A stretch of DNA of 64,000 nt from an uncultured Candidatus Saccharibacteria bacterium (GTDB lineage Bacteria; Patescibacteriota; Doudnabacteria; UBA920). Numbering within the stretch: the stretch's first letter is position 1; each line of letters begins with the position of its first letter. Location: NCBI GenBank assembly GCA_964532425.1, contig CAZHIA010000003.1, positions 5,594-69,593 of the forward strand, in the 5' to 3' direction. The notes under the pieces were generated by a model. It ran no database searches. It was not told the origin of the DNA and saw only the letters and a program-made list of their open reading frames with translations. Below, one piece after another: positions 1-64,000 of the stretch. Position numbers and translations under genes: made by a program.

Positions 1-289
1 AGCCCTGCTCGGGATAATACAGGTACGCATACTTGATGCTGCCAATAAATTCGTAACGATTGAACAGTTCTACTTTCGACAGATCCAAATCCATACCCAT
101 TTCTTCCTTGATCTCCCGGACCAAGGCCAGGTCCGGCGTCTCTTCCCTTTCCGCTCCCCCGCCCCAAAATCCGAAATGGCTGGGAAGCACCCGGACATCA
201 GCGGATCTCCGTTGTAAGTAGACACGAAGCTCGTCCCCATCGCGCCTCAAAGGGATCAAAATTGAATTTTGTCGTTTTATGGCTTGCAT
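1..289 (-). CDS. NUDIX hydrolase (partial; C-terminus beyond window start)
   Basis: Reverse-strand ORF starting at ATG (complement 287-289). Translation MQAIKRQ...GGGAERKEETPDLALVREIKEEMG matches the Nudix box GX5EX7REUXEEXGU. Runs off the window edge. Confidence 0.7.
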   Translation of the reverse strand, partial: MQAIKRQNSILIPLRRDGDELRVYLQRRSADVRVLPSHFGFWGGGAEREETPDLALVREIKEEMGMDLDLSKVELFNRYEFIGSIKYAYLYYPEQG

Positions 290-299
290 AAGTAGAATA

Positions 300-328
300 T
301 TGACCTGAAACTGCTATTATTGTATCAT
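300..328 (+). promoter_or_regulatory. sigma70-like promoter: TTGACC, 17 nt spacer, TATCAT
   Basis: TTGACC at 300-305 and TATCAT at 323-328 with a 17-nt spacer, about 10 nt before the AAGGAGG RBS of the downstream HTH gene. Confidence 0.5.
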
Positions 329-351
329 TGTTCTACTTAAGGAGGAATACT

Positions 352-537
352 GTGGAATCGAATCCACTCCAACAAGCGCTCGCGGACTACTTTCAAAAAC
401 ACCCGAACACCGAACGGCAGCTTGCCGATGAGCTCCGTATTTCCCACCCCACGATGATGCGTTGGAAGAATGGCAGGAGCAGGCCGCATCGGGCAATCGA
501 AGACCAGACCATCGAGCACATCAAAGCCAAAACGTAG
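352..537 (+). CDS. small helix-turn-helix DNA-binding protein (XRE-like), 61 aa
   Basis: SD AAGGAGG at 339-345 followed by an in-frame GTG at 352. The motif QLADELRISHPTMMRWKNG is a typical HTH. The ORF track begins at a TTG at 328, but the GTG after the SD is the better start. A terminator follows. Confidence 0.55.
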   Translation: MESNPLQQALADYFQKHPNTERQLADELRISHPTMMRWKNGRSRPHRAIEDQTIEHIKAKT

Positions 538-540
538 CAC

Positions 541-576
541 CAAAAAGACCCTCAGCAATGAGGGTCTTATTTTTAT
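541..576. terminator. bidirectional rho-independent terminator (hairpin AAGACCCTCA/TGAGGGTCTT plus T-run)
   Basis: Perfect 10-bp stem at 545-568 flanked by T-runs on both strands. Sits between the convergent HTH gene and secA. Confidence 0.7.
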
Positions 577-3323
577 ATATTCTTTCCGTGGCACTTCTTA
601 AATTTTTTATGCGATCCATCAGGATTTTTCGCTCCACACGGGCAGGCATCGTTGCGGCCGACTTTGGCCAGGTCTTCGGGCGACATCTTGAGCTGGCTGG
701 CTAAGGCTGTCAAATCCCCGCTTCCGCCGGTTTGGACTGGGGCGCCGGAATCGGACTTGTTGAGTACCACCTGCTGCGGTGCCGCTTCTACGGTCTGAAT
801 GTTTACACCGACATGAAAAATGGTATAGACAATCTGTTTGTTGACTTCGGCTAGCATGCGCTGGAACATGGTATACCCTTCTTTCTTGTATTCCACCAGC
901 GGGTCGCGCTGGCCCCAGCCGCGCAAACGCACGCTGTCGCGCAAGTGATCCATGGTATCCAAGTGTTCCATCCAAAGATTGTCGACCGATTGCAGGGCCA
1001 CAAAACGCTGGGCACCTTCGAAGATCTCCTTACCCATTTGCTTTTCCCGCTGATTCCAAAAATCCTCAGCGAACTTATACAAGCCGTCGGCAATGGCGAA
1101 CTCGCGGTCAGCCGCGTTCCCGCTTTCTTCTTTGATCTTGTTCACCAGATTCTGATCCACCGGTATTATGGTCGCCACAGATTTAAGCAGCGCGTCCCAA
1201 TCTTCCTTTTTGCCGCCATTCTCATCAAACGAATTCAAATTGATAGTGACCAGCTCGGTGATTTCCTGCTTGACCAGGTCCAAAATTTCAGTCTTTAAAT
1301 CCACGTCTTTGCTTTCCGGCGAGCCGGCCAAGTAGCGTCTGCGCCGCTTGTAGATGACATTGCGCTGATGGTTTAAGACGTCGTCAAATTCCAATACATG
1401 TTTTCTGGTATCGAAGTTCAGACCTTCAATCTTCTTCTGTGCCTGTTCAATTGACTTGCTGACCATGCCGGCTTCAATGGGCTGGTCGTCCGGCAAACCA
1501 AGGGTGTTCATGAGATTCTTCATACGCTCGCCGCCGAACAGACGCATCAGGTCATCTTCCATGGACACGAAGAATTGCGAAGAGCCCGGGTCACCTTGGC
1601 GTCCGGCGCGACCACGTAACTGGTTGTCGATGCGGCGCGATTCATGCCGTTCAGTCCCCAATATATGCAGTCCGCCGGCTTCTCTTACAATTTTCGCTTC
1701 TTCAGCATCAACCGGGTTGCCGCCGAGCAGAATATCGACACCGCGGCCGGCAATATTCGTGGCTAAGGTAATCTGTCCTGGACGGCCAGCCTGGGACACG
1801 ATATGGGCTTCGCGTTCATGGTTCTTGGCGTTCAAAAGCTCGAAGGGCAGGCCTTCTTTTTTCAAATATTCAGCCAGCATTTCATTTTTAGCAATACTGA
1901 CCGTACCAATGAGCACGGGTTGTCCTTTTTGATAGCGTTGCTTGACCTCGGCAGCGATAGCTCTGAATTTGGCTTCTTCGGTCTTATAGACCGCGTCCTG
2001 CTGGTCGCCTCTCACCATCGGCTTGTTCGTCGGAATCTGTTCGACCGTGAGTCCGTAAATTTTGAAAAATTCTTCTTCTTCGGTCTTAGCCGTACCGGTC
2101 ATGCCGGACAACTTAAAATATAACCGGAACAAGTTCTGGAAGGTGATGGTGGCCAGCGTCTTGCTCTCCTGCTGGATTTTGACATTCTCCTTGGCTTCGA
2201 TGGCCTGGTGCAAGCCTTCGCTATACCTGCGTCCGAACATCAACCGTCCGGTGAACTCGTCAACGATGATAATTTCACCTTCGCGTACCACGTAATCGCG
2301 GTCTCGCTTGAACAAAGCCCGGGCACGCAACGCCTGCTCGATGTGGTGGATAGTAGCCACGCCTTTGCTGGTATCGTAAATATTGGGGACATTCAGAATT
2401 TTTTCGATCTTGGTAATACCCACGTCGGAAAGACTGGCTGCTTTGTGCTTTTCATCCACCGTATAATCCGCATTCTCTTCCAGCCGGTCCACTAGCTTGG
2501 CAAAATCGTAATACTTCTGGGTTGGTTCGGCATCGGGTGCGGAAATTATCAACGGGGTTCTGGCTTCATCGATCAAGATGGAGTCGACTTCGTCTACAAT
2601 GACAAAGAATAATTCGCGCTGGACCATCTGTTCGAAATGCTGGACCATATTGTCACGCAAATAGTCAAACCCGAACTCATTGTTCGTGCCATAGGTAATA
2701 TCGGCCCGATAAGCTTCCTTACGGGTAATAGGTCGCATATGTTTGACATCCATAACCAGCCCTTGCGTCTCCCCTTCCAGTCGCTCGATCTCTTCCTGTT
2801 CGGGCTTGTACTGGTTGTCGTATAAAAACGAAGCTTCATGCTGAATTGAAGCGACGGACAATCCTAAATACGCATAAATAGGGCCCATGAGACTCGCTTG
2901 CCAGCGTGCCAAATAATCGTTGACCGTCACCAAATGAGCGCCTTTACCGGCCAGCGCATACAAAACCAAGGGCAGTGTAGCGGTTAAGGTTTTACCTTCA
3001 CCGGTCTTCATTTCCGCGATTTTGCCATTTGAGAGGGTGAACCCGCCGACCAACTGTACGTCATAATGAAACTGGCCGATAGAGCGCTTGGCCGCTTCGC
3101 GGGTGAGAGCAAAAACGCGCGGCGCAATTTCGAGCAGCCGCTTCTGTTTGTCCTTGTCCGACTCCAGTTCGGTGAGTTGCATCCGAAAATCCAAAATTTC
3201 CTTCTGAATCTGCTCCTGGGTCAATGCCGCAACCTCATCTTTGCAGCCGTTTACTTCGTCAAGCTGGGACCTATATTTATCCAATGGGTTTTTATCCCCG
3301 AAAAGATTGCTTAAAAAAGACAT
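573..3323 (-). CDS. secA: preprotein translocase ATPase SecA
   Basis: 916-aa ORF with DEAD-like motor motifs and the C-terminal zinc-binding tail CPCGAKNPDGSHKKFKKCHG characteristic of SecA. Confidence 0.95.
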   Translation of the reverse strand: MSFLSNLFGDKNPLDKYRSQLDEVNGCKDEVAALTQEQIQKEILDFRMQLTELESDKDKQKRLLEIAPRVFALTREAAKRSIGQFHYDVQLVGGFTLSNGKIAEMKTGEGKTLTATLPLVLYALAGKGAHLVTVNDYLARWQASLMGPIYAYLGLSVASIQHEASFLYDNQYKPEQEEIERLEGETQGLVMDVKHMRPITRKEAYRADITYGTNNEFGFDYLRDNMVQHFEQMVQRELFFVIVDEVDSILIDEARTPLIISAPDAEPTQKYYDFAKLVDRLEENADYTVDEKHKAASLSDVGITKIEKILNVPNIYDTSKGVATIHHIEQALRARALFKRDRDYVVREGEIIIVDEFTGRLMFGRRYSEGLHQAIEAKENVKIQQESKTLATITFQNLFRLYFKLSGMTGTAKTEEEEFFKIYGLTVEQIPTNKPMVRGDQQDAVYKTEEAKFRAIAAEVKQRYQKGQPVLIGTVSIAKNEMLAEYLKKEGLPFELLNAKNHEREAHIVSQAGRPGQITLATNIAGRGVDILLGGNPVDAEEAKIVREAGGLHILGTERHESRRIDNQLRGRAGRQGDPGSSQFFVSMEDDLMRLFGGERMKNLMNTLGLPDDQPIEAGMVSKSIEQAQKKIEGLNFDTRKHVLEFDDVLNHQRNVIYKRRRRYLAGSPESKDVDLKTEILDLVKQEITELVTINLNSFDENGGKKEDWDALLKSVATIIPVDQNLVNKIKEESGNAADREFAIADGLYKFAEDFWNQREKQMGKEIFEGAQRFVALQSVDNLWMEHLDTMDHLRDSVRLRGWGQRDPLVEYKKEGYTMFQRMLAEVNKQIVYTIFHVGVNIQTVEAAPQQVVLNKSDSGAPVQTGGSGDLTALASQLKMSPEDLAKVGRNDACPCGAKNPDGSHKKFKKCHGKNI

Positions 3324-3398
3324 AATAACGAAAAGTCCTTTCTGGTGGAATACCGTTTAACCAGATAATTGTACCAGAAAAGTCCCTTTTTGACCACC

Positions 3399-3432
3399 AT
3401 ATATAAAATAGGGAACGGGCCAGCCCGTTCCC
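3399..3432 (-). terminator. rho-independent terminator downstream of hpf
   Basis: Hairpin GGGAACGGGC..GCCCGTTCCC followed on the minus strand by TATTTTATATAT. Confidence 0.6.
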
Positions 3433-3445
3433 TGCGAGTGCGTAT

Positions 3446-3775
3446 TTATATCAATTCTTTCAATGGTTTTTTTCGGCGGCGCTGGGTAACTTTCTTTGCT
3501 TTCGTTTTAGTCAGCTGCTCCTTGATTTTAGGCAGCACCAGGTCAAAGGCCGCATAAATATCCAAGCCCCGCGCTTCGGCATAATGTCCCCTGGGTTGAA
3601 TGTCGATCTCCGCGCGGAACGGCGGCTCCTTGGTCCGCTTTTTATCAACTTCAATCTCTACGCGGATCTTGTCTTCGGGCTTGATAAACTTGGACAAAGC
3701 ATCTAGCTTATCTTCTATAAATGACTGGATCGCCGGGGTCAGGGTGGTATTGGTGGCCTTGATGTTTAGGTTCAT
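3446..3775 (-). CDS. hpf: ribosome hibernation promoting factor / ribosome-associated inhibitor (HPF/RaiA family)
   Basis: [30 protein letters not shown]...[20 protein letters not shown] matches the sigma-54 modulation / YfiA family. Start placed at the internal Met (complement 3773-3775). Confidence 0.8.
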
Positions 3776-3865
3776 AAGATTAGTGATTAGTGAATAGTAA
3801 TTAGTAAATAGTGATAAAACAGCACCCAAACTCTTCGCTTAACACTAAGCACTATTAGCTACACG

Positions 3866-3876
3866 TATTATATCAG
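3866..3876 (-). promoter_or_regulatory. extended -10 element TGATATAAT upstream of hpf
   Basis: Minus strand reads GTCTGATATAATACG, a TGnTATAAT extended -10. It is followed by a repetitive CACTAAT-rich 5' leader. Confidence 0.35.
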
Positions 3877-3893
3877 ACGGGCCATGTGGATGG

Positions 3894-4964
3894 CTAAAAT
3901 CCCACGAATTCCGGCTCAATTTCCAGGTCCACGTCAAATGCTTCTTTTATAGTCCGCAGCACATAGTCCCGCAGTTCCAACACGTCCCGCGCGGTAGCTG
4001 TTCCGGTCGCATTCAATACAATAGCAGGCTGTCGGGGGTTAACCTGCGCACCTCCGACTTGGAACCCCTTCAAATTGGCAATATCCAAAAGGAAAGCCGT
4101 GGGTGTCTTATATCCTTGAGGTACGCGCAGCCGGTCTTTCATTGCCGCTAGTCGCGTTGCCGCTTCCTGCCCGTACTTCTCAGATACAACCGTTTCTATC
4201 CGTACCAGATGCTCTTCGGTGATCAGCGGGCCGCGGAAGAACGACCCAGCGCTTCCATTAACCGGTCCTGAGGGATACGGGAATTTGGTATCCCGGATGG
4301 CTGTGATTGCTTCTCGGATCTGCTGCTGGTTAGGATTTTGGATACCACGATCGGTAAAATATTTCTGAACATCTCCATACGAAATGTTTGGCGCCGGTAG
4401 TTTGGACAATTCGAGAGTCACCGACAAAATGACATAAGCTCCCCTTCTCGTCGTGTTAAAAATACTCTTACGGTATTCAAAAGAGCACTCCTTATTGGAC
4501 ACGGTTTTAATCTGGCCGTCCGCGATATCGAACACCTCGACGTTTTTTACCACCTGGCTCGCTTCTTGGCCGTACGCCCCGACGTTCTGGACTGCAAAAG
4601 CGCCGCACGTACCCGGTATATGCGAAAGGTTCTCCATCCCCCACCAGCCGCGTTCCACCGCCCAAGCTACGGCATGGTCCCAATCTTCGCCAGCTGCAAG
4701 TTTAATCGCAACATGAGTATCTGTCTCCTCAATAATCTCTCGCCCCTCCATGGAGGGGTGAATAACCAACCCATGGAAACCTTCATCGGAAACTAAAATA
4801 TTGCTGCCGCCTCCCAATATAAAAACTGGCAAACGGCGCTCTGCCGCATAACCAAAAGCTGTCTGGAGATCTTCTACAGACCGAGGTTCACAATAATGTG
4901 TCGCCGGCCCGCCGATAACAAAAGTGGTCAGCGGCGCAAGCGGTATATTGTTCCGAATTTCCAT
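3894..4964 (-). CDS. murB: UDP-N-acetylenolpyruvoylglucosamine reductase MurB
   Basis: N-terminal FAD-binding PCMH signature LAPLTTFVIGGPA...ILGGGSNILV. The 356-aa length fits MurB. Adjacent to murC. Confidence 0.85.
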   Translation of the reverse strand: MEIRNNIPLAPLTTFVIGGPATHYCEPRSVEDLQTAFGYAAERRLPVFILGGGSNILVSDEGFHGLVIHPSMEGREIIEETDTHVAIKLAAGEDWDHAVAWAVERGWWGMENLSHIPGTCGAFAVQNVGAYGQEASQVVKNVEVFDIADGQIKTVSNKECSFEYRKSIFNTTRRGAYVILSVTLELSKLPAPNISYGDVQKYFTDRGIQNPNQQQIREAITAIRDTKFPYPSGPVNGSAGSFFRGPLITEEHLVRIETVVSEKYGQEAATRLAAMKDRLRVPQGYKTPTAFLLDIANLKGFQVGGAQVNPRQPAIVLNATGTATARDVLELRDYVLRTIKEAFDVDLEIEPEFVGF

Positions 4965-4970
4965 GTATGT

Positions 4971-6425
4971 TTAGAGATTGTCTTTGAGCTCGTATGCCAG
5001 CTTGTTGAATGACCCCACAGCCATGACAATAATCACATCGTTCGGCTGGGCGTGCTGTTTAAGCAAATCCAAAGCTTCCTGCTTAGTATGAACAAGATGT
5101 TTGCGTTCATCGGGCAGTTCGAGGGCCTGGACCACCTCTTCTGAGGTGATAGTAGCATCTTTCGCTGACTCCCGCGCGGGATAAATTTTGGAGATGACCG
5201 CCTCATCAGCCGCGTCGAACGCTTTGGAAAGTTCAGGAAGCGTGGCTTTGGTCCGGCTAAAGGTGTGTGGCTCGAATACGGCCCAAATCTTGGCATTGGG
5301 ATAGCGAGTCCGCGCGGCTTCCAAAGTTTCCTTGACCGCAGTCGGGTGGTGGGCATAATCATCAATAAGCGTTATACCATTCTTCTTACCGACCAATTCA
5401 AATCGCCGCTTAACCCCCAAATAACTTGCCAGTTCCAGCATAATCTGATCTTGCGGAAATCCCAGCGCTCTGAGCAATGCCACCCCTGCCAATGCGTTAT
5501 AGACGTTGATCTTTCCAGGAAGCTGGATTTTATACTGCTCAGTTTTGTCCATCAGTTGCTGCGTCAAATCCCGAGAAAATTTATTACGCACTTCGATTGT
5601 GGTAAATTCTTCCCCATATTCGACCGTAACTGCCTTATAATCAGCTTCGTTATCTATGCCAAAACTGACGCTGCTGACTTCGGTCCGATTGATGAGTTTA
5701 CTTAAATTTACATCATCCGCATTGTAGATGATCAGCGCGTCTTCGGGCAGATTCGCAATAAGCAGGGAAAATTCTTCCTCCATAGCCTCGAGATTCTCAA
5801 ATACGTCAGGATGGTCGAATTCCAAATTTGTCAGCACCGCAATGTCAGGCCTATAGTAATGGAATTTTGGCGTCGGATCATCAAATTCCGATTTGTACTC
5901 ATCGCCTTCGAACACGACATAATGGCCATCGCCCCAATGAAAATTGCTGCCATAATTTTGCAGTACAGCACCAGCCACGAAACTACTATCATCAAGATTC
6001 TTGAGCAAGTGGCCAACCAGTCCAGTGGTGGTGGATTTGCCGTGTGTGCCTGCTACAACAATGCGCAAGGAACTTTTGGTCAGTTCCCCTAAGAGCTCCG
6101 CGAACGAACAATGTCGCAAACCATGTTCTATGATATATTTTACTTCCGGATTTTGCATACCCTCACCGGCGGAAAGTATATGCAAGTCCGCCTTGGCGTT
6201 CTGGACCCGTTCCGCGTTATAGCCTACTTCGTACGGAATTTTTTCTCGGTCTAAAACGTCTTTGGACGGCGAATAAACCTCTGTGCTGTCGGAACCCGAA
6301 ACCTCATAGCCGAGTTGTTTTGCTATGCCTGCGGCAGCGGACATGGCAATGCCGCCGATGCCAACAAAATATATTTTAGCGCCAGGTTGGAGAATTTCTT
6401 CAAGGGATTGTTCGGTTTGAGTCAT
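4971..6425 (-). CDS. murC: UDP-N-acetylmuramate--L-alanine ligase MurC
   Basis: Mur ligase motifs IYFVGIGGIAMSAAA and GTHGKSTTTGL. Start chosen at the internal Met (MTQTEQ...) typical of the MurC N-terminus. Confidence 0.9.
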   Translation of the reverse strand: MTQTEQSLEEILQPGAKIYFVGIGGIAMSAAAGIAKQLGYEVSGSDSTEVYSPSKDVLDREKIPYEVGYNAERVQNAKADLHILSAGEGMQNPEVKYIIEHGLRHCSFAELLGELTKSSLRIVVAGTHGKSTTTGLVGHLLKNLDDSSFVAGAVLQNYGSNFHWGDGHYVVFEGDEYKSEFDDPTPKFHYYRPDIAVLTNLEFDHPDVFENLEAMEEEFSLLIANLPEDALIIYNADDVNLSKLINRTEVSSVSFGIDNEADYKAVTVEYGEEFTTIEVRNKFSRDLTQQLMDKTEQYKIQLPGKINVYNALAGVALLRALGFPQDQIMLELASYLGVKRRFELVGKKNGITLIDDYAHHPTAVKETLEAARTRYPNAKIWAVFEPHTFSRTKATLPELSKAFDAADEAVISKIYPARESAKDATITSEEVVQALELPDERKHLVHTKQEALDLLKQHAQPNDVIIVMAVGSFNKLAYELKDNL

Positions 6426-6541
6426 AACTGAAGCCAACATTTGACATTTAACCATTAACATTTGACCACCTTGGGCTTTGTCAAAGGTCAAATGTCACAT
6501 GTTAAATGTTATATTTTAATTGTTAATGGTTAATTGTTGAT
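6426..6541. repeat. intergenic word-repeat / palindromic element (ACATTTGACC / GGTCAAATGT family)
   Basis: TGACATTTAACCATTAACATTTGACC ... CAAAGGTCAAATGTCACATGTTAAATGTT ... TTAATGGTTAATTG. Contains the inverted copy of the ACATGTGACATTTGACCTTTG core also found at 26409 and 29713. Confidence 0.7.
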
Positions 6542-7516
6542 TTATGTTTTCACCATCTGTTTCGCTTTTTCTTCAATCAAAAGTTTAATCTGCGCGGCAT
6601 ATTCCGCGGCGACTTCCCGTCCGGCACTGTAGTAGGGTTCAAATTGGAAAATTTTACTACGATGCAATAACGGGATATCCGGAGTGATCATTAAATCGCA
6701 TGACCAGTCTTGCTGCCGCTCTTCCTGTTTACTGGCCTTAATGGCCAAATCCAGACTTTTGCCAAGGACCGTAAAAATTCCCGGCTTTTCTTCCAAATCA
6801 ACCTCGTCTTCATTCCGTAACCCATTCATCCACGACTCGATCTGTTCGATAAAGAATAACTTCCGTAAAACCCGGATAATGCGGTGCAGATTGAGCTGTG
6901 TTTCGGTAAATATGAACTTTGTGCCCCGCATGTTGATGCCGATCTTAATATCCATTCCCGCCTCATGCAATATATGCAAAGGCACCTGATTTAAAAGACC
7001 ACCGTCAACGAGCGTTCTTCCACCCCACTTCGCAGGCTCGAAAATTCCCGGTAAGGTACAGGAAATACGTGCAGCTTTAGCGATATCACCCATGGATAGC
7101 AGCACGAGTTCCCCGTTTTCGATGTCTACGGCTAAAAATCCAAGCAGCGGCCGCACTTCTTCAAAGGCCATATTGCCGGTGTACTTCCGAAGTTCTTCCT
7201 CAAGCAGGTCCAAGGAGTAGAGCCCGCCCTTATTCTGACTAGGAACGATTAAGCCGCGTAAAAATTTCTCATCGATCGATGAGAAGGTATCTTTCAACTC
7301 ACGCAGCTTCCCACAAGCGAATGCAGCTGCAACCAGAGAACCCCCAGAGCTGGCGGCGATATAATCGATGGGTATACCCTGCTCGGCCAGGACTTCCAAA
7401 AAGCCAATATAGAAAGTGATCCGGTTACCGGACCCGCTCAGCGCCAGGCCGACCGTCGGCCGGCTACTGCCAGGTAAATTACCCATGGAGAGCATGTTTA
7501 ATAATAATGTCCGCAA
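6542..7516 (-). CDS. patatin-like phospholipase
   Basis: GLALSGSGNRITF oxyanion motif and AASSGGS (GxSxG) serine motif. The 5' end overlaps the murG 3' end, and alternative starts at 7495 or 7486 are possible. Confidence 0.8.
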   Translation of the reverse strand: MRTLLLNMLSMGNLPGSSRPTVGLALSGSGNRITFYIGFLEVLAEQGIPIDYIAASSGGSLVAAAFACGKLRELKDTFSSIDEKFLRGLIVPSQNKGGLYSLDLLEEELRKYTGNMAFEEVRPLLGFLAVDIENGELVLLSMGDIAKAARISCTLPGIFEPAKWGGRTLVDGGLLNQVPLHILHEAGMDIKIGINMRGTKFIFTETQLNLHRIIRVLRKLFFIEQIESWMNGLRNEDEVDLEEKPGIFTVLGKSLDLAIKASKQEERQQDWSCDLMITPDIPLLHRSKIFQFEPYYSAGREVAAEYAAQIKLLIEEKAKQMVKT

Positions 7517-8567
7517 TTCCGCGCGCGCCGTCTTTCGGCATAATGTGCGAGATGTTGTTTTTCAATTCTTTCTGCAATGTGATATTAAATAGCAGTTTCC
7601 TGATCACGCGGACGAGCAGCTCGGGTTCCGCGGCTTCCTGTTCGATCACAATGGCCGCGCGCGCCCTGCCGAGCAGTTCGCCATTCTGTTCCTGGTGGCT
7701 GCTTGGCATAGGGATGATTATAGCAAGCTTGCTCAGGTTCGACAACTCCGTAATAGTGGCCAGGCCTGCCCGGCCGAGCACAATGTCCGCCGCAGCGTAG
7801 GCGTCTCCCATATTATTGATAAACGGGTGGGGCTGGTATCGCGGAGCCGGGACCGCCGCAGTCCGCCCCCCGGTCACATGCAACACCTGGATGTACTTGG
7901 TCAGCTCAGGCACGGCTTTCGCGATAAGAGAGTTAATAAAACTGGCGCCTGTCCCGCCGCCGAACGCCAACAGAACCGGCATGTGACTATCGAGTCCGAA
8001 CGCCTTCAGCCCTTGTTCTCGGGAAATTCCAACCAGCTCTTTCCTGAACGGATTGCCAGTTACGACGACCTTGGACTGCGAATCTTTATAGTCGAGGCCT
8101 GCACCCGAAGTGAAATCCTTTTCAGAACTTTCGAATGTCACCGTAATTTTTTTTGCACACATTTGGCACAGCACATTAGCCAGGCTAGGGACGACATCCT
8201 GCTGGTGAATAATGACCGGCACCCGCTTCAACCAGGCCGCCCACAGAACAGGAACTTGGACAAAACTGCCGGTCCCGAATACGACATCAGGTTTAAACTT
8301 TCCAATAAGCTGTAACGACTGGAAGAATCCCACTATCACCTGAAAGGGCATGACGAAATTGGCAAAAGAAAAATATCTTCGCAATTTGCCCGCAGTGATG
8401 GGAACGAATGGGATGCCCGCATTGGCCACCATCCCCTCCTCCGGCCCTTTTTTGGTGCCGATCATGAGGAATTCTGTTTTATTCTTTTGTTCCCTAATTT
8501 CCCGGGCGACCGCGAGCAGTGGAGAGACTGACCCCCCGGTGCCTCCGCCGACAAAAAGAATTTTCAT
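7479..8567 (-). CDS. murG: undecaprenyldiphospho-muramoylpentapeptide beta-N-acetylglucosaminyltransferase MurG
   Basis: MKILFVGGGTGGSVSPLLAVA is the MurG G-loop. Start placed at the internal Met (complement 8565-8567). Confidence 0.85.
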   Translation of the reverse strand: MKILFVGGGTGGSVSPLLAVAREIREQKNKTEFLMIGTKKGPEEGMVANAGIPFVPITAGKLRRYFSFANFVMPFQVIVGFFQSLQLIGKFKPDVVFGTGSFVQVPVLWAAWLKRVPVIIHQQDVVPSLANVLCQMCAKKITVTFESSEKDFTSGAGLDYKDSQSKVVVTGNPFRKELVGISREQGLKAFGLDSHMPVLLAFGGGTGASFINSLIAKAVPELTKYIQVLHVTGGRTAAVPAPRYQPHPFINNMGDAYAAADIVLGRAGLATITELSNLSKLAIIIPMPSSHQEQNGELLGRARAAIVIEQEAAEPELLVRVIRKLLFNITLQKELKNNISHIMPKDGARGIADIIIKHALHG

Positions 8568-8710
8568 ACGATACAACAATCTAGTTAATGGAGTAATCTC
8601 TAATATCGCGAATACAGCGCAAATATACAAATGACTATTGGCCGCTCAAAGAAATAAAGGACGGTGTGCTATATTCGTATATTTGTGCTTGATTCGTATA
8701 TTCGAGATTA

Positions 8711-9832
8711 CTATACAACTTGTTTATATATTTCCATCGTTTCCCGCGCTGCCTTTGCCCAGTCAAACAACTCGCTGCGTTTGAGGCTGTTTATCTGGAG
8801 CTGCTGGTGGAACTGGATATCTTGCGCCAGCAGATGCAATTTTTCGGCAATATCTTCAGGGTCGAGCGGGTTAAAATAAATAGCGGCATTATCATACACC
8901 TCGTTGAACACTTCCAGGTTTGAGACAGCCAGCGGCAAGCCGAATTTCATGGCTTCCACCCCCGGCAGGCCGAAGCCCTCATGCAGCGAAGCGGAGACAA
9001 AGGCATGGGCGCCGCGATACAACGCTGAAAGTTCCTTATCAGTCACATATCCGGTAAATACCAAATGGTCGCGGAACTTGATATCCATGGCTTTGTATTT
9101 CACTTCCGGGTAATGTTTATCCTCTTTTCCGGCAATGACCAGATCAATGTCGTGCCGGTATTTCTTCAGCAGCACATCGAGTCCCCGGGTCAAACTTTTG
9201 ATATTCTTTTTCCGTTCTAGTACGCCAACAAAAAGGAAATATGGCCGGTGCAGCAGGAATCCGGCCCTTACCCGGTCAATGTCACTGGCAGGAACCTCTG
9301 TGGCGAGTGATGTTCCCTCGTACACAACTGAAATCTTCTCAAGCGGAACTTGCAAATAGGATGCGATATCCTTTTTACTGTACTCGGACACCGTAATAAT
9401 GCGCTTACTGCGATGGGCAGCATTCTCAATCACTTTCTTGTACGCCCAAAAATGGATAAGATGGGATTTCTTGGCCCCACTGATCTTATGATGCACCATA
9501 TCGTGGATGGTCACTACATAAGGCCGCTTGTACATTAATGGTACATTGAAGTTCGGAAAATGCATCAGGTCTAGCTGATAAGAGTTCAGCAGCTGTAGAA
9601 ATTTAGTCTGCTCCATCAATGAATAATGGCGAAACGGGGCACTTACGAGCGAAACATTCCCGAGGCCGGAGAATGCCTGCAGATCCTTCTGGTCCGCATC
9701 CAAACCATGGTAAAACAATACGTATGAATTGACGGTGTCCAGCGTGACGATATTTTTCACCAATTCGAAAACATACCTTCCAATACCGCCATGGCGGTTT
9801 CCGAGCATGCGAATATCAATACCGATCTTCAT
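8711..9832 (-). CDS. glycosyltransferase family 1 (GT4)
   Basis: C-terminal EGFGLPGVEAM motif of GT-B retaining glycosyltransferases. 4-bp ATGA overlap with the upstream GT gene. Confidence 0.8.
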   Translation of the reverse strand: MKIGIDIRMLGNRHGGIGRYVFELVKNIVTLDTVNSYVLFYHGLDADQKDLQAFSGLGNVSLVSAPFRHYSLMEQTKFLQLLNSYQLDLMHFPNFNVPLMYKRPYVVTIHDMVHHKISGAKKSHLIHFWAYKKVIENAAHRSKRIITVSEYSKKDIASYLQVPLEKISVVYEGTSLATEVPASDIDRVRAGFLLHRPYFLFVGVLERKKNIKSLTRGLDVLLKKYRHDIDLVIAGKEDKHYPEVKYKAMDIKFRDHLVFTGYVTDKELSALYRGAHAFVSASLHEGFGLPGVEAMKFGLPLAVSNLEVFNEVYDNAAIYFNPLDPEDIAEKLHLLAQDIQFHQQLQINSLKRSELFDWAKAARETMEIYKQVV

Positions 9833-10956
9833 GTGTGGAGTGTATTTAGTCCTTGCAAAATAACGTTGGCAGTCCTGTCCCAATCGAATCGTTCAACCCG
9901 TCGCAAACCGCGGTCTATAAATACGTCCCGTACACGGCCATCGGAAACGAGCTGGCGCAAGGCATACGCAATTTCGGCAGGTTGATAGGGACTAACGAGC
10001 AGTCCAGCCTCTCCTACAACTTCAGGGACGGAAGTCACGTTACTAGCCACGACCGGAGTGCCAACAGCCATCGCTTCGATCGGCTGGAACCCAAACCCTT
10101 CATAAAAACTTGGGTACGCTACGGCTCGGGCTAATTTCAAAATAGCCGCTTTGTCTTCTTCGCTGTCTATATAACCAATGTAGTGAATGAGGCGCCGCTT
10201 ACTGCTGCGCTGCAACGCCTTGAACAGCTCTCCATACTTCCAGCCTTTGCGTCCGGCTACGACGAGATGCATATCGCCGGGCAGCTGCTCAAAAGCTGCC
10301 AGTAATCCGGTCAGATTTTTTCTCGGCTCGATGGTATTTAAAAAAAGGATAAACTCGCCCGGCAGTCCATACCGGTTGCGAACATCGCGCAACACCTCCA
10401 CGCTGATGCTGGGGTGAAATATGGTCCGGTCAATACCCGGGTACGCGACCGTAATGCGGCTCGGCTCTAAATGAAATAATCTGACGAGATCGTCTTTCGT
10501 ATGATGAGAAACTGCAAAAATTGCATCTGCTCGCACAAACGATGACCGGTAACCCAAAAAACGATGCCAGAGCCGGCGACGCAAATCATAAAATTCCGGA
10601 GCGACGACCGGAGACAAATCGTGGACAGTAATAGCCAGCTTTGTCCGTGCTGAGACAGAAAATGGGCTTAAGTTCGGCAAAAACAGGCAATCTATTCGCC
10701 CGACGAGGCTTTCAATATTGATCGCGCGGGTCTTGAAAGCCGCATTCAGGAGCTTGTTAGGAATATGTGATGTTTTGACCTTGGAATTTATAAAATGAAA
10801 ATCAACCGGGTTTCCACCGGTCCAGGAATTATAGAACAATGTGTATTCGTTTTTACGGTCTAGAGCCAGCAGATGGTCTATCAGGTTGACGATATAATTC
10901 TCAACCCCGCTCAATTTTCCGCTGGAGAGACTCCTGAGATCTACTGCGATATGCAC
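9829..10956 (-). CDS. glycosyltransferase family 1 (GT4)
   Basis: [20 protein letters not shown] motif. Translationally coupled to the next GT. Confidence 0.8.
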
Positions 10957-10993
10957 GGTAACAATATCAAAAATTAAATGTCAAAGATCAAAT

Positions 10994-12091
10994 TTACTGT
11001 ACAGCATTGATCTTCTGAAAAATAAAGTCACTCATCTTCCGATTAAATATTTCTTCTGTAAAGTTTGCCGCGTGGCTGACCAGTGCTGCCTGTGAATAGC
11101 GGTTTGCGTTCCATTGTATAATCATTTCTTTTATTGCTTCCTTGTCTGGTTCATAGAAAAATTCGCCGGTGACTCCCGGTCTGACTGTTTCCAACGCTCC
11201 GCCTTTTCCATATGCCAAGGTCGCCGTACCGCATGCCGCCGCCTCAAGCGGCATCAGCCCGAAATCTTCCAGTTGCGGATAAATAAATCCGAGGGCCCCG
11301 CTGTACTGATCGCGCAATTGTTCGTCAGTCACCCGCCCCAGGAACCGAATGGTCTTACCTGCCCGCTTTTTCAGATCGCGTTCATGGCGGCCCGTTCCGA
11401 TCACATGCAGGATCCAACCGATCTCATTGAACACATCTATAACGACATCGAGATTCTTATGCGCTTGGAGCCTGCCGCCAGCCAGAAAATATTTTTCCTT
11501 CGGTACGGTCGGCTTCCAGAAATCGGTCCGAATTCCGGGATGAATAACCACACTGTCCCTGCCATAATACATCTGAATGCGCTGCCTGACCTCTTCCGAG
11601 TTCGCAATGAAGAAATCGACCCGCTGCGCTCCGTCATAATCCCACACTTCCATTCTGTTCAGGAAAAACCTCAGGATATCTTCCACAAAGGGTCGAATAA
11701 CCCACGGAACTTCCTGCCTGACATACTCCTTGTTATGCCAGAGAAAACGGGTCGGCGTATGGCAATAACAAATATGCAGCGACCCTTTCGGTACGGTAAT
11801 ATTTTTGATAAAAGAAGAGCTGGAAGAGACTACTACCTGAAAGCCTTCAAATTTGAGAGAACCGACTGCTGCCGGTATGACGGGCAGCCAGTACTGCAAT
11901 TTAGGAAGCAAGCGATACCAACCGTTAAGCCAGCTGGTTCGAAAGTCATAAGACCCCAGCTGAGATGCAAGCTTTGAATCAACCACCAGAGTGAAAACCG
12001 GACTCTTCGGGAAGAGTTTCCGAATGCTACTGAACACCTTCTCAGCGCCGCCGAGCTGAGTAAAGCTATCGTGAGCTAAGGCAATTTTCAT
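10994..12091 (-). CDS. glycosyltransferase family 1 (GT4)
   Basis: GT4-like motif near the C-terminus (LEAAACGTATLAYGKGGALE). Start set at MKIALAHDS. The longer ORF N-terminus is just the translation of the intergenic TTGACAAAAT repeats. Confidence 0.7.
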   Translation of the reverse strand: MKIALAHDSFTQLGGAEKVFSSIRKLFPKSPVFTLVVDSKLASQLGSYDFRTSWLNGWYRLLPKLQYWLPVIPAAVGSLKFEGFQVVVSSSSSFIKNITVPKGSLHICYCHTPTRFLWHNKEYVRQEVPWVIRPFVEDILRFFLNRMEVWDYDGAQRVDFFIANSEEVRQRIQMYYGRDSVVIHPGIRTDFWKPTVPKEKYFLAGGRLQAHKNLDVVIDVFNEIGWILHVIGTGRHERDLKKRAGKTIRFLGRVTDEQLRDQYSGALGFIYPQLEDFGLMPLEAAACGTATLAYGKGGALETVRPGVTGEFFYEPDKEAIKEMIIQWNANRYSQAALVSHAANFTEEIFNRKMSDFIFQKINAVQ

Positions 12092-12290
12092 AGAATTGAC
12101 AAAATCGACGAAATTGACATAATTGACAAAATTCGGAAACAAAGAAATACAGTAGAAACACTATAGAAATATGGTAGAAATACAATTGTATTTCCATGTA
12201 TTTCTATTGTATTTCAATCGTATTTCTCTCTGATGTTTGTATAATTTTGTCAATTTTTTAAATTATGTTCAATTTTGTCAATTATTAATA
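12092..12290. repeat. composite intergenic palindrome (about 200 bp) built from AATTGACAAAAT and GAAATAC words
   Basis: Left arm AATTGACAAAATCGACGAAATTGACATAATTGACAAAATT and right arm AATTTTGTCAATTTTTTAAATTATGTTCAATTTTGTCAATT in inverted orientation. The core is GAAATACAATTGTATTTC (perfect 18-bp palindrome) flanked by GTATTTC repeats. Confidence 0.8.
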
Positions 12291-13721
12291 GTCTTCCCTC
12301 GACTTCGCTCCGAACAAAAGCAGGTAAAAGCTTTTTGCGAGAATCTTAATATCCAGCCATAAAGACCAATTCTCAATATAATAGGTGTTCTGACGGATCT
12401 CTTCCTCGAACGGCAAATCCGGCCAGGAGACCTGGGCAATCTGCGACATGCCGAAGATGCCAGGCTTGATAGAGAACATGCGGCGGTAGCGGTTGCGATA
12501 ACGGTCGACTTCGTCGAGTACGTGAGCGCGCGGTCCGACCATGCTCATATCCCCTTTCAGCACATTCCAAAACTGGGGAATCTCATCCAACTTCGTCTTG
12601 CGCAAAAATCGCCCGACTTTCGTCACGCGCGGGTCATCCTTGATCTTTAAGAAAGGTCCCGAAGCTCCGCCGCGGCTATTGATCTTCCAGAGCTGCTGGC
12701 GCACTTCTTCTGCCTGGCTGCCTCCGTATTCTGCGCCGACGCTTAAGTGAGTATACATGGTACGGAACTTATAAAAATTAAAATCTCGCCCCCGGCCTCC
12801 GCGCAACGCGGCATAAATGATCTTACCCCTGCTATCAATTTTAATTGCAAGTGAAATGATGATAAAGAATGGCAGCGTAAGCACCAGGCAAATAAGTGAA
12901 GCAATGACATCGAAGATGCGCTTCGCCACTTGGCCCCAGCCGTCCAGCGGCGTATTTTTCAAAGCAATGACAGGAATACCCTGAAGGTTATACATTTCAA
13001 CCGAATTACGCTGAACCTCGAATAGGTTCGGAACGAAGCTAAAGCTCAGTCCTTTGTTTCTGGCAAATTGCACCAGTTTCAAATTCACTTCGTCGCCGAG
13101 TGTGGGATTAGCCTGAATGATCTCGTCAATGCGCTGCTGCACATAGAGTTGTTCCAGTTCGTCCAGAGTTCCGTCTGTAAACTTTAATTCAGCACTGACT
13201 TCGTAGCCGTATGCTTTGTTTTTATAGACACTTTCTATCACGCTGGCATTATTCTCGTACCCGTTAATAATCACCAGCCGGTGCAAACCGATGTTTCGCA
13301 AGAATAGCAGCGTTTGAATGCCGCGGAGGACCAGTCTGCCAAAAATGACGAACAGGATACCCAGTGCCCAGGTTGCCAAAATAATAAAACGGGACGGGAA
13401 AATGGTCTGGTCGAAGAAGAACAGTAGCATCACAATAAGCAAGCCCAAAGAGACACCCACAACGATGCGTCCGAATTCATCCTGAAACTTGCGCGTGCCC
13501 CGCAAATTGTACAGCCCGAGCATTGCGAAAATGAGTATGAGAAACGGGACAATTTTGTTCGTCGTGACCAAAAAATCATGCAACTGCAGCTGGTAGATGA
13601 TTGGCTTGGAGATAATCATCGTCTGCTGGCGCAAATAAAAAGAAACTATACCGGCGCAGAGCAGCATGATAGCGTCCACAGGTATAGAGACCAGATTGAA
13701 TACGAGCTCGGTTTTCTTCAT
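12285..13721 (-). CDS. polyprenyl-phosphate hexose-1-phosphate transferase (WbaP/bacterial sugar transferase family)
   Basis: N-terminal multi-TM region plus C-terminal sugar transferase domain ([19 protein letters not shown] ... [38 protein letters not shown]). Confidence 0.85.
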
Positions 13722-13832
13722 GTCTTTTTCCTACCCTCTTCCCTGCTGGAAAACAGCAGAAAGAGGGGTAATACAACAGTTATAGCTATAGCAATTATAC
13801 CATTTATGCCCAAAAAATTCCATGGCTGTTTA

Positions 13833-13877
13833 AAGGCATAAAAAATACCACTTCTCAAATGAAAAGTGGTATTTTTA
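13833..13877 (-). terminator. rho-independent terminator after RNase P RNA
   Basis: Perfect hairpin AAAAATACCACTTTTC/GAGAAGTGGTATTTTT with U-run on the minus strand, immediately 3' of rnpB. Confidence 0.7.
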
Positions 13878-14280
13878 GGCTTCCAGCAAACTCATAAGCC
13901 GAATTCTGTTTGAAACAATCATCTATCTGGGACTGACATTGCTGCCAGCCTCGAGCGGCCTACCAAACTTGGCCTTGCGCTCTGGTAAGGATTTAGCCGT
14001 TTCACCCTCTATGTTGCCATGGAGGATCGCCCTGTACCAGTCGTCCCCCTAAGGAGGACTCCGGTTCAGGGCGCTTTCACCCTTTCGGGTTCAAGCGTTT
14101 CTGTTCGCACCTCTAAGGTTACCCTCGGCGGGCGTTACCCGCTACCATTGTTGATTTTTCTAAAGAGTTGCCCTCTTTAGAACCATCAACCGAGTGTTCG
14201 GACTTTCCTCCCCGCCCTTTGGATTGCATAGAAAGACTATTGTGAATTCTTAGCCTGAGATGTCCCCACGAACTTCCGTA
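13878..14280 (-). ncRNA. rnpB: RNase P RNA (bacterial type A); 5' boundary approximate
   Basis: Minus strand contains GGAGGAAAGUCCGAACAC (P4 5' strand with the conserved bulged U), ACAGAAUUCGGCUUAUGAG (P4 3' strand with covarying GG>AA / CC>UU), AGGGUGAAAGCG and GGGUGAAACGG motifs, and ends at a strong terminator. I could not resolve P1, so the 5' end is uncertain. Confidence 0.8.
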
Positions 14281-14487
14281 TTTCTTTAAGGCTCGTTCTC
14301 TTGCCAAAGCGTCTTTCTTTTCAGCATATGCTTCGTAATATACCAATCTAAAAGGTGTATATGCTTTTGTTGATATTTCCTGACCTGCATTATGTTCAGC
14401 GAACCTACGTTTAAGATCATTAGTTTGGCCAATATAAACAAATCCTTGTTTATTGGCCAGACTTTTGATTACGTAGACATAATGCAT
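14119..14487 (-). CDS. GIY-YIG nuclease family protein (small YhbQ-like); ORF tail reads into the rnpB 5' region
   Basis: MHYVYVIKSLANKQGFVYIGQTNDLKRRFAEHN is the canonical GIY-YIG motif. The domain ends around 14235. The open frame continues with low-complexity sequence through the RNase P RNA 5' part on the same strand. Confidence 0.7.
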   Translation of the reverse strand: MHYVYVIKSLANKQGFVYIGQTNDLKRRFAEHNAGQEISTKAYTPFRLVYYEAYAEKKDALARERALKKYGSSWGHLRLRIHNSLSMQSKGRGGKSEHSVDGSKEGNSLEKSTMVAGNARRG

Positions 14488-14621
14488 ATGCAATCCAAAG
14501 AGCGGGGCGATTGTTCGATTTGCTGAAAGCTTCACAAATCATAGCAAAAATTGGGCATTCTGTCAATATAAGAAAAGCCGCCCCAGAGCATCTGGGACGG
14601 CCACAATGGTGCGCAAACTGA

Positions 14622-14936
14622 CTATGCGCTGGCGGCATGTGCGAGATGATAGCGTCCTCGCCGAGTCGGCTGAGGCCGTTTCTGCTCACTGTGGATCTCG
14701 ATGGTCTTCAGGTATTGGAAACCCGCCTTTTTCAGATTTTCCTTGACGGGATGTTCCAACACCCTGTCATCCATCTGGATCCGGTACGTACCGTCGATGA
14801 GTGCAAAATCGTTGCCGTGGCGTGCCACTTCGAGGTCAGGAACAATGATTCGCAACCGCGAATTTAGGTATCTGAGCTGTTCTCTGGTATTGCCGTTTCG
14901 CAAATCATTTCCTGGCACAAAGCAAATATGCACCAT
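14622..14936 (-). CDS. hypothetical protein (104 aa)
   Basis: Clean ORF co-directional with neighbours (MVHICFVPGNDLRNG...). No family recognised by eye. Confidence 0.4.
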   Translation of the reverse strand: MVHICFVPGNDLRNGNTREQLRYLNSRLRIIVPDLEVARHGNDFALIDGTYRIQMDDRVLEHPVKENLKKAGFQYLKTIEIHSEQKRPQPTRRGRYHLAHAASA

Positions 14937-15020
14937 TTATAACTGCCTCCTGGGGTAATGTGAGTACTAGCCATATGGCTATAACATACATTTAAGCACT
15001 CTCCTACTCCCCTGTCAAAT

Positions 15021-15060
15021 AGCTAAAACACCCCGCCCTTTGCTGCAAAGGGCGGGGTGT
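15021..15060 (-). terminator. rho-independent terminator
   Basis: Hairpin ACACCCCGCCCTTTG/CAAAGGGCGGGGTGT, downstream of the SIMPL-domain gene. Confidence 0.65.
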
Positions 15061-15072
15061 TCGACTATAAAA

Positions 15073-15852
15073 TTATTTCACTTCAAATATCACACTCATG
15101 GTTTCGGTAATATCCTGGCTGCCAGGCTGAATATCAGGAGCGATCGATTTGGCTTCATTCATCGCCGCTCCGCCCCTACCGGCCGCGTAATCCATGGCGT
15201 ATGGGACCGGCCCTGGAAAACTCGTATTAGATTCGGAAACGCTCACGATCTTCCCGAGGGTTAAACCTGCTTCGGAAGCGAGTTCCTGCGCTTTGGTTTT
15301 GGCATTGGCAATAGCCTGTTTGCGGGCTTGCTGCTTGAGATTGTCAGGATCGTTGAAGCTAAAGCTGACATTCTGGATCTCATTCGCTCCGTTATTAACG
15401 GAACCATCCAAAATGGCTTCCAATTTTGTCTGACCCTTGTCAATATCGTGAACTTTAACCGTTACGGTCTGATTGCCCTGGTAGCCGATAATGCGTGCCG
15501 TGCCATTGCTCCAGTCTTGCTGCGGATAGAAGTTGTATTGGGACGTCTTAATATCTTTGGCATCGATCCCTTGCTGTTTGATGAACTCAATAACTTTGTT
15601 AACCTTGGTATTGTTCTGGTCTTTAACATCCTTGGCCGTGGTCCCCTGGGACATGACCCCGATGGTTACAGTAGCCAGATCCGGCGTAGCCTGCACCTTT
15701 CCATCAGCTGAAACAGCCATGGTCTGGGCCGGTTTCCTATTCTTGATCTTGTCATTCAAATCCGTCCCTTTTTGGACAATCAAAATGGCCACAAAAATAA
15801 CGAGTAGTGCGCCCAGGGTGACAACAAGCCACTTTGGCAAGGTTTGATTCAT
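15073..15852 (-). CDS. SIMPL domain (DUF541, BP26/YggE-like) periplasmic protein
   Basis: N-terminal TM/signal (WLVVTLGALLVIFVAILIV), then a beta-rich domain whose pattern resembles SIMPL/DUF541 proteins. Confidence 0.5.
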   Translation of the reverse strand: MNQTLPKWLVVTLGALLVIFVAILIVQKGTDLNDKIKNRKPAQTMAVSADGKVQATPDLATVTIGVMSQGTTAKDVKDQNNTKVNKVIEFIKQQGIDAKDIKTSQYNFYPQQDWSNGTARIIGYQGNQTVTVKVHDIDKGQTKLEAILDGSVNNGANEIQNVSFSFNDPDNLKQQARKQAIANAKTKAQELASEAGLTLGKIVSVSESNTSFPGPVPYAMDYAAGRGGAAMNEAKSIAPDIQPGSQDITETMSVIFEVK

Positions 15853-15972
15853 ACAATCTTTCGCTGATACATGGATTGCGCGGAGAATGCCGGATCCTGT
15901 ATCAAATTAATTTCATTATAATTATACGCTACCACAAGCAAAAGGTAACTGTGTATAAAGCGACATAAACCA

Positions 15973-18900
15973 TTATGAGATTGCAATAGTTTTATTGAGC
16001 ACACCTTGCTTGCCGATCGTAACTTGCCCTTCATACACCAATACTGCACGATCTTCGGAAATCTCCTTTACTTTAAGCAGATATGTTCCCGGTTGGCTCT
16101 TGAGGAAGAAAACCCCGTTCGGTTTTGTAACAGCTTTACCCATGACAATAGTGGGGAGAGCCACCGGAGAGAGCTCTAAATACAATCCGCCGACATCTCT
16201 GCTGCCGGCCAGACGACCGAGCAATCTCGCATGGGGAACGACCTTCCTGAGCACAGCAAGCACGACATACACTGCCAGGAATAATCCATTGAGCCAATTT
16301 GGCCTCATTGCAAATACCAGCAATGTCCAAGCCAGCCCCGCCCAAAAAACAAGCTCCAAAGTTATATTCAATATGTGCTCGATGCGGGGATGGAATTTGA
16401 CGATCCTTTTTTTGTCTTCCTGGTTCCAATCAAAGGCCTGCTGATCCATCGGAATATTCGGCGTCAGTGGCGCAGAACCATTGCGAACACTCAATTCTTC
16501 CCCATGGTAGACATTTTCATAGATGCCGTCACTTGATCCTGCCACGTGCACGGAAGGGAAAGTGTAGTTAGTTTTTCTTGCCCGGATTCGGTACAGTCCC
16601 GGCTTATCGAGGAAACCAAACTTCCCGTAGAGATCGGTAATGGCATGATCCACTTCTTTACCGGAACGAACGTCTATTAAATCAACCAATACCGGATCGA
16701 GCGGCTGCTTATTCTTACTGTCATAGACCGTTCCCCAATGCCGCCGGCGGGCACGTATTCCAAGCATGCCGAGCAGTCCATACACCAACCGAAGGAAATA
16801 CAGCCAGATGTCAGAAGCGCTGCCGGCATTCATGGACAAACCATACGTCGAAAGTGATGATTCAAGAGTTAACGTAGTCGGCGCAATAGCAATAGTGGCC
16901 ATTCTTGATGTCAATTCCATTGATCGCAGCTGCGGCATAGACACTATACCGGTTCGACCAGCGGAAATTTTTTCGCCCAGTTGCCGAACCACGTTTGAAG
17001 CAACACTGGTGATTCCTTCAAGAACCGGCGATATTGGAGTAACTGGCGATGCAGGAATACTGCCGGAACCACCAGAAGGCGGCTGCTCTCCAGGTATCTG
17101 CTGAATTGGCGTCGAGGATCCGGCCTGGCTTCCAGGCAAAAGGTTGCCAGTTTGATGAGGAGGATTTTCTGCAGGTGCCACCGGCGGCTGTACCGAGTCC
17201 GGGTCACGGTGAGAAGCGGGTTGATTGCTGACCGGAGCCGGCTCAGGCGGCAGCGGTACTAAGACAGGCTCCCGACCGGTATCTGTCGGCGGCACTGACG
17301 GGGTTTGAGGAGGAGCTTGTGAAACCGGCGGCGTCGCGGGTCCACCACCTCCCCCGCTCGGTGGATTCTGAACAGGTAAATCGCAAGCCGACGTAGTAAT
17401 GTCTAGAGCAGGAGAAAAACCGGTCTCCTGGGCATTAGCATTCCTCGCTTTAACATGGAATTGGTAATGACTGTTGCATGCCAGCCCGGATACTGTTGTG
17501 GTGGTCGCAGATATCCAAGAGGTCGTGGTGCTTGCCGTCATATTTTCGACCTGATATTCCGTCCCAATCGGATTTCCATTAGCATCCCATGTTAGCCCTA
17601 CCGCAGTAGCGGTAACCGTTGTCGTCGAAACATTTCCCGGGACATTCGCGAGCGTGTACGCAAACACGTCCGGCGCATAACCGCTCGTATTGTTTGCGTT
17701 CGTGACGATAGCGTAAAAATCGTACTGGGTATTTGGCACCAGGCTGGTACTGAGCCAGCTTGCGTTTGATGTCGTAGCGCTGCTGCCGGCTGTGGTTCGG
17801 TTAAAGTAGCGGTATGGTTGAGCAGCCAGTCCATACGCTGCATCAGCTGAGCCGGTTAGAGAAACACTAACCGAACTTGCAGTTACCGCAGAAACAGACA
17901 GCGTGCCTGGAACAAGTGAGGTGAGGTTTTGAAATAGAATCGAGTCAGTTACCCTGCCCGAGCTCTGGCCTGAGCCATTCAGGAATTTTGCATAAACCGA
18001 ATACGTACCATTTCCGCAGCTCCCCAAATTTTGGCAAATATCCCATGACTTTGTCGTTACATACGACTCAGGAGTCGCATCGGATAAGTCAGGTAAATTG
18101 GAAACCAGCATCAGCGTGGTTCCCGGCTGACCGGTAAGCTGGAGCGTAACATTCCGAGTCGACGTGATCGGGTCGTTTTGGTTTACATAAACACTGAAGC
18201 CCAGCGTTTCACTGCCTGAAGCCCACGGATCGAATGTGCCTCCCCCGCCAGAAGCAGCAGCTCCTTGAACTGAAACCTGACTGCTCAGCAGTGCTTCGCC
18301 GACATTTCCCGCATTGTCGAACACTCTAACTTTATAGTGGTACGTACCCGCTGGAAGGTTAGTGTCCGTCCAAGTTGTTGCCGCAGTAGATCCGGAGTTG
18401 TCCCAATTATCCGTATTGGAAAATACATACGGGGCAACACTCAATCCGGATTCAGCATCCTGGGAACCCGAAACAGCAATCGTAACAGAACCAGTACTCG
18501 TGCTGACTAAGGACAACGTTCCCGAATTCGGTAAAATAGTATCTATCCTGAAGGCAACCAGCCCATTATTTGCCACAGACCAAGGAGATTCCGCCCCTGC
18601 CTGATCCAAAGTTTTGACTCTCCAATAATAACCACTAGCCGAATCCGGCAGGACTTGCGCGCTTGAGCCGACGGAATAGAAACCGGATCCGGCATTTTGA
18701 CCGACGACAAAAGTTTTATCCCCTTGCGCGGCAAGAGCAGACGTATAGTCCACGGACAGTCCGCTAAAATCACTCGTCGTGGAAATTTGCATGCGGTAAC
18801 CGACTAAATCGGACGCGTCCGGATCAGTCAGGTTAAAATGCAAATCCGGTTGAGCAAGATTTATCCAGCTCCCATTGACCAACGGGCCGTTACCGAGGTA

Positions 18901-21900
18901 TGCGGGACTGTTTGGATTTTGATTACAGGGGGAAGCCGGCGGACTGACCATTGCGCTGTACGCGGTTTCGACTCCGTCATGGTTGCGGGCTTTGACGTGA
19001 AAAGAATATGAGTTTCCACATGACAAGCCGGCAAAAACAGTGCTCGTTGCCGTAACCCAACCTGAATTGGACGTAGCACTTGAGTTCTCGGCATAATATT
19101 CGGTTCCAGGAGGGTTTCCGTTCGTGTCCCAGGTTAAACGGACCGATGTGGCAGAAAGTACGGTCGTAGTGGCATTGGTTGGAATCTGTGCAGCTGTATA
19201 AATACTGCTCGTTGCGGTACTTGCCGAATTACCGGCGATATCAACCACCTGGGATTGAAACACGTATTTGGTGTTCGGCGTGAGGCCGCCACTGGTCCAC
19301 GTCGCGCCTCCCGGCGTACTCGTCGCCGAATTCGTCAGGTTGATAAAGTTATACGAAGCTATCCCGGAAAGATTATCCGAAGCTCCGGACACCACAACAT
19401 CCACATGGTCCGGATTCAGCCAATTAAACGTAATGGAACCGGGGTTCGGAGGAGTCGAGTCGAGTTTGAATGCTATACTTCCCGAATTAGCAAGGCTAAA
19501 CGGTGACGTTCCGCCGTTGCCATCAATCGCCTGCACCTCCCAATAGTACGAGCTATTATCGGACAAAACCTGCCCAGGCCCACCAATAGCATACGTTCCT
19601 GTACCAGCCAGCTGCCCCACGGTGAAACCATAGGAACCCTGCGGATTAAGCGCTGACGTGTAATCGAGCTGCGAAGAAGAAAAATTACTATTGGTATCTA
19701 TCCGAATGCGATACTTCACTGAATCCGCCCCATCAGGATCAGAAAGGTTGAATGTAAAATATGGGGACGTACTTGCAGTCCAGGTATTGGTCACGAACAG
19801 GTTCGGACCAAGCGAGCTCGGCGAATTCGGCGCATTGTTGGGAATGCCGGTGGTAATGGTTTTGTCTGTTCCATAGACCGACCCCTTTAAGTTCATGGCA
19901 AACATACGGACATGGTAGGTTGTTGACGGAGCCAGTCCGGTTAATGACGAAATGAAAGTCCCGCTCGCATTCGTTATCCCATTGCTCGCCACAGAACCGG
20001 CAGTGTCATACAACTTAAACTCCGCAACAGCGGTATTTCCGCCCCCGTTATTCGCGGAAATATTTAAACGATATTTTGCGTAAGGCGTTGTGTTGACGAA
20101 ATTAAAAGAACGCGATTCTCCATTTGCCCAGCTGACTTGGTTGGAAATTGATTGCAAGCTCACCCAAGCGCTTCCGTCCCATGCTTCAAAAGTCCAGTTG
20201 CGAGGAGAGTCGCCGCCGCCGGAATAATTATTTCCGGTTATCGTATACTTGTTGACGACAGTCGAAACAGGAAAATCGTATTCTAAATCATAACTCATCC
20301 CTTGGTTGGATGACCAGTATGTGTTCGGATTACCATCAAAAGCATTTGAGGCAGAACCGATGTTTGCTTTTGACGCGGCAGCGGTACCAGTCTCAAGAAT
20401 AGCCAGATTTACATTCGGCACGGACGGGTTTGGATAGGTTGCCCACACGCTCCCGTAACCAGTGATCTGATAAAATGGTAAATCTAAAATTGTGCCGTGG
20501 CCAGTGGCGGTTGTAGACAGAATGTCGGTAACGTCATCGGAGGTGACACTCGGTACTGACGCCGGATAGAGCGAGCCAGCCGCTCCAGCGCCGTAACCAA
20601 CCCCTCCGGAAACACTGCGTGAGACGCTGTTATTATAGACGGAGCTTAACACTGAAATCCTACCGCCGCTTCCACCACCGCCGTTATTGCAACCGTTCCC
20701 CCCGTTTGAAGTTAAACTACCGGAGCCGGCAAAGTTTGTGGTGGTGATGAAAATACTCCCGCCGCTTCCACCACCCGGACTCCAACAATTGAATGCGTTA
20801 GAACCGTTTGCAGAAATTACTCCATCAACGGTAGTTGTGCCGGTTACACTGAAAATCGCCGCACCGCCACCCGCACCACCTCCGTCATTCGAACTGCCGA
20901 ACTGACTTGAGTTCCCCCCACCACTCCCAAGATCGACTGGATTCACCAAGGACCCATAGGGGCTACCAGCATTCACCGCAGACCCGTTACCACCAGAACC
21001 ACCATATGACCCTCCGGCATTATTGTCACGAGGAGTTATTTGGGAGGTTCCCGGCCCCTGCCCGCCGACGTATCCGCGGCCGTTAACGTTTACCGAACCA
21101 CTGCCGCTTACGGTAAGGTTTCCGTTTACCTGCCAATTCAATTTATAGAGACTCGCCGAACCAGTTGTGGCGGTTGTGTTATACGCATGGGTCAACATAC
21201 CGTCAATTGTCACATTATTATACGTTCTACTCGCACCCAGTGCCGCCACCACAAGAGTTGTGCCCGAAGGGATTGTAATGTTCTGATTCTGCCTCAGCAC
21301 CGCAAGGTCACCACCACTGTCAACAACAGTGCCGGACCAAGTCAGGGACGAATAGGAGAACGATGTGCCCGATTGCGCGTAGTATGCCGAGTTGCTTAAG
21401 ATTGTCAGGACAGTTGATGTAGATGAGGATCCAACCAGGTAAACGGCTGCATTATTTTTTAGAGTCACACTATCCATCACAAAAACAGGCAACGGAGTCT
21501 TTCCATACCCACGCTCGTCTGTCGCACCAGATGAATTCAGGTTGTTGTTATCGAGAAGCAAGTCTCCATTTGCTTGGGCTGCGGCTTTCTTGTACAGCGT
21601 TCCACTGCCGCCATAGTTTGGCCATGTGGTTCCGCTGTAATAGGCATAGCTCACCGAAGACACATCTGTCGTGTACTTTATCGCAATACGACCCCCGCTC
21701 CCGTTACCAGAGGCGTTTCCGCACGCATTACCGCCACGCGCGGTGATTGCACCGTTACCCGCCAGAGTTCTCGTCACCACATTAACGCTTCCCCCGCTGC
21801 CGCCACCGGCATCCCAGCAGCTAAACGCATTCCCCCCATTAGCAGAGATAGCACCACTGACGGTCGTAGTAGCCGCTACGTTCAGAATGATTGAGCCTCC

Positions 21901-24354
21901 GCCGCTCCCGCCACCATCGTTCGAACCGCCGAACGCGGTAATATTACCACCGCCGCTCCCGAGATCGGTAGGGTTAGTTATCGAACCGTATGTACCGGTC
22001 GCATTCACCTGGCTGCCGTTTCCCCCACTGCCTCCATAGGAGGCCCCGGCATTAAAATTGTGCGGCGTTATTTGAGCTGTCCCCGGACCATATCCTCCGG
22101 TAAAACCTTTCGAGTCAGCCGAAATAGAGCCGCTGACAGTTAAGCTGCCGCCAATATTTGCATTAATCCTTCCTCCGATTGTGCCCGAGGTTGCAACACT
22201 GTGAGTAACTACTGCTCCGGAATATACAATAAAATCCCCGTTTGTACTTAATGGCGCAGACAGGGCGTCATAATTAAAATTGAGGACTGACGCAACCCCT
22301 CCACCCACGACTCCGAGCGTCAGTGAGTTTATTGCAGTCGGACCGTTTATATTGACAGTCGCAGCTGACGCTATCACCGCATCATCTGTTGGTCCAGGGA
22401 CGCTACCGCTGCTCCAGTTTCCACCGTCTTCCCAATTATTCGTACCTGCCCCGCCGGTCCATGAGACCGCTGAATTATAGGCATCGGCGCGAACTCCACC
22501 AAAATCAAAAACCATGTGATGATCTCCCGTACGGAGGTCAAGAAATTTTACGGTAGCCACACTATCACATTGCCACTGGGGAACGTACACGGAATGGTCA
22601 GGACGCTCCTGGACACTAACCGCCTGATCGCCGCAGGCCAAGCTCTCAAACTGCATATCGGCCACGGTATCCTGATCAGCCGGCGAGATCACTAAGTCGG
22701 AAACTCCCGTGGTCATGAATTCGATATCCCAATACTGACCAGTTATCGGATGGGAATATACGTTCAGTACCGAAATTTCTACTGTCGGGTCGACAATGAC
22801 CGGATACGAGGCATCCTTGAGCCACTCGGCGTCCGGGATAACAGTGAGCAAATTATTCTTAAGCTTTAGTTCCAGCTTCTGGCTGACACGGCCAGCACTA
22901 TCGCTCATTTGTGGAGCGGTGATTGAATACAGTTTGTAGAGCGATTGGCCGAGATATCCTTTTTTGTAGAGGTCAATTCTGTTTGGTGAAGCTTGAAGGA
23001 AGTCGTAAGTATCCATATTCAGCAAATACCGGAATTTACGGGGATGGTGAGAATTTTTCAATACAATAGATTCTTTCAAACTTCTTGCAGAGATGTCGTA
23101 CTTCACATCAGTATTCTCAAAAACATCCGAATACGTTACCGTATCACCGGACCTTGTTCCACCTGCTGCTGCCCGAGAACCAATCATAAGCATGGACAGC
23201 ACACTTGGCGCTGGCGACGACCCTTCCGCAATGGTAATCGGTTGTGACAAATCACTCGGTAAGGCAACGTCCGCGGTTTTGGTGGAACGGTGGATCAGCG
23301 AAAATTTCTGCTGGTCTCTGAGTCGATCCTGCAGTGTGTCCGAATTCTGCACTACCCCTTCCTCAGCGACCGGTTCAGAGTATTCGGCTTTAATTTTAAC
23401 TCCATCGATGGAAAGCAGTGCATCGCTCTCATCTCCCTCTCGTAAGGAACCGGGAATGAATCGCATACGAACAGTACTGCTTCCAATTTTCGTCAAAAAA
23501 GGACGAGGAAGCTCATATTCGATAAAGCCACCCATGGCGGCGTTGGAAAATCCGCCATCCAAATTGACCACTCCTGCTTTTTTCCAGGTCTGGTCCTGGT
23601 CAAAATATTCGACTTGCAACTTGGCACCAGGCAGCGGTACAGAAGCCATCGAAATATCAATCTTTAACGTTCGTAGGTAGTCAAGATTTGGAAGGGTTGT
23701 CGAGGAGTCCTCCTGGTGAAAACCAGAAAATTCAAGATCGTAGGCAGTGGCAGAATCCTCCTGGTTTTCATTCGGACTTTGTGTGACTGATGGCTCAGTT
23801 GTGGTTGCTAATACGGACGACTCCGAGCTGCTCGGAGCGGCCTTGTCATCAGAGACGACAGGGTCTGAAATTTGTGGCACAAGATCTGCGCCAACCTCTA
23901 CCGGACCAGAACTGGCAACAGTACTTGTCGCAGCGAGGTTTGCCAATTCTGATTCAATACCAAACGCCTGAACAGCCTGAGTAACATCATCCCCAGCAGA
24001 AGATTTTTCTTCCAGATTGCCAAGAAAACTCAGCTGAGCAGAATTCGACGAAGTAAACATTGATGAATCAGCGTCTGCACCAAGCTCAGTTACGAGAGCA
24101 TTATTTACATTCTTCCAAGCAAATTTTTGGCCACCAGCCCCTGCTACTGCGGTCACCACTTGCGGAACGAATCGCAAGCTGTACAGACTATTGTTTTGGT
24201 CACCTGGAGCGTCAGATTGGCTGGTCGTATCGGCTTTCACGAGGATAACACCAGACTGAAATAATTGCGCAACAAAAAAAACGGCCACCAGAATTCTGGT
24301 TGCTAAAACGGCTAACCTGGGGTAAGTTTTATTTCTGGTTTTTATCAGTTTCAA
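15973..24354 (-). CDS. giant secreted/surface protein (2793 aa) with signal peptide, Gly-rich beta-helix-like repeats, FN3/Ig-like repeats, F5/8 type C (discoidin) domain, Pro-rich stalk and C-terminal TM anchor region
   Basis: N-terminal MKLIKTRNKTYPRLAVLATRILVAVFFVAQLF. Repeated GGSGGNGS / NGGNAFSCW tracts. NAFDGNPNTYWSS discoidin-like motif. Duplicated ~110-aa modules (SSLGPNLFVTNTW... / AYLGNGPLVNGSW...). PPSGGGGGPATPPVSQAPPQTPSVPP linker. C-terminal hydrophobic helices and a carboxypeptidase-regulatory-like segment (VLVDLIDVRSGKEVDHAITDLYGKFGF). Confidence 0.85.
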   Translation of the reverse strand: MKLIKTRNKTYPRLAVLATRILVAVFFVAQLFQSGVILVKADTTSQSDAPGDQNNSLYSLRFVPQVVTAVAGAGGQKFAWKNVNNALVTELGADADSSMFTSSNSAQLSFLGNLEEKSSAGDDVTQAVQAFGIESELANLAATSTVASSGPVEVGADLVPQISDPVVSDDKAAPSSSESSVLATTTEPSVTQSPNENQEDSATAYDLEFSGFHQEDSSTTLPNLDYLRTLKIDISMASVPLPGAKLQVEYFDQDQTWKKAGVVNLDGGFSNAAMGGFIEYELPRPFLTKIGSSTVRMRFIPGSLREGDESDALLSIDGVKIKAEYSEPVAEEGVVQNSDTLQDRLRDQQKFSLIHRSTKTADVALPSDLSQPITIAEGSSPAPSVLSMLMIGSRAAAGGTRSGDTVTYSDVFENTDVKYDISARSLKESIVLKNSHHPRKFRYLLNMDTYDFLQASPNRIDLYKKGYLGQSLYKLYSITAPQMSDSAGRVSQKLELKLKNNLLTVIPDAEWLKDASYPVIVDPTVEISVLNVYSHPITGQYWDIEFMTTGVSDLVISPADQDTVADMQFESLACGDQAVSVQERPDHSVYVPQWQCDSVATVKFLDLRTGDHHMVFDFGGVRADAYNSAVSWTGGAGTNNWEDGGNWSSGSVPGPTDDAVIASAATVNINGPTAINSLTLGVVGGGVASVLNFNYDALSAPLSTNGDFIVYSGAVVTHSVATSGTIGGRINANIGGSLTVSGSISADSKGFTGGYGPGTAQITPHNFNAGASYGGSGGNGSQVNATGTYGSITNPTDLGSGGGNITAFGGSNDGGGSGGGSIILNVAATTTVSGAISANGGNAFSCWDAGGGSGGSVNVVTRTLAGNGAITARGGNACGNASGNGSGGRIAIKYTTDVSSVSYAYYSGTTWPNYGGSGTLYKKAAAQANGDLLLDNNNLNSSGATDERGYGKTPLPVFVMDSVTLKNNAAVYLVGSSSTSTVLTILSNSAYYAQSGTSFSYSSLTWSGTVVDSGGDLAVLRQNQNITIPSGTTLVVAALGASRTYNNVTIDGMLTHAYNTTATTGSASLYKLNWQVNGNLTVSGSGSVNVNGRGYVGGQGPGTSQITPRDNNAGGSYGGSGGNGSAVNAGSPYGSLVNPVDLGSGGGNSSQFGSSNDGGGAGGGAAIFSVTGTTTVDGVISANGSNAFNCWSPGGGSGGSIFITTTNFAGSGSLTSNGGNGCNNGGGGSGGRISVLSSVYNNSVSRSVSGGVGYGAGAAGSLYPASVPSVTSDDVTDILSTTATGHGTILDLPFYQITGYGSVWATYPNPSVPNVNLAILETGTAAASKANIGSASNAFDGNPNTYWSSNQGMSYDLEYDFPVSTVVNKYTITGNNYSGGGDSPRNWTFEAWDGSAWVSLQSISNQVSWANGESRSFNFVNTTPYAKYRLNISANNGGGNTAVAEFKLYDTAGSVASNGITNASGTFISSLTGLAPSTTYHVRMFAMNLKGSVYGTDKTITTGIPNNAPNSPSSLGPNLFVTNTWTASTSPYFTFNLSDPDGADSVKYRIRIDTNSNFSSSQLDYTSALNPQGSYGFTVGQLAGTGTYAIGGPGQVLSDNSSYYWEVQAIDGNGGTSPFSLANSGSIAFKLDSTPPNPGSITFNWLNPDHVDVVVSGASDNLSGIASYNFINLTNSATSTPGGATWTSGGLTPNTKYVFQSQVVDIAGNSASTATSSIYTAAQIPTNATTTVLSATSVRLTWDTNGNPPGTEYYAENSSATSNSGWVTATSTVFAGLSCGNSYSFHVKARNHDGVETAYSAMVSPPASPCNQNPNSPAYLGNGPLVNGSWINLAQPDLHFNLTDPDASDLVGYRMQISTTSDFSGLSVDYTSALAAQGDKTFVVGQNAGSGFYSVGSSAQVLPDSASGYYWRVKTLDQAGAESPWSVANNGLVAFRIDTILPNSGTLSLVSTSTGSVTIAVSGSQDAESGLSVAPYVFSNTDNWDNSGSTAATTWTDTNLPAGTYHYKVRVFDNAGNVGEALLSSQVSVQGAAASGGGGTFDPWASGSETLGFSVYVNQNDPITSTRNVTLQLTGQPGTTLMLVSNLPDLSDATPESYVTTKSWDICQNLGSCGNGTYSVYAKFLNGSGQSSGRVTDSILFQNLTSLVPGTLSVSAVTASSVSVSLTGSADAAYGLAAQPYRYFNRTTAGSSATTSNASWLSTSLVPNTQYDFYAIVTNANNTSGYAPDVFAYTLANVPGNVSTTTVTATAVGLTWDANGNPIGTEYQVENMTASTTTSWISATTTTVSGLACNSHYQFHVKARNANAQETGFSPALDITTSACDLPVQNPPSGGGGGPATPPVSQAPPQTPSVPPTDTGREPVLVPLPPEPAPVSNQPASHRDPDSVQPPVAPAENPPHQTGNLLPGSQAGSSTPIQQIPGEQPPSGGSGSIPASPVTPISPVLEGITSVASNVVRQLGEKISAGRTGIVSMPQLRSMELTSRMATIAIAPTTLTLESSLSTYGLSMNAGSASDIWLYFLRLVYGLLGMLGIRARRRHWGTVYDSKNKQPLDPVLVDLIDVRSGKEVDHAITDLYGKFGFLDKPGLYRIRARKTNYTFPSVHVAGSSDGIYENVYHGEELSVRNGSAPLTPNIPMDQQAFDWNQEDKKRIVKFHPRIEHILNITLELVFWAGLAWTLLVFAMRPNWLNGLFLAVYVVLAVLRKVVPHARLLGRLAGSRDVGGLYLELSPVALPTIVMGKAVTKPNGVFFLKSQPGTYLLKVKEISEDRAVLVYEGQVTIGKQGVLNKTIAIS

Positions 24355-24755
24355 AATAATATTCGCCTATTTCCTATATATTTATTATAACAATGTTACG
24401 TCAAATTTTCGAAAAAAATTCAATATTTTTTATAAAAAATATATCAAAAATTTCAAATCTAAAGACATTGGTAATATGAAAAAAGTTAATGTGATATTTG
24501 TGACGGATTTTCATTTTACAAAACTTTCTTATCATTTTGCTCGTACCGCATTTAAAGTATAGTACTTTTTTATTTCACCCTTCATTCATTAATCAAATCT
24601 GATCTGATTTAATTGCAGTAAATCTCATGATTTTAGCTATATGTTATCCACATAAATTTATAAAATAGTAATTCAGGGTAGGGGTACTTTTGCGGTACGG
24701 GATTGACGGTTGACCCATTCTAATTTTCATTGAACTCTTTTGAAATCAATCGATA

Positions 24756-24784
24756 TTGACTTTTAATGTTTGAAGCTCTATCAT
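24756..24784 (+). promoter_or_regulatory. sigma70-like promoter: TTGACT, 17 nt spacer, TATCAT
   Basis: TTGACT at 24756-24761 and TATCAT at 24779-24784 with a 17-nt spacer, in a 450-bp AT-rich divergent region. Followed by the AGGAGG RBS of the small gene at 24807. Confidence 0.5.
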
Positions 24785-24806
24785 ACCAGGATACTAAGGA
24801 GGCTCC

Positions 24807-25049
24807 ATGGATTATCAGGCTGAATATGACCGCCTGCAACAGGCATGGGACGAAGCCCTTGACCGGGTCTACGATACCAATGAACATACCAAAGTCGTGG
24901 CGTTCACCCAAGACCATCGCGCAGTAACGGACGTTGCGATATACCTGGAGGACAATCGGGCAAACCTAACCGTTGAAGAGACTTTCTTTCTTCAGGTAAC
25001 TGTTGAGCTTCGCAAGGTTGCGCAAAAGATCAGGGAACACAAATCGTAG
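24807..25049 (+). CDS. hypothetical small protein (80 aa), paralog of 25373..25603
   Basis: Strong SD AAGGAGG 7 nt upstream. Weak but consistent similarity to the convergent downstream ORF (DEAL, V.F.QD, YL.DN..L blocks). Confidence 0.6.
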   Translation: MDYQAEYDRLQQAWDEALDRVYDTNEHTKVVAFTQDHRAVTDVAIYLEDNRANLTVEETFFLQVTVELRKVAQKIREHKS

Positions 25050-25303
25050 GACTGGAGGATAATGTGGCAATATGCAATAGGAGCAATGACACGGAAGCAT
25101 AGAAACGGGCAACAACGATCTGCCGTGCGATAGTCCCGCAGGCGACCGTGCCTTGTTCAATCAGGCAGGTGTTGACGGCCCGGTAACAGGAGCCGAGATC
25201 AAACAGCATTTCCTCAACAGCTCTCCCGAGCCGATCCGAACCGGCAAAAAATCAATCCCCGCCTCCAGCCTGCCCGGCCGGCGCTCAGCCGATTAAAAAT
25301 CAA

Positions 25304-25340
25304 ACGACCCGAAATGCAATTTCGGGTCGTTCTTATTTTG
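25304..25340. terminator. bidirectional rho-independent terminator
   Basis: Hairpin ACGACCCGAAAT/ATTTCGGGTCGT with T-runs on both strands, between the two convergent small paralog genes. Confidence 0.65.
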
Positions 25341-25372
25341 TCATTCTCGAAAGAGGCTGGGGTTCATGAAAG

Positions 25373-25603
25373 TCATGGCGACTTGACTGCAATCTTATGA
25401 TACTCGTAGGCCGCACTGAGCATGTAGATTTCCCCATCCGACAACGCATTAACGTTGTCAGCCAGATAGTTGCCGATCGCTTGAGGATCAGTACGATCCT
25501 GTACAAACACAACGGCGGAAGAATCAGGTTTGGAACTCCTGGCACCTCTGAGCGCTTCATCGTACAGCGTTTTCAATAATTCAAGCTCCTCTTCTCGGGT
25601 CAT
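25373..25603 (-). CDS. hypothetical small protein (76 aa), paralog of 24807..25049
   Basis: SD AGGAGG upstream of the ATG. Shares conserved blocks with the 24807 protein. Confidence 0.6.
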   Translation of the reverse strand: MTREEELELLKTLYDEALRGARSSKPDSSAVVFVQDRTDPQAIGNYLADNVNALSDGEIYMLSAAYEYHKIAVKSP

Positions 25604-25770
25604 AAAATCCTCCTGTGGCTGTGCGCATTTTACTCGATTTTACGTACCTCGTCAAGAATATTTTACCAACCCTTGGGTATTGAAAAGTTATCGGACCACC
25701 TTGAAAGAAATAGATGTGCAGTGGATAGATGGATTGCCAGGTTTTAGACATGCCTTACTCGGAATTACCT

Positions 25771-25800
25771 GCAAATAAAAACACCCCTATTCGGGGTGTT
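25771..25800 (-). terminator. rho-independent terminator after rpsI
   Basis: Hairpin AACACCCCTATTCGGGGTGTT followed by a U-run on the minus strand. Confidence 0.6.
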
Positions 25801-25838
25801 TTGATCTGTGTAATCTGCGTGCAGGAGTGATCTGCGAT

Positions 25839-26408
25839 CTAGCGTTTAGCCCACTGCGGGGAGCGGCGAGCTCTCTTGAGTCCGGGCTTCTTGCGTTCCT
25901 TTTCGCGCGGGTCGCGGGTAAGGAAACCGTTCTTCTTGAGCACTTTGCGAATATCATCAGAGAGGCCGGCAAGCGCCATGGAAATACCGTGGCGCAAGGC
26001 CTGGGCCTGGCTGTGCGGACCGCCGCCGGAAACGTTGGCCGTGAAATGAAAATCACTGGCCAGACCGGTCAACTGGAACGGTTTTAAAGCTTCTTCACGA
26101 TAGAAAGAGTAGCCGAAATAATCCTTGAGCGGTTTCTTGTTCACGACCGATTCCCCTTCTCCGGAGAATAATCGCACGTTGGCGATGGAGGTCTTGCGGC
26201 GTCCAGTCGAGAAAATATACTTGTCCTTGGACAAGTGCGGCTTTACGGCAATCACTGGAGTCTCGGCGACGGCAGCGGCTGCAACAACCACTTCCTTTTC
26301 CTTGGCCGGCTCTTTCTTCTTTACGGTGCGCGGCTTGCGCGGAGCCTTGGCTCCGGCGGCTGCGGTTTTCGTAGTCTTAGTTGGCATAATACTTAGTACA
26401 TGTGACAT
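25839..26408 (-). CDS. rpsI: 30S ribosomal protein S9 with Lys/Ala-rich N-terminal extension
   Basis: C-terminus GFLTRDPREKERKKPGLKRARRSPQWAKR and core YIFSTGRRKTSIANVRL are canonical S9. About 55 extra N-terminal residues rich in K/A/P. Confidence 0.9.
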   Translation of the reverse strand: MSHVLSIMPTKTTKTAAAGAKAPRKPRTVKKKEPAKEKEVVVAAAAVAETPVIAVKPHLSKDKYIFSTGRRKTSIANVRLFSGEGESVVNKKPLKDYFGYSFYREEALKPFQLTGLASDFHFTANVSGGGPHSQAQALRHGISMALAGLSDDIRKVLKKNGFLTRDPREKERKKPGLKRARRSPQWAKR

Positions 26409-26476
26409 TTGACCTTTGACATGTGACAGTCAGTATCAAATGTTAATGGTCAAATGTTAATGGTCAAATGTATGAT
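26409..26476. repeat. intergenic word-repeat element (ACATGTGACATTTGACCTTTGACATGT core plus GGTCAAATGTTAAT repeats)
   Basis: CATGTGACATTTGACCTTTGACATGTGACAGTCAGTATCAAATGTTAATGGTCAAATGTTAATGGTCAAATGTA, near-identical to 29713-29775. Confidence 0.8.
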
Positions 26477-26902
26477 CTATATCTTCTTATCTACCTTAAA
26501 GGAATGCTGTGTTCCTTCGACCAGTTTGAGGCGGGCCATGAGCTTCTTGCGGAATTTGAGGTCATCAAGCATGTTGTAGACGGCGCGCTTTAAAACCTGC
26601 TCAGGGTGCTTTTGCAGCTCGGTCTTGAGGGTAGTCGACTTCAGTCCACCGAGATATCCGGAGTGGCGGTAGTACTTTTTCTGCTCGAGCTTCCGTCCCG
26701 TGAATTTAAGCTTGTCGACGTTCGTAGCAACCACGAAGTCACCCATATCCATGTGCGGAGTAAACGCACGCTTGTGCTTACCGCGCAGGAGGTTTGCAAT
26801 CTTGCCGGCAACGCGTCCCATGGTCTGGCTAGTGGCATCGACTTCGATCCACTGCCGCTTGATCTCGGAGACTTTGGGTAATGTTATTTTCTGGCTTTTC
26901 AT
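26477..26902 (-). CDS. rplM: 50S ribosomal protein L13
   Basis: IEVDATSQTMGRVAGKIANLLRGKHKRAFTPHMDMGDFVVATN matches L13. Confidence 0.9.
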   Translation of the reverse strand: MKSQKITLPKVSEIKRQWIEVDATSQTMGRVAGKIANLLRGKHKRAFTPHMDMGDFVVATNVDKLKFTGRKLEQKKYYRHSGYLGGLKSTTLKTELQKHPEQVLKRAVYNMLDDLKFRKKLMARLKLVEGTQHSFKVDKKI

Positions 26903-27022
26903 AAATGTATCGAATCTACGAATCAGACGAATCTTCGAATGTTCTGCGAATCTACGAATCCCTACATTCGTAGTCCTTCGTAGATTCGTTCCATTCGTTG
27001 ATTCGATGTATTAACTGTTAAC
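26903..27022. repeat. imperfect 110-bp palindrome built from ACGAAT/ATTCGT words
   Basis: CGAATCTACGAATCAGACGAATCTTCGAATG...TACGAATCCCTACATTCGTAGTCCTTCGTAGATTCGTTCCATTCGTTGATTCG, centred on TACGAATCCCTACATTCGTA. Confidence 0.75.
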
Positions 27023-27367
27023 TTATTCTACAAATTCCAATACTGCTTTGGACTTCCCCGCTTTGGGATCGTTCAATTTGGTAAGCCGGGTATAACCGCC
27101 CTTGCGCTCTTTGAACTTTGGCCCAAGTACTTCCAGGGCTTTCTTCGCAGCCATCGGAGTCAATTTAGACAGCAGTAACCTGCGGGAATGCAAGGAATTA
27201 ACCTTCGCTTGGGTTACCGCCTTTTCAACATAACTCTTTGCGGCGCGGGCATTGGCATAGCTCGTCTCGATGCGTTCGTACAAAATTGCCGAAGAGGCCA
27301 AGGTGCGGAGCAGTTTGCGCTTGTGGTCGGTTCCCTTACCGATTTTCTTCTTTTTTGCGTGGCGCAT
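27023..27367 (-). CDS. rplQ: 50S ribosomal protein L17
   Basis: MRHAKKKKIGKGTDHKRKLLRTLASSAILYERIETSYANARAAKSYVEKAVTQAK matches L17. Confidence 0.9.
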   Translation of the reverse strand: MRHAKKKKIGKGTDHKRKLLRTLASSAILYERIETSYANARAAKSYVEKAVTQAKVNSLHSRRLLLSKLTPMAAKKALEVLGPKFKERKGGYTRLTKLNDPKAGKSKAVLEFVE

Positions 27368-27463
27368 AATGTTAGTTCAAAATTTAAAGTTCAAAATGCA
27401 AAATTTAGGTGCCGCTTCGCGGCTTCTATAATTTTTCATTTTGCACTTTTCACTTTTAATTGA
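27368..27463. repeat. repeated r-protein leader element (copy 1): AGTTCAAAATTTAAAGTTCAAAATGCAAAATTTAGGTGCCGCTTCGCGGC...
   Basis: About 60 bp nearly identical to 29125-29185. Contains the GCCGC-TTC-GCGGC hairpin and AU-rich tracts. Lies immediately upstream of the rplQ start codon, which has no SD. Confidence 0.8.
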
Positions 27464-28402
27464 TTATTGTCTTCCTAAGAAATCAAGGATCTCTTTCACG
27501 GTTTTCTCCCCGAGTCCTTCCATGTTCGAAATGTCGTCGCTATTCAAGCCTTGCAGCTGGGTCAGCGTCGTCACCCCGTTCTTGGTCAGTGCATTCTTGG
27601 CGCGGGTAGACAAAGGAGAAGCTTCAATTTCATTTTCTCCTGCCGGTTCCGCCATGGCGACAGCGCCTTCCAGCACCGGGGCATCCACAGCCGGCTGAAG
27701 CTCAGCTGGAGCAGTGAAGGTGTCAGAGAAGATCATGGTAAAGTGGTCGACCAGGATATGAGCCGCGATATCAAAGGCTTCTCCGCCTTCAATGCTCCCG
27801 TCAGTCTCCAGGACCATAACCAACTTTTCATAGTTCGTGAATTGTCCCACGCGGACATTCGACACATCGAAGTACGCGCTGCGGACTGGGGTGTAGATTG
27901 CATCAACGCCGATCACACCAACTTCCGGCTTAACGTTCTCGCGGGTCTCAACGGGCTGGTATCCCCTGCCTTGCTCAACCGTGATCTCCATGTCGAACTC
28001 GGCATTCTTGTTGTCCAGCGTAGCGATATGTAGGTCTTTGTTGATGACCTGAACCTGGTCGGTTTCCTTGATATCAGCCGCGGTCACCACACGTTCACCC
28101 TTGACCTTCACCTGAAGCTTCACCGGTTCAGCGGAAAAGCTCTTCACTCTGAGTTGCTTGAGGTTGAGGATGATCTGGATGACGTCTTCCTTGACGTTCG
28201 GAATGGTAGAGAACTCGTGGTCAACGAACTTGATCTTGACCGATGTTACAGCTGCGCCAGGCATAGAGGACAAGAGTACTCTCCTCAAAGCGCTGCCGAT
28301 GGTCACGCCGTAGCCAGGGTAAAGCGGCTCGAGCGTTAAGCTGTACTTATTGCTGCCCAAGGATTCTACCTTGGCCCGATTGGGAAGTGGAATTGCTTCC
28401 AT
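27464..28402 (-). CDS. rpoA: DNA-directed RNA polymerase subunit alpha
   Basis: NTD LTLEPLYPGYGVTIGSALRRVLLSSMPGAAVTSVKI and CTD NALTKNGVTTLTQL are typical RpoA. Confidence 0.92.
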   Translation of the reverse strand: MEAIPLPNRAKVESLGSNKYSLTLEPLYPGYGVTIGSALRRVLLSSMPGAAVTSVKIKFVDHEFSTIPNVKEDVIQIILNLKQLRVKSFSAEPVKLQVKVKGERVVTAADIKETDQVQVINKDLHIATLDNKNAEFDMEITVEQGRGYQPVETRENVKPEVGVIGVDAIYTPVRSAYFDVSNVRVGQFTNYEKLVMVLETDGSIEGGEAFDIAAHILVDHFTMIFSDTFTAPAELQPAVDAPVLEGAVAMAEPAGENEIEASPLSTRAKNALTKNGVTTLTQLQGLNSDDISNMEGLGEKTVKEILDFLGRQ

Positions 28403-28513
28403 ATGTGAGACCCCCTAAGTTTAAGACTTAAGCCGGACGCGGAACGCGTTCGGTGAATTGATACTATGAATGAAGACACATGCGTTCGAATTGTCGAAAC
28501 ACATGAATCTCCT

Positions 28514-29122
28514 TTATGTGCGGCTATAATGTTCAACAATCAACTGGGTGTTGATGGTGTTGCTGATCATTTCCGGCGTGGGCTGTGTCAATACTTTACC
28601 GGAGAGCTTCTGTGAATTCAGCTCCACCCATTCCTGGGTCTTGGAGTTTTTAAGCTGCTCCTTCAACTTTTCCACGAAGGCCTTGCTCTGCTTGACTGCG
28701 CGGATCGCAACGGTATCGCCGACTTTCACGCTGTATGACGGGATATCGACTTTCTTGCCGTTAACTTCGAAGAATCCATGGCTGACAAGCTGGCGGGCTT
28801 GGGCGCGGGTCGCGGCAAAACCCAGACGGAACACCACATTGTCGAGGCGCAACTCGAGCATCTTCAATAAATTGTCGCCGGTTACTCCAGGTTGCTTCAA
28901 TGCCTTCTCGAAGTAAATGCGGAATTGGCGCTCGAGTACTCCGTAATTGATTTTGGCTTTCTGCTTCTCACGAAGCTGCAAGCCGTATTCAGACGGGCGG
29001 CTGCGGCCCTGGCCATGCTGGCCAGGGGCATAGGCTCGCTTTTGAAGGATCTTGGCATCCTTATCCGTAAAGGCCATGCCAAACCTTCTCGCCTTTTTTA
29101 CTTTAGGTCCTGTGTATCGCAT
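28514..29122 (-). CDS. rpsD: 30S ribosomal protein S4
   Basis: MRYTGPKVKKARRFG...LESRLDNVVFRLGFA is canonical S4. Confidence 0.92.
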   Translation of the reverse strand: MRYTGPKVKKARRFGMAFTDKDAKILQKRAYAPGQHGQGRSRPSEYGLQLREKQKAKINYGVLERQFRIYFEKALKQPGVTGDNLLKMLELRLDNVVFRLGFAATRAQARQLVSHGFFEVNGKKVDIPSYSVKVGDTVAIRAVKQSKAFVEKLKEQLKNSKTQEWVELNSQKLSGKVLTQPTPEMISNTINTQLIVEHYSRT

Positions 29123-29232
29123 AATAGTTCAAAATTTAAAGTTCAAAATGCAAAATTGAGGTGCCGCTTTGCGGCTACTATAGATGTCCGCCGAAGGCGG
29201 ACTCCATAACTTTTCATTTTGCACTTTGCATT
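29123..29232. repeat. repeated r-protein leader element (copy 2)
   Basis: AGTTCAAAATTTAAAGTTCAAAATGCAAAATTGAGGTGCCGCTTTGCGGC plus a second hairpin CCGCCGAAGGCGG. Immediately upstream of the SD-less rpsD start. Confidence 0.8.
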
Positions 29233-29703
29233 TTACACTCTCCTGGGTTTCTTGGGACGGACTCCGCCGTGCGGAATAGGAGTCTGGTCCTTAATGGATA
29301 ACACGTTGAGACTGGAGCCTTGCAAGGCTCTGACTGCCGATTCACGTCCGCTGCCGATACCCTTAATGAGCACATCGACTTCGGAAAGGCCGCGATCGCG
29401 GATCCTGGTCAGGACGTCTTCCATGGTCTTCTGGCCGGCGTACGGAGTGGACTTCTTGGAACCTTTAAAACCGATTTTGCCTGCACTGCTCCAGATAATC
29501 ACATTGCCATTCACATCAGTCACGGAAACGATGGTGTTATTGTACGTGGAGTTGATGTAAATCTTGCCTTTAGTGATCTTCGCCTTGGATTTCTTCTTTT
29601 TAGACTTGATCTTCGCAGTAGCATCCGTAGCAGCTGTTTCTTCGGCGGCAGGAGCGGCAACGACGGTCTCTTCGGTAATTGGATTGGTAAGTTCTTCTGC
29701 CAT
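29233..29703 (-). CDS. rpsK: 30S ribosomal protein S11
   Basis: [44 protein letters not shown] matches S11. Start set at MAEEL. Confidence 0.9.
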
Positions 29704-29780
29704 AAATAATCTGATACATGTGACATTTGACCTTTGACATGTAACCGTCAATTGTCAAATGTTAATTGTCAAATGTTAGC
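29704..29780. repeat. intergenic word-repeat element (same family as 26409)
   Basis: CATGTGACATTTGACCTTTGACATGTAACCGTCAATTGTCAAATGTTAATTGTCAAATGTTAGC. Confidence 0.8.
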
Positions 29781-30170
29781 TTAGGTTTTTTCTGCCGATC
29801 CCTTGCGTCCGCTGCCGGCGGTCTTTCTGACGTTGCCGCGGCGGGTGCGGGAGTTGGTTTTGGTGCGTTGGCCGCGAACCGGAAGGCCGCGAATGTGGCG
29901 GATACCGCGATACGCGCCGATTTCCTTGACGCGTTTGATATTCAGCAGCACCTGCTGGCGCAATTCACCTTCGACCTTGTAGTTCTTTTCGATATAGTCA
30001 CGCAAGCGGTTGAGTTCGGCCTCGGTAAGGTCCTTCGTCCGCTTGTCAGGGTCGATGTTGGTTGCAGCCAGGATCTTCTTGGACATCGAGAGCCCAATGC
30101 CGTAAATATACGGCAAAGAAGCTTCAATACGCTTTTCGTTCGGAATGTTGATTCCAGCTATTCTCGCCAT
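29781..30170 (-). CDS. rpsM: 30S ribosomal protein S13
   Basis: [26 protein letters not shown] is canonical S13. Confidence 0.92.
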
Positions 30171-30264
30171 AGATATATGTTAACTTTTTAGCTCCTTAGC
30201 TCATAACGGGTGCGTTGTGTAGTCCGTAATAAGCTAACGAGCAGAAAGCTAAGCCCGAGAGAGC

Positions 30265-30378
30265 TTAACCTTGGCGCTGCTTATGCTTGGGATTTTCGCA
30301 AATGATATAAATGCGACCGAACCGCTTTACCACCTTACACTTCTTGCACATCGGTTTCACACTGGCGCGTACTTTCAT
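30265..30378 (-). CDS. rpmJ: 50S ribosomal protein L36 (37 aa; below ORF-track cutoff)
   Basis: Minus-strand translation [37 protein letters not shown], the zinc-ribbon L36 signature C..C...C..H. Confidence 0.85.
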
Positions 30379-30485
30379 ACAGTTAAAAATTCAAAATTAA
30401 AATTTAAAGTTGACTAAAACGCCTGCAAAGCCCCGGCGTTGACCCTGTTGGGCGGCGGGATAGGCTTTGCGCTGTTAACTTGTAA

Positions 30486-30737
30486 TTATCTGAGTCGTCT
30501 GGTGATTCGTCCTCGAGACAAATCATACGGCGTAAACTCCATGATAACCCGGTCTCCAGGGAGGACCCGGATCTTGTTCATGTGCATTTTTCCGGACAGA
30601 TGTCCTAAAACCAGCTGGCCTGAGTCCAGCTGGACACGAAAAATGGCATTAGGCAAATTCTCGATGACTTTGCCCTCGAGCTCAATGACGTCTTTCTTTG
30701 TCCCAGACTTCCCAAAGTCTTGATTACGGTTTTGCAA
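30486..30737 (-). CDS. infA: translation initiation factor IF-1 (apparent TTG start)
   Basis: [68 protein letters not shown] matches the IF-1 S1-like fold. The ORF track's first codon is TTG and there is no in-frame ATG. Confidence 0.85.
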
Positions 30738-30907
30738 AGAAGGTATTTGAATTTATTAAATTCCCGTATATTATAGCACAGGTTCCAAATATGTCAAATA
30801 TAATGGTGACTTTAGCTGTCAGCTTACAGCTTATAACTTTCAGTTTGACAATTTATCAATAAATCAGTATAAATAATTTTACCAATAACCCTTTAAAATA
30901 GCATGAT

Positions 30908-30947
30908 TTATTAAGAAAAACCTCCGCCAACAGTGGAGGTTTTTTTG
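30908..30947 (-). terminator. rho-independent terminator (hairpin AAACCTCCGCCAAC/GTGGAGGTTT)
   Basis: Downstream of the 30996..32690 gene. Flanked by AGCTTATAGCT-type motifs. Confidence 0.6.
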
Positions 30948-30995
30948 GCTTCTGCTATAAGCTAATACCTATAACCTGAAAGCTTCTCGTTTTAA

Positions 30996-32690
30996 CTACT
31001 TTTCCACCCTCACCTCTATCTCCCGGGCAAACCATGGGAAGCTGTTTTGCCAGGACGGAGCTATTGTAATATCAATCTGCTCGATCTGCTGGTTAGATTT
31101 CAGTATTTCATTGGCTTGTTGGCGGGACTTCCCGACGAGTTGGGATTTTATGTCACCGAGATCCAGGTCATACACAGCCTTGCTTTCATAATGTACGGTT
31201 ATAACCGCCAGGTTCTGATTCAGGTCGATCGACTTTAACTTATAGTTGATTGGATCGGGGGAAGATTCTAAAACCTTGTCAGCTGACAATGTCGAACCAA
31301 TGCGGTCAGAGATGAGCTTTTTGAGCTCATCCTGGTTAAATGCAAGCCCGGTCACCTTAGCCTTCAAGGTGGCGGTAAAACTAGGACTCTCTGCTCCCGC
31401 AGCTTTGTCAGTAGTGAAGGACAACGGTTCCAGCATGTAAGATTTTTGGGCAAAACTCAGGTTTTGACCGGCCAGTTTATCATTTAGCTCATTGAGCAGC
31501 TTCTGGCCAAGCGCGGCCTGGCTGCTCGCGATGTCCTGCTCAGAAACGACCGATAAATACCTGGTGGTACCTCCGGTCACGGCTGTGGCAGTTTTAGCGA
31601 ATAGGAATTGGGGCTTGCTGCCGAAAACCTGGTTAGATATTTCCATGCGGGTACCGGCAGGCACGTTCGAGTCTTCCCCGCCCTGCTGCGCTATGACCTC
31701 TACCGGTTCTGATAGGGTAGCTTCATCTACTTCTTTTGTATAAGGATTTTTATACGCAGTCGGTCGGATGCCGGAAACATCCTCGGTAAGCACATACGTT
31801 TTACTACCGACCGTAAAGGTGGTCGTCGAAGCTTTTAAATTCAGGGGTGCCCGGGTAAAATTATAAATTTGTACCGTTCCCAGCGCCCGGTTCCCTACCT
31901 GTTTTTTCCCCTGGCTGTCGTACTTGCCGCTGACTTCTACGGTGTCAGATACCGGGGTACCGGGAAGCTGCAGCGCATCAGGATTCGGCTGCTGTGTCTG
32001 ACTGCTGATGGTAATTTCCATATCGCGCGTGATCGGCTCTGTCTTTGGGTATACGACCACCGAAGCGCGCGGAAGCACCACAAACACCAGGACCAAAATG
32101 ATAACCAGCGACAACGCTACCAGCCCCGTCAGAAACCTGCCATAAAAGTGACTGCGCTTCTTGGCTGTTTCTTCCTGGTTTGTGAACGGGAGTTGTTCTT
32201 CGTCAAAGATCAGATCGGATGTATCCTCCCCGGGAGCGTCCTTATAAACTGTTTTGTGGGTCACCTCTACTTTCGGGGCGGCGCGATGGACCTTCGACTC
32301 ATGAGACTTCTCTGTGTGTTTGATTGGTTCGGAATGTTTGACTGCGACCTTGCTTGCGGCAGCCGGTTTTTTTGCGATCTGGGTGGAAATAGGATGGGTC
32401 GGCCGGACATCGGATACCGCGCTGGGCGACTTGGGCCGCGGGAGAGTTTTCAACCCAAACCCGGCTTCTTTGGCGTATAGTTGGCCGCGTTCATCCATGG
32501 TAAGGATAAAAACCTCCCTGCCCAGCAGGTCGACCTGCTTCTTAAGCAGTCTCAGGTTTATGCTGTCATTAAATAAAAAACAGCGCTTTGGACAGACCAA
32601 AACCAGCTGCTCGGCCTTCTCGCGCTTGATCCGGGTTACGATCTTGGAAACATCATCTTCGAGATTGATATAGATGCTGGGTATGGGCAT
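30996..32690 (-). CDS. hypothetical single-pass membrane protein (564 aa)
   Basis: About 190-aa cytoplasmic N-terminus, K/H/P-rich linker, one TM (FLTGLVALSLVIILVLVFVVL), about 350-aa extracytoplasmic domain. No family recognised. Confidence 0.5.
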   Translation of the reverse strand: MPIPSIYINLEDDVSKIVTRIKREKAEQLVLVCPKRCFLFNDSINLRLLKKQVDLLGREVFILTMDERGQLYAKEAGFGLKTLPRPKSPSAVSDVRPTHPISTQIAKKPAAASKVAVKHSEPIKHTEKSHESKVHRAAPKVEVTHKTVYKDAPGEDTSDLIFDEEQLPFTNQEETAKKRSHFYGRFLTGLVALSLVIILVLVFVVLPRASVVVYPKTEPITRDMEITISSQTQQPNPDALQLPGTPVSDTVEVSGKYDSQGKKQVGNRALGTVQIYNFTRAPLNLKASTTTFTVGSKTYVLTEDVSGIRPTAYKNPYTKEVDEATLSEPVEVIAQQGGEDSNVPAGTRMEISNQVFGSKPQFLFAKTATAVTGGTTRYLSVVSEQDIASSQAALGQKLLNELNDKLAGQNLSFAQKSYMLEPLSFTTDKAAGAESPSFTATLKAKVTGLAFNQDELKKLISDRIGSTLSADKVLESSPDPINYKLKSIDLNQNLAVITVHYESKAVYDLDLGDIKSQLVGKSRQQANEILKSNQQIEQIDITIAPSWQNSFPWFAREIEVRVEK

Positions 32691-32749
32691 ACAAAAATAG
32701 CTGTTTACCTACAGCTATTGTAGGATAATCGGAAAAGGAAGGCAAGGGA

Positions 32750-32863
32750 AAAGAAATGACAAAAATGACATAATTGAACAAAATTGACAAAATTATATAA
32801 CTGCATCTGCAGTTTAATTTTGTCAATTTTGTTCAATTTTTTTAAATTTTGCTCAATTCCCCC
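32750..32863. repeat. composite intergenic palindrome (TTGACAAAAT family), copy 2
   Basis: GAACAAAATTGACAAAATTA TATAACTGCATCTGCAGTT TAATTTTGTCAATTTTGTTC: perfect 20-bp inverted arms around a CTGCATCTGCAG core. Confidence 0.8.
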
Positions 32864-34030
32864 TTATACCAAGCCCTTATACCCTAATCGCTTCGTAAAG
32901 CTGATATTTTTGCTGTTCTCCACCTGCGGCTGGTTGAACGGGTCCACGCCGCGCAGCGCTGAAGCGTAGACTGCGTAGAGCTGCCAGAACGCGGTCAACT
33001 GACCGATCTCCTGGGCCGAAAAACCGGCTGCCGCCAAGTGGACCAGCGGAATGCCGTGAATGCGGGCGTCCTCCATGGTGCCCTGCAATTCGCATTCCAT
33101 AGATTGCTCCAGTGGAATTTTGTTCAGGTCAAAGAGCGCCCGACTCTTCAGTTGTACGCTGTGGATGGAAGCCGGCAAAATATTCACGGTCGGATGCAAA
33201 AAAGTCTCAGTTGAAACAAAGAACCCGCAGATATTTTTTTGCCCTCCGAAAAACCGCTGATTGGTATGATGCTGGGATTCCGGCGCCTCATGGGCAAAAT
33301 ATGTCTGGCCTTTACCGTCCTTGCCGAATGATTCGTGGCACAGCTGGACGATTAGACTGCTGAGTGGAAACAGATTGTGGCTATAGAACGGCATAAAGAC
33401 GTCCACATACCCATCCTGTTCCAGCTGCCAGAACACGCTCGCGGCCTTAAAAGCCAGATTGTCTTTCGGATACTGGGCGTAAACTGCCCGGGCGCCTTCA
33501 TAGAGGCTTTTCACATCCAGCCCACAAATCGCAGCCGGCAACAGCCCGACTTCGGTCAAGCCAGTGTACCTGCCGCCGATCGGCGGATGCATGACAATCT
33601 CCATTTTCAGCTTTTCCGCAATCGCCCGTACCGGACTGGACCTACCGGTTACCACCACCATGGGATACTCGGTAAACTGCATCATCGCCTCTATCTGCGT
33701 TGTGTTTTCGCCGGATTTAGTAATCGCCATGACCAGTGTATTCTCTGGTTTGAGGGCACTCTTGAGCTCGTAAATATAATCAGGGTCAGTAGTATTCAAA
33801 AAAAATGCACGTTTGGTTGCCTGGTACTTCAAGGCGTGGTAAAAGCCGTAAAAACTCGTAATACTGCCGCCATGACCGATGACCAAAATATTTTCGTACG
33901 CCGTGAACTCTCTGGCATATTTGTCCATCAGATCAAAATCCGGCTGATAGCCCAAAAACGCCGGCGCTTCGGGCAAAAGCTGGAGGTCAAGCGTTTCCGG
34001 CTCAGGGCAATTATAAAAATCGAGTTTCAT
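32864..34030 (-). CDS. pgi: glucose-6-phosphate isomerase (SIS-domain PGI)
   Basis: VIGHGGSITSFYGFYHAL and MAITKSGENTTQ (SKSG-T motif) of phosphoglucose isomerase. Confidence 0.65.
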   Translation of the reverse strand: MKLDFYNCPEPETLDLQLLPEAPAFLGYQPDFDLMDKYAREFTAYENILVIGHGGSITSFYGFYHALKYQATKRAFFLNTTDPDYIYELKSALKPENTLVMAITKSGENTTQIEAMMQFTEYPMVVVTGRSSPVRAIAEKLKMEIVMHPPIGGRYTGLTEVGLLPAAICGLDVKSLYEGARAVYAQYPKDNLAFKAASVFWQLEQDGYVDVFMPFYSHNLFPLSSLIVQLCHESFGKDGKGQTYFAHEAPESQHHTNQRFFGGQKNICGFFVSTETFLHPTVNILPASIHSVQLKSRALFDLNKIPLEQSMECELQGTMEDARIHGIPLVHLAAAGFSAQEIGQLTAFWQLYAVYASALRGVDPFNQPQVENSKNISFTKRLGYKGLV

Positions 34031-34066
34031 ATTTTTAGCTTATAGCTTTTAGCTGTCAGCTTATAG

Positions 34067-34432
34067 TCAGGCAGCGGGTGTTAATTTTTTGATAATTACA
34101 TTTAACATTTTCATTACCTCTATCGCGAGGGAAACGACTTTGGCATATGATTGTTCATCGCAAAATCCAAGTTTGTGAGCAATCTCTATTTGCGTTTCCA
34201 ATTCCGCCCCTGAGGCCAAGGCAATAATTAAGAACTGACGAAAGTCCTTCCTCGTTCCGCGTGTCCTCCCTTCCGCAATATTCGACGGAATGGACACGGC
34301 ACACCTTCTGCTTTGCGAAACCAAACCGAACAATTCGGATTTGGGATAGCATGATGTCATTTGATATACAGCAATAACCAAATCCATCGATTTCTGCCAA
34401 ACGATTAAATTTCGATAGCTCTCGATTGGCAT
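34067..34432 (-). CDS. four-helix-bundle protein (TIGR02436; 23S rRNA intervening-sequence protein family)
   Basis: YRNLIVWQKSMDLVIAVYQMTSCYPKSELFGLVSQSRRCAVSIPSNIAEGRTRGTRKDFRQFLIIALASGAELETQIEIA is a near-consensus match to this family. Flanked by inverted AGCTTATAGCT-type repeats. Confidence 0.85.
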   Translation of the reverse strand: MPIESYRNLIVWQKSMDLVIAVYQMTSCYPKSELFGLVSQSRRCAVSIPSNIAEGRTRGTRKDFRQFLIIALASGAELETQIEIAHKLGFCDEQSYAKVVSLAIEVMKMLNVIIKKLTPAA

Positions 34433-34467
34433 TGGTGTTCTATAAGCTATAAGCTGGAAGCTAAAAG

Positions 34468-36288
34468 CTACTCAACCGTCGCCTTAATCCTCCTCACTCC
34501 TGCCGAGGAGGCTTCTTCTTTTTGTATTTTGAAATTACCGATCATTCCGGTATGTTCGACGTGCGGGCCGCCGCAAAATTCGCGGGAGACTACTTCATCC
34601 GTTTTGGGATCGTATACGGTATAGACGGAGACCGTATCCCCGTATTTTTCTCCGAATACGCCGATGGCATTCAATTTCTTAGCTTCTTCCAAAGGTAAAA
34701 CATCTTTTTTCACCGTTAGATCACGATTGATCCAATTATTAACCATTTTCTCGACTTCCTGCTTCTGTTCGTCGGTCATTTTTTCGCCATGCGTAAAATC
34801 GAACCGCGTGCGTTCTTCGGTAATATTACTCCCCTTTTGCCAGACGCTGTCGCCAAGCACTTTGCGCAAAGCAGCGTTCATCAAGTGGGTAGCCGTATGC
34901 AGCCTCACGATCTTGTCACTATGACTGGCTAAGCCGCCTTTAAATTGGCCTGCACTGGCTGTGCGGGAAAGTTCCTGGTGCTTTTTGAACTCCGATTCGA
35001 ACTCGGTCTTGTCGATTTGCTGGCCCATTGATTCGGCAAGTTCTTTGGTCAGCTCCCAGGGAAAGCCGAAAGTTTGGTAGAGATCGAAGGCATCCTTGCC
35101 GGTTAACCCCTGCTCCCCTGTACGGGAGGGTCGCGACCCTCCCCTACTCTGTATGATCTTTTCAAATTCCTTCAAGCCCTTTTCCAGCGTGGCCTCGAAC
35201 TTCTTCTGCTCTCCCTCGATCACGGCAAATATCCGCTCCGACTTATCGATCAAATCAGGATACGCTTCGGCATACGTTGCCACTACTTTGCCGATCAAAG
35301 CCTTCAGCCATTCATGCTTGAGTCCTAAAAGTCTTCCCATGACCATGGCGCGGCGCAGCAGGCGACGCAAAACGTAGCCGCGATCCTTATTGGACGGATC
35401 TACGCCGTCACCCACGATAAAGACCGAAGCCCTGATGTGGTCAAGCACGATCCGGGCTTTTTTCACCTCGTCGTTGGTCATAATGGCCTGGTCCAAGGCG
35501 ATCACTTCCCACATCGGTTTGAACAGCTCGGTATCGTAGACGGAACTGTGGCCATTCAAAGCGACCAGGGTACGGTCTAAACCCATACCGGTATCAACAT
35601 TCGGCTTTGGCAGCGGGGTCAGCGTACCGTCCGCATGCTTTTCGAACTGCATAAAAACGTCGTTCCAGATCTCGACCCAGCGCTTGTCGTTCTTCGTCTC
35701 CGCAAAATTCTTCGGCGCTGGAGTGCCGTCATCAACCCAATAGAACATTTCCGTATCCGGCCCGCACGGCCCGGTCGTTCCCGCAATCCACCAGTTATCT
35801 TCCTTAGGCAAATACGCAATACGCTCTTCGGGCACGCCAAGAGATTTCCACATCGAAGCCGCTTCTTCGTCGCGCGGAGCATCACTGTCACCGGCGAAGA
35901 CCGAAAACGCCAAACGCTCGAGCGGCAGCCCGAGATGTTTTGGATCGGTCAAAAATTCGAAGCTCCAGGAAATGGCTTCTTTCTTGAAATAGTCGCCAAA
36001 GCTCCAATTGCCGAGCATTTCGAAAAACGTCAGGTGGGTGTTATCCCCGACTTCGTCGATATCGCCGGTACGGATGCACTTTTGCACATCGGTCACGCGC
36101 GTACCGCCCGGATGATTCTCGCCCAAAAGGTACGGCACCAGCGGATGCATGCCGGCAGTGGTGAACAAAACGGAAGAGTCATTTTCCGGCACCAGACTGG
36201 CGGACGGAATTATTGTGTGGCCTTTGGACTTGAAGAATTCCAAATATTTGGTACGGAGTTCTTGGGCTGTAATGTGGGACATAAGCAA
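34468..36288 (-). CDS. alaS: alanine--tRNA ligase, short form (catalytic, tRNA-recognition and editing domains; no C-Ala domain)
   Basis: ELRTKYLEFFKSKGHTIIPSASLVPENDSSVLFTTAGM ... FEMLGNWSFGDYFK ... HTATHLMNAALRKVLGDSVWQKGSNITEERTRFDFTH editing motif. 606 aa. Carries the in-frame palindromic insertion at 35120-35147. Confidence 0.9.
   Translation of the reverse strand: MLMSHITAQELRTKYLEFFKSKGHTIIPSASLVPENDSSVLFTTAGMHPLVPYLLGENHPGGTRVTDVQKCIRTGDIDEVGDNTHLTFFEMLGNWSFGDYFKKEAISWSFEFLTDPKHLGLPLERLAFSVFAGDSDAPRDEEAASMWKSLGVPEERIAYLPKEDNWWIAGTTGPCGPDTEMFYWVDDGTPAPKNFAETKNDKRWVEIWNDVFMQFEKHADGTLTPLPKPNVDTGMGLDRTLVALNGHSSVYDTELFKPMWEVIALDQAIMTNDEVKKARIVLDHIRASVFIVGDGVDPSNKDRGYVLRRLLRRAMVMGRLLGLKHEWLKALIGKVVATYAEAYPDLIDKSERIFAVIEGEQKKFEATLEKGLKEFEKIIQSRGGSRPSRTGEQGLTGKDAFDLYQTFGFPWELTKELAESMGQQIDKTEFESEFKKHQELSRTASAGQFKGGLASHSDKIVRLHTATHLMNAALRKVLGDSVWQKGSNITEERTRFDFTHGEKMTDEQKQEVEKMVNNWINRDLTVKKDVLPLEEAKKLNAIGVFGEKYGDTVSVYTVYDPKTDEVVSREFCGGPHVEHTGMIGNFKIQKEEASSAGVRRIKATVE
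35120..35147. mobile_element. 28-bp palindromic element GTACGGGAGGGTCGCGACCCTCCCCTAC inserted in-frame in alaS
   Basis: Near-perfect palindrome centred on TCGCGA. Same architecture and termini as the elements at 59381, 39389 and 41359. Encodes the GGSRPSRTGEQG-type insert in AlaRS. Confidence 0.6.
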
Positions 36289-36383
36289 TAGTTATTTCAC
36301 GGATACACGGACTTCGCGGATGACGCGGAGCCCTTCAGCGGAATCCGCGTTTTCAGCGTATCCGCGAGAGAACTGAAATTGAG
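36289..36383 (-). promoter_or_regulatory. alaS upstream leader with multiple CGCGGA/TCCGCG inverted repeats
   Basis: CGGATACACGGACTTCGCGGATGACGCGGAG...CGGAATCCGCGTTTTCAGCGTATCCGCG. A possible operator or structured leader (E. coli AlaRS autoregulates via a palindrome at its promoter). Confidence 0.3.
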
Positions 36384-36854
36384 TTAATCAATTTTGTGAT
36401 ATTTCCTTACTAACCACTCCGATACATACCCAGTATACTTTCTTCTTACTTTGTCTGGCATATTTCGGTAGGCTCCAATAATTCCCCGGCAGCTTTCCGT
36501 TTCGCACTTGCACTGCATCCGCCACCAGGTGCTATCCTCGGTCATTTCATAGTCCCAGGTAATCTCCTCGCCAGGTTCTATATCCCGCATCGCCACGACT
36601 TCGACTAAATTCCGAATGCCACAATTCGGCTCGCATGAATGATTGATTAAATGGGCAGATCCGGCCGGCATGCGCCATTTCGCCGGGGCGATTTGAATGG
36701 AGTGGTGAAGCTCGTAGGAAGTAAAGTCGTCCTTTGCCGTAAGTATTTTTCCGTCAAAAGCCTCAACTAACTCCCCTTTCTTAATCTTTTCAGTAACAAA
36801 AACTCCCCAGCCGCCTACGCGACTTTTTTTTACCTTCAATTTCGGATTTTTCAT
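36384..36854 (-). CDS. SET-domain protein (putative protein-lysine methyltransferase)
   Basis: NHSCEPNC and EITWDY motifs plus a C-terminal Cys cluster (post-SET-like CKCETESC). Confidence 0.8.
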   Translation of the reverse strand: MKNPKLKVKKSRVGGWGVFVTEKIKKGELVEAFDGKILTAKDDFTSYELHHSIQIAPAKWRMPAGSAHLINHSCEPNCGIRNLVEVVAMRDIEPGEEITWDYEMTEDSTWWRMQCKCETESCRGIIGAYRNMPDKVRRKYTGYVSEWLVRKYHKID

Positions 36855-37060
36855 GAATACTTCTATTCGGAAATGGCCGGGCGGTAAGCCCGGCCAGTCT
36901 ATAATTTTGCAATTTCTGATTACTTGCCGGAGGTGATAAATTTTTTAATTGTAATTCGTTTTGTCTTGTCCGCCAAAGCCTTGCATTGCCCGGCATAACC
37001 CTGCCTACCGGCAGGCAGGTTTATGCGAAGCCGGGGCGACGGCGGATCAATTTTATTTAT

Positions 37061-38383
37061 TTACTTCGTCACTTCTTCCAAGGCCTTGTCCATCTGAGGA
37101 TCCTGGCCCTTGTCCACGTTCTCCTGGGTCAAGGTAACCTTCACGTCCGGTTCCAAACCGTCATGGTTCAGGTTTTTGCCGCCCGGGGTGATCCACTTGG
37201 CCACTGTGATCTTTAAGGCACTGCCGTCTTTAAGGGAAACTAATTCTTGGACACTACCCTTGCCGAAGCTCTTTTCTCCAATAAGTTCCGCTGCCTGGTG
37301 GTCATGCAAAGCTCCGGAAAGGATTTCCGCAGCCGAAGCGCTGCCGCCGTTAATCAGAACCACGGTTTTCACACCTTTAAGCTTGGCCTGGCCTTCCGCA
37401 TTGTATTTGGTCGGGTCACCCTCGCTCTTGGCTTCGGTTACCACCAGGTCTCCGGGAGCAAGCCAGTTGGAAGCCACGTCGACTGCAGTCTGCAAATAAC
37501 CGCCAGGGTTGTTGCGTAAATCGATCACAATCCCATTAACGTTCTTGGTCAGGATATCGTTCACTGCCTGGTCAAACAAGGGCTTAGTATCGTCGCCGAA
37601 CTGGGAAAGGGTAACGACTGCAATTTTCTTTCCATTCACATCTTTATAATCCCACTTCACGCTCTTCACTTTAATCTCGTCACGCACGATCGGCACATCG
37701 AACGGTTTATCCTTGCCCTGGCGGATGATCGTAAGCGTCACTTTGGTACCTTTGTCGCCGCGGATCTTGGCCACTGCCTGATCAACTGACCATTCAGCGG
37801 TCGATTGGCCATTGACCGCAGCCACTACGTCTTTGGCCTGCAGTCCCGCTTTTTGTGCAGGTGAACCGTCAATGGGCGCCACAATAGTAATGACACCGTT
37901 CTTCTGTCCGATCTCAGCGCCAATGCCGAAGAATTTGCCGCTTAGGTTTGTTTGGAAATCTTTTAATTCCTGCGGTTCAAAAAATGTAGTGTAAGGATCA
38001 CCTACCGAAGACACAGCTCCCTGGATGGCACCATACAACACCTTTTGCTGATCAACCGGCTTATCGATGTACTTGCTGTTTAACGTGCTGACAGCGTCCC
38101 ACAGCAGGTTATAATCCACTACTTGCGGCTGATTGGCTTGGTTGACGACCTTAAATTCCTTAGGAATAAAAATAAAGCCTCGATGGCCGGCGGCATATCC
38201 CGCACCGTAGCTGATTCCGACAATGAGCAGGACGGCGATGATTCTCACAAACAAATTATTACGGAGCGGAGCCGGGACAGCAGCGGAAGCAAGCGGTGCG
38301 GCAGCAGGCACAGCATGGGCGCTGGGGGCCTGAGGGACCGGAGGTTGCGCATTCTGGTTCTGGCTGTTTTCAGATGAATCCAT
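37061..38383 (-). CDS. ctpA: carboxyl-terminal processing protease (S41, PDZ-containing)
   Basis: PDZ segment GIGAEIGQKNGVITIVAPIDGSPAQKAGLQAKDVV and S41 catalytic region GGSASAAEILSGALHDH. N-terminal TM anchor. Confidence 0.88.
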   Translation of the reverse strand: MDSSENSQNQNAQPPVPQAPSAHAVPAAAPLASAAVPAPLRNNLFVRIIAVLLIVGISYGAGYAAGHRGFIFIPKEFKVVNQANQPQVVDYNLLWDAVSTLNSKYIDKPVDQQKVLYGAIQGAVSSVGDPYTTFFEPQELKDFQTNLSGKFFGIGAEIGQKNGVITIVAPIDGSPAQKAGLQAKDVVAAVNGQSTAEWSVDQAVAKIRGDKGTKVTLTIIRQGKDKPFDVPIVRDEIKVKSVKWDYKDVNGKKIAVVTLSQFGDDTKPLFDQAVNDILTKNVNGIVIDLRNNPGGYLQTAVDVASNWLAPGDLVVTEAKSEGDPTKYNAEGQAKLKGVKTVVLINGGSASAAEILSGALHDHQAAELIGEKSFGKGSVQELVSLKDGSALKITVAKWITPGGKNLNHDGLEPDVKVTLTQENVDKGQDPQMDKALEEVTK

Positions 38384-38464
38384 AAAAAATCTTATATTTT
38401 CCTGTTAAATATAATGAGCAGATGGGAATATTATAACACAAATAGGTTGCGTGATGCCAATAAA

Positions 38465-38562
38465 ACATTTAACCTTTGACAATTGACATTTAACCGATGA
38501 AATCAAAATCATCGTGTGGCATTATGTCAAAAGTTAAAGGTCACAGGTCAAATGTTGGGAAC
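38465..38562. repeat. intergenic word-repeat element (ACATTTAACC/TTGACA family)
   Basis: AACATTTAACCTTTGACAATTGACATTTAACC ... AAAGTTAAAGGTCACAGGTCAAATGTTGG. Confidence 0.6.
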
Positions 38563-39555
38563 TCACCTGCTTACCCTCGGATCACTCTTAACAGAATTGA
38601 TGACGATCAGTGTCCACATCCGCGCATAAATGCCGCAATAGACCAGCCAATTGAACCAAAACGGATATTTTTCGCGATAATGCTTGCGGTAAAAAATCCA
38701 CATAGCGTCATGGAACCAACGGAGGGCTTTGGTTGCGACCTTGCGGCTAGATTCGCCTTTGTAATGAGTAATGAACGTTTGAGGATAGTACCAAACCTTA
38801 AAACCCGCTTCCTTGCAGCGCCAGCACCAGTCCAGGTCTTCGCCGTACATGAAAAACGTTTCATCCAGCAGCCCGATCTTTTCGACAACATCCTTCCGCG
38901 CCAGACAGAAGGCTCCAACCAGACTGTCAATCTCCGATTCCTGGTCAGCCGTCTCATCCGAAAAGTTATACGCCGCATCTCCGGCTACCTTTTGCAAGTG
39001 TAAAAACCGCAGCATGGCATTCCACGGGTTCGGGAATTTCCGCCGCGCCGCGCGATCCAGGCTACCATCCGGCTTCATAATTTTGCACGTGCTCATGCCC
39101 ACATCCGGATGTGTTTCCATAAAATCGAGCATCACTTTGAACGTGTCCGGTTCGACCTTGGTATCGGGATTAAGCAGGAGGACGTAACGTCCGGTTGACT
39201 GTTTAATGCCGATGTTGTTGCCAGCCGCAAAACCGTTGTTGATGTTACGGATAAGCTTATAGCTATCAGCTGTCAGCTTATAGTTTTCGAGCCATTCATA
39301 GGTGCCGTCCGGTGAACCATTGTCGACGATGATAACCTCACCGGTATATTGCGCTCCATGAGGCTGGCTATTGGCTTGCTGTTCGGATGTAGGGGCGACT
39401 ACCAGCCGCCCTTCAGATTGCGGGCGGCCAGTGGCCGCCCCTACAAAAACCACCCTCTTACTACCCCAAATCGAAGGCAGCAGCACTTTAAGGTGTTCTT
39501 TGGACCGGTAGGAAAGAATAATAATGGAAAGATCAAACCTATTGACAGAATTCAT
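38563..39555 (-). CDS. glycosyltransferase family 2 (rhamnosyltransferase-like), with about 40-aa in-frame insertion
   Basis: LSIIILSYRS ... IIVDNGSPDGTYEW ... NNGFAAGNNIGIKQSTGRYVLLLNPD are GT2 motifs. An insert (WGSKRVVFVGAATGRPQSEGRLVVAPTSEQQANSQPHGAQYTG) is encoded by the palindromic element at 39389-39444. Confidence 0.8.
   Translation of the reverse strand: MNSVNRFDLSIIILSYRSKEHLKVLLPSIWGSKRVVFVGAATGRPQSEGRLVVAPTSEQQANSQPHGAQYTGEVIIVDNGSPDGTYEWLENYKLTADSYKLIRNINNGFAAGNNIGIKQSTGRYVLLLNPDTKVEPDTFKVMLDFMETHPDVGMSTCKIMKPDGSLDRAARRKFPNPWNAMLRFLHLQKVAGDAAYNFSDETADQESEIDSLVGAFCLARKDVVEKIGLLDETFFMYGEDLDWCWRCKEAGFKVWYYPQTFITHYKGESSRKVATKALRWFHDAMWIFYRKHYREKYPFWFNWLVYCGIYARMWTLIVINSVKSDPRVSR
39389..39444. 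mobile_element. 56-bp palindromic element GTAGGGGCG...CGCCCCTAC inserted in-frame in the GT2 gene
   Basis: Termini GTAGGGGCG / CGCCCCTAC are exact reverse complements. The inner GCCGCCC / GGGCGGC arms add a second stem. Confidence 0.55.
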
Positions 39556-39595
39556 AAATTGTAGTATAACAAATGGTCAAAGGAGGAAAAAGATA

Positions 39596-39985
39596 ATGTT
39601 TTTTGAAGGAAAACAGGTCTATATTCTCATTATCGAGGAAGGCAAAAAGGTCCTCGCCAATGTCATCGGCTGGCATCTTGAACCAAATGACCAACAAGGT
39701 GCTTTCGAAAAACCCGAAAAGATCCTCTACGAAACCGGCACAGAACGGCTGCCACTGGAGCACAATCACAAGATCCAACTACTCTGTGACCCGACCCTGT
39801 TTGTCAAAGGCGGACCTGAATGGGGAGAATTTGTTCCCCGCAGGGACGACGAACGGAACGGCCGCGGAGTCTTGATTGTTTTCGATGACTTCGACGGCAA
39901 TACGGTGTGCGGGCTCTTGAACTCTCAGTGGTCTGCGTTCGACACCTGCAGCCTGTATGAAGGCTCGCTCCTTGTCTTTCTTTGA
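39596..39985 (+). CDS. hypothetical protein (129 aa)
   Basis: Strong SD AAAGGAGG 8 nt upstream of the ATG. Followed by a terminator. Opposite strand to the flanking GT genes. Confidence 0.55.
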   Translation: MFFEGKQVYILIIEEGKKVLANVIGWHLEPNDQQGAFEKPEKILYETGTERLPLEHNHKIQLLCDPTLFVKGGPEWGEFVPRRDDERNGRGVLIVFDDFDGNTVCGLLNSQWSAFDTCSLYEGSLLVFL

Positions 39986-39999
39986 GCTGTGTCCCGCTT

Positions 40000-40040
40000 C
40001 CGGCCATGCGTCAAAAACGCATGGCCAGCTTTATTTTATT
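40000..40040 (+). terminator. rho-independent terminator
   Basis: Hairpin GGCCATGCG/CGCATGGCC followed by CTTTATTTTATT. Confidence 0.6.
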
Positions 40041-40129
40041 ACAATAATACTGACAGTATTATAGCGCTCTTTCAACACTGTTTTTCAAATGGGCAAAACG
40101 TGCTATTGTTGTATTGAAAAGGTGGGACA

Positions 40130-40513
40130 ATGGAACAATTGAAGTTTATATTCGAGCCGGTTTCGCTGCAAGTTGGCGACACCCTCCGGGTTTCAAAGGT
40201 TGCATGGAAAATATCTCTTACCAACGAGATTGGTTTTGCCACCAAACTCCCGGAAGAATCCACAGAAGTCATCGTGCATGCCTGCGCCTTTATCCCACTG
40301 GCTGGCATCGGTCATTCCGCCCTCAAAGGCATCATCCATTACAGGAACGGAGAACTGTTATTTTACCGGCAAAACCATTTTGGCCATGCCTGCAGAGAAC
40401 CGCTCTACCTTTCCCGTTTCTGGGATGGTGATATCATTACCATCACCAGCACCCCGAGCCGGCACCCTTCATCAATTCAAAACACCCAGATGCCGTGCTT
40501 GACCACTCAGTAG
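40130..40513 (+). CDS. hypothetical protein (127 aa)
   Basis: SD AAGGTGGG upstream. No family recognised. Confidence 0.5.
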   Translation: MEQLKFIFEPVSLQVGDTLRVSKVAWKISLTNEIGFATKLPEESTEVIVHACAFIPLAGIGHSALKGIIHYRNGELLFYRQNHFGHACREPLYLSRFWDGDIITITSTPSRHPSSIQNTQMPCLTTQ

Positions 40514-40549
40514 CGTGCACTATAGACATCCGACGGGCTGGAGGATTTA

Positions 40550-40753
40550 ATGTCGAAGAACAAAACAAGAAAAGCTGAGGTTATGGAATACGTAACTTCA
40601 AAAGATGGTAAGCTGATCGGCCGAAAAGGACAAGAGGTTTACCTTCCAGAAGGCTATGTAGCCCAAGTCATCGCTGTCCCGGTCAACTCGCCGGAGGGAC
40701 AAGTATTAAAATCACACGATGCACGCCAGTGTCCGAACATCGCCTCAACATGA
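40550..40753 (+). CDS. hypothetical small protein (67 aa)
   Basis: SD GGAGG upstream. Terminator downstream at 40810-40838. Confidence 0.45.
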   Translation: MSKNKTRKAEVMEYVTSKDGKLIGRKGQEVYLPEGYVAQVIAVPVNSPEGQVLKSHDARQCPNIAST

Positions 40754-41788
40754 CCTGGCGACATCTCCTGGTCTCTGAACGATTTGGCGCTTCCGCCACA
40801 TTTTCGGCAACTGCCTGAACATTTCAGGCAGTATTTTTAATGTCGAAATTTCGAACAGCACTATATAGCCTAGCATAAAAAATTCCCGGATAAAAAATTG
40901 AGGATAAAAATGCCGCGAATTTTTGACATACATAAAAATATGGTTCTTATAGTTGAGCTGCTTCACCCGCGGACTAATCATTTTATGATGTTTGATAAAC
41001 CCCGACACATCAGCATATCCATTTTTCGATGAGCCTGCACCCCTGCCGTGATAGCCGACCGCCTCAGGCACAAACACGCATTTCCAGCCTGCATTCCGCA
41101 GACGCCACGCCAGGTCAACATCTTCCCAGTAGGAATGGAAGTCCTCGTCGAAATACTCGAACTGACCTTTGGCATTTGGCATTTGACACTTAACCGCTTC
41201 CAAAGCGGTGCGTCGATAAGCACATCCGGCACCGGAAACCGCATCGACGACTAGCTCATTGTCGTACTGGCCCCGATCAATCTCATGCTGCCCGCGGTCG
41301 CGTGCGCGCCCAGATTTGCTAATAGAAACACCGGTCGTGTCTAAAATATTGGTCTTCTGTACGGGACGGCTCGCCTCGCTCGACACGAGTCGAAGCGGGT
41401 CACGACCGTCCCCTACGGGAAATCCAAAATTGCACCGCAACAACTTCCCCGTCGCCGCCCCCACCTTCTCATCTTCAAACACTTTCACCATCCGCTCAAT
41501 GTAATCCGGCTCCATGATAAAATCCGGATTAACCAACTGAAAAAGATCGCTCTGGTATTTCTCGAACACTAAATTGTGCCCTTTAGAAAATCCGATGTTA
41601 TACCCAGGATCTATTATCTCCACCTGGGGGAACTTTTCCGTGAGCAGTTCTTTGCCATGGTCATCATTGCCGCTTATAACCGCCACGACGTGGATATTCT
41701 TGTATGTCTGGTTAAAGATAGCCGAAAAGACCGGTTCAATAAATCGGCGGTTGTTGTAAATGACTTGAATTACGATAACCTTAGGCAT
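40745..41788 (-). CDS. glycosyltransferase family 2 (rhamnosyltransferase-like) with in-frame palindromic insertion
   Basis: GT2 N-terminal fold (VIVIQVIYNN...AVISGNDDHG) and C-terminal DVDLAWRLRNAGWKCVFVPEAVGYHGRG. The segment VGDGRDPLRLVSSEASRPV is encoded by the element at 41359-41416. Confidence 0.8.
   Translation of the reverse strand: MPKVIVIQVIYNNRRFIEPVFSAIFNQTYKNIHVVAVISGNDDHGKELLTEKFPQVEIIDPGYNIGFSKGHNLVFEKYQSDLFQLVNPDFIMEPDYIERMVKVFEDEKVGAATGKLLRCNFGFPVGDGRDPLRLVSSEASRPVQKTNILDTTGVSISKSGRARDRGQHEIDRGQYDNELVVDAVSGAGCAYRRTALEAVKCQMPNAKGQFEYFDEDFHSYWEDVDLAWRLRNAGWKCVFVPEAVGYHGRGAGSSKNGYADVSGFIKHHKMISPRVKQLNYKNHIFMYVKNSRHFYPQFFIREFFMLGYIVLFEISTLKILPEMFRQLPKMWRKRQIVQRPGDVARSC
40810..40838 (+). 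terminator. rho-independent terminator
   Basis: Hairpin CTGCCTGAACATTTCAGGCAG followed by TATTTTT. Confidence 0.6.
41359..41416. mobile_element. 58-bp palindromic element GTACGGGACGG...CCGTCCCCTAC inserted in-frame in the GT2 gene
   Basis: Termini are reverse complements with the same single C/G asymmetry as the alaS copy. Inner GGTCACGACC resembles the GGTCGCGACC core of the other copies. Confidence 0.55.
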
Positions 41789-41830
41789 AAAAATTTAATG
41801 AGCAACATTTGACATATGACATTTAACCTT
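41789..41830. repeat. intergenic word-repeat (AACATTTGACATATGACATTTAACC)
   Basis: Same word family as 6426, 26409, 29704 and 48717. Confidence 0.55.
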
Positions 41831-41972
41831 TACCTGTAGTGCAGGCCCTCGGCCTGCCTGTATTCAAATCGCACTGATCTATGGCAGCCCACGGGGCTGC
41901 ACTACATCAATTCTTTAATTTTGAATCAACTAAAAAGTCGAATCTCAATTATCCAAAGTTTAAATGTTGCAC

Positions 41973-43583
41973 TTATTCTGCTTTCATCTCCTCATATCGC
42001 CTAATTATCCCTCCTGAAAGCCCCAGGGACAACAGGAAAAAGAACAACACCTTGTCATTCATGAGCGTCACGTCAAAGAAGGCAGAGGTAAGGATCCAGA
42101 GCACGACCAACAACTGAAGGAACACAAAAAATACCAACACATCCTCAGCCTGCCGGTGCGCCCAGAGGAAGTTGACGAACGTGTGGAGAATGTTGACCCA
42201 AAACACCGCAAAAGCGATTAGGCCGGCCAGACCCAATTCCACCAGCACTTGGATGTACAGGTTGTGCGCTGACACGAATTTGAGCGGCAAATTGTAGCGC
42301 TTGCTGTGGATCTCGGCTGCCTGCTGGTAGCTTTCTACGCCAGGACCGGAAAGTGAAATGAGAAAGTTGCCCAGGCCCACGCCCTGCGGGTGGCGGGCTG
42401 CAAACTTCAGCGAGTCTTTCCAAATTGCCAGGCGCCCGGCATTACTAACGTCCTCCGGATCGTAAATGCTCTGTGCGCGCTGCAAAAAGTTTTCCTGGAA
42501 TTTGGAACCGAACCGCAGGTAATTAAACGCCCTGTTATAGAGCGGCGAGGCGGCAAAGAATACCAAAATGATAATAAATATCCAGAACATTTTTTTGGCA
42601 AAAAGATGAAATACATTCTTACGGTACAGAACGCCGCTCACGAGCAGTGGCGCCGTGATGCCGACCCAGACAGCGCGTGTTCCAGACAGAATGATGGCCA
42701 GCGAGGCAAACCGGATACCCGACCACAGCCAGTGTCTGACCCGGTCGCGCACCACCAGCACCAGTGCGGTCGCCCAGCCCACGGCCATCATGGTCATGTA
42801 CCCGAATGACTGAGAGTCCGGCATGATGCTGAACATGCGCAGCTCACGGCCTGCGGTATACGAAAACCACGAGTTGGAATATAAGGCAATCCCCGCAAAA
42901 TTAGCACCATAATACAACCTGGTAATAAAGCTGTCCCAAAAGACCCAAAACGTGTCCAGGTTCGTAAAGAATGTCGAGAACAGTTGAATGTACCCGAGTA
43001 GTATGATGGCCGTAAAAGACCAAACCGCATACTTCATGAGCAGAATAGCTTGGGCTCTGGTTTTCAGCACGTTGGCCAGGACAACATAGGGCAGATAGAT
43101 ATTCAGCCAGAAAATTGCCACGCGATACCCCTGCATCGGAAATTTAGCAAAGGTTGCAGTCACCACGACGGCAATTACAAAAAACGCGGCTAAAAATTTA
43201 TCCCATGAAAAAAATTCCAAGCCCGACAGAAAGTTACTCGCTGCTTTGAGTGGGTCGCGGTTACCACCGCTCCGAAATTGCTGCCATACCCCTTTGACCG
43301 CCCATGCCGCAAATAGCACGGCGAACCAAATGCGCCAGACAGACAGCGTATCGAACCTCTTATTGGGTACCGCAACATACCAAGGCACGGACAATACCAG
43401 AAACAACAAACCGTCGAATGGATCCGCCGCAATAAGAAACAACGCGCCGAGCGCCAGCGTGGCCCAAATGATACGGTCAGGCCAGCCGCCCAAGACGATC
43501 ATCAACAGACTGATGAGCTGCCAAAGAAATAATATGAAAATATAGAATCTGGGGTTTTTCAATAGAGCTTTCTGTATGATCAT
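41973..43583 (-). CDS. O-antigen ligase/polymerase-like membrane protein (Wzy_C / WaaL family)
   Basis: At least 10 predicted TM helices. VSAHNLYIQVLVELGLAGLIAFAVF resembles the O-antigen ligase motif. Large periplasmic loop. Confidence 0.65.
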   Translation of the reverse strand: MIIQKALLKNPRFYIFILFLWQLISLLMIVLGGWPDRIIWATLALGALFLIAADPFDGLLFLVLSVPWYVAVPNKRFDTLSVWRIWFAVLFAAWAVKGVWQQFRSGGNRDPLKAASNFLSGLEFFSWDKFLAAFFVIAVVVTATFAKFPMQGYRVAIFWLNIYLPYVVLANVLKTRAQAILLMKYAVWSFTAIILLGYIQLFSTFFTNLDTFWVFWDSFITRLYYGANFAGIALYSNSWFSYTAGRELRMFSIMPDSQSFGYMTMMAVGWATALVLVVRDRVRHWLWSGIRFASLAIILSGTRAVWVGITAPLLVSGVLYRKNVFHLFAKKMFWIFIIILVFFAASPLYNRAFNYLRFGSKFQENFLQRAQSIYDPEDVSNAGRLAIWKDSLKFAARHPQGVGLGNFLISLSGPGVESYQQAAEIHSKRYNLPLKFVSAHNLYIQVLVELGLAGLIAFAVFWVNILHTFVNFLWAHRQAEDVLVFFVFLQLLVVLWILTSAFFDVTLMNDKVLFFFLLSLGLSGGIIRRYEEMKAE

Positions 43584-44677
43584 TTCTGTGTCGTAAGTAC
43601 TTGTAAAGTCTGCCGCGCGCAGCGCTCCCAGCCGAACTGTTGTAAGCGTACCTTGCCTTGTTCCCTAAGCCGCTCAACGAGAGACTGGTCGCAGAGCAAA
43701 GCTTTGAGACAGTTTTTTATATCATTCTCATCGGTTGGGTCAAAATATACCGCCGCCTCCCCTGCCACTTCGGGCATGCTGGAAATGTTGGAAGTAGCCA
43801 CTGGAATCCCGGCATCAAACGCTTCTAACAAGGTCATACCAAACCCTTCATACAGGCTCGGCAATATGAACGCATCCGCCCGCCGCATCACTTCAAGGCG
43901 GTCAGAATCACCTATGTGCCCAAGGTACTCCACACAATCGCGATGTTGCTCTATTTCCTCCATTGACTCCTGGAATTTCCAGCCTTGCCGCCCCGCTATG
44001 ACCAGCTTATGCGGCAGCTCGGGCAGTTCAGTTTTTAACTTGGCAAAAGCACGGACCAAGGCCGGAACATTTTTTCTCGGTTGTAGCGTGGATAAAAAAT
44101 AGACATACCGTTCCGGCAGCCGCTCTGCAATCTTGCCAGCGAGCTGCATACCCGAGGGCGGACGCGGTTCAAATCCATGGTGAACAACTGCAATCTTGTC
44201 AGCTGGCAGGTGGTAGACGCGCATAATGTCCTGTTTGGTGGATTCTGAAACTGCAATGAGGCGCGATGCCGAGCGGGCGGCGAACCAGGAAGAAATCTTC
44301 AGAAAATTACGATTGAACCAGGTTTCCGCTTCGGGATAAAACAGCCATGCCAGGTCATGAATGGTGACCACGCTCTGGCGCGGGTGCACGAGTGGCAATG
44401 CCGAGGCCGGAATGAACAAGACGTCTACCGGATGGAAAAGTATCTCCCAGCTGATGCGCAGCTGCGTCCAGAACAGCGGAAATGGCATAACCTTTACTGA
44501 AAAATTTTTAGGCAAATTTAAAAACCAGTCCTGAGGCTTGGTTCTAAGATACAGAATATACTCATTGTCGCGGTCGAGCGCCGCCAAATGCAAAATAAGC
44601 TGTTTGGCGTAATGTTCTACACCGGTCTTTTGAAGGCTGTTAGCCCGCTCTGCTTCTATGCCAATGCGCATAGGCAT
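43580..44677 (-). CDS. glycosyltransferase family 1 (GT4)
   Basis: EGFGMTLLEAFDAGIPVATSN motif. ATG chosen after a TTG-initiated extension. 4-bp overlap with the downstream ligase gene. Confidence 0.8.
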   Translation of the reverse strand: MPMRIGIEAERANSLQKTGVEHYAKQLILHLAALDRDNEYILYLRTKPQDWFLNLPKNFSVKVMPFPLFWTQLRISWEILFHPVDVLFIPASALPLVHPRQSVVTIHDLAWLFYPEAETWFNRNFLKISSWFAARSASRLIAVSESTKQDIMRVYHLPADKIAVVHHGFEPRPPSGMQLAGKIAERLPERYVYFLSTLQPRKNVPALVRAFAKLKTELPELPHKLVIAGRQGWKFQESMEEIEQHRDCVEYLGHIGDSDRLEVMRRADAFILPSLYEGFGMTLLEAFDAGIPVATSNISSMPEVAGEAAVYFDPTDENDIKNCLKALLCDQSLVERLREQGKVRLQQFGWERCARQTLQVLTTQK

Positions 44678-44707
44678 ATTATACCGCAATTGCAGCCGCG
44701 GGAACAA

Positions 44708-44742
44708 ATACCAAAACTAAAATCAGCCCTTCGGGGGCTGAT
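44708..44742 (-). terminator. rho-independent terminator
   Basis: Hairpin ATCAGCCCTTCGGGGGCTGAT followed by a U-rich stretch on the minus strand. Confidence 0.6.
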
Positions 44743-44747
44743 AGACC

Positions 44748-45047
44748 TTAGCGATTATTCCGGTGGATTCTTGACAGGGGCTGAGTATCCGGCACCTGAG
44801 CGCCATGCTCGCCGGTAGCACCACTTGGTTGCTGCACTGGAAACAGTTCGGCCGCTCGTGCATGGTTTATCCATTGGATACTGAGCAAATCATTCTCAAC
44901 CGCTTGCATTTGAGCTTCGTAGAGTATGATGAAACCCGCCAGCACTGCCACCGACCCCACAATGAACACCGGCCAGAATAAGCCGAGATGCTTTTTCCAA
45001 AATGGAAGAACACCCGGACTGTTCGATTTTTTGGCTTGTTTATGCAT
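44748..45047 (-). CDS. hypothetical small membrane protein (99 aa)
   Basis: One TM (LFWPVFIVGSVAVLAGFIILY). TGATATAAT lies 5 nt upstream of the ATG (possible leaderless transcript). Own terminator directly downstream. Confidence 0.4.
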   Translation of the reverse strand: MHKQAKKSNSPGVLPFWKKHLGLFWPVFIVGSVAVLAGFIILYEAQMQAVENDLLSIQWINHARAAELFPVQQPSGATGEHGAQVPDTQPLSRIHRNNR

Positions 45048-45090
45048 GATTTATTATATCATTATCCCTCAAAATCTTCAAATCGGTTAT

Positions 45091-45567
45091 TCACAAGGCG
45101 CTACTTTTAAGTCTTGACGATTTGAATTTCTCCGGGTAGTGCGGCTTTAATCTGACAATATGTGCATGAATCCCGGCCTGCAGCAGACTGGTTTTTAAAT
45201 TGCTTACATACTCACCCCGCTGATCATACCCCAAGGCAATAATGTCCGGACGTTGCCGCTTGATATGGGGAATGTGATCGCCCAGAGCTCCCAGCACGGC
45301 CCGGTCAACCAAACCGGTCCGACGGACAAACTCCAGCCTCTGGCGCTCGGTATATAGAGGCTTCCGCCCTTTGATCTTTTCAACATTCTTGTCCCGCGCT
45401 ACGGAAACGATCAAATGCGGATGCGAAGCCAAACCCCGGGCTTGCCTAAAAAAGCTCCGATGCCCTTCATGCAGCAGATCGAACGTACCGAAGAGCATGA
45501 TGCGGGTCAGCGTATAATCTTTCTTCAATCGTCTGTGTGCATAAGATATTTTTTTCGGAGTGACCAT
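45091..45567 (-). CDS. cytidylyltransferase-like nucleotidyltransferase (HxGH motif)
   Basis: MLFGTFDLLHEGH matches the (H/T)xGH nucleotidyltransferase signature (TagD/RfaE-domain-II-like). Confidence 0.7.
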   Translation of the reverse strand: MVTPKKISYAHRRLKKDYTLTRIMLFGTFDLLHEGHRSFFRQARGLASHPHLIVSVARDKNVEKIKGRKPLYTERQRLEFVRRTGLVDRAVLGALGDHIPHIKRQRPDIIALGYDQRGEYVSNLKTSLLQAGIHAHIVRLKPHYPEKFKSSRLKSSAL

Positions 45568-45690
45568 ACAACAATAATTGACAAAAATGACAAAATTGAA
45601 CAAAATTGACAAAATTATGCTGCAATTCTATCTTCAATTTTTGTCAATTCTGTCATTTTTTTAAATTTTGATCAATTTCTAACAAGCATT
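45568..45690. repeat. composite intergenic palindrome (TTGACAAAAT family), copy 3
   Basis: AATTGACAAAAATGACAAAATTGAACAAAATTGACAAAATT ... AATTTTTGTCAATTCTGTCATTTTTTTAAATTTTGATCAATT. Confidence 0.75.
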
Positions 45691-47105
45691 TCCTTCACCA
45701 TTACCCACTCCTCTTTTCCCACAAACCCCGTCGCTAAAAGAACAACAATATATGTTCCTGCTCCGGCGGCCAAGGCCAAACCCAGGTTCATGTTCCGCAT
45801 CGGCCAGAGTACAACACCCATCACTGCGGCTGCCAGCAGCGGTTTAAAGAGCGATCTGAGAAAATCAAAATGCGTAATGGAAGACCGAACGAAATAGAAA
45901 TAGAAAGTCCCCTGGAGGAATTCGGAAGCTACGGTCATGCACGCAGCCGCTTTAATGCCAAACAGCGGAATCAGCAGCAAGTTGCCCGCAATGTTTATGA
46001 CGACATTGGCGCCCGTAATTGCTAGGGCTTTTTTTGTCAGCTGGGAAATAACCAAAGAATTGACCGGAATGTAGACGAAGAGAATAGCCGGCGCCCATAT
46101 AAGAATAGACAATACAGGTGCGGCAGCTTGGTACTGGGGACCGGCTACCAGCAGGATCAGTTTGGAAGAAAGCAGCATCCCCCCAACGGCCATAGGCAGT
46201 GCCGCCGCGATCATGAGCCGCACATACTTTTCCAAATGCCTCCGCACTTCGGCAATCGCTCCTCGCGACATAAGTGACGCGAAAAACGGAAAAAGCGTAT
46301 ACGATACGACCGACGGGAAAAATCCGAGCAGATCGAAAATCTTATACGCGGCAGTATAGTACCCCGTTTGTTCATAGCCTTTGAGCAGTGTAATCAAGAC
46401 GACATCTATGCGGTTATAGATGGCGGAGAAACCAACCAGCAGTGCAAACGGCCAGCCCTGGCGGAGTATGTCTTTGATCAACGAAAAATTGAACAGCTGC
46501 AACCCGCGGAGTATTTGCGGATCGCTCAGGTGCTTTTTAATAAAAATTCGATATAAAATCAAGTCTACTACCCCGAATACTAGTTGCACACTGGCCAAAT
46601 ACACGATATACCGGTGAAAAAAAATCGCCGTGAAAATGACCGAGACATTCACGACCGAGTTAATGAAGTTGATCCACGCCACTTTGCGCAAATCCTGATA
46701 CGCCGCCATGACTGCCAAATAGGGATACGTTAAAGCATTGGCAACCATACCGAGACCAGCCAAACCGATCCCAAAAAAGACGGCCCGGTCATAGTGCCTC
46801 AAGAATGCAATTCCGATCAGCGCAGCATACAGCACCGTCGCTATAACGATTTCAAAAGAAAAAAATTGATGGAAAAATTTGCGAGTCTCTCCGGGATTTT
46901 CGCTGATCTTTTTGGTGATGAACTGTTGAATACCGAAATCGACAATAGTCGAAAACAACAACACATACGACAAAATATACTGGTACTGTCCAGACCCGAA
47001 AGGCCCCAGATACCGGAACAACTGCGTGTATGCAAAAAACAACAGGACCAATGCGGCAACCCGGGACAACGTAAGCCAGAAGATGTTTTTTGAAACGACG
47101 TGCAT
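45672..47105 (-). CDS. polysaccharide biosynthesis flippase (Wzx / MOP superfamily)
   Basis: 12-14 predicted TM helices. The N-terminal region and length fit the PF01943 polysaccharide biosynthesis protein family. Confidence 0.7.
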   Translation of the reverse strand: MHVVSKNIFWLTLSRVAALVLLFFAYTQLFRYLGPFGSGQYQYILSYVLLFSTIVDFGIQQFITKKISENPGETRKFFHQFFSFEIVIATVLYAALIGIAFLRHYDRAVFFGIGLAGLGMVANALTYPYLAVMAAYQDLRKVAWINFINSVVNVSVIFTAIFFHRYIVYLASVQLVFGVVDLILYRIFIKKHLSDPQILRGLQLFNFSLIKDILRQGWPFALLVGFSAIYNRIDVVLITLLKGYEQTGYYTAAYKIFDLLGFFPSVVSYTLFPFFASLMSRGAIAEVRRHLEKYVRLMIAAALPMAVGGMLLSSKLILLVAGPQYQAAAPVLSILIWAPAILFVYIPVNSLVISQLTKKALAITGANVVINIAGNLLLIPLFGIKAAACMTVASEFLQGTFYFYFVRSSITHFDFLRSLFKPLLAAAVMGVVLWPMRNMNLGLALAAGAGTYIVVLLATGFVGKEEWVMVKEMLVRN

Positions 47106-47220
47106 GGAAAAGTAAAAAGTTTAAAGTAAAAAGTTAAAAGTTAGGAACCAGAGCAGGCTGCAAGTATAGTACCATAATAGCCGTGATGACACCAAAGAAA
47201 TCGCGAGCAATGTTTGCCTC

Positions 47221-47246
47221 TTAACATGTGCAAGTCATGATATAAT
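47221..47246 (+). promoter_or_regulatory. extended -10 promoter TGATATAAT abutting the start codon (putative leaderless)
   Basis: TTAACA ... TGATATAAT (47238-47246), then ATG at 47253. Confidence 0.35.
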
Positions 47247-47252
47247 GTATAT

Positions 47253-48716
47253 ATGCTGAAAACCAAATTTTCTCCATTTTTTTTCTTACTTGTATTTGCA
47301 ATTGTGCCTTGGCCAGCTTCCGCTGATACTTCAGCCAGTTCTACGATCGGTGATATGAATACCGCAACAGCAACCGCGCCGACATTAACCATAGGAAACA
47401 GCGCGGCAATATCCACAACTACTGCAGGCTCGGTCCTTGGCCTGCAGGCCCCTGCCAAACCCCCGCTCATACAGGCAATCGAGAATGCCAAAGCGCAACT
47501 TGTTCCGGTCAGCTTGAACCATGCATTGACACCGGTCTCCAAGAACATCAAAAATAAAAAAACGAAAAAAACGACCAAGGTTATTACCGGGTATAACCTT
47601 ACGGCTAAAGATATTGCCCTGGCCATTCTCGATCCCGCCACTCAAAACGTTACCATTGTTAAAGGCATGCAGACCGGTAAAACCATGACCTTCAATGATC
47701 CGGCGGCGGATGTTAAATTGACCAGCTTCAATGGCGTCAATAGCCGCTTTTCCGTGAGCCGGCCTGCGGGAGGCACGGTCATTGCCCTAAAATATCTCAT
47801 CACCGGCACGGAATCCAGCAGCAAAGCAGCCATTGAGAATAGCATCTCGGAAGCCATCTACGTCCCCTATTCACCGGCACTTTCCAGCCCGGATGTCGTT
47901 GCCTATGGCGCCAATTACTTAAATGGTGTTATCAGACAGGTTACCGCAGGCTTGCAAGGCCTCCCTTCCCAGGCAGTACCCGGAAAAACCATCACCGAGG
48001 CCATCAAACCGTCACTGGTCAAGGCTCTGGTCTACGCCGAACATACGGATACCGGCAAGATCCTTTCCGGCAATCAAGATGACATCTTAGGCACCATAGA
48101 CCAGTTGAATATCTTGTTTGCTACCAACGAAGAAGACACCTACCGCTACAGCGTCAGCTCGGCCGGCGCCCGCGGTATTGCGCAATTTATGCCCTCCACG
48201 TACGCTTCACTGGTCCAGCGCCACCCTGAAGCGGCGCTGAATCCCGATTTTGTCGCGGGCATGTCCGACCATGTCAACGCCATTAAGGCCATGTATCTAC
48301 TCATCGACGACTATGCCGGTACGGTGCGCGTCAAAGCCCAGCAAGGCTATGCCGAAGGCCAACTGTTCGATTATGGAGCTGCTTCGTACAACGGCGGTAC
48401 CACGCGCGTAGCCAAGGCCGTCAATGCGTTCGGACAAAACTGGAACGCGGACCGGTCAGGCGAGATTGCCAGCATGCAGGCGCAAATCAATTCGCTGTCC
48501 TCGCAATCGAAAACCTTAGCTTCAAAGATCAAGAAGGCGAAGGACAAAAAGACCAAGGCTGATCTGCAGGCGCAGCTGTCCCAAGTCAAGAACCAGCTTG
48601 CCTCCACCTCAAACCAACTGGACACCATGCAATCAGCTACTCTGCGGAATGAAACTGTCAATTACCTGAAAAAAATCTACAATGTCATTCATGTCTTTAA
48701 TGACCAGCAGATTTAG
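47253..48716 (+). CDS. secreted protein with lytic-transglycosylase-like motif and C-terminal coiled coil
   Basis: Signal peptide MLKTKFSPFFFLLVFAIVPWPASA. SSAGARGIAQFMPSTYA resembles the SLT-domain motif S.AGA.GLMQ.MP.T. C-terminal heptad-rich KKAKDKKTKADLQAQLSQVKNQL. Confidence 0.5.
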   Translation: MLKTKFSPFFFLLVFAIVPWPASADTSASSTIGDMNTATATAPTLTIGNSAAISTTTAGSVLGLQAPAKPPLIQAIENAKAQLVPVSLNHALTPVSKNIKNKKTKKTTKVITGYNLTAKDIALAILDPATQNVTIVKGMQTGKTMTFNDPAADVKLTSFNGVNSRFSVSRPAGGTVIALKYLITGTESSSKAAIENSISEAIYVPYSPALSSPDVVAYGANYLNGVIRQVTAGLQGLPSQAVPGKTITEAIKPSLVKALVYAEHTDTGKILSGNQDDILGTIDQLNILFATNEEDTYRYSVSSAGARGIAQFMPSTYASLVQRHPEAALNPDFVAGMSDHVNAIKAMYLLIDDYAGTVRVKAQQGYAEGQLFDYGAASYNGGTTRVAKAVNAFGQNWNADRSGEIASMQAQINSLSSQSKTLASKIKKAKDKKTKADLQAQLSQVKNQLASTSNQLDTMQSATLRNETVNYLKKIYNVIHVFNDQQI

Positions 48717-48855
48717 GAGTCCAACATTTAACATATGACAATTGACCCGTGACCCGTTCTGCTCCGCTCAGGGTCATTCTGAGCTTCCCGAAAAATGCTC
48801 ATTAACCTTTGACCCATACAACCCTGTTAATGGTTCAATGTCAATTATCAATTGT
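48717..48855. repeat. intergenic word-repeat (AACATTTAACATATGACAATTGACCCGTGACCCG ... CATTAACCTTTGACCC...TCAATGTCAATTATCAATTG)
   Basis: Same TGACA/TTGAC/AACATTT vocabulary. Confidence 0.55.
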
Positions 48856-48900
48856 TTAAATAAACCCCGTTCCGCGCAACTGCGGAACGGGGTTTTGTTA
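48855..48900. terminator. bidirectional rho-independent terminator
   Basis: Hairpin AACCCCGTTCCGCGCAACTGCGGAACGGGGTT between convergent genes. Confidence 0.7.
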
Positions 48901-49704
48901 TACCTCTGCCTCAACCCGAGGCACGGTTTCGATCGAGGTCTTCCCTAGCGACTGCATGATACAGAGCCGAATCGCCTCGGCAACTTCGGAATCTTCAGCC
49001 ATGTCAGGCAGAGCCAGCTTGGCTGCCTCCGCATGCTTCTTGATCAAAGCGACGTGGCTACGGATGTCCTCAATCCTGATGAAGCCGAGCAAGAGCTGTT
49101 GCCTGAGCGAAAGCGCAATACGCGCATGATCATTGGTGACCAGCTCCTGCAGCTCATCTTCGCTGAGCGGATGGCCTTCGATGACCTCCAGCTCGGACAA
49201 GGGCGCACTTATAGCACTGAGCAAGGACCTAATTCTTTCGGCTATCGAGTCGGGATTGCCGCCGGTCGGACCCTCAACGAGCGTCCGTAAAAGTGATTGG
49301 GCATGCGTTATGGTTTTCCGGCGCCGGTACTCGTCGAAACTTGCCTGCGCTTCATCCACCACTTCTCCAAAAAACTTGTGGTCGACGCCAAGCTGGTTAA
49401 ATTCCAAACCGAGCGACTTCAGGTGGTCAGCAACATCCAGGCCGATGTTTATCGGCTGGCGAGCTCCCCGCTTGTCATACTCCTCGGGTTCTGAGCAGAG
49501 CAATCCCTGCATAGTCCGGAGCACATAGACTGTTGCATCCAGGCGCGAGGCTTCAGCATGGTGAGCAGCCATAACGCGCTCCATTTCGGCCTTATGCTCA
49601 GCTTTGAGCAATTTGATCTTGTGGAATTGCATAAACAACAGAGCCCACCCCACGACACCGATAGCAACAACCACGAGGTCAAAAAATACTATTCGATCGA
49701 ACAT
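48898..49704 (-). CDS. hypothetical membrane-anchored protein (268 aa)
   Basis: N-terminal TM (IVFFDLVVVAIGVVGWALLF), then a helical soluble domain. SD ACAGGAGGAATG upstream. Confidence 0.5.
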   Translation of the reverse strand: MFDRIVFFDLVVVAIGVVGWALLFMQFHKIKLLKAEHKAEMERVMAAHHAEASRLDATVYVLRTMQGLLCSEPEEYDKRGARQPINIGLDVADHLKSLGLEFNQLGVDHKFFGEVVDEAQASFDEYRRRKTITHAQSLLRTLVEGPTGGNPDSIAERIRSLLSAISAPLSELEVIEGHPLSEDELQELVTNDHARIALSLRQQLLLGFIRIEDIRSHVALIKKHAEAAKLALPDMAEDSEVAEAIRLCIMQSLGKTSIETVPRVEAEV

Positions 49705-49923
49705 GCTTCATTCCTCCTGTTTCCTTTCTCACTCCCTTGCCAGACCGCCTGCTTGGCAGCTGGACTCGCAAGAAAGCGCATTCAGCCCGCTGATGGTTGT
49801 TTTGGTTTTACCTGTAATTAAAGCATTTCCCAACCCAAATGTCAATTGAGGCACCAATACTAAATAAAACTGCCTTTGTATGTCAACAAAGGCAGTGCTA
49901 CTTACCTAAAACCGGCGTATTAC

Positions 49924-50346
49924 TTATTGATTATTGAATGCGTGGTCAAATTCCCGGTTTACTTCCAGCCGCAAAGCCCGGCGGTGCGCCCATGCGCCTA
50001 GCCGAGCTGCGGCGATGAACGATCCGCCAATTGCCGCACAAGCGCTCAACATGAATTCAGCATCCTGCAGCCCTCTGCCGGCGTGGCGCGAGAAATAGAC
50101 CCAACCGCCATTTCCCACAGCCAGAATTAGAGTCTCGATCGCTAATCGGAGCTTATTTGCCGTCCCCTTGAGAACGCCTTCTTTCGCGGCTATCCAAACT
50201 TCGCCAATCATAATCATGGAAAAGATCAGGCAGACGAAACTAGCGAAGGCATTGAACTCCCAGTGAGCCACGGAGGCGTAAATAATCAGCGCGTCCGCAC
50301 CAAGGAAAAGGACAAACATCCATTCATACAACAATCGCAGCCACAT
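49924..50346 (-). CDS. hypothetical small membrane protein (4 TM, about 140 aa)
   Basis: Start at MWLRLL preceded by ACAGGAGGAATG SD, the same motif as the 48898 gene. Confidence 0.5.
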   Translation of the reverse strand: MWLRLLYEWMFVLFLGADALIIYASVAHWEFNAFASFVCLIFSMIMIGEVWIAAKEGVLKGTANKLRLAIETLILAVGNGGWVYFSRHAGRGLQDAEFMLSACAAIGGSFIAAARLGAWAHRRALRLEVNREFDHAFNNQ

Positions 50347-50414
50347 ACATTCCTCCTGTTTTTGTTTGAGATGAATACCTATCATTTAAGCATATCGTTA
50401 CCCATACGTCAATC

Positions 50415-50457
50415 TCCCAATTAAAACAAACCCTCCCGGAAATCTCCAGGAGGGTTT
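50415..50457 (-). terminator. rho-independent terminator
   Basis: Hairpin AAACCCTCCCGGAAATCTCCAGGAGGGTTT. Confidence 0.6.
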
Positions 50458-50474
50458 CGAACTTGCACGAAGTT

Positions 50475-50975
50475 TCATTTTACCGGGTTTTCCGGAGCTG
50501 GCGCCGGGGTGTCGTACACCATCGGCAGGCGCTGGGCGAGAAATTGATTGATCAGCTTGCAGCCGGAATCAATCTGCTTCCTTTTGTCCGGCGAAACACC
50601 ACCCCCCAATAAGAATTCAATTTCGTCAAGCCAGCCAGTTGCCAAGTCCCGGCTCAGTTCGAACACGGCTGAAACCGGGTGCGTCTCGCCTACTCCGAGA
50701 CAAAATCGGTTTCCACTACCGATCCCCATTTTCCTGTTTTTAAGTTTGCTCAAGCACCAACCCTGGGGATATTGTTTTGGATTTCCCAAACAGTTGTGAA
50801 CCACATACCCGCGAGGAAACACAGTGCGGTGACCAAATGTTTCACCCAGCCAAACAATCAGAGCATCGATTGATTGGCGATTCTTTTCCATCAGCTGAGA
50901 GTAATCGCTCCCATACCTGAGCAGTCGGCTTACCGCTTCCGTGAGAGAAGCATTCAAGGCATTAGCAAACGACAT
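50475..50975 (-). CDS. hypothetical protein (166 aa)
   Basis: Clean ORF with a terminator downstream. No family recognised. Confidence 0.45.
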   Translation of the reverse strand: MSFANALNASLTEAVSRLLRYGSDYSQLMEKNRQSIDALIVWLGETFGHRTVFPRGYVVHNCLGNPKQYPQGWCLSKLKNRKMGIGSGNRFCLGVGETHPVSAVFELSRDLATGWLDEIEFLLGGGVSPDKRKQIDSGCKLINQFLAQRLPMVYDTPAPAPENPVK

Positions 50976-51070
50976 TGCAGTACTCCGTGTTTTAGGTCCA
51001 CTTGACCGTTGAGTGTCCTCCTTACATCAGGACTGGCTATTATAATACAACGAGACCGTCCTGTCAAGAG

Positions 51071-51111
51071 CAACAAAAAACGCAAGGCCGGGTTTCAAAC
51101 CCGACCTTGCG
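51071..51111 (-). terminator. rho-independent terminator
   Basis: Hairpin CGCAAGGCCGGGTTTCAAACCCGACCTTGCG with a U-run on the minus strand. Confidence 0.6.
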
Positions 51112-51125
51112 AATGTGAGTGAGTT

Positions 51126-52994
51126 CTATTTTTCTATCGTATCACCCTTGCCGTAACCATCCACTTCCGACTGCGGTAATGTGGTAATCTGCTTCGGCTT
51201 GATTCTGCGGTTGTTGAAGGCTTTCAGAGTTAGCGGCCTCAGCTGTCCTTTTTGCACCAGATAGACCGTACCGTCCTTGTCACCCTTGATGATCGTGCCA
51301 TCCTTGGGCGGGACCGGCATGCCAAGCTGCCACGTACTGGCTACGTCCTGGGAAAAGACGTAATCAGGAGTAATCTTGCGCTGCTTGATCACATAATCGG
51401 AGATGGGGTGCATGGACCCTTCCTTATACTCGTATTGCTGCCCGGTCTTAGAACCGATGGCGAAGAACGTGTAATCTTTAGGCGCCGCAAATCCTCCGGC
51501 TGGCAGCGCGTCCACCTCCTCGGGAGCCAACGAAGCAATCTGCTTATAGCTGAATCCGCGGTTCTTGAAGATTTCACCGAGCACCGGCTGTTTCAGACCA
51601 TTCTGGATCTGATAGACCGTACCGCTATTACTGGCTTTGACCAGAGTGCCGTCAAGCGGCGGCACGAAGCCGTTTTGCGTATACGTGGAAATCTCATCAT
51701 CCGGCACGGAATAGATGGACTTGGCCGTCACCTTGCGCTGGCCGAACGTAAAGGCCGAAAATAGCTTAATCTTGCCGTCCTGGACCAAATATACGGCCTT
51801 ATTCGTGACTCCGCGGATGACCGTGCCGTCTTTCGGCGGCAAGACTGTTCCGTTGTCGAACAGCATGGCATCCTGAGCGCTGACGGTAATTACCTTTTCC
51901 GGATTGAGACCGCGTTGTTTGAGCACTAAGTCAGACGCCAGGTGTTTGATATTATTCTGGAACAAATATTTTTTATTCTCTCCCGCTACCGTCACGATGG
52001 TATCATCGACCGGACCTAAAACCTTGTCGGTTTGATAGCTGTCGAACTCATTCGGAGAAACGACAACTGTGGTGTTCAAATTCAAATTGCGGGCTTGGGC
52101 GACGAACAACGGCACCAATTGTTTGACTCCATTCTGAATTATGTACGTATCGAGCCCGTTGGCGAGCTTCAGGAGCGTACCGTTTGGATATTTGAACCAA
52201 GCCTGAAAATATTTCCAAAAATTATAATTGCCGTTATAGACATGCGGCGTAAAACGGTATAGCGCGGCAGTCGCGCGGTTGGAAAGCTGCAGGGTCTGCT
52301 GCGGCATAATGCCGTCATAGCCGCCCATAGTGTTTTCCAAAGTAATGACGTCCCCGACATGGGAAACGCTGCCGTTGAATTCCGGCCCGCGCCCATTCGG
52401 CGTGGAAAATGATTTCATCAAGGATTTGGCAGCGCCTAAATAACGGTTGCCGCTGGAATCGAAATTCCCGAACAGTTGATAATAGAATCCCGGGTACATA
52501 CTCTGGCTGCAGCCGGTGCTATCGGGGCAGCCGAAGCCCAAAGCAAAATCCAGCGCCCGCTGGAGTCCCTGCTGGTTCGGATCGGAAAAGGCGGTAATCA
52601 GCCCCTGTTCCTTATTGAGTGTGACCAAAATAACTTGCGGGTTCAGGCCGCTGGCCCGCGATGCGTCCCAGATCAATTCGGCTGCCGTACGCAAACGCCC
52701 GAGATTCGGCTGTGGATCATCAAGCCCTTGTTTGAGCATGGTCACCGTCGGCTCTTTGAGTTTGACCAAAAAATCAGGACTCGTATTGGCTAGGACCGAC
52801 CCCTTAATTTCCAGAAACTTTTGAATACCCTGCGGCCCGCCGAATGTTTCCATATCGCCAAACACCTTATCGTCAATAAGTTTTTCCGGATTGAACGCCG
52901 AGTCAACCGCCTGGCCTTGTGCCAGGGCAGGAAGCGGCAATAAGACCAACATGATTATCACAAGCAGCTTGGCGAATTTTTTATTGATGGGCAT
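51126..52994 (-). CDS. secreted protein (622 aa) with N-terminal uncharacterised domain and three C-terminal about 60-aa repeat modules
   Basis: Signal peptide MPINKKFAKLLVIIMLVLLPLPALA. Repeats DGTVIRGVTNKAVYLVQDGKIKLFS... / DGTLVKASNSGTVYQIQNGLKQPV... / DGTIIKGDKDGTVYLVQKGQLRPL... shared with the adjacent S8 protease. Confidence 0.6.
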   Translation of the reverse strand: MPINKKFAKLLVIIMLVLLPLPALAQGQAVDSAFNPEKLIDDKVFGDMETFGGPQGIQKFLEIKGSVLANTSPDFLVKLKEPTVTMLKQGLDDPQPNLGRLRTAAELIWDASRASGLNPQVILVTLNKEQGLITAFSDPNQQGLQRALDFALGFGCPDSTGCSQSMYPGFYYQLFGNFDSSGNRYLGAAKSLMKSFSTPNGRGPEFNGSVSHVGDVITLENTMGGYDGIMPQQTLQLSNRATAALYRFTPHVYNGNYNFWKYFQAWFKYPNGTLLKLANGLDTYIIQNGVKQLVPLFVAQARNLNLNTTVVVSPNEFDSYQTDKVLGPVDDTIVTVAGENKKYLFQNNIKHLASDLVLKQRGLNPEKVITVSAQDAMLFDNGTVLPPKDGTVIRGVTNKAVYLVQDGKIKLFSAFTFGQRKVTAKSIYSVPDDEISTYTQNGFVPPLDGTLVKASNSGTVYQIQNGLKQPVLGEIFKNRGFSYKQIASLAPEEVDALPAGGFAAPKDYTFFAIGSKTGQQYEYKEGSMHPISDYVIKQRKITPDYVFSQDVASTWQLGMPVPPKDGTIIKGDKDGTVYLVQKGQLRPLTLKAFNNRRIKPKQITTLPQSEVDGYGKGDTIEK

Positions 52995-53004
52995 AGAGTA
53001 TCCG

Positions 53005-53165
53005 GTTAATGTTTTTAGTAGAAATTCATTGAAACTGATTGAAATTAGTCGTGTCTCACGATTAGTTTCAATAAATTTCTACCAGTTTCTATTAATTTCG
53101 TGCAGTATGCAGCAACAATTTTGTCAATTTAAAATTTTGCTCAATTTTGTCAATTATAATATATA
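53005..53165. repeat. composite intergenic palindrome (GAAATTGATTGAAATT / TTGTCAATTT words), copy 4
   Basis: GAAACTGATTGAAATTAGTCGTGTCTCACGATTAGTTTCAATAAATTTC plus TTTTGTCAATTTAAAATTTTGCTCAATTTTGTCAATT. Confidence 0.65.
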
Positions 53166-55004
53166 CGCTTCCCCTTTCGGGTAGTTCGGTACATCCTTGT
53201 CCGAGATTATAAAAAGCGGAAATACGTTAAGACCGCGCTGCAGGTAGAAACCGCGGTTAATGGGATGCAAAGCTCCGGCCACTACCCAATATACGGTCTG
53301 GCCGCGGCTGCCCCGGACCAGCGTACCGTCAGTCGGCGCCAAAAACGGCCCTGTAATCCACGAACTGACTTCCGGGTAACTGACCGTGTTAACATCGCTG
53401 AATTTGAAACCGCGCTGCTGAAAAACCTGGTATGTAACCGGCTGCTTTAAACCTTTGGAAATTATATAGACCGTACCGTCGGAGATACCTTTAACCAGGG
53501 TATTTTCGAGCGGAGTCGCATATGCCCCCTCCGGATACATGCTGAGCTTGGCTTGGGACACAATCTTAATGCCGATGCCAAAGAAGCGCTGATTATAGAC
53601 AAAAGAAGAAACAAGCCGCCGCTGGCCGCCCGCAATCTGGTACACCGCATCGGAGTCCTGAGATTTGACCAAGTCACCATCCATAATAGCCGTCACCAGA
53701 TCGCTCTGAAGCGCTTTCACCACATTAATCCTGCCGGTTCCCAGCTTGCCTTTGCACGAACCGCCGCCGCATTGAGTCAGGTTCAAATCATCTATCGGAT
53801 CGACTGCGGAAACAATTCGGTCGCGAATCTGGATATTGGTCGCTGTTGGATACATGGCTTTCAGCAGCACCGCTTCGGCTGAAACGAATGGTGCAGCCAA
53901 GCTGGTCCCAGAAACGTAGGCATACGAATTCGGAGCCAGATTGTTGTTCACCGGCTCATGGTTGATGGTGGAAAGAATGCGCTTGCCCGGGGCGGACACG
54001 TCGATACAATTTTTGCCATAATTGGAAAAAGTAGGCTTCAGGTCATTCTGATCCACCGCAGCTACGCCGATGACCATATTTTGGTCATTATCATTGCAAA
54101 TAGGAAAGACCGGTTTTGCATCAAGATCGCCTCCCGTGGTAGCAACATCGTTTCCGGCAGCGGCAACAATAACCACTCCTTTACCGAATGCGTAAGAAAT
54201 GGCGCTGGCCAGGGCAGCATCATGGGAGAAACCACTGCCACCGAGACTAATATTGATAATAGATGCTTTATGATCGGTGGCCCACACAATAGCTTCTGCC
54301 ACGGTTGCGGCATCACCCCGGCCTTCTGCGTCGAGGGCTTTGAGCGGCATAACCGTCACATTCCAGGCGCCACCTGCAATCCCCTTGTTATTATTCGGTA
54401 CGGCAGCCAAAATCCCGGCGATCAGCGTGCCATGACCGTTATCATCGGAATTCACGTCACCACGGAGGGGCTGGTTGGCCACAAAATCAAAACCGTCAGC
54501 CTTGCGGATACCTTGAAGGTCCTCATGGGTAAAATCTATGCCAGTATCGATGATAGCCACAGTCGCGGTAGCGGTACCGGTAGTTTTTTCCCAGGCAATC
54601 GGGAACCCCGCCTTGGTAAGACCCCACTGTTTGTCAATATCCCGGGGATTCAAAGTAAACCCAGGGTCATTAACCGTCACGGTCTCTTCCTGCATCTGGC
54701 CTAAAGGCTCCAGGGATACCACCGATGACCCGAAGCGGCGCTGTAGTTCCTCTAAAGAATATACGGAGCGGAAGGTATAAATGTTTCTGAATTGCTGTTC
54801 ATGAGAAAAAACAAACCGATGGCGCACATCAGTCCCCGCCTGCTGCAGCACGGCTGCATCATCTGATTTCAATTGTACGACGTAGGAGGCTGGGGCTGAC
54901 GCATTCGCTGGTGCGGTGATACTGCCGGCCATAGCAAAAAAAACTGAGAATATCAGTACGGTTATCGTGATGTGCGTGCGTTGTGAGGCTACCTTTAATT
55001 CCAT
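53154..55004 (-). CDS. subtilisin-like serine protease (S8) with C-terminal triplicated about 60-aa repeat modules
   Basis: Catalytic triad motifs AIIDTGIDFTHEDL (Asp), HGTLIAGILAA (His), GTSLAAPFVSAEAVLL (Ser). C-terminal repeats DGDLVKSQDSDAVYQIAGG..., NTLVKGISDGTVYIISKG..., DGTLVRGSRGQTVYWVVAG.... Confidence 0.85.
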   Translation of the reverse strand: MELKVASQRTHITITVLIFSVFFAMAGSITAPANASAPASYVVQLKSDDAAVLQQAGTDVRHRFVFSHEQQFRNIYTFRSVYSLEELQRRFGSSVVSLEPLGQMQEETVTVNDPGFTLNPRDIDKQWGLTKAGFPIAWEKTTGTATATVAIIDTGIDFTHEDLQGIRKADGFDFVANQPLRGDVNSDDNGHGTLIAGILAAVPNNNKGIAGGAWNVTVMPLKALDAEGRGDAATVAEAIVWATDHKASIINISLGGSGFSHDAALASAISYAFGKGVVIVAAAGNDVATTGGDLDAKPVFPICNDNDQNMVIGVAAVDQNDLKPTFSNYGKNCIDVSAPGKRILSTINHEPVNNNLAPNSYAYVSGTSLAAPFVSAEAVLLKAMYPTATNIQIRDRIVSAVDPIDDLNLTQCGGGSCKGKLGTGRINVVKALQSDLVTAIMDGDLVKSQDSDAVYQIAGGQRRLVSSFVYNQRFFGIGIKIVSQAKLSMYPEGAYATPLENTLVKGISDGTVYIISKGLKQPVTYQVFQQRGFKFSDVNTVSYPEVSSWITGPFLAPTDGTLVRGSRGQTVYWVVAGALHPINRGFYLQRGLNVFPLFIISDKDVPNYPKGEAYIL

Positions 55005-55113
55005 TAAAAATTCAGATTATTCAATGGTTCCATACGGGAATCCATGGCTCACGTCGGGCGAGGCGAACCACCGCTTCCTATAAACTATAACCTACAAACT
55101 ATAAACTATTCCC

Positions 55114-55833
55114 TTATTTGTACTTTCCCGACCACAAATTCAACCGTACTTGAATAACTTCAAGTAGCATGTTGACCATGCCGGAAAACTTCACATGACT
55201 TGCCTCGTCATTGACCCACGTAATAGGCAGCTCCTGGATCTTGCAGCGGGAGCGTCGCGCCAGGGCAAGGATCTCGACATCAAAGGCCCAGCGGTAAATG
55301 GTCTGTTTGGGAAAAATGGCTTGGGCTGATTTGGCCGTAAAAGCCTTAAATCCGCATTGAGTGTCAGTGACACCGACCGGCACCAGAATATGGACAATAG
55401 TCCTAAAGCACCAGCCGAGAAATTCCCGGATCATTTTTTGATCCTTGGCCACATGCGAGCCGGCAATGCGCCGGGACCCGACCACCGCATCAAACCCCTG
55501 GTCAAAGTAAGGCAAGAAATTGCCGATTTCGTCGATCTTGGTGGAGTTGTCCGCATCCATAAATACGCGAACATCTCCGCTTGCTTCCAGCATGCCCTGC
55601 TTGACCACCCACCCTTTCCCGTGATTTTCCTGGTTGTCCAGCAAGCGAATACGCGGAATTTGCGGCTGTAGTTGTTTCACTACTTCGGCGGTATTGTCTT
55701 TGGAACCGTCATTCACCACCACAATCTCCGACTCATAACTCTGCGCCGACAGGTATTCATTGACTGAAATGAGGGTGTGGGAAATGCGGGATGCCTCGTT
55801 ATACGCCGGTATAACGACCGATAATTTTTTCAT
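55114..55833 (-). CDS. GT2 polyprenyl-phosphate glycosyltransferase (dolichyl-phosphate mannosyltransferase-like)
   Basis: KLSVVIPAYNEASRI ... EIVVVNDGSKDNT ... DADNSTK ... GSRRIAG is the typical DPM1/ArnC-like GT2 arrangement. Confidence 0.8.
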   Translation of the reverse strand: MKKLSVVIPAYNEASRISHTLISVNEYLSAQSYESEIVVVNDGSKDNTAEVVKQLQPQIPRIRLLDNQENHGKGWVVKQGMLEASGDVRVFMDADNSTKIDEIGNFLPYFDQGFDAVVGSRRIAGSHVAKDQKMIREFLGWCFRTIVHILVPVGVTDTQCGFKAFTAKSAQAIFPKQTIYRWAFDVEILALARRSRCKIQELPITWVNDEASHVKFSGMVNMLLEVIQVRLNLWSGKYK

Positions 55834-55947
55834 TTTTGATATTTTAATGGCACCTATAGTATACCAAAATCAGCCGCTTTTTCATAATTCCCTGCCTTAG
55901 CAAAGACGAAGGTGTCCGATTTTTTGTTACGAAAAGAACCAGCAGCA

Positions 55948-56406
55948 TTACTGCTGCTGGTGCGAGAGATTTCTGCACTGGGCGGATTGATGCGCATGGA
56001 GCCTGGAGACCACCTGTGCCGGTAGGCACGCGGACAAATCGCTTAAGAGGTCTGGATCCTGTCCTTGGCCGCCGAGAATGGTTTCGATCATTTCCACAAG
56101 CAATAGCATAGCATCTTCTACGAGTGGGTGATCTAAAGCCAGCCGGCTTGAAGTTTGCAGACGCTTAATCTCCCCTTCCAGAAGCTGAAGATCGGAAAGG
56201 TTCAGATTGGTATTCCTGCGTATGCGGCACAAACCTCTCAGCCGAGCAAGCGGTTTTTCGTTTTTCAATGCCTCAATCTGCAAAAGGATTTCCGGATGAG
56301 TGCCGGCGGTGTCCTGGACGGGCTTGAGACGCAAACCTGCTGGTTTACGGTAATCCGAAGTTTCAAAAGTTCTCATACTGCCATCAGTTTCTGCGACGTG
56401 CATCAT
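55948..56406 (-). CDS. hypothetical protein (152 aa)
   Basis: Clean co-directional ORF. No family recognised. Confidence 0.4.
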   Translation of the reverse strand: MMHVAETDGSMRTFETSDYRKPAGLRLKPVQDTAGTHPEILLQIEALKNEKPLARLRGLCRIRRNTNLNLSDLQLLEGEIKRLQTSSRLALDHPLVEDAMLLLVEMIETILGGQGQDPDLLSDLSACLPAQVVSRLHAHQSAQCRNLSHQQQ

Positions 56407-56513
56407 GCCTCCTTACCACCACTATAGCAGCGCGATTTAGGGAACGCAATTCAGATTACGCACGAGCGTCTCCATTCACTATCATATGAAATGTGCCGGG
56501 CAGGGACCGCGCA

Positions 56514-56547
56514 CGATTAAAAACCGCCGCACGGTATCGTGCGGCGG
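56514..56547 (-). terminator. rho-independent terminator after galE
   Basis: Hairpin CCGCCGCACGGTATCGTGCGGCGG followed by UUUUUAAU. Confidence 0.6.
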
Positions 56548-56579
56548 TACATACCCGGCTATTTCGCCTCAACGCTTTT

Positions 56580-57758
56580 CTACACGGAATTTTTTTCCAT
56601 AGAGCGCTGCATTTGCGTCCAGCTGGTAGCAATAATCGTATCCAGGTCCGAATGCTGCAATTCAAACCCAAGCTCTTCCCTGAGCTTCCTGTTGTCAGCC
56701 ACTGTGGCCGGAGCATCCCCGGCGCGGCGCGGTCCAGCTTCCATAGGAATCATGCGTTCCAGAATTTCCGACGCTTTATTGACAACTTCCCGCACGCTGC
56801 TGCCGTGTCCGGTGCCAATGTTGTATATGCGGTAGCTTTCGGTCGCTTCAAGTTTGGCAAGTGCTACGACATGGGCACGTGCGATATCGAGCACATGGAC
56901 ATAATCGCGGACGCAGGTGCCGTCCTGGGTGTTATAATCAGTTCCGTTGATCAAAAGGTACGGACGCTTGCCCAAGACCACTTCCAGAACTATCGGAATT
57001 AGGTGAGACTGGTGCGTCGGCATAATCTCTCCGTCAAAATCGCAACCGCAGGCATTAAAATACCGGAACACCACGGCTTGAAAACCGGAAAAATGGCAGT
57101 GGTATTTAATCAGGCGTTCGGCCAGCAGCTTGCTGTAGCCGTACGGGTTATTCGGACTCAGTTTGGCGGTCTCCGGAATCGGCACAACCTGTTGTTCGCC
57201 GTAGACGGCAGCGGTTGAAGAAAATATGATTTTTTTGACGTCATATTCAGCCATCGCCGAAAGCAGGACAGCCGTATTCAGCGTATTGTTCTTTAAATAC
57301 TTCTCCGGCTCGCGGACCGACTCTTCAACTTCAATACTCGCGGCAAAATGCATGACCGCATAAAAGCGTTCCTGGGCAAAAATATCACGCAGAAGGTTCG
57401 CATCTCCGACACTGCCTTCAATAAAACGGACTCCGGCCGGGACATTCTCGCGTTTACCGCTGGAAAGGTTATCCAGGATGGTCACCTGGTAGCCGGCTTT
57501 TAACAGTTCGCGGGTGGCATGTGCGCCAATATACCCGGCTCCCCCGGTCACCAGAATCCGCCGATTCTGGCTTTCCTGCTGCTGGAGACTCTCGATGGCT
57601 GATTCCAGCACCGCATGGTCGCTGCCGTTCTTAAGCAGCTGGTTGTATTTATCCACGGTCAATACCACTACTTCCGGACGGTTTTGCAGGTTCAGCACCA
57701 TGCCGCCTCCCCTATTTTTCACTTCGGCTATCAACTCTTCTAAATATTGTTGATCCAT
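56580..57758 (-). CDS. galE: UDP-glucose 4-epimerase with about 65-aa N-terminal extension resembling a Phd/YefM-type fold
   Basis: RILVTGGAGYIGAHATRELLKAGYQVTILDN, YxxxK region and C-terminal GalE. Upstream in-frame MDQQYLEELIAEVKNRGGGMVLNLQNRPEVVVLTVDKYNQLLKNG with no Met at the epimerase domain start. Confidence 0.8.
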   Translation of the reverse strand: MDQQYLEELIAEVKNRGGGMVLNLQNRPEVVVLTVDKYNQLLKNGSDHAVLESAIESLQQQESQNRRILVTGGAGYIGAHATRELLKAGYQVTILDNLSSGKRENVPAGVRFIEGSVGDANLLRDIFAQERFYAVMHFAASIEVEESVREPEKYLKNNTLNTAVLLSAMAEYDVKKIIFSSTAAVYGEQQVVPIPETAKLSPNNPYGYSKLLAERLIKYHCHFSGFQAVVFRYFNACGCDFDGEIMPTHQSHLIPIVLEVVLGKRPYLLINGTDYNTQDGTCVRDYVHVLDIARAHVVALAKLEATESYRIYNIGTGHGSSVREVVNKASEILERMIPMEAGPRRAGDAPATVADNRKLREELGFELQHSDLDTIIATSWTQMQRSMEKNSV

Positions 57759-57873
57759 AACCTTAGCGCAAATTAATTTACCCAGGCACCTTTCGCGAAT
57801 GAACAAGCGCCTGAGGCGAAAATATCACTTTCTATGAACCGACAGGCAGAACGATATAAAAAGGTGCCTGGGT

Positions 57874-57918
57874 CAAAAAAAACAGCTTCGTTTTTCAAAA
57901 TCAAGCTGTTTTTGTTTT
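57874..57918. terminator. bidirectional rho-independent terminator
   Basis: Hairpin AACAGCTTCGTTTTTCAAAATCAAGCTGTT with T-runs on both sides. Confidence 0.6.
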
Positions 57919-58061
57919 GATTTTTCGCTTGTGGGTATTTGTACTAAACCAATCATAGCACGGTAAAAAAATAATGCAAATTTTCAGACCTGTAACGTGC
58001 CGATTTATCGGCCGAAAATGAGAAAGCCGATAAAATCGGCACGCTACGATTGTTGAACCTT

Positions 58062-58097
58062 CATAGAAAAAGCCACCCCAGTGTAAGCCAGGGTGGC
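58062..58097 (-). terminator. rho-independent terminator after 58118 gene
   Basis: Hairpin GCCACCCCAGTGTAAGCCAGGGTGGC followed by UUUUUCU on the minus strand. Confidence 0.55.
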
Positions 58098-58117
58098 CGC
58101 AAAGCGCTCGCCTCCGG

Positions 58118-59248
58118 CTAGCGCAAATAGACGTAAGCAGTGCCGATGGTCCCCACATCAGCGGGATCCTTTGTGTTCGTGTAGGTGACCATCAGCAGGT
58201 GGGCCCCGTCGGAAACAATGCCGGTGCCGACCAAATTTTTCGGAACCTGAAGGTTGATCTGGTCGAGTCCCGGAAACTGGGACGGTCCGACGTAGGTGAG
58301 CGCGTTCGGGATCTCCTTGTTGTCCAGGAGAACCTTAAACGTATACCCGGTCATTTTGCGGACCGGATTTGTGCTCGGATCATCGATCCCGAGCCCCGTC
58401 GCCCACAGAATGAGCACATATGAAGGCAACGACGAACTGTACACGGTGGCCGGCGTGTCCTTGCCCGAGGTCGTGTATTTGTCCTTGCCCTCGTTGGCAT
58501 ATTGAATGATCGCCGTGCCCCCGCTCTGGAAGAATCCAGGAACGAGCGGCTTGACCGTCACGGTCATAATATCACCGATCAGCGACCCGAACTGATTCTT
58601 CCGCCGCACATGCACCTGGATGTTTCCGAACGGCGTGAACAACGGAACCACGAAATTGATCTGTGTGTTGCTCACATAGTACAGCTGGGCAGGAGCCCCA
58701 TTGACCAGAACCTCGACATCGAGTGCCGAAGTCGGCAATTGCCCGTTGGCCGTGAATATGGCCGCCGGGTTCAGCGTGAACCCAGTTCCCATGATGGTCG
58801 CGATCTCCATGGGCGCAACTATGCCGTAGGATTGGAACGTAGCGCCATGGACCACACCTAACTCATCGACGGGGTTGTCTTTGTTCACGATCTGAACCCA
58901 TGCACTCGCCGTGGTTGTCGCACCAGTGGCATCGGCACAGGTATACGGGTAGTCTACCGTAACCATCGACAAAGTCGTCGGCAGTAACGCCTGTAACACT
59001 TCTTCTCTGCCCGGCTGCCGCGCTGCGTTGTTATTCCAGACCGCGCGGCAGGATGTTGCATCCGAACCGGCCGCGATGATGAGCCCGAACATGTCCCCGC
59101 TCCGAATGCGGAGCGGATGTCCGGCATCCGTGGTCACGAATGAGTTAACGCCCTTGCCGGGCGGAACCACGCGCGCGATCACGTTGAATTGTGGCGCCGC
59201 CGAAAGCAGGCCGACGGAAAACAAAGCGCAAAATAGTTTGCTTAACAT
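58118..59248 (-). CDS. hypothetical secreted protein (about 376 aa, Ig-like/beta-rich)
   Basis: Start at MLSKLFCALFSVGLLSAAPQ (signal peptide) preceded by SD CAGGAGGGG. Beta-rich, no catalytic motif recognised. Confidence 0.55.
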   Translation of the reverse strand: MLSKLFCALFSVGLLSAAPQFNVIARVVPPGKGVNSFVTTDAGHPLRIRSGDMFGLIIAAGSDATSCRAVWNNNAARQPGREEVLQALLPTTLSMVTVDYPYTCADATGATTTASAWVQIVNKDNPVDELGVVHGATFQSYGIVAPMEIATIMGTGFTLNPAAIFTANGQLPTSALDVEVLVNGAPAQLYYVSNTQINFVVPLFTPFGNIQVHVRRKNQFGSLIGDIMTVTVKPLVPGFFQSGGTAIIQYANEGKDKYTTSGKDTPATVYSSSLPSYVLILWATGLGIDDPSTNPVRKMTGYTFKVLLDNKEIPNALTYVGPSQFPGLDQINLQVPKNLVGTGIVSDGAHLLMVTYTNTKDPADVGTIGTAYVYLR

Positions 59249-59380
59249 CTGTATCCCCTCCTGAGGGTTGTAAACGTTCACCTGTAGCTGTCTCATGACA
59301 GCCATTCAAGTTACACAATAGGCGCACCCTCTCTTGGATGCGCCTGTTTTGGAACTTGATGTTTGTTTAGTATTGTTCCC

Positions 59381-59408
59381 GTAGGGGCCGGTCGCGACCG
59401 GCCCCTAC
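59381..59408. mobile_element. 28-bp perfect palindromic element GTAGGGGCCGGTCGCGACCGGCCCCTAC (intergenic copy)
   Basis: Perfect palindrome centred on TCGCGA, immediately 3' of the giant repeat gene. Same family as 35120, 39389, 41359. Confidence 0.6.
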
Positions 59409-59426
59409 AAATTCTGTCCACTAGTA

Positions 59427-62400
59427 CTAGTTATTCAGTATCAGCCACGAAAGCAACTTCCGCTTCCGGTACACTGCGAATCCTGCCATCGCCAGGGCGC
59501 CAAAGGCCAAAGCCATGGTATCCGCACCGGTCTTCGGGGCAATGAACGCACCCTGGACCTGCGGGGTATTGATGTTGATCCGCACGGTGTTGCCGTACGT
59601 ATTGGTCATGACGTAATTCAGGTTGCTTGCCAGGAAGTACTTGACGCGCACCTGGAAGGACTTGCTGACACTGCCGCCGGCCGGAATGGTGACTGCTGGG
59701 AAGGTAATAACCTGCCCGTTCACCTGGCCGCCGCCGTAATCAACCATGTCCGCAAACGGCAGGACACCGGAGAGGTCATCGGTAATGACGAAGTTGGTCG
59801 CCGGGGAATTACCGTTGTTTGTCACAGTCAGCGTATAGGTGATGAAATCTTCCTTAGATGCAGGCACGGACTGGGCATCCACATTCTTGGTAATGTTCAT
59901 CGCCCGCTTGTTGTAAGTCAGGTTAATGTTACCACCCTGAACCTGGCCGACGTAGACCCAAGCGCTTGCTTGGACCTGGCCGACGTTATCAGCCTGGGCA
60001 TAAGCAATGTTCTGAATGCCGTTCTGACCATAGGTAGTAGTCGTGTAAGAGGAGTTGACTCTGGCCTGGAATGTGATAGTGCGGGACTGGTACGAACCCA
60101 AGTTTCCAATGTACAGCGTGCCGCTGTTGCCAAAACTGTCGGAAGCTCCGGTACCGTCCATCTGCACCGTGCCCGGTACGAAGCTCAAGCCTTGCGGCAA
60201 GGTATCGGTTACGCGCACATTGGTCAGATTCTGACTGCCCGGGTTCTGGACGCGAATCTGGAACTGCACAGTATCACCGCTACTGACTGTAACACTGCTC
60301 TGGTATGAGGCGCCGTTTAATGTGCGCACCAGTTTAGTAATGGTCAGTTGTCCAGGCTGGTTGTATTGCTGGATCACGATAGTGTTAGCAATGAGCAGCA
60401 CGTTGCAGTTGGCATCGTACATATAGAAGGTGTACGAATTACCCGCGGTCATGTTGGTTACCTGGTAGGTACCGTTCGGGCCGCCAGTAATAACCGTGTT
60501 TGACAAGGTGCCCTGGGTAATGCGGATCTGGTTGGAGCCGCTGGAAGACCAGGTCAAAGTTGAGGACCAGGTGTTGCCGTTCTGTACCGGAGTACTAAAC
60601 GTCAGACTGGCATTAGTGTTGACCACGCACTGGTTATTGACATCCTTGCGGATGACCAAGGTCGCCACCAGCGCACCACAGGAAGAGGTGTCATACAGTT
60701 TGACGATGTAGTTCTTATTGGCCTGAATCTGGTTGAATGTATAGGAACCGGGGCTGACGGTAATATTTTGCACCAGCACGACTTCCTGTCCGTTATCCGG
60801 ATTGACGTAAGTCAACCGCATCGGGTTGGAACCGGAATAGCTGTAGGCAATCACGGCCTGGTAGTACCCGTTGCCCATATCGGTAATTGCACCAGTGGTC
60901 AGGCTCACGTTGCTGTTGATGACACAGACCGGGGGCTGCTGGCTAATCTGGACCGTACAGATCGAAGATTGGCCGTTGCTTGTGACTGTTGCGGAGTATT
61001 GGCCGGAGCCACTGAAGACGTTCGAGAACGAAGAACCGCTGCCGGTCCTGCCGTTGCTGGAGGTCCAGGAATACGTGCCATTACCGCCAGTGGCGGTGAA
61101 GTAGACAGTCTGGCCGGAGTTGGCAGTCTGGCTTGCCGGGCTGCACTGCACCTGCTGAGGATTCGGAGGCGTACTGACATTCACGTTACAATTAGCCGTC
61201 GTGCTGCCATCGCTGACCGTTACGGTCTTGCTGCCGCCGCTGGCATAGGAAGTGTTGAAAGAAGAGCCATAACCGCCGGTCGGGTAACCGCCGTTGGCAG
61301 TCCAGGTATAGTTTCCCGTACCGCCGGTAGCGGTAAAGTAGACGGTCTGGTTGACATTGGCACTCTGATTGGAAGGAGAACACTGCAAGGTCTGGGTCGG
61401 CGGAGTGGACACCTGTACCGTACAATTTTGAGACTGTCCGTTGCTGGTTACAGTTGCGGTCTGTTGGCCGGCCTGGTTAAAGACATTCGTGAAGGTATTT
61501 CCGGAGCCGGTCCTACCGTTGGTGGAGGTCCATGAGTATGTACCGTTACCGCCGCTGGCCGAGAAGTACACGGTCTGTCCGGTCTGGGCAGTTTGGCTCG
61601 CCGGGCTGCAGATGAGCTGCGGGTTGTTCGGTTGGTTGACAATAGCCTTACAGGTGGCGGTCTGTCCGCCGCTGGTCACGGTGACAATGTAGCCATTCGG
61701 ATTTGCGGAATTGTAACTCGTGTTAAAGGATAACCCGCTGCCTGAGGTGTTTGAAGAAAGCGGAGCAGACCAGGAGTACGCGCCAGTGCCGCCGGTGGCG
61801 GTGAAGTAGACCGGCTGGCCGACATTCACCGTCTGGCTGGGAGGAGAACACTGCAAAGTCTGAACTGGCGGAGTGCAATCGCGCACTGTAAAACTGACTG
61901 TACGGCTAATGCCGGAAATGGTCGCTGTCTTGGTCCAGTTGCCAATATTGGCCGTGGTCCAGGTTGAACCCACGTCACTCCAGAATCCTAAACCGCCGCT
62001 GCCGGAAACAATCTGGCCGACGTAGTAGTTGTTCTCACCGGTATTCTGGCCGTTGAGGGTGGAATTCCACAAGATCCGTTCGCCAATCAAATTCGCGGTG
62101 GCCACGATGGTGTAACGGGTGTTTTGGCCGACACAGAAATTGTTGTCGGTCGTTAACGTGAAATCTTTTTGCTGTGGCGGAGTCTGGTTCACCGTGACAT
62201 TACAATTGGAGGATACTCCCCCGCTCGTTACGGTGACTGTTTTGGCACCGCTCGTGCTGTAGGAAGTTGAGAAGCTGTAGCCGGAACCGCTCGCCGGACT
62301 GCCGCCATTGGCAGACCAGGAATAGGAACCGTTGCCGCCGGTCGCCGTAAAGTAGACTGGCTGGCCTTGGTTGGCTGTCTGGTTGGAAGGAGAACACTGC

Positions 62401-64000
62401 AAGGTCGGATTCGGAGGCGTGCTAACGTTCACGTTACAATTAGCAGTCGTACTACCATCGCTCACCGAGACAGTCTTTGAGCCGCCCGAAGCATACGAGG
62501 TATTGAACGAAGAGCCGTACCCACCGGTCGGGTAACCACCGTTAGCGGTCCAGGTATAGTTGCCCGTACCCCCAGTTGCGGTAAAGTAGACGGTCTGGTT
62601 AACGTTGGCATTTTGATTGGACGGAGAACACTGTAATTGAGTTGGCGGAGGCGGTGTAACGCCGCAGTTCTTCACGTCAAAAGATACCGTGCGTGAAATG
62701 CCGTTGATGGTCGCTGTCTTGGTCCAGTGACCAATATTGGCCGTGGTCCAAGTAGAACCGACATCACTCCAGAAACCTAAACCGCCGCTACCAGAGATAA
62801 TCTGACCGACGTAGTAATTATTCTCGCCGGTATTCTGGCCATTCAAGGTGGAATTCCAAAGGATTGACTGACCGATCAAATTGGCAGTAGCTGTGATGGT
62901 ATAACGGGTATTCTGACCCACACAGAAGTTGTTGTCAGTAACCAGCGTGAAATCATACTGCTGAGCCGGCTGCTGATTGACCGTGACATTACACGTCGAG
63001 GATTGGCCGGAACTGGTAACGATCACCTGTTTTGAACCGGAAGCAGAATACGTAGTAGAGAAGGACTGGCCATTGCCGGAAGCCGGAGAGCCGCCGGTGG
63101 CAGACCAGGTATAGCTTCCATTGCCGCCCGTTGCCGTAAAGTACACCGGCTGGTTCGGATTAGCAGACTGGGTCGCCGGGCTGCACTGCACTTGTTGGGT
63201 AGGCGGAGTGGCTACAGCGACATTGCAATTCGCTGTGGTACTGCCATCGCTGACCGTAACTGTTTTAGCACCGGATGAAGCGTATGAAGTATTAAACGAG
63301 GAACCATAACCGCCAGTCGGATAGCCGCCATTAGCAGTCCAGGTATAATTACCGGTACCGCCGGTGGCTGTGAAGTACACGGTCTGATTAATATTGGCGT
63401 TTTGGTTAGAAGGAGAGCACTGCAAAGTCTGAGTCGGAGGTGGGGTCGTACCGCAGTTCTTCACGTCAAAAGATACCGTGCGTGAAATTCCGTTGATGGT
63501 CGCTGTCTTGGTCCAGTGGCCAATGTTGGCCGTGGTCCAAGTGGAACCGACATCACTCCAGAAACCAAGGCCGCCGCTACCGGAGACTACCTGGCCCACA
63601 TAATAATTATTTTCACCGGTATTCTGACCATTCAAGGTCGAATTCCACAGAATCGACTGGCCAATTAAATTGGCAGTAGCTGTGATAGTGTAACGGGTAT
63701 TTTGTCCGACACAGAAATTATTGTCTGTGACTAATGTGAAATCATATTGCTGGGCCGGCTGCTGGTTGACGGTCACATTACAATTGGCTGTAGTTCCCCC
63801 GCTCGTAACAGTGACCTGTTTAGATCCGGACGCTGAGTAGGTCGTAGAGAAGGACTGACCGTTGCCATTAGACGGGCTGCCACCATTGGCTGACCAAGAG
63901 TAATTACCATCACCGCCGGTTGCGGTAAAGTAGACCGGCTGGTTCGGATTGGCCGACTGGGTTTGAGGGGAACACTGCAAGGTTGGGTTCTGAGGCGTTG
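59427..64000 (-). CDS. giant repetitive surface protein (partial, at least 1517 aa; N-terminus beyond window) with Ig-like repeat units, two DUF11 domains and LPXTG-like C-terminal sorting signal
   Basis: Alternating about 95-aa (LQCSPSNQ.AN.NQ.VYFTATGG.G.Y.W.ANGG...) and about 110-aa (YDFTLVTDNNFCVGQNTRYTI...GLGFWSDVGSTW...) modules repeated at least 6 times with near-identical DNA. DUF11-like ITYTLTVTNNGNSPATNFVITDDL. C-terminus APKTGADTMALAFGALAMAGFAVYRKRKL. Confidence 0.85.
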   Translation of the reverse strand, partial: TPQNPTLQCSPQTQSANPNQPVYFTATGGDGNYSWSANGGSPSNGNGQSFSTTYSASGSKQVTVTSGGTTANCNVTVNQQPAQQYDFTLVTDNNFCVGQNTRYTITATANLIGQSILWNSTLNGQNTGENNYYVGQVVSGSGGLGFWSDVGSTWTTANIGHWTKTATINGISRTVSFDVKNCGTTPPPTQTLQCSPSNQNANINQTVYFTATGGTGNYTWTANGGYPTGGYGSSFNTSYASSGAKTVTVSDGSTTANCNVAVATPPTQQVQCSPATQSANPNQPVYFTATGGNGSYTWSATGGSPASGNGQSFSTTYSASGSKQVIVTSSGQSSTCNVTVNQQPAQQYDFTLVTDNNFCVGQNTRYTITATANLIGQSILWNSTLNGQNTGENNYYVGQIISGSGGLGFWSDVGSTWTTANIGHWTKTATINGISRTVSFDVKNCGVTPPPPTQLQCSPSNQNANVNQTVYFTATGGTGNYTWTANGGYPTGGYGSSFNTSYASGGSKTVSVSDGSTTANCNVNVSTPPNPTLQCSPSNQTANQGQPVYFTATGGNGSYSWSANGGSPASGSGYSFSTSYSTSGAKTVTVTSGGVSSNCNVTVNQTPPQQKDFTLTTDNNFCVGQNTRYTIVATANLIGERILWNSTLNGQNTGENNYYVGQIVSGSGGLGFWSDVGSTWTTANIGNWTKTATISGISRTVSFTVRDCTPPVQTLQCSPPSQTVNVGQPVYFTATGGTGAYSWSAPLSSNTSGSGLSFNTSYNSANPNGYIVTVTSGGQTATCKAIVNQPNNPQLICSPASQTAQTGQTVYFSASGGNGTYSWTSTNGRTGSGNTFTNVFNQAGQQTATVTSNGQSQNCTVQVSTPPTQTLQCSPSNQSANVNQTVYFTATGGTGNYTWTANGGYPTGGYGSSFNTSYASGGSKTVTVSDGSTTANCNVNVSTPPNPQQVQCSPASQTANSGQTVYFTATGGNGTYSWTSSNGRTGSGSSFSNVFSGSGQYSATVTSNGQSSICTVQISQQPPVCVINSNVSLTTGAITDMGNGYYQAVIAYSYSGSNPMRLTYVNPDNGQEVVLVQNITVSPGSYTFNQIQANKNYIVKLYDTSSCGALVATLVIRKDVNNQCVVNTNASLTFSTPVQNGNTWSSTLTWSSSGSNQIRITQGTLSNTVITGGPNGTYQVTNMTAGNSYTFYMYDANCNVLLIANTIVIQQYNQPGQLTITKLVRTLNGASYQSSVTVSSGDTVQFQIRVQNPGSQNLTNVRVTDTLPQGLSFVPGTVQMDGTGASDSFGNSGTLYIGNLGSYQSRTITFQARVNSSYTTTTYGQNGIQNIAYAQADNVGQVQASAWVYVGQVQGGNINLTYNKRAMNITKNVDAQSVPASKEDFITYTLTVTNNGNSPATNFVITDDLSGVLPFADMVDYGGGQVNGQVITFPAVTIPAGGSVSKSFQVRVKYFLASNLNYVMTNTYGNTVRININTPQVQGAFIAPKTGADTMALAFGALAMAGFAVYRKRKLLSWLILNN

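Follow-up and report, generated by a model that had tools for sequence, protein, structure and literature searches.

The 2793-codon gene on the reverse strand of the 64-kb stretch of DNA analysed here (the window) is genuine and intact. Its relatives assign it to an ultrasmall bacterium of the Patescibacteria (CPR), probably close to the Doudnabacteria. Judged from its sequence, the encoded giant is a modular surface protein that is exported via Sec, anchored in the membrane, and equipped with a lectin-type domain, and it ends in a module that, on the same kind of evidence, is a very common C-terminal cassette of Patescibacteria, unnamed in Pfam and NCBIfam. The types of domain present indicate that the giant is probably a sugar-binding adhesin. 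Little is known of the means by which Patescibacteria recognise other cells and attach to them, and the literature that we found on this subject concerns type IV pili. The locus may provide a concrete attachment candidate, namely a lectin-bearing surface protein with conserved orthologs, and the cassette would mark a whole class of Patescibacteria surface proteins, for which it may provide a link to a receiver protein.

Translation of the gene (Table 1) is uninterrupted by internal stops over all 2793 codons, an identical protein is on record in a public collection, from a metagenome-type NCBI contig of 285,837 bp, and an ortholog of 2993 aa from a Candidatus Doudnabacteria genome (L014) is collinear with the giant over aa 78-2792 of the latter. 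These three observations confirm the open reading frame of the preliminary description. Close relatives are few and diverged, with 40-48% identity. The internal repeats are visible at the protein level only (36-62% identity); no tandem repeats were found within the gene, blastn of the gene against itself gave zero self-matches, and no part of it has a DNA repeat partner within the window. It could be deduced from the lack of DNA repeats and self-matches, together with the collinear ortholog, that an assembly collapse or a chimeric reading frame, a concern raised at the outset, is unsupported. Nothing in favour of a chimera or mis-assembly was found, the source being a metagenome-type contig, and such an artefact is extremely unlikely in view of the stop-free frame, the known ortholog, the absence of near-identical DNA repeats, and the coherent domain order from signal peptide to anchor. 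A diversity-generating retroelement target was also rejected because the gene has no repeat partner within the window.

Table 1. Features of the giant gene and its upstream surroundings (positions in the window; aa numbers refer to the giant protein).
Feature	Position	Strand	Basis or remark
Complete CDS, 2793-aa protein	15973..24354	(-)	TTG start; stop codon 15973-15975
Signal peptide, aa 1-41	24232..24354	(-)	K/R-rich n-region, hydrophobic core, ...LVKA|DT
Low-complexity Ser/Ala/Val/Asp/Thr-rich segment, aa 42-200	23755..24231	(-)	no domain match
Conserved N-terminal all-beta head, aa ~201-628	22471..23754	(-)	common to giant homologs only
Gly-rich region, aa 629-1290	20485..22470	(-)	two diverged repeats; model with short beta-strand triplets
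Discoidin / F5-8 type C (CBM32-like) domain, aa 1327-1451	20002..20376	(-)	Pfam and PDB match
Ig-like/FN3 module rod, aa ~1460-2325	17380..19977	(-)	Ig_Rha78A_N x2, fn3, Big_13-like
Pro-rich linker, aa 2326-2470	16945..17379	(-)	33 Pro in 145 residues
Conserved C-terminal module, aa 2480-2793	15976..16917	(-)	profile, family, model
TM1, aa 2513-2531, then basic cluster RARRRH	16762..16818	(-)	alignment, model, charge
Beta-sandwich 1, aa 2540-2640	16435..16737	(-)	invariant WGxVYD..K.PLDP signature
TM2-TM3 helical hairpin, aa 2661-2709	16228..16374	(-)	3-residue connecting loop
Beta-sandwich 2, aa 2713-2793	15976..16218	(-)	alignment, model
AT-rich divergent spacer	24355..24806	.	27.4% GC vs window 49.6%
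Promoter-like site	24384..24412	(-)	TCGAAA, 17 nt, extended -10 TGtTATAAT
80-aa ORF, divergent from giant	24807..25049	(+)	preceded by GGAGG; paralog pair member
Two-way terminator-like hairpin	25302-25332		between the small paralogs
76-aa paralog, convergent with 80-aa ORF	25373..25603	(-)	paralog pair member

Most of the architecture proposed earlier was recovered. The signal peptide call holds, given the K/R-rich n-region and a hydrophobic segment at aa 11-41, and a hydrophobic N-terminus also opens the orthologs. A bacterial lipoprotein was rejected because the signal peptide contains no Cys and no lipobox matches anywhere in the giant, whose sequence has no Cys ahead of that at aa 574. 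The discoidin call holds as well: F5/8 type C (PF00754) scores 31.8 bits against a gathering cut-off of 28.2 when the segment aa 1270-1520 is scanned alone and 25.9 bits in the whole-protein scan, it is listed in the precomputed Pfam annotation of the protein, and the domain matches a solved GH92 mannosidase chain (7nsn_A) over residues 99-222 of the latter at E 3.6e-14. The FN3-like fold was likewise recovered by domain search in the rod, where fn3 (PF00041) reaches 71.3 bits (cut-off 25) in two stretches, the best being aa 2239-2315, PDB fn3 chains match at E 1e-5, and Ig_Rha78A_N (PF25788) scores 34 bits (cut-off 27.4) at aa 1527-1620, with a second, sub-threshold copy at 22.7 bits. The ectodomain contains about ten Ig/FN3 modules, some of which form super-repeats (aa 1506-1695 with 1811-2004, 1638-1800 with 2149-2314, and 1719-1811 with 2233-2325). 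The Pro-rich stalk of the preliminary description corresponds to the linker in Table 1, and relatives likewise have Pro-rich stretches ahead of the C-terminal module.

Searches of Pfam, NCBIfam, and PDB sequences yielded no informative homolog for either the N-terminal head or the Gly-rich region. Numerous D/H/W/Y/C residues of the head are invariant, as are Cys574 and Cys596, and a word-index search with the head gave two matches only. The AgmC N-terminal domain (NF047640) stayed below its cut-off (17.6-20 bits vs 275). The structural model of the head and solenoid is of moderate quality (pLDDT 66.7), and its Foldseek comparison with PDB and viral structures returned low-TM matches only; the head shows weak fold similarity to the A-domains of Gram-positive adhesins (Sgo0707, SdrC/D). 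The Gly-rich region begins with the motif W-x-GGAG-x3-W-x5-W, which we take to be typical of the start of G8/beta-helix domains, and its two repeats (aa 714-871 and 1052-1215) are 57% identical, the number of solenoid repeats differing between homologs. Its model is beta-solenoid-like with three short strands per turn, although the loops richest in Gly are not confidently modelled, and the sequence has a periodicity of ~34 residues (z 2.7-4.1). The strand triplets and the periodicity agree with the beta-helix proposed earlier, but the pLDDT is moderate, the fold matches to beta-helix proteins (Hap, IgA1 protease, Hbp) have a probability of 0.08-0.21, and no Pfam beta-helix family, G8 included, reaches threshold in the giant; G8 (PF10162) gives weak matches (E 3e-4) in two of nine homologs. 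A beta-helix is a plausible but only moderately supported interpretation of the Gly-rich region.

The C-terminal module spans ~310 aa in the order TM1, basic cluster, transthyretin-like beta-sandwich, TM2-TM3 hairpin, and second beta-sandwich. Hydrophobic segments were found at aa 2661-2683 and 2687-2709, with a weaker one near aa 2513-2531, where TM1 is weakly hydrophobic, contains Arg, and is modelled with a confidence of 54-73. The AF2 model of the module has a pLDDT of 86.7, exceeding 90 in the sandwiches and the hairpin, and Foldseek relates it with probability 1.0 to the transthyretin-like domain of carboxypeptidase D, CnaB (CnaB2), and SdrD B domains, in support of the combination of a carboxypeptidase-regulatory-like beta-sandwich with TM helices noted earlier. 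The CarboxypepD_reg-like families (PF13715/PF13620) remain below threshold in the giant (15-19.1 bits vs 32.2), and many family members carry a precomputed PF13620/PF13715 annotation. No dedicated Pfam or NCBIfam model matching the module was found, nor any description of the cassette in the literature searched.

Membership of the cassette family was defined by a full-length C-terminal match to the profile of alignment A1 together with the WGxVYD..K.PLDP and D-W-N signatures. The giant is a member, with 396.8 bits over profile positions 5-319 (aa 2480-2792) and all 19 invariant residue columns of the module present. A word-index search with the module gave 76 matches, 2305 cluster representatives match its profile at E<=1e-30, and at least 597 module loci lie in Patescibacteria genomes; this abundance contradicts the view of the anchor as an uncommon mode, at least for this lineage. 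Taxa and loci were inspected for the best 79 of the at least 597 loci, and every taxon-named one among these 79 is from Patescibacteria except one 1.6-kb contig. The module ends no more than 5 residues from the C-terminus in 181 of 191 proteins and is C-terminal in all 82 locus ORFs that contain it, in proteins ranging from 265 to 3490 aa. The window holds no second copy. With the A1 profile, the surface proteins anchored in this way could be catalogued for any Patescibacteria genome.

Charge, cysteine, and truncation evidence suggests that both beta-sandwiches are most likely cytoplasmic. Among 251 members, the nine residues following TM1 contain 3.98 K+R vs 0.07 D+E, and both flanks of the TM2-TM3 hairpin are net positive. 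The 12 Cys of the giant form six spaced pairs, all before aa 2325; across the family, the density of Cys is 1.98 per 100 aa in the ectodomains, 86% of which contain an even number, vs 0.33 per 100 aa in the modules. Furthermore, one member starts with MKFSLRKKKAAEWGTVYD and has a stop codon 3 codons upstream, and therefore has neither TM1 nor a signal peptide before sandwich 1. An alternative topology would place the sandwiches outside, next to the wall, with TM1 as an interfacial helix and the TM2-TM3 hairpin dipping in from the outside. It could account for the facts that CnaB/transthyretin-like domains are usually extracellular, as are all the closest solved folds, that TM1 has a weak hydrophobicity and a model of low confidence, and that certain relatives have an additional hydrophobic stretch ahead of TM1. 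However, the strong basic cluster after TM1, the basic hairpin flanks, the truncated member, and the paucity of Cys in the modules compared with the Cys-paired ectodomains make this arrangement unlikely.

Given its ~310 aa, its 19 invariant residues, and the most likely cytoplasmic position of its sandwiches, the C-terminal module probably does more than anchor. The cassette appears to terminate hundreds of otherwise unrelated Patescibacteria surface proteins, and it is also found as a stand-alone core gene beside a CheY-like receiver gene. In ~24 loci, a receiver gene (PF00072) lies 4-116 nt downstream of the module gene on the same strand, or overlaps its end, and these loci include some with module proteins of 922, 1253, and 2075 aa. 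From the widespread C-termini and the stand-alone copies, the cassette is likely to be a lineage-wide anchoring platform that may also link surface proteins to a cytoplasmic partner. No receiver gene lies within the window or downstream of the giant orthologs L014, L002, and L007, so that the receiver link applies mainly to the stand-alone paralog. A bolder proposal is that the cassette is an undescribed membrane module found throughout Patescibacteria, whose sandwiches dock the CheY-like receiver encoded beside the stand-alone copy, or another cytoplasmic partner, so that hundreds of different ectodomains, that of the giant among them, are wired to one intracellular output. We consider this doubtful; if true, these ultrasmall, host-dependent bacteria would possess a system of their own for sensing contact or organising surface proteins.

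The preferred model, which we regard as fairly likely as a whole, is that of an exported giant surface protein with a glycan-binding ectodomain, a membrane cassette with cytoplasmic sandwiches, and an extended -10 promoter. A cysteine-paired ectodomain of ~2450 aa lies behind its signal peptide and comprises in order the low-complexity segment, the lineage-specific all-beta head, two Gly-rich solenoid-like repeats, the discoidin/CBM32-like domain, and the Ig/FN3 modules. The rod and Pro-rich linker could hold the head, solenoid, and lectin domain off the membrane and through the wall, where these parts may bind glycans or other structures of a host cell or substrate, and the C-terminal module would retain the protein in the cytoplasmic membrane. 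The cell-surface adhesin proposed earlier is a reasonable reading of such an order of signal peptide, lectin-type domain, rod, and anchor.

Two other functions could be assigned to the same architecture. The giant might be a structural part of the wall or surface layer, such as a spacer or sheath, whose lectin domain binds the cell's own surface glycan. This would fit the adjoining glycan-synthesis cluster (a WbaP-like transferase, three GT4, MurG, and MurB/C), the giant-WbaP-GT1 order repeated in L004 and L007, a weak resemblance in fold to SbsC, an S-layer protein, and the occurrence of mreC, mreD, and a class A PBP gene next to stand-alone module genes. The synteny is absent in L014, however, and a small number of relatives at 40-48% identity with varying solenoid repeats suits interaction proteins better than core envelope components, making a scaffold role rather unlikely. 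A surface enzyme that attacks host envelopes is very unlikely; here the solenoid, the head, or both would degrade polysaccharide or wall, with the discoidin as their carbohydrate-binding module. Lyases and glycosidases often contain parallel beta-helices, the best solved relative of the discoidin belongs to a GH92 mannosidase as an accessory domain, and the weak G8 matches and the many invariant head residues point in the same direction, but no catalytic family was matched in Pfam, NCBIfam, or PDB sequences, and the fold comparison matched beta-helix enzymes with low probability or not at all.

The adhesin-like organisation can be compared with known systems. Like the MSCRAMM/LPXTG adhesins SdrD and SdrC, the giant has an N-terminal Sec signal, a putative distal ligand-binding region, an Ig/CnaB-like rod, a presumably wall-spanning Pro- or Ser-rich segment, and a C-terminal hydrophobic helix followed by an Arg/Lys cluster, and its terminal beta-sandwiches share the CnaB/SdrD-B-like fold. 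Unlike LPXTG proteins, it has no LPXTG-like motif ahead of TM1, the matches to LP.[TSA][GAN] being limited to aa 1902 and 1941, distant from TM1, and ~260 conserved residues (two sandwiches and the TM hairpin) follow the basic cluster. A sortase substrate was rejected on these two grounds, which imply sortase-free anchoring, presumably by membrane insertion. The RTX adhesins of the LapA, SiiE, and MpIBP type resemble the giant in their multi-thousand-residue length and in a tandem Ig-like rod with sugar-binding domains. In these proteins, it is the N-terminal end that is retained in the outer membrane, whereas the giant has a classical N-terminal signal peptide and a C-terminal cytoplasmic-membrane anchor, and contains neither RTX nonapeptides (GGxGxDxUx) nor a C-terminal T1SS signal; the absence of a nonapeptide match and the presence of the signal peptide led us to reject an RTX/T1SS giant adhesin. 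The Gly-rich region resembles autotransporter beta-helix passengers and G8/PbH1 proteins in its composition, three short strands per turn, and W-x-GG-...-W-...-W opening, but the beta-barrel translocator of autotransporters is missing from the giant. Both terminal sandwiches have the fold of the carboxypeptidase D C-terminal domain and of NOMO (BOS complex), yet differ from other transthyretin-like/CarboxypepD_reg domains in being interleaved with three TM helices and in their predicted cytoplasmic location.

The immediate neighbours of the giant were rejected as functional partners because they are not conserved across the 79 loci. The proteins of the two small genes upstream are indeed paralogs, as previously stated (31% identity, E 2e-8). 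Their suggested co-regulation with the giant is without comparative support, as the best 79 related loci contain no homolog of either one; moreover, the pair is convergent and one member is divergent from the giant. A 104-aa ORF at 14622-14936 has no homolog in the 79 loci either, and a SIMPL homolog occurs in only one of them, L044, which is not a giant ortholog.

The upstream spacer is as AT-rich as the preliminary description stated and without a real ORF, since the ORFs inside it are short and evidently spurious. Its GC content is the lowest of any 452-nt stretch in the window, in which no other AT-rich spacer is as long (420 nt below 32% GC). No RNA element was found in 24200-25700 by Rfam at a permissive threshold. 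Upstream GC is 0.115-0.197 below the locus mean in the five largest homologs and differs by ~0 in small family members, and a long AT-rich spacer recurs in giant orthologs. The conserved promoter elements, however, are confined to the final ~60 nt of the spacer before the start codon, and AT-rich spacers are general in the genome of the giant, so that a 450-bp regulatory region is unsupported. Transcription would start at a conserved promoter of the extended -10 type, which is located at the edge of the spacer, ~30 nt ahead of the TTG codon; L014 and L005 share the -10 element as well as the AATATATAGGAAA that follows it.

Translation of the giant open reading frame meets no internal stop, and the identical protein is on public record, encoded on a single 285,837-bp NCBI contig. 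No tandem DNA repeats were found in the gene, blastn of the gene against itself gave zero self-similarity, and none of its parts recurs in the rest of the window; its internal repeats exist at the protein level only (36-62% identity). In addition, the ortholog locus L014 (JACRDK010000031.1, Candidatus Doudnabacteria) encodes a collinear protein of 2993 aa, which is 48% identical over aa 78-2324 and 40% identical over aa 2349-2792. The stop-free translation, the lack of DNA repeats, and the collinear ortholog therefore argue for a genuine gene rather than a frameshifted, collapsed, or chimeric one.

Features of the giant gene, its product, and the region upstream (window coordinates unless marked aa)
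Feature	Position	Strand	Description
Giant ORF	15973..24354	-	TTG start, 2793 aa
Signal peptide	aa 1-41		Basic n-region, hydrophobic core, ...LVKA/DT, no Cys
Low-complexity segment	aa 42-200		Rich in Ser/Ala/Val/Asp/Thr
Conserved all-beta head	aa ~200-628		Homolog comparison and AF2 model
Gly-rich region	aa 629-1290		A pair of diverged repeats at aa 714-871 and 1052-1215, 57% identical
F5/8 type C (discoidin) domain	aa 1327-1451		Pfam and solved-structure sequence match
Ig/FN3 rod	aa ~1460-2325		Ig_Rha78A_N (two copies), fn3, and Big_13-like modules in super-repeats
Pro-rich linker	aa 2326-2470		
C-terminal module	aa 2480-2793		
Promoter-like site of giant	24384-24412	-	Extended -10 TGtTATAAT, just 5' of start
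Promoter-like site of divergent 80-aa ORF	24756-24784	+	
Paralog pair	24807-25049; 25373-25603	+; -	31% identity, E 2e-8

The N-terminal segment is a Sec signal peptide rather than a lipoprotein signal, and a lipobox scan of the giant found none. A run of eight T at 24274-24281 (- strand), within the signal-peptide coding part, could allow slipped-strand on/off switching or may be due to chance in an AT-rich setting. The head holds ~55 invariant positions across nine homologs, Cys574 and Cys596 among them, and has zero relatives in Pfam, NCBIfam, and PDB sequences; AF2 models it with moderate quality (pLDDT 66.7), and its top fold matches, all weak, are Gram-positive adhesin A-domains (Sgo0707, SdrC/D) and the S-layer protein SbsC. 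The Gly-rich region, whose repeat copy number differs among homologs, had been described as beta-helix-like. Short strands in threes in its model and a ~34-residue periodicity in its sequence agree with this, but the description is only plausible because the loops richest in Gly have pLDDT <50 and G8 matches are weak, appearing in two of nine homologs. The discoidin domain, the FN3-like folds, and the Pro-rich stalk of the preliminary description were recovered, the last as a linker. Scanned alone, the discoidin segment scored 31.8 bits against a gathering threshold of 28.2, and residues 99-222 of a GH92 alpha-1,2-mannosidase chain of known structure align with it (E 3.6e-14). The 12 Cys of the giant fall into six evenly spaced pairs, all in the ectodomain, with none after aa 2324.

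The best-supported reading of the sequence is that the giant is a Sec-exported, C-terminally membrane-anchored surface protein. In this reading, the rod and Pro-rich linker hold out the lectin domain, the solenoid, and the lineage-specific head, and the displayed domains would most likely attach to other cells or surfaces. This architecture (Sec signal, lectin-type domain, rod, C-terminal anchor) is shown by the sequence and is consistent with the cell-surface adhesin proposed earlier; from it we infer an attachment function. An envelope scaffold, favored by the weak resemblance of the head to SbsC, and a surface enzyme are rival readings, each of low to moderate probability. As an adhesin, the giant would work similarly to Gram-positive wall-anchored adhesins and giant RTX adhesins, but without the LPXTG motif before the C-terminal helix of the former and the RTX repeats of the latter. 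An adhesin-like giant is expected in Patescibacteria; the novel part is the anchoring cassette, which is very widespread, has TM helices interspersed in it, and is probably cytoplasmic, and for which no dedicated Pfam or NCBIfam model and no description in the literature searched were found.

The AF2 model of the module (29-sequence alignment, pLDDT 86.7) comprises two lower-confidence helices at the N-terminal end, the second being TM1, a beta-sandwich, the TM2-TM3 helical hairpin (pLDDT >90), and a second beta-sandwich. Foldseek matched the sandwiches, at probability 1.0, to the carboxypeptidase D transthyretin-like domain, CnaB2, SdrD B domains, and a human BOS complex chain, which bears out the carboxypeptidase-regulatory-like fold initially proposed beside the TM helices. 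The same proposal considered this anchor uncommon, which does not hold: when 1.84 billion representatives were searched with a profile, the module was matched 6835 times, with 2305 of these matches at E<=1e-30, and a pattern scan that covered each species by one genome gave at least 597 loci, with several genomes multi-copy. A word-index search returned 76 matches from Paceibacteria, Nomurabacteria, and similar groups, annotated "carboxypeptidase regulatory-like domain-containing protein". Every relative of the giant or its module that bears a name belongs to Patescibacteria, Doudnabacteria being the closest, as do the taxon-named loci among the best 79 of the at least 597, except one 1.6-kb contig labelled Gammaproteobacteria. 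In 181 of 191 proteins, no more than five residues follow the end of the module, and the 82 locus ORFs containing it, one being a gene split in two (L056), carry it at their C-terminus, in proteins of 268-3020 aa. Nineteen module columns never vary, among them WGxVYD..K.PLDP and a D-W-N motif. Some relatives that have part of the module only (P0100-P0103; 28-45% query coverage) carry at their start an N-terminal methylation motif like that of type IV pilins (PF07963; GFTLIEL...).

Among 251 distinct members, the nine residues C-terminal to TM1 contain 3.98 K+R against 0.07 D+E, the TM2-TM3 loop has three residues, and both outer hairpin flanks are net positive. Under the positive-inside rule, this basic stretch and these flanks would probably place both sandwiches in the cytoplasm and the N-terminal part outside. 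Sandwiches facing outside would suit transthyretin/CnaB-type folds, which are normally extracellular, and the weak hydrophobicity of TM1, but such a topology is unlikely given the charge distribution. It is also opposed by the low Cys content of the modules (0.33 per 100 aa, versus 1.98 in family ectodomains, with even counts in 86%) and by one member (L079 2962-3768) that begins with MKFSLRKKKAAEWGTVYD, three codons after a stop codon, and lacks both TM1 and a signal peptide in front of sandwich 1.

A module-only copy of ~285-310 aa occurs in many genomes, including those of giant orthologs. In loci L015-L042 and others (for example, L042 9956-10885 and 10893-11279), this gene is located in a conserved core neighbourhood, with class A PBP, MreC, MreD, DnaK, and FolD on its upstream side and a single-domain CheY-like receiver, YdjM, NusG, L11, and L1 downstream. 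A PF00072 receiver gene lies 4-116 nt after the module gene, or overlaps its end, on the same strand in ~24 loci, three of which (L003, L009, L010) encode large module proteins (922-2075 aa). The adjoining gene is the basis for a proposed partner, suggesting that the probably cytoplasmic module may have one in the cytoplasm; no receiver gene was found in the window.

The region 24355-24806, first taken as a large regulatory region, has the lowest GC (27.4%) among all 452-nt stretches of the window, and upstream GC is 0.115-0.197 under the locus mean in the five largest homologs, but not in small family members. However, spacers rich in AT are a general feature of this genome, and the one here is the longest and most extreme. 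The gene upstream of the homolog spacers varies by locus. The two promoter-like sites are ~330 nt apart, and the giant's -10 and subsequent AATATATAGGAAA are common to L014 and the related locus L005; an Rfam search of the upstream region gave zero family matches. The small ORFs are genuine paralogs, with no match in family databases, but their proposed co-regulation with the giant finds no support: they are arranged convergently, with a two-way terminator-like hairpin between them (25302-25332), and have no homologs in related loci. Arrays of ~10-nt units, TTGACAAAAT / TTGAACAAAA, occur in several AT-rich intergenic spacers (12090-12145, 12226-12288, 32751-32872, 45573-45691, and 53117-53160), with a weak match at 24396-24439. 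The units are -35-like hexamers that recur roughly once per helical turn, occur in both orientations, and could represent a shared regulator-binding or promoter architecture.

The window also encodes SecA, RNase P RNA, ribosomal proteins, RpoA, AlaRS, MurB, MurC, MurG, a WbaP-like sugar transferase, several glycosyltransferases of the GT4 family, Wzy, and a flippase. The gene order giant, WbaP-like transferase, GT1 is seen again in L004 and in the ortholog locus L007. The giant is followed on its own strand, after a gap of 120 nt in which no terminator-like site was reported, by a SIMPL/DUF541 gene (15073-15852, -); among related loci, a homolog of this gene occurs in L044 only, which is not a giant ortholog. 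In the pair 13879-14193 and 14119-14535 (both -), a listed GIY-YIG ORF and the RNase P RNA gene have ~75 nt in common, at the 5' end of the latter, reflecting either an untranslated ORF tail or a genuine gene overlap. At the far end of the window, another large surface protein (59427-63980, -), at least 1517 aa long, carries PKD, DUF11, BiPBP_C, and DUF7507 domains; its gene has internal DNA repeats of 230-300 nt (60-84% identity) that run to the window end, and may extend further. A 58-nt repeat, 95% identical at 27373-27430 and 29125-29182, contains a GCCGC-TTCG-GCGGC hairpin and lies beside rplQ (27023-27367) and rpsD (28514-29122), at their 5' ends and just 3' of rpoA and of the gene before rpsD; the repeat resembles a terminator or attenuator element common to both sites.

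What the first reader, a model, noticed from the sequence alone, without database searches (positions are those of the whole stretch)
34031..34475. rRNA-IVS-type four-helix-bundle gene flanked by inverted AGCTTATAGCT-type repeats, between pgi and alaS
TIGR02436 proteins are classically encoded inside 23S rRNA intervening sequences that form a long stem. Here the gene sits between protein-coding genes but is bracketed by imperfect inverted repeats (TAGCTTTTAGCTGTCAGCTTATAG at 34040-34063 vs CTATAAGCTATAAGCTGGAAGCTAAAAGCTA at 34442-34472) that could recreate such a stem in the transcript. The same AGCT(T/G)ATAGCT / AGCTGTCAGCT words recur at 30810-30850, 30955-30990, 32697-32720 and inside a GT2 gene at 39246-39290, so the gene may travel as part of a small mobile or processed unit.
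Basis: partly seen in the sequence, partly recalled or inferred. Interest (0 to 1): 0.55.

Follow-up and report, generated by a model that had tools for sequence, protein, structure and literature searches.

The report
IVS-type gene cassette outside rRNA
A small four-helix-bundle gene of the kind known from 23S rRNA intervening sequences sits here between alaS and pgi, bracketed by inverted arrays of 7-base repeats; the same anatomy turns out to flank this gene family across many bacterial phyla, which suggests a widespread hairpin-bounded gene cassette that I did not find described.

Summary
A TIGR02436/PF05635 four-helix-bundle (4HB) gene lies at 34067-34432 (-). It is bracketed by inverted arms at 34036-34066 and 34440-34470, each about 4.4 tandem copies of a 7-nt unit (NAGCTNN). 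The arms fill both intergenic gaps. The alaS stop codon is the first TAG of the 5' arm, and the pgi ATG lies 5 nt after the 3' arm. Of 46 genes in the window, only this one has complementary flanks.

The architecture matches the Coxiella 23S rRNA IVS, which has heptamer repeats in an RNase III-cut terminal stem around an S23p ORF. Here it sits in an mRNA operon of a Doudnabacteria-like CPR genome.

In 76 homologous loci from many phyla, 38 have such arms. Controls gave 0/76 (cross-locus), 0/76 (random position) and 7/293 (neighbour genes). Arm periods are 7, 8 or 9.

Close relatives carry the cassette at alaS|pgi, S41|alaS or tsaC|MFS, or lack it.

A second family, GxxExxY, shows the same anatomy.

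RNase III processing and mobility are inferred, not shown. The mismatch spectrum gives no RNA-specific signal. Heptamer arrays also abound without the gene.

The parts
34036..34470 (-). Whole cassette: 5' arm, 7-nt spacer, 4HB ORF, 3' arm (435 nt)
34440..34470 (-). 5' (upstream) arm on the coding strand: TAGCTTT TAGCTTC CAGCTTA TAGCTTA TAG. Its first TAG (34468-34470) is the alaS stop codon. The arm ends 7 nt before the 4HB ATG.
34067..34432 (-). Four-helix-bundle protein gene (121 aa; TIGR02436 / PF05635, '23S rRNA intervening sequence protein')
   Evidence: AF2 model pLDDT 94.7 with four helices. Foldseek TM 0.91 to 2GSC (XCC0516), 0.81 to 2RLD, 0.75 to Avd.
34036..34066 (-). 3' (downstream) arm on the coding strand: CTATAAG CTGACAG CTAAAAG CTATAAG CTA. 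It starts directly after the 4HB stop codon and ends 5 nt before the pgi ATG (34030).
34468..36288 (-). alaS, upstream neighbour, same strand
   Evidence: Synteny in relatives.
32864..34030 (-). PGI-like gene, downstream neighbour, same strand
   Evidence: weak Pfam match. Orthologues are 62-70% identical in L083-L086.
30812..30986 (-). Gene-less, degenerate pair of AGCT/AGGT heptad arms (30812-30846 and 30953-30986) around a 107-nt loop that holds a G+C-rich terminator-like hairpin. It lies between the 564-aa gene and infA.
   Evidence: The fold gives only a 9-bp outer stem (z -2.6).
39254..39283 (.). Direct copy (28/30 identical) of the arm 34037-34066, lying inside the GT2 ORF. It encodes YKLTADSYKL in a variable linker. 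It is not an insertion relative to orthologues.

Best explanation
This is an IVS-type cassette sitting in an mRNA operon instead of an rRNA gene. A promoter-less 4HB gene is embedded in the loop of a long hairpin whose two arms are inverted arrays of tandem 7-nt units.

Shown:
- The anatomy of the cassette.
- Its exclusivity among the 46 genes of the window.
- A predicted 10+13 bp stem.
- The generality of the same anatomy across the 4HB family, and in a second small-gene family (GxxExxY).
- Presence, absence and position polymorphism of the cassette among close relatives.

Inferred:
- alaS, 4HB and pgi are co-transcribed. They share a strand, the gaps are 35-36 nt, and no terminator or convincing promoter lies between them.
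- In the transcript the arms pair into a double-stranded RNA (dsRNA) stem of about 25-30 bp. Such a stem is a substrate for RNase III, as demonstrated for the heptamer-containing stem of the Coxiella 23S IVS.
- Cleavage would excise the 4HB message and separate the alaS and pgi messages, so the insertion is tolerated wherever it lands, in an rRNA helix or an operon spacer.
- The tandem-repeat make-up lets the arms grow, shrink and re-pair in several registers by slippage.
- Over evolutionary time the gene plus its arms relocates between intergenic junctions by an unknown DNA mechanism, possibly recombination with the resident repeat arrays that are abundant in these genomes.
- The 4HB protein itself (Avd-like pentamer fold) is most likely a nucleic-acid-binding factor acting on such repeat or hairpin RNA. 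Its function is not established.
For: Anatomy in the window
- Arms, spacing and neighbours.
- Only gene of 46 with complementary flanks.
- Terminal stem in the MFE and centroid structures, z -4.5. Duplex -36.4 kcal/mol.
- No terminator-like site on the - strand between the three genes. Promoter-like hits are not above shuffles.

Precedent
- The Coxiella IVS has 2-3 GACAGAT heptamers next to the S23p ATG, inside a 28-bp terminal stem. RNase III cuts at the first repeat (PMC4990558).

Family-wide survey (76 4HB loci)
- Arm score of 28 or more in 38/76 loci, against 0/76 cross-locus and 0/76 random-position controls, and 7/293 neighbour genes.
- Inverted arms in 38/76 loci, direct repeats in 3/76.
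- Period 7 in 33 loci, 8 in 10, 9 in 2.
- Period 7-9 arrays are 13 times denser within 100 nt of the gene ends.
- Long-range stem of 12 bp or more in the MFE of 57/79 cassettes, against 29/79 with a swapped flank.

Polarity and context
- The upstream arm has G>C in 39/45 loci, p 5e-7.
- The gene is co-oriented with its upstream neighbour in 63/72 loci. Median gaps are 56 and 40 nt.

Polymorphism among relatives with AlaS 81-83% identical
- alaS|4HB|pgi in L085.
- S41|4HB|alaS in L083.
- No 4HB in L084 and L086.
- A third context, tsaC|4HB|MFS, in L003, with the same AGCT/AGGT heptads.

Second cargo family
- GxxExxY genes have period-8 inverted arms in 7 loci, in three different gene contexts.
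Against: - No experiment or transcript data exist for this organism.
- Mismatches between the arms show no excess of sense-strand G.U-compatible changes (35 against 35). There is therefore no positive signature of selection on the sense RNA. The stem is equally good on the antisense strand.
- No rnc gene was seen in the 64 kb (uninformative).
- Relatives without the 4HB gene (L084, L086) still keep a solo (CTANNNN)x5 array in front of pgi, with no partner after alaS. At least the 3' arm may be a resident host feature rather than part of a travelling unit.
- Periodic hairpins occur in most intergenic spacers of this genome.
- No target-site duplication, transposase or recent identical copy was found. 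The closest 4HB protein among 5.8 billion is 73% identical.
Confidence: 0.55

Rival explanations
1. The arms are generic host intergenic elements: the short-period repeat hairpins and leader arrays that this lineage places between most genes. They could act, for example, in mRNA processing, stability or translation initiation. The 4HB gene is an ordinary small gene that lies between two of them. There is no cassette.
For: - The window has 29 period 7-9 arrays, against 2-5 in block-shuffled sequence. Many form inverted pairs in spacers just upstream of start codons.
- Syntenic relatives show the same style with other units.
- L084 and L086 keep a (CTANNNN)x5 array before pgi without a 4HB gene.
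- AGCT-heptad arrays in metagenomes lie next to a 4HB gene in only 3 of 136 cases. They often form gene-less hairpins with loops of 25-228 nt.
- Heptamer arrays upstream of start codons are described in Beggiatoaceae, Cyanobacteria and Bacteroidetes (PMC4679880).
Against: - Other spacers hold local hairpins with both arms in one spacer. Here each spacer holds one arm, and its partner is across the gene.
- This long-range configuration is found for 50% of 4HB genes, against 2.4% of neighbour genes and 0% of random positions. It holds in CPR and non-CPR genomes alike.
- Self-hairpins in the flanks are rare (4/38).
- Related 4HB genes keep related arms at different junctions (window, L083, L003).
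- GxxExxY genes keep near-identical arms in three unrelated contexts.
Confidence: 0.2
2. It is a DNA-level mobile element. The arms are terminal inverted repeats used by a recombinase or nuclease supplied in trans. For GxxExxY cassettes the cargo PD-(D/E)XK nuclease itself could serve. Alternatively the arms are used in hairpin or cruciform-targeted recombination. The RNA stem is incidental.
For: - The mismatch spectrum is symmetric (35 against 35).
- The cassette's position varies among relatives.
- GxxExxY (nuclease-fold) and DUF559 (endonuclease-fold) genes are also bracketed by inverted repeats.
- A 28/30 copy of one arm lies inside the GT2 ORF 4.8 kb away.
- Arm similarity tracks protein similarity, also across phyla (Mantel rho 0.30, 0 of 300 permutations).
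- Older literature hypothesised a transposon origin for IVSs (quoted in PMC4990558).
Against: - No target-site duplication is evident.
- There is no transposase or integrase nearby.
- There are no near-identical copies anywhere.
- The arms diverge fast and are repeat arrays rather than a defined end sequence.
- The strong G-rich-5' / C-rich-3' polarity relative to the ORF (39/45) and the co-orientation with the operon point to a transcript-level constraint. A symmetric TIR would not need either.
Confidence: 0.15
3. The arms are binding sites for the 4HB pentamer itself, as an autoregulatory or RNP-forming repeat array with one unit per subunit. The many gene-less arrays are further targets of the same protein, a trans-acting regulator of repeat-bearing transcripts.
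For: - The fold is that of Avd, a pentamer that binds RNA within the DGR ribonucleoprotein (Foldseek hits 4DWL and 8UB7-8UBE, TM 0.75). XCC0516 is a homopentamer (PMC4990558, citing Lin 2006).
- The arms have about 4-5 units.
- Protein identity correlates with arm similarity.
- In published tables, the gene for the crystallised XCC0516 overlaps a GGGAATC heptamer array (PMC4692102 supplement).
- Taxa known for heptamer arrays (Xanthomonas, Nostoc, Beggiatoaceae, Bacteroidetes) are taxa where this family occurs.
Against: - GxxExxY cassettes have the same kind of arms without a 4HB gene in the locus.
- Several different repeat units coexist in this one window, which has a single 4HB gene.
- No binding data exist.
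- The protein-arm correlation is confounded by shared ancestry and base composition.
Confidence: 0.1

Closest known systems
23S rRNA intervening sequence (IVS) with S23p ORF, e.g. Coxiella burnetii and Leptospira (PMC4990558)
   Same: - Same protein family as cargo.
- Terminal inverted repeats form a stem of about 25-30 bp that encloses the ORF.
- The stem is built from tandem heptamers that abut the start codon (GACAGAT in Coxiella, NAGCTNN here).
- The element is about 430 nt (428 nt in Coxiella, 435 nt here).
   Different: - This one is located between protein-coding genes (alaS|pgi) in an mRNA operon, not in helix 45 or 25 of 23S rRNA.
- RNase III excision is demonstrated there and only inferred here.
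- The Coxiella ORF is decaying. Here the ORF is intact and conserved (33 invariant columns among 33 relatives).
Intergenic tandem heptamer arrays: cyanobacterial STRR-type repeats, TAACTGA repeats of Beggiatoaceae (PMC4679880), GGGAATC repeats of Xanthomonas with 70-75 convergent pairs per genome (PMC4692102)
   Same: - Arrays of 2-6 or more copies of a 7-nt unit in spacers, often ending a few nt before a start codon.
- They frequently occur as convergent (inverted) pairs.
- The same taxa are involved.
- One such array overlaps the start of XCC0516, a 4HB gene.
   Different: - Those papers treat the arrays as stand-alone elements (G-quadruplexes or regulator binding sites).
- I found no link to 4HB or GxxExxY genes in them. 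A text search of both papers for S23, intervening and four helix gave no hits.
- Here the arrays bracket a gene.
DGR accessory protein Avd (PF22296, NF033474)
   Same: Four-helix-bundle fold, with TM about 0.75 to 4DWL and 8UB7-8UBE. Weak HMM similarity.
   Different: - Scores are below both curated cut-offs (24 against 40 bits; 20.6 against 80 bits).
- No reverse transcriptase or template/variable repeat was seen in the neighbourhood.
REP / RAYT (REPIN) systems and MITEs
   Same: - A small gene is flanked by inverted copies of a short repeat that also occurs many times without the gene.
- The repeats sit in intergenic positions.
   Different: - The cargo is not a transposase.
- The arms are tandem arrays of variable units, not a fixed palindrome.
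- There are no near-identical copies and no target-site duplications.

Membership tests
TIGR02436 / PF05635 four-helix-bundle protein (23S rRNA IVS protein, 'S23p') | HMM score above the curated cut-off | tested here: met
   PF05635 128 bits against 33.8. TIGR02436 126 bits against 24.
TIGR02436 / PF05635 four-helix-bundle protein (23S rRNA IVS protein, 'S23p') | Four-helix-bundle fold like XCC0516 (2GSC) | tested here: met
   AF2 pLDDT 94.7 with helices 10-26, 31-57, 61-87 and 93-117. Foldseek TM 0.91 and rmsd 0.8 to 2GSC. phmmer E 1e-22 to 2GSC.
TIGR02436 / PF05635 four-helix-bundle protein (23S rRNA IVS protein, 'S23p') | Conserved motif GxxRxxxSxxxNxxE (PMC3936711) | tested here: met
   R43, S47, N51 and E54 are present and invariant in 33 relatives. 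The first position is Q40 instead of G.
TIGR02436 / PF05635 four-helix-bundle protein (23S rRNA IVS protein, 'S23p') | Homopentameric assembly | not tested
   Only a monomer model was made.
rRNA intervening sequence (IVS) | Inserted in a helix of a 23S (or 16S) rRNA gene | tested here: not met
   Rfam finds only RNase P RNA in the window. The element lies between alaS and pgi. No rRNA signature motifs occur in any of the 4HB loci examined.
rRNA intervening sequence (IVS) | Terminal inverted repeats forming a long stem around the insert | tested here: met
rRNA intervening sequence (IVS) | Excision by RNase III without religation | not testable with these tools
   Needs RNA mapping or an in vitro cleavage assay.
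Transposable element with terminal inverted repeats (MITE-like) | Target-site duplication and multiple near-identical copies | tested here: not met
   The flanks outside the arms differ (TTTT against CTCA). There is only one 4HB copy in the window. The best non-self protein is 73% identical.
DGR Avd | Avd HMM above cut-off and an adjacent reverse transcriptase / template repeat | tested here: not met
   PF22296 24 bits against 40. NF033474 20.6 bits against 80. The neighbours are alaS, pgi, SET and an S41 peptidase.
Intergenic tandem heptamer arrays (STRR / TAACTGA / GGGAATC type) | Three or more tandem copies of a 7-nt unit in a spacer, close to a start codon | tested here: met
   TRF period 7, 4.4 copies on each side. 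The 3' arm ends 5 nt before the pgi ATG and the 5' arm ends 7 nt before the 4HB ATG.

The most novel reading that the evidence does not exclude
4HB (TIGR02436) and GxxExxY (TIGR04256) genes, together with their inverted arrays of 7-9-nt repeats, form a pan-bacterial class of hairpin-loop gene cassettes. The classical rRNA IVSs would be only the rare rRNA-resident members. The long-puzzling intergenic heptamer arrays (STRR, TAACTGA, GGGAATC) would be the gene-less derivatives or targets. The cargo proteins would act on these repeat hairpins, the 4HB as an Avd-like RNA/DNA-binding pentamer and GxxExxY as a nuclease.
Probability: 0.25. Interest if true: 0.85.

Novelty: new variant of a known kind. 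Interest (0 to 1): 0.65.

Why it matters
TIGR02436 and TIGR04256 are very large families of small proteins of unknown function. Each of my searches hit the 8000-candidate ceiling.

rRNA IVSs have been known since 1990 without an agreed origin. Tandem heptamer arrays in Cyanobacteria, Xanthomonas and sulfur bacteria likewise lack an explanation.

These three puzzles may share one anatomy: a small gene in the loop of a hairpin built from short tandem repeats. If so, the origin of IVSs, the role of the arrays and the function of the proteins can be tested together. The tests would be RNase III mapping, binding assays and genome-wide co-occurrence.

It would also mean that operons in many phyla carry self-insulating passenger genes.

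Tried and rejected
1. G.U test for RNA-level selection. Sense-compatible and antisense-compatible transition mismatches in the arms are 35 against 35. No support; reported as evidence against.
2. Permuting the order of repeat units within an arm, to ask whether unit variants are mirrored. Observed exceeds the shuffled mean in 28/33 loci. With only 3-5 units the test has little power, and segment choice biases it. Treated as suggestive only.
3. The idea that TAG every 7 nt gives stops in all three frames. In this window the TAGs fall in only two frames (offsets 0, 7, 21, 28; the unit at offset 14 is CAG). Many lineages use CAG or AAG units. Dropped as a general explanation.
4. Search for an RNase III signature in the window: none found. 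Uninformative for 64 kb out of a 285-kb contig.
5. Looking for the cassette inside rRNA. No rRNA motifs occur in any 4HB locus.
6. Reverse search from the motif in metagenomes. Arrays are mostly not next to 4HB genes. This rejects 'AGCT heptads mark 4HB genes' and strengthens the host-feature rival.
7. Viral contigs. 16 4HB loci were found, 8 of them with arm scores of 25 or more. Only one GxxExxY locus was found. Nothing indicates phage as the vehicle.
8. PADLOC gave no defence-system match for the 4HB protein.
9. Site A (30812-30986) as an 'empty' cassette. The fold gives only a 9-bp outer stem. It is kept as a degenerate relative, not as proof.
10. Site C in GT2 as an in-frame insertion. 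The alignment shows a length-neutral variable linker, not an insertion. Unexplained.
11. Literature. No paper in the searchable library links non-rRNA 4HB genes to inverted heptamer arrays. Subscription literature and database family notes could not be checked.
Full report
WHAT IS THERE

- PF05635 matches at E 2e-37, and TIGR02436 scores 126 bits against a cut-off of 24.
- An AlphaFold model has pLDDT 94.7 and four helices.
- Foldseek gives TM 0.91 to XCC0516 (2GSC), 0.81 to BT_0352 (2RLD) and about 0.75 to the DGR protein Avd.

The gene is bracketed by arms at 34440-34470 and 34036-34066. They are 31 nt and 81% complementary, with a 24-nt core at 92%.
- Read on the coding strand, the 5' arm is TAGCTTT TAGCTTC CAGCTTA TAGCTTA TAG.
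- The 3' arm is CTATAAG CTGACAG CTAAAAG CTATAAG CTA.
- Both are therefore tandem arrays of a 7-nt unit (TRF period 7, 4.4 copies).

The arms occupy the whole of both intergenic gaps.
- The alaS stop codon is the first TAG of the 5' arm.
- The 4HB ATG follows that arm after 7 nt.
- The 3' arm starts right after the 4HB stop.
- The pgi ATG follows the 3' arm after 5 nt.

All three genes are on the - strand. No terminator-like site and no promoter signal above chance lies between them.

IS IT MORE THAN CHANCE?

- Three in-phase AGCTNNN units occur 7 times in the window against 0.00 expected.
- Among 46 genes of the window, this is the only one whose 60-nt flanks are complementary (score 38, next best 22).
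- The sense transcript closes the terminal stem in both the MFE and the centroid structure (z -4.5).
- The two arms alone form a 10+13 bp duplex of -36.4 kcal/mol.

- 30814-30831 is a heptad array with a degenerate inverted partner at 30953-30986, around a 107-nt loop.
- 39254-39283, inside a GT2 gene, is a 28/30 direct copy of one arm.
- 32696-32719 is only a simple 9-bp hairpin.

THE ORGANISM AND ITS RELATIVES

The protein and its neighbours place the window in a Doudnabacteria-like member of the Patescibacteria. Named AlaS and 4HB hits are from Candidatus Doudnabacteria. Four syntenic relatives, with AlaS 81-83% identical, were fetched.
- L085 has alaS-4HB-pgi, as here. Its arms have diverged (TAGCTTG TAGTTTG TAGGCGG... 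/ CTACAAA CTAATAC CTACCAC...) but still bracket the gene.
- L083 has the 4HB gene, with TAGCTTA/TAGGGGT arms, between the S41 peptidase gene and alaS. Its alaS-pgi gap holds two other small genes.
- L084 has a NUDIX gene between alaS and pgi.
- L086 has an unrelated 158-aa gene there.
- A further Doudnabacteria contig, L003 (4HB 68% identical), carries the cassette between tsaC and a membrane-protein gene. Its 5' arm encodes the last seven residues and the stop codon of tsaC.

So closely related cassettes with related AGCT/AGGT heptads occupy at least three junctions, and the alaS|pgi junction is variable.

There is a caveat. L084 and L086 still have a solo (CTANNNN)x5 array directly before pgi, with no partner after alaS.

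THE SAME ANATOMY ACROSS THE FAMILY

A scan of one genome per species returned 80 loci with relatives of the protein. They come from CPR, Acidobacteriota, Planctomycetota, Bacteroidota, Clostridia, Gammaproteobacteria, Fibrobacter and others. I aligned the 120 nt upstream against the reverse complement of the 120 nt downstream.
- A score of 28 or more was reached in 38 of 76 usable loci.
- Controls gave 0 of 76 when flanks were paired across loci and 0 of 76 at random positions of the same loci.
- Neighbouring genes of up to 500 aa gave 7 of 293. Several of those 7 are adjacent to the 4HB gene or are a second cassette.
- The flanks are inverted, not direct, repeats: 38 against 3.
- The arms are tandem arrays with period 7 in 33 loci, 8 in 10 and 9 in 2. 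Units vary by lineage: CAGTCGG, TAGTGGT, AGATGCC, TTAGCTNN, TAGGGGA and others. They usually lie within a few to a few tens of nt of the ORF ends.
- Period 7-9 arrays are 13 times denser within 100 nt of the gene ends than elsewhere in the same loci, in CPR and non-CPR genomes alike.
- In an MFE fold, 57 of 79 cassettes form at least 12 long-range pairs between the flanks, against 29 of 79 when the downstream flank is swapped.
- The cassette has a polarity. The upstream arm on the coding strand has G>C in 39 of 45 loci (p 5e-7).
- The gene is on the same strand as its upstream neighbour in 63 of 72 loci. Median gaps are 56 and 40 nt.
- Arm similarity between loci rises with protein identity, including between phyla (Mantel rho 0.30, 0 of 300 permutations).
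- None of these loci shows rRNA signature motifs, so the rRNA location that named the family was not seen in this sample.

A SECOND CARGO

One of the high-scoring 'control' genes is a GxxExxY protein (TIGR04256, PD-(D/E)XK fold). Five further loci of its relatives and one viral contig all have inverted arms.
- The arms are period 8-9, for example ACCGCAGAGACGCGGAGACGC.
- They occur in three unrelated gene contexts: histidine kinase, cyanophycinase|cyanophycin synthetase, and nuclease|UbiE.

A DUF559 endonuclease-fold gene in L083 is also bracketed by a 40-nt inverted repeat.

LITERATURE

The Coxiella 23S rRNA IVS is 428 nt.
- It has a 28-bp terminal stem cut by RNase III.
- Cleavage occurs at the first repeat (PMC4990558).

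That is the anatomy seen here.

Other relevant reports:
- CPR rRNA genes carry 23S_rRNA_IVP ORFs at several 16S and 23S sites (PMC11270868).
- Such genes have been noticed wedged between cas genes (PMC3936711).
- Xanthomonas has 186 GGGAATC heptamer arrays, 70-75 of them as convergent pairs (PMC4692102). The supplementary table of that paper lists one array overlapping the start of XCC0516, the crystallised 4HB protein, without comment.
- TAACTGA arrays upstream of start codons occur in Beggiatoaceae, Cyanobacteria and Bacteroidetes (PMC4679880).

I found no paper that connects non-rRNA 4HB or GxxExxY genes with inverted heptamer arrays. Subscription literature and database notes could not be searched.

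HOW IT MOST LIKELY WORKS

The best-supported reading is that this is an IVS-type cassette in an operon. The sequence of events would be:
- The 4HB gene is co-transcribed with alaS and pgi.
- The arms pair in the RNA into a stem long enough for RNase III.
- Cleavage releases the 4HB message and separates the neighbours' messages, so the passenger does little harm.
- Tandem-repeat arms can pair in several registers and change length by slippage. This fits the strain-to-strain unit number changes reported in Coxiella.

All of this beyond the anatomy, the fold prediction and the comparative pattern is inference.

Three results weigh against over-confidence.
- First, mismatches in the arms show no excess of G.U-compatible changes on the sense strand (35 against 35). 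There is thus no positive sign that the sense RNA structure is what selection sees.
- Second, this genome, its relatives and the other 4HB-bearing genomes are full of gene-less short-period arrays and hairpins. The window has 29 against 2-5 in shuffles, and all loci together have 370 against about 44.
- Third, starting from the motif, AGCT heptad arrays in metagenomes lie within 120 nt of a 4HB gene in only 3 of 136 cases. 19 of 61 have a nearby inverted partner, with loops of 25-228 nt.

So 4HB genes commonly have such arms, but such arrays mostly lack the gene.

The rivals are therefore:
- the arms are resident host spacer elements;
- the arms are DNA-level inverted repeats of a mobile unit;
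- the arms are binding sites of the Avd-like pentamer.

These are not mutually exclusive with the main reading.

VERDICT

- As a family member, the protein is ordinary.
- As an element, it fails the defining feature of an IVS (rRNA location) but works like one in every feature that could be examined.

The broader pattern is two large unknown-function families enclosed by inverted 7-9-nt repeat arrays across phyla, tied to the unexplained heptamer arrays of several lineages. It appears under-described and is directly testable.

Noticed in passing
window 6436-6538, 12094-12283, 26398-26471, 26911-27005, 27360-27470, 29120-29240, 29716-29776, 32757-32858, 45571-45678, 53061-53155; single arrays at 3778-3815, 47108-47143, 55078-55109: Most intergenic spacers of this almost entirely minus-strand gene array carry inverted pairs of 7-10-nt tandem repeats. 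The units differ from AGCTNNN (e.g. ACATTTG, TTGACAAAA, CGAATCTA). They form AT-rich hairpins that end 5-12 nt before the next start codon. Some have a small G+C-rich hairpin in the loop. There are 29 arrays against 2-5 in block-shuffled sequence. Syntenic relatives show the same style with other units.
   Followed up: partly
window 39254-39283: A 28/30 identical direct copy of the cassette's 3'-side arm lies inside the GT2 ORF and encodes YKLTADSYKL in a variable linker. It is length-neutral relative to four orthologues, so it is not a simple insertion. Its origin is unexplained (a gene-conversion patch?). In L084 a GT2 gene likewise holds a stretch complementary to the array before pgi (L084 396-419, score 33).
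   Followed up: partly
window 39340-39460 (palindrome 39391-39446): A G+C-rich palindrome (GTAGGGGCGACTACCAGCCGCCC...GGGCGGCCAGTGGCCGCCCCTAC) lies in frame inside the GT2 gene 38563-39555 (-). It adds about 30 residues that are absent from the orthologues in L085 and L086.
   Followed up: partly
L037 1103-1590; L224, L225, L228, L233, L234 around 1440-1960; L223: GxxExxY (TIGR04256, PD-(D/E)XK fold) genes are bracketed by inverted period-8 arms (ACCGCAGAGACGCGGAGACGC and its complement) in three unrelated gene contexts. This is a second cargo family with the same cassette anatomy.
   Followed up: partly
L083 6240-6700: A DUF559 (Vsr-like endonuclease fold) gene in the alaS-pgi gap of a relative is flanked by a 40-nt inverted repeat (CTCCCCTTTTGAAGGGGAGGTTAGGAGGGG and its complement).
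   Followed up: no
alaS|pgi junction: window 34031-34467; L083 5789-6923; L084 5789-6248; L085 5798-6222; L086 5786-6312: This junction is a hot spot. It holds 4HB (window, L085), NUDIX (L084), an unrelated 158-aa ORF (L086), or a 144-aa ORF plus DUF559 (L083). L084 and L086 keep a solo (CTANNNN)x5 array just before pgi.
   Followed up: yes
76 4HB loci (L003-L082): The cassettes have a polarity: a G-rich arm upstream and a C-rich arm downstream of the ORF (G>C in 39 of 45 loci; totals G 400, C 142). The same unit type TAGTGG(T/G) occurs in Gammaproteobacteria, Planctomycetota, Fibrobacter and Peregrinibacteria.
   Followed up: partly
PMC4692102, supplementary file 2, repeat no. 15: In Xanthomonas campestris a GGGAATC heptamer array lies between bccP (XCC0517) and XCC0516 and overlaps the XCC0516 start (-17). 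XCC0516 is the 4HB protein whose crystal structure is 2GSC. The authors did not note the gene family.
   Followed up: no
window 36384-36854 (-): A SET-domain protein gene (PF00856, E 7e-17) sits between the S41 peptidase gene and alaS. It is absent from that gap in all four syntenic relatives, so this is another variable small gene.
   Followed up: no
window 13879-14193 (-) and 15973-24354 (-): RNase P RNA (bacterial class A, 104 bits) and a 2793-aa ORF. Neither was examined further.
   Followed up: no
L171 2411-2800: In a metagenome contig, an rpsQ-like gene in a ribosomal-protein operon is flanked by AGCT heptad arrays in direct, not inverted, orientation. This shows that such arrays also serve as plain spacers between operon genes.
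   Followed up: no

Follow-up and report, generated by a model that had tools for sequence, protein, structure and literature searches.

Results

The window, by which we mean the whole 64-kb stretch of Doudnabacteria DNA analysed here, contains four GC-rich palindromes with ends of the form GTA(G/C)GGG...CCCCTAC. All four lie where the first-pass annotation had placed them, three within intact ORFs and one between genes. The three host ORFs are on the minus strand and run uninterrupted across their inserts, in agreement with the earlier observation that the reading frames are left open. alaS (34468..36288) encodes a short, CPR-type alanyl-tRNA synthetase of 604 aa (PF01411 and PF07973) that is a 100% match to database protein P0001, from a 285,837-bp contig; the P0001 start is the ATG at 36282, and relatives carry the name Candidatus Doudnabacteria. 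The other two hosts are GT2 glycosyltransferase genes, GT2a (38563..39555, 330 aa; PF00535, PF13641) and GT2b (40745..41788, 347 aa).

The copy in alaS (35120..35147) is a 28-bp double-foot GTAG REP, GTACGGGAGGGTCGCGACCCTCCCCTAC, with feet GTAC/CTAC, stem base GGG/CCC and centre TCGCGA. It encodes SRGGSRPSRTG, residues 379–389 of the 604-aa AlaRS. The palindrome in GT2a, first delimited at 39389-39444, pairs one base further on each side (39388..39445, 56-58 bp) and is a REPIN-like inverted dimer of two GTAG REPs with their feet outwards. Folding resolves each arm into GTAG, a 7-bp stem (GGGCGRC) and a loop of 5 nt. The arms are 10 nt apart, and each is by itself a canonical GTAG REP with a 7-bp stem; the element encodes VGAATGRPQSEGRLVVAPT. 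In GT2b, an imperfect palindrome of 58 bp with feet GTAG/GTAC (41359..41416) encodes VGDGRDPLRLVSSEASRPV, residues 125–143. From its sequence, this copy can be read as a 28-mer (minus strand, GTAGGGGACGG-TCGTGA-CCGTCCCGTAC) that is expanded internally by 30 nt of hairpin-forming sequence, and its GACGG/CCGTC stem is also present in a 28-mer at locus L085.

The intergenic copy (59381..59408), GTAGGGGCCGGTCGCGACCGGCCCCTAC, is a perfect double-foot GTAG REP of 28 bp (dG -14.7 kcal/mol, z -5.5) located 18 nt 3′ of the stop codon of a 1517-aa minus-strand ORF and 75 nt 5′ of the next gene; an identical 28-mer is found in a Gemmatimonadales genome (L021). A second GTAG family is represented by a REPIN-like inverted dimer of 70-72 bp (41835..41906; TGTAGTGCAGGCC...GGCTGCACTACA) in the spacer between a Wzy-like gene and GT2b. 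It consists, at 41836-41905, of two GCAGGCC/GGCCTGC hairpins separated by a 24-nt spacer, and the intergenic region that holds it measures 184 nt here versus 5 nt at the syntenic locus L203.

Several features are common to the four palindromes. GTAG occurs on at least one strand of each, with GTAC as the other foot of the alaS (35120) and GT2b (41359) copies; all four end in CCCCTAC at the 3′ end, which supplies the reverse complement C[TC]AC of a double-foot element, and all four have three consecutive G-C pairs (GGG/CCC) right after the foot. The annotated TCGCGA centre was seen in two copies, and TCACGA, a degenerate form of it, in the 58-bp copy. Folding, a check proposed in the first-pass annotation, was done on single-stranded DNA, and each copy forms a hairpin (dG -8.3 to -19.8 kcal/mol, z -2.8 to -5.5). 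The four hairpins have no T-run, and no Rfam family matches the elements. The 7-mer GTASGGG is present at 18 sites on both strands of the window versus 9.1 ± 3.1 in shuffled sequences (0 of 100 shuffles reach 18), and eight of these sites are the paired ends of the four palindromes.

REP families generally comprise tens to hundreds of copies per genome. The window holds four copies plus one of the second type (4-5 per 64 kb), no two of them identical, and with inner stems that differ from copy to copy nothing points to a recent burst. The flanks of the four copies contain no direct duplication, so that the definition of a MITE, terminal inverted repeats bounded by target-site duplications, does not describe them. 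Two smaller claims did not survive inspection. The CTGTA flank said to be shared by the alaS and 41359 copies reduces to two bases (CT) that actually lie outside the element, and at 24675-24700, proposed as a degenerate relative, the resemblance is direct rather than inverted and no fold was obtained (dG -1.3, z -1.8).

We examined the inserts against their orthologs, a comparison suggested in the first-pass annotation, and at the level of sequence alignment confirmed that all three are lineage-specific. The exact sequence of the alaS insert is absent from 119 AlaRS orthologs; the protein is ~9 aa over the ~595-aa norm, and the surplus is confined to the insert loop. GT2a carries a 25-aa insert that is missing in the syntenic, insert-free ortholog of L203, and the insert in GT2b is missing in the closest homologs, which read LLRYDFDENQKTNII. 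Insert boundaries are approximate, the nearest uninserted orthologs being only ~82% identical. An element of 28 bp, a length not divisible by 3, would also require the reading frame to be restored in some way.

In other Doudnabacteria lineages these AlaRS and GT2b loops are occupied by GTAG palindromes that differ from those in the window, as was confirmed in DNA. The alaS loop of L201 contains the palindrome GTAGGGGCGGGTTTTAAACCCGCCCCTAC, and that of L202 contains an in-frame GTAGTGCAGGCC... dimer of the same family as the 41835..41906 element; in GT2b, the loop of L206 holds the palindrome GTAGGGGAGGGTTTAAAACCCTCCCCTAC and that of L207 a 59-bp dimer. The insertion points in these shared loops are 0-4 codons apart between lineages, a spread more readily explained by a selection filter than by a single exact target. 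Very few such elements were found in 21.8 kb of L203, the closest relative that lacks the inserts, and in ~790 kb of more distant CPR-like loci.

The suggestion that the inserts fall in loops was borne out by AlphaFold models for the two proteins modelled. In AlaRS the insert lies between helices 350-381 and 397-407, with pLDDT <50 at residues 385-392; in GT2b it lies in a loop between strands (121-143), with pLDDT <50 at residues 125-140. In these models, both inserts are low-confidence loops between conserved secondary-structure elements.

A search with the 28-mer design, GTASGGGNNNNTCGCGANNNNCCCSTAC, retrieved at least 120 loci/genomes from many phyla, and 103 of the 123 matches listed are perfect palindromes. 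Among these matches there is covariation at the four free stem positions: both sides are changed in 49 cells, compared with 9.7 in shuffles, and none of 500 shuffles reaches the observed score, which upholds the earlier remark that inner stems differ between copies and yet remain complementary. Stop-free frames extending at least 40 aa on each side surround 53 of the 123 matches listed, and 52 of those 53 use one of two frames, giving VGAVREPPL or xRGGSRTAPT. The flanks of the 123 show a mild pyrimidine preference without a clean CT target; TnpA_REP is known to cut single-stranded DNA at a CT adjoining the hairpin, guided by GTAG (PMC8266576).

Six of the 123 matches listed fall within RAYT-like genes, at the loop that follows the HUH motif. 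On the CPR-like contig L128, the gene immediately upstream of alaS is a seventh of this RAYT-like kind and contains an internal double-foot REP (GTAGGGGCGAATGGCCATTCGCCCCTAC). These RAYT-like proteins match NCBIfam REP_Tyr_transpos with E = 1e-16 to 1e-19, at scores (60.7-68.3 bits) below the curated cut-off of 80; their homologs are named RayT in JGI, and most of the homologs have palindrome-type peptides in the post-HUH loop. No RAYT-like gene is present within the 64-kb window.

Discussion

Judged by their sequence, the elements do not form a class of their own but correspond to the known double-foot GTAG REPs of subclass 2.4 (group 4) RAYTs. In double-foot and long canonical REPs of TnpA_REP/RAYT subclass 2.4 (Bertels group 4), a GT[AG]G foot leads into a stem that begins with three G-C pairs, and C[TC]AC forms the 3′ end (Quentin et al. 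2018, PMC6006769). The window elements resemble them in foot, 3′ complement and stem base, as well as in non-disruptive in-frame insertion into genes and a patchy, multi-phylum distribution. They differ in setting. Subclass 2.4 REPs have been found mainly in Cyanobacteria, Bacteroidetes and scattered phyla, flanking or inside the transposase gene (PMC6006769), whereas here the genome is a CPR genome, the hosts are alaS and GT2 genes, and the window encodes no transposase.

The elements also share much with the GTAG super-family (PMC3733652), in which short GC-rich, GTAG-tagged stem-loops occur as singletons and head-to-head dimers, with intragenic units in housekeeping genes and extragenic copies just 3′ of ORFs. 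In that super-family, however, the tag is unpaired at one end and intragenic units are a minority (PMC3733652); in the window the tag pairs with CTAC at the opposite end, and three of four copies are inside ORFs, at odds with the predominantly extragenic location of REPs. The elements at 39389 and 41836 have the architecture of REPINs, two inverted REP hairpins and a short spacer (Bertels & Rainey 2011, PMC3116915). The REPIN concept was built on group 2/3 RAYTs of Pseudomonas and similar bacteria, where the copies are extragenic, near-identical and number in the hundreds (PMC3116915), while the copies in the window are few, divergent and partly intragenic. Novelty, as first asserted, has to be narrowed. 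In-frame REPs inside tnpA_REP and further genes are known (PMC6006769, PMC3733652), and in-frame intragenic GTAG REPs, including some in tRNA synthetase genes, have already been published (Di Nocera et al. 2013, PMC3733652); what appears to be undescribed is their occurrence in CPR/Patescibacteria, for which we found no report in the literature for the group.

We consider it likely that the elements are double-foot GTAG-super-family REPs, non-autonomous, mobilised by a subclass 2.4 RAYT and surviving in-frame in permissive loops. RAYT-mediated mobilisation in this Doudnabacteria genome is something we infer. The non-autonomous elements, here 28-bp singlets and 56-70-bp REPIN-like inverted dimers, would form extruded hairpins where the DNA is single-stranded, the lagging-strand template being one such place. 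A REP-associated tyrosine (HUH/Y1) transposase of subclass 2.4/group 4 would recognise the hairpin via foot and stem, cleave beside it and join it into new sites, and in this lineage copies would have landed in alaS, two GT2 genes and two intergenic spacers. Because CPR genomes have very little intergenic DNA, many insertions would strike genes. The survivors would be those that restore the frame, keep clear of the G|TAG stop frame and sit in structurally permissive surface loops, and such a filter would leave different palindromes in the same loops of different lineages.

The hairpins could instead have been moved or copied by a non-RAYT agent, such as another transposase, recombination or gene conversion, or uptake of foreign DNA, the RAYT link of other phyla not being applicable here. 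The missing RAYT gene in the window and the mutual divergence of the copies are compatible with this, and identical 28-mers in unrelated phyla (the L021 element equals the 59381 copy) could mean horizontal spread rather than resident activity. Yet foot, stem base and double-foot design match subclass 2.4 REPs exactly, a double-foot REP lies inside a RAYT-like gene on a CPR-like contig, and the terminal inverted repeats and target-site duplications of a DDE-type MITE are not visible at the four copies; we regard a non-RAYT mover as unlikely. Still less probable, in our estimation, is that the hairpins are kept for a function, be it an RNA or DNA signal (mRNA stabiliser, attenuator, protein-binding site) or a selected Gly/Arg/Pro-rich loop, instead of being neutral or selfish. 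Stem complementarity is strongly maintained, and a position 18 nt past a stop codon between genes in the same direction is typical of REPs thought to affect mRNA (PMC3733652), but the corresponding loops of close relatives hold unrelated peptides or none, the modelled inserts are low-confidence loops, and neither a T-run nor an Rfam match was found. Origin in place, by template switching or hairpin-templated repair, with the likeness reflecting the simplicity of GC-rich palindromes, would explain why inner stems differ and why the 58-bp copy resembles an expanded 28-mer. It is hard to reconcile with 7-nt feet common to all copies and with a 28-mer design that is tied to one transposase family and recurs in at least 120 genomes when chance would yield a handful (a rough estimate), and we give it very little credence.

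Rickettsia palindromic elements (RPEs), reportedly described by Ogata et al. in 2000, had been offered as a parallel. RPE-1 is ~100-150 bp, much longer than the elements here, and we know of no transposase for RPEs. As a functional analogy the parallel is fair: both are selfish-looking hairpins inserted in-frame into essential, housekeeping genes of a reduced genome, where they add surface peptide segments. Membership of an RPE family is nonetheless very unlikely. The short intragenic elements RPE-4 and RPE-6 are CGTC-tagged REPs, and the CGTC super-family has no associated transposase (PMC3733652), whereas the elements here are tagged GTAG in a double-foot arrangement, are 28-58 bp long, lack the RPE-1 consensus and show no sequence relationship to RPEs.

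Mobilisation by a subclass 2.4 RAYT would add the Candidate Phyla Radiation, in which mobile elements are poorly charted, to the range of the GTAG-REP/RAYT system. A bolder version, which we hold to be speculative and rather unlikely, is that REP/RAYT systems are active in CPR bacteria and repeatedly create new peptide loops in essential proteins (AlaRS, GT2), at the same permissive positions, or that REPs spread without a resident RAYT, for example with an enzyme from a host or partner cell; if active, they would be a recurrent source of protein-loop variation. The different palindromes in the same AlaRS and GT2 loops across lineages amount to a natural experiment indicating that these loops are insertion-tolerant. 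Inserts of this kind account for differences in length among CPR proteins and for the odd Gly/Arg/Pro-rich segments found in them, as well as for the 'VGA...PL' and 'RGGSRTAPT' peptides that are very common in metagenomic protein sets.

Anatomy of the GTAG palindromes

All four GC-rich palindromes reported in the first-pass annotation are present in the window. The copy in alaS (35120–35147) reads GTACGGGAGGGTCGCGACCCTCCCCTAC, those in the glycosyltransferase genes GT2 'a' and GT2 'b' measure 56 bp (39389–39444, with complementarity reaching 39388–39445) and 58 bp (41359–41416), and the fourth, GTAGGGGCCGGTCGCGACCGGCCCCTAC (59381–59408), is a perfect palindrome lying in intergenic DNA 18 nt past the stop codon of a 1517-aa ORF. 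The copies diverge from one another. Each folds as single-stranded DNA into a hairpin well beyond shuffled controls (z −2.8 to −5.5). GTASGGG occurs 18 times on the two strands of the window, versus 9.1 ± 3.1 expected, a count reached in 0 of 100 shuffles, and the paired ends of the four palindromes supply 8 of the 18 sites. A fifth element, at 41835–41906, has a different body (TGTAGTGCAGGCC...GGCTGCACTACA). Inspection of 24675–24700, which had been put forward as a degenerate relative, revealed neither a hairpin nor an inverted repeat.

Hairpin repeats of this kind are known as REPs, whose GTAG and CGTC super-families were defined by Di Nocera et al. 2013 (PMC3733652). The long REPs of TnpA_REP subclass 2.4 have three G-C pairs as the base of the stem, and 'double foot' REPs of this subclass carry 5′ GT[AG]G and 3′ C[TC]AC; an inverted dimer with a central deletion is a possible origin of the double foot (Quentin et al. 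2018, PMC6006769). The window elements show all the anatomical features of a double-foot GTAG REP, and the REPIN, or head-to-head dimer, form is seen in the 56-bp element and in the 70-bp one at 41836–41905.

Lineage-specific, in-frame insertion

The source genome of the window belongs to Candidatus Doudnabacteria (Patescibacteria/CPR). The window's three genic palindromes lie in uninterrupted, minus-strand ORFs encoding AlaRS (34468–36288; 35120 copy), GT2 'a' (38563–39555; 39389 copy) and GT2 'b' (40745–41788; 41359 copy). The AlaRS is of the short form, roughly 600 aa, and is a 100% match to database protein P0001, encoded on a 285,837-bp contig; relatives at 72–83% identity bear Doudnabacteria or Patescibacteria names. 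When orthologs were aligned, as the first-pass annotation had proposed, the inserts proved to be lineage-specific in all three genes. In AlaRS, SRGGSRPSRTG is unique to the window protein in an alignment of 120 orthologs, most of which have a loop of 6–8 residues at the insert point. The 25-aa insert of GT2 'a' is absent from L203, a syntenic locus (Wzy-GT2-GT2-S41 peptidase-AlaRS-PGI) that lacks inserts, and at the GT2 'b' site the window has LLRCNFGFPVGDGRDPLRLVSSEASRPVQKTNIL where the closest GT2 'b' homologs have LLRYDFDENQKTNII. Insert boundaries are approximate at the ~82% identity of the nearest uninserted orthologs, and 28 bp, the length of the alaS copy, is not a multiple of three. 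The Wzy-GT2 'b' spacer also differs, measuring 184 nt in the window (41789–41972) versus 5 nt in the uninserted L203 (5824–5828), and the longer spacer contains a 70-bp GTAGTGCAGGCC REPIN-like element.

The neighbors of alaS in the window are a 23S-rRNA-IVP/bAvd-like four-helix-bundle gene and a SET-domain gene (34067–34432 and 36384–36854, both minus strand). L203 has neither beside alaS, which is followed by a NUDIX gene instead. A tie between the palindromes and the four-helix-bundle gene was considered and rejected, as no homolog of that gene was found across the 120 palindrome-bearing loci listed.

Recurrent use of the same loops

In AlphaFold models, the AlaRS and GT2 'b' inserts both map to loops, the location that the first-pass annotation had suggested for checking. 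The AlaRS insert (residues 379–389) sits at the junction between helix 350–381 and a loop, with pLDDT <50 at 385–392, and that of GT2 'b' (residues 125–143) occupies an inter-strand loop, with pLDDT <50 at 125–140. Repeated use of these loops provides a useful additional observation. Of the 120 AlaRS orthologs, about 28 show added residues in the insert loop, and in the two long-loop orthologs whose DNA was examined, other GTAG palindromes were found there: GTAGGGGCGGGTTTTAAACCCGCCCCTAC at locus L201, and at locus L202 an inverted dimer, GTAGTGCAGGCC..., of the same family as window 41836–41905. The GT2 'b' loop holds two different elements in other lineages, namely GTAGGGGAGGGTTTAAAACCCTCCCCTAC (L206) and a 59-bp dimer with the design of the GT2 'a' element (L207). 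Insertion points across lineages are offset by a few codons. Because of this variation, we infer that recurrence is better accounted for by selection for permissive loops than by one exact target site.

Spread and stem conservation of the 28-bp design

A scan for GTASGGGNNNNTCGCGANNNNCCCSTAC in one genome per species returned at least 120 loci, where a rough estimate of the chance expectation is a handful. Matches listed include Chloroflexota, Cyanobacteriota, Acidobacteriota, Omnitrophota, Planctomycetota, Nitrospinota, Bacteroidota, Desulfobacterota and other groups. Among the 123 matches listed, 55 are the identical 28-mer GTAGGGGCGGTTCGCGAACCGCCCCTAC and 103 are perfect palindromes. The proposal that stem complementarity is conserved held up well in this set: the matches listed show strong covariation at the four free stem positions, with 49 both-side-changed stem cells versus 9.7 in shuffles (0 of 500 as high), and the covariation score collapses in slid controls. 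In 53 of the 123 matches listed, the element is flanked on each side by a stop-free frame of 40 aa or more, and all but one of these 53 are read in one of the two frames free of G|TAG.

A CTGTA left flank had been described for the alaS and 41359 copies; only 2 nt (CT) are in common. CT or CTGTA as a specific target site is unsupported, since the flanks of the 123 related copies listed are weakly pyrimidine-biased, the commonest dinucleotides being CC and TT, then CT.

Association with RAYT genes

The palindrome type is associated with genes for RAYTs (TnpA_REP), including one carried by a CPR-like contig. Six of the 123 matches listed fall within genes for small HUH/Y1 transposases, at the loop that follows the HUH motif. 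A profile built from the six picked up a seventh gene of this kind on L128, a contig with a short AlaRS that shares 55% identity with that of the window. The L128 gene (8445–9056) lies immediately upstream of alaS and harbors GTAGGGGCGAATGGCCATTCGCCCCTAC in a setting that is otherwise AT-rich. The RAYT-like proteins match NCBIfam REP_Tyr_transpos with E = 1e-16 to 1e-19, short of the curated threshold, and their match to Pfam Y1_Tnp is weak; homologs are labeled 'REP element-mobilizing transposase RayT' by JGI. Most of 120 RAYT homologs (P0241–P0360) have one or more palindrome-type peptides in the post-HUH loop (e.g. VGANGHSPL, RRGDRPVAPT, RGGSRTAPT); none of the 120 has peptides matching the window's own REPs. 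Such GTAG-palindrome peptides are sometimes in tandem arrays, e.g. RGDRPVAPTPVAPTPVAPT. No RAYT gene was found within the 64-kb window. The metagenome contigs found via AlaRS, from which L128 came, are mostly relatives at ~50–57% identity with few elements, and related CPR-like loci are poor in GTAG-type elements.

Subclass 2.4 corresponds to Bertels group 4 and has the motifs NH[IFV]H, WQ and YIxNNP, and tnpA_REP genes are known to carry in-frame REP insertions (PMC6006769). RAYT-like genes of this type with internal palindrome peptides were already described by Quentin et al. 2018; here, one is found on a CPR-like contig beside alaS. Intragenic, in-frame REP units are likewise known in DNA-repair genes and tRNA synthetases (PMC3733652). 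The first-pass annotation's claim to novelty must accordingly be narrowed: both this class of element and its in-frame behavior are already published, but literature searches turned up nothing on REPs or RAYTs in Patescibacteria/CPR, and nothing on the 28-mer or its peptides.

TnpA_REP cleaves single-stranded DNA at CT (or CA) beside the hairpin, and GTAG helps to choose the site (Corneloup et al. 2021, PMC8266576). The copies in the window genome were probably spread by a RAYT of this type working on hairpins in single-stranded DNA, and the genic copies that survived would be the ones in which the reading frame was preserved, the TAG frame was avoided and the loop entered was a tolerant one.

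Other repeats and RNAs

A second, longer type of in-frame insert, ~40 aa (...TTPS..GG.P(L/S)LSQEGN...SSPP..GGVP..AGGGG), recurs in different Doudnabacteria proteins, including AlaRS orthologs P0006 and P0029, in the loop used by the window insert, and GT2 ortholog P0123 (L207:313-1536). This 'PPLLSQEGN' hairpin type is absent from the window and present in other Doudnabacteria orthologs. It is nearer in size to RPE-1; RPE-4 and RPE-6 have been placed in the CGTC super-family (PMC3733652).

The window also contains AT-rich arrays of short TGACA/TTGAC-like units (e.g. ACATTTGACCTTTGACATGTGAC, AATTGACAAAATTGAACAAAA) arranged as long, imperfect inverted repeats (6429–6552, 26386–26476, 29716–29776; 32761–32851 and 45573–45677; 12143–12227; 26904–27012), a repeat family separate from the GC-rich palindromes. 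At the Rfam gathering threshold, the sole match in the window was bacterial class A RNase P RNA (13879–14193, minus strand; 104 bits, gathering score 100), with no RNA family for the palindromes. Two single-foot candidates at 56523–56550 and 14577–14604 (minus strand), GTAC+CGCCGCACG..CGTGCGGCG and GTGG+CCGTCCCAGA..TCTGGGGCGG then TTT, respectively, could represent additional REP-like hairpins or else ordinary terminators.
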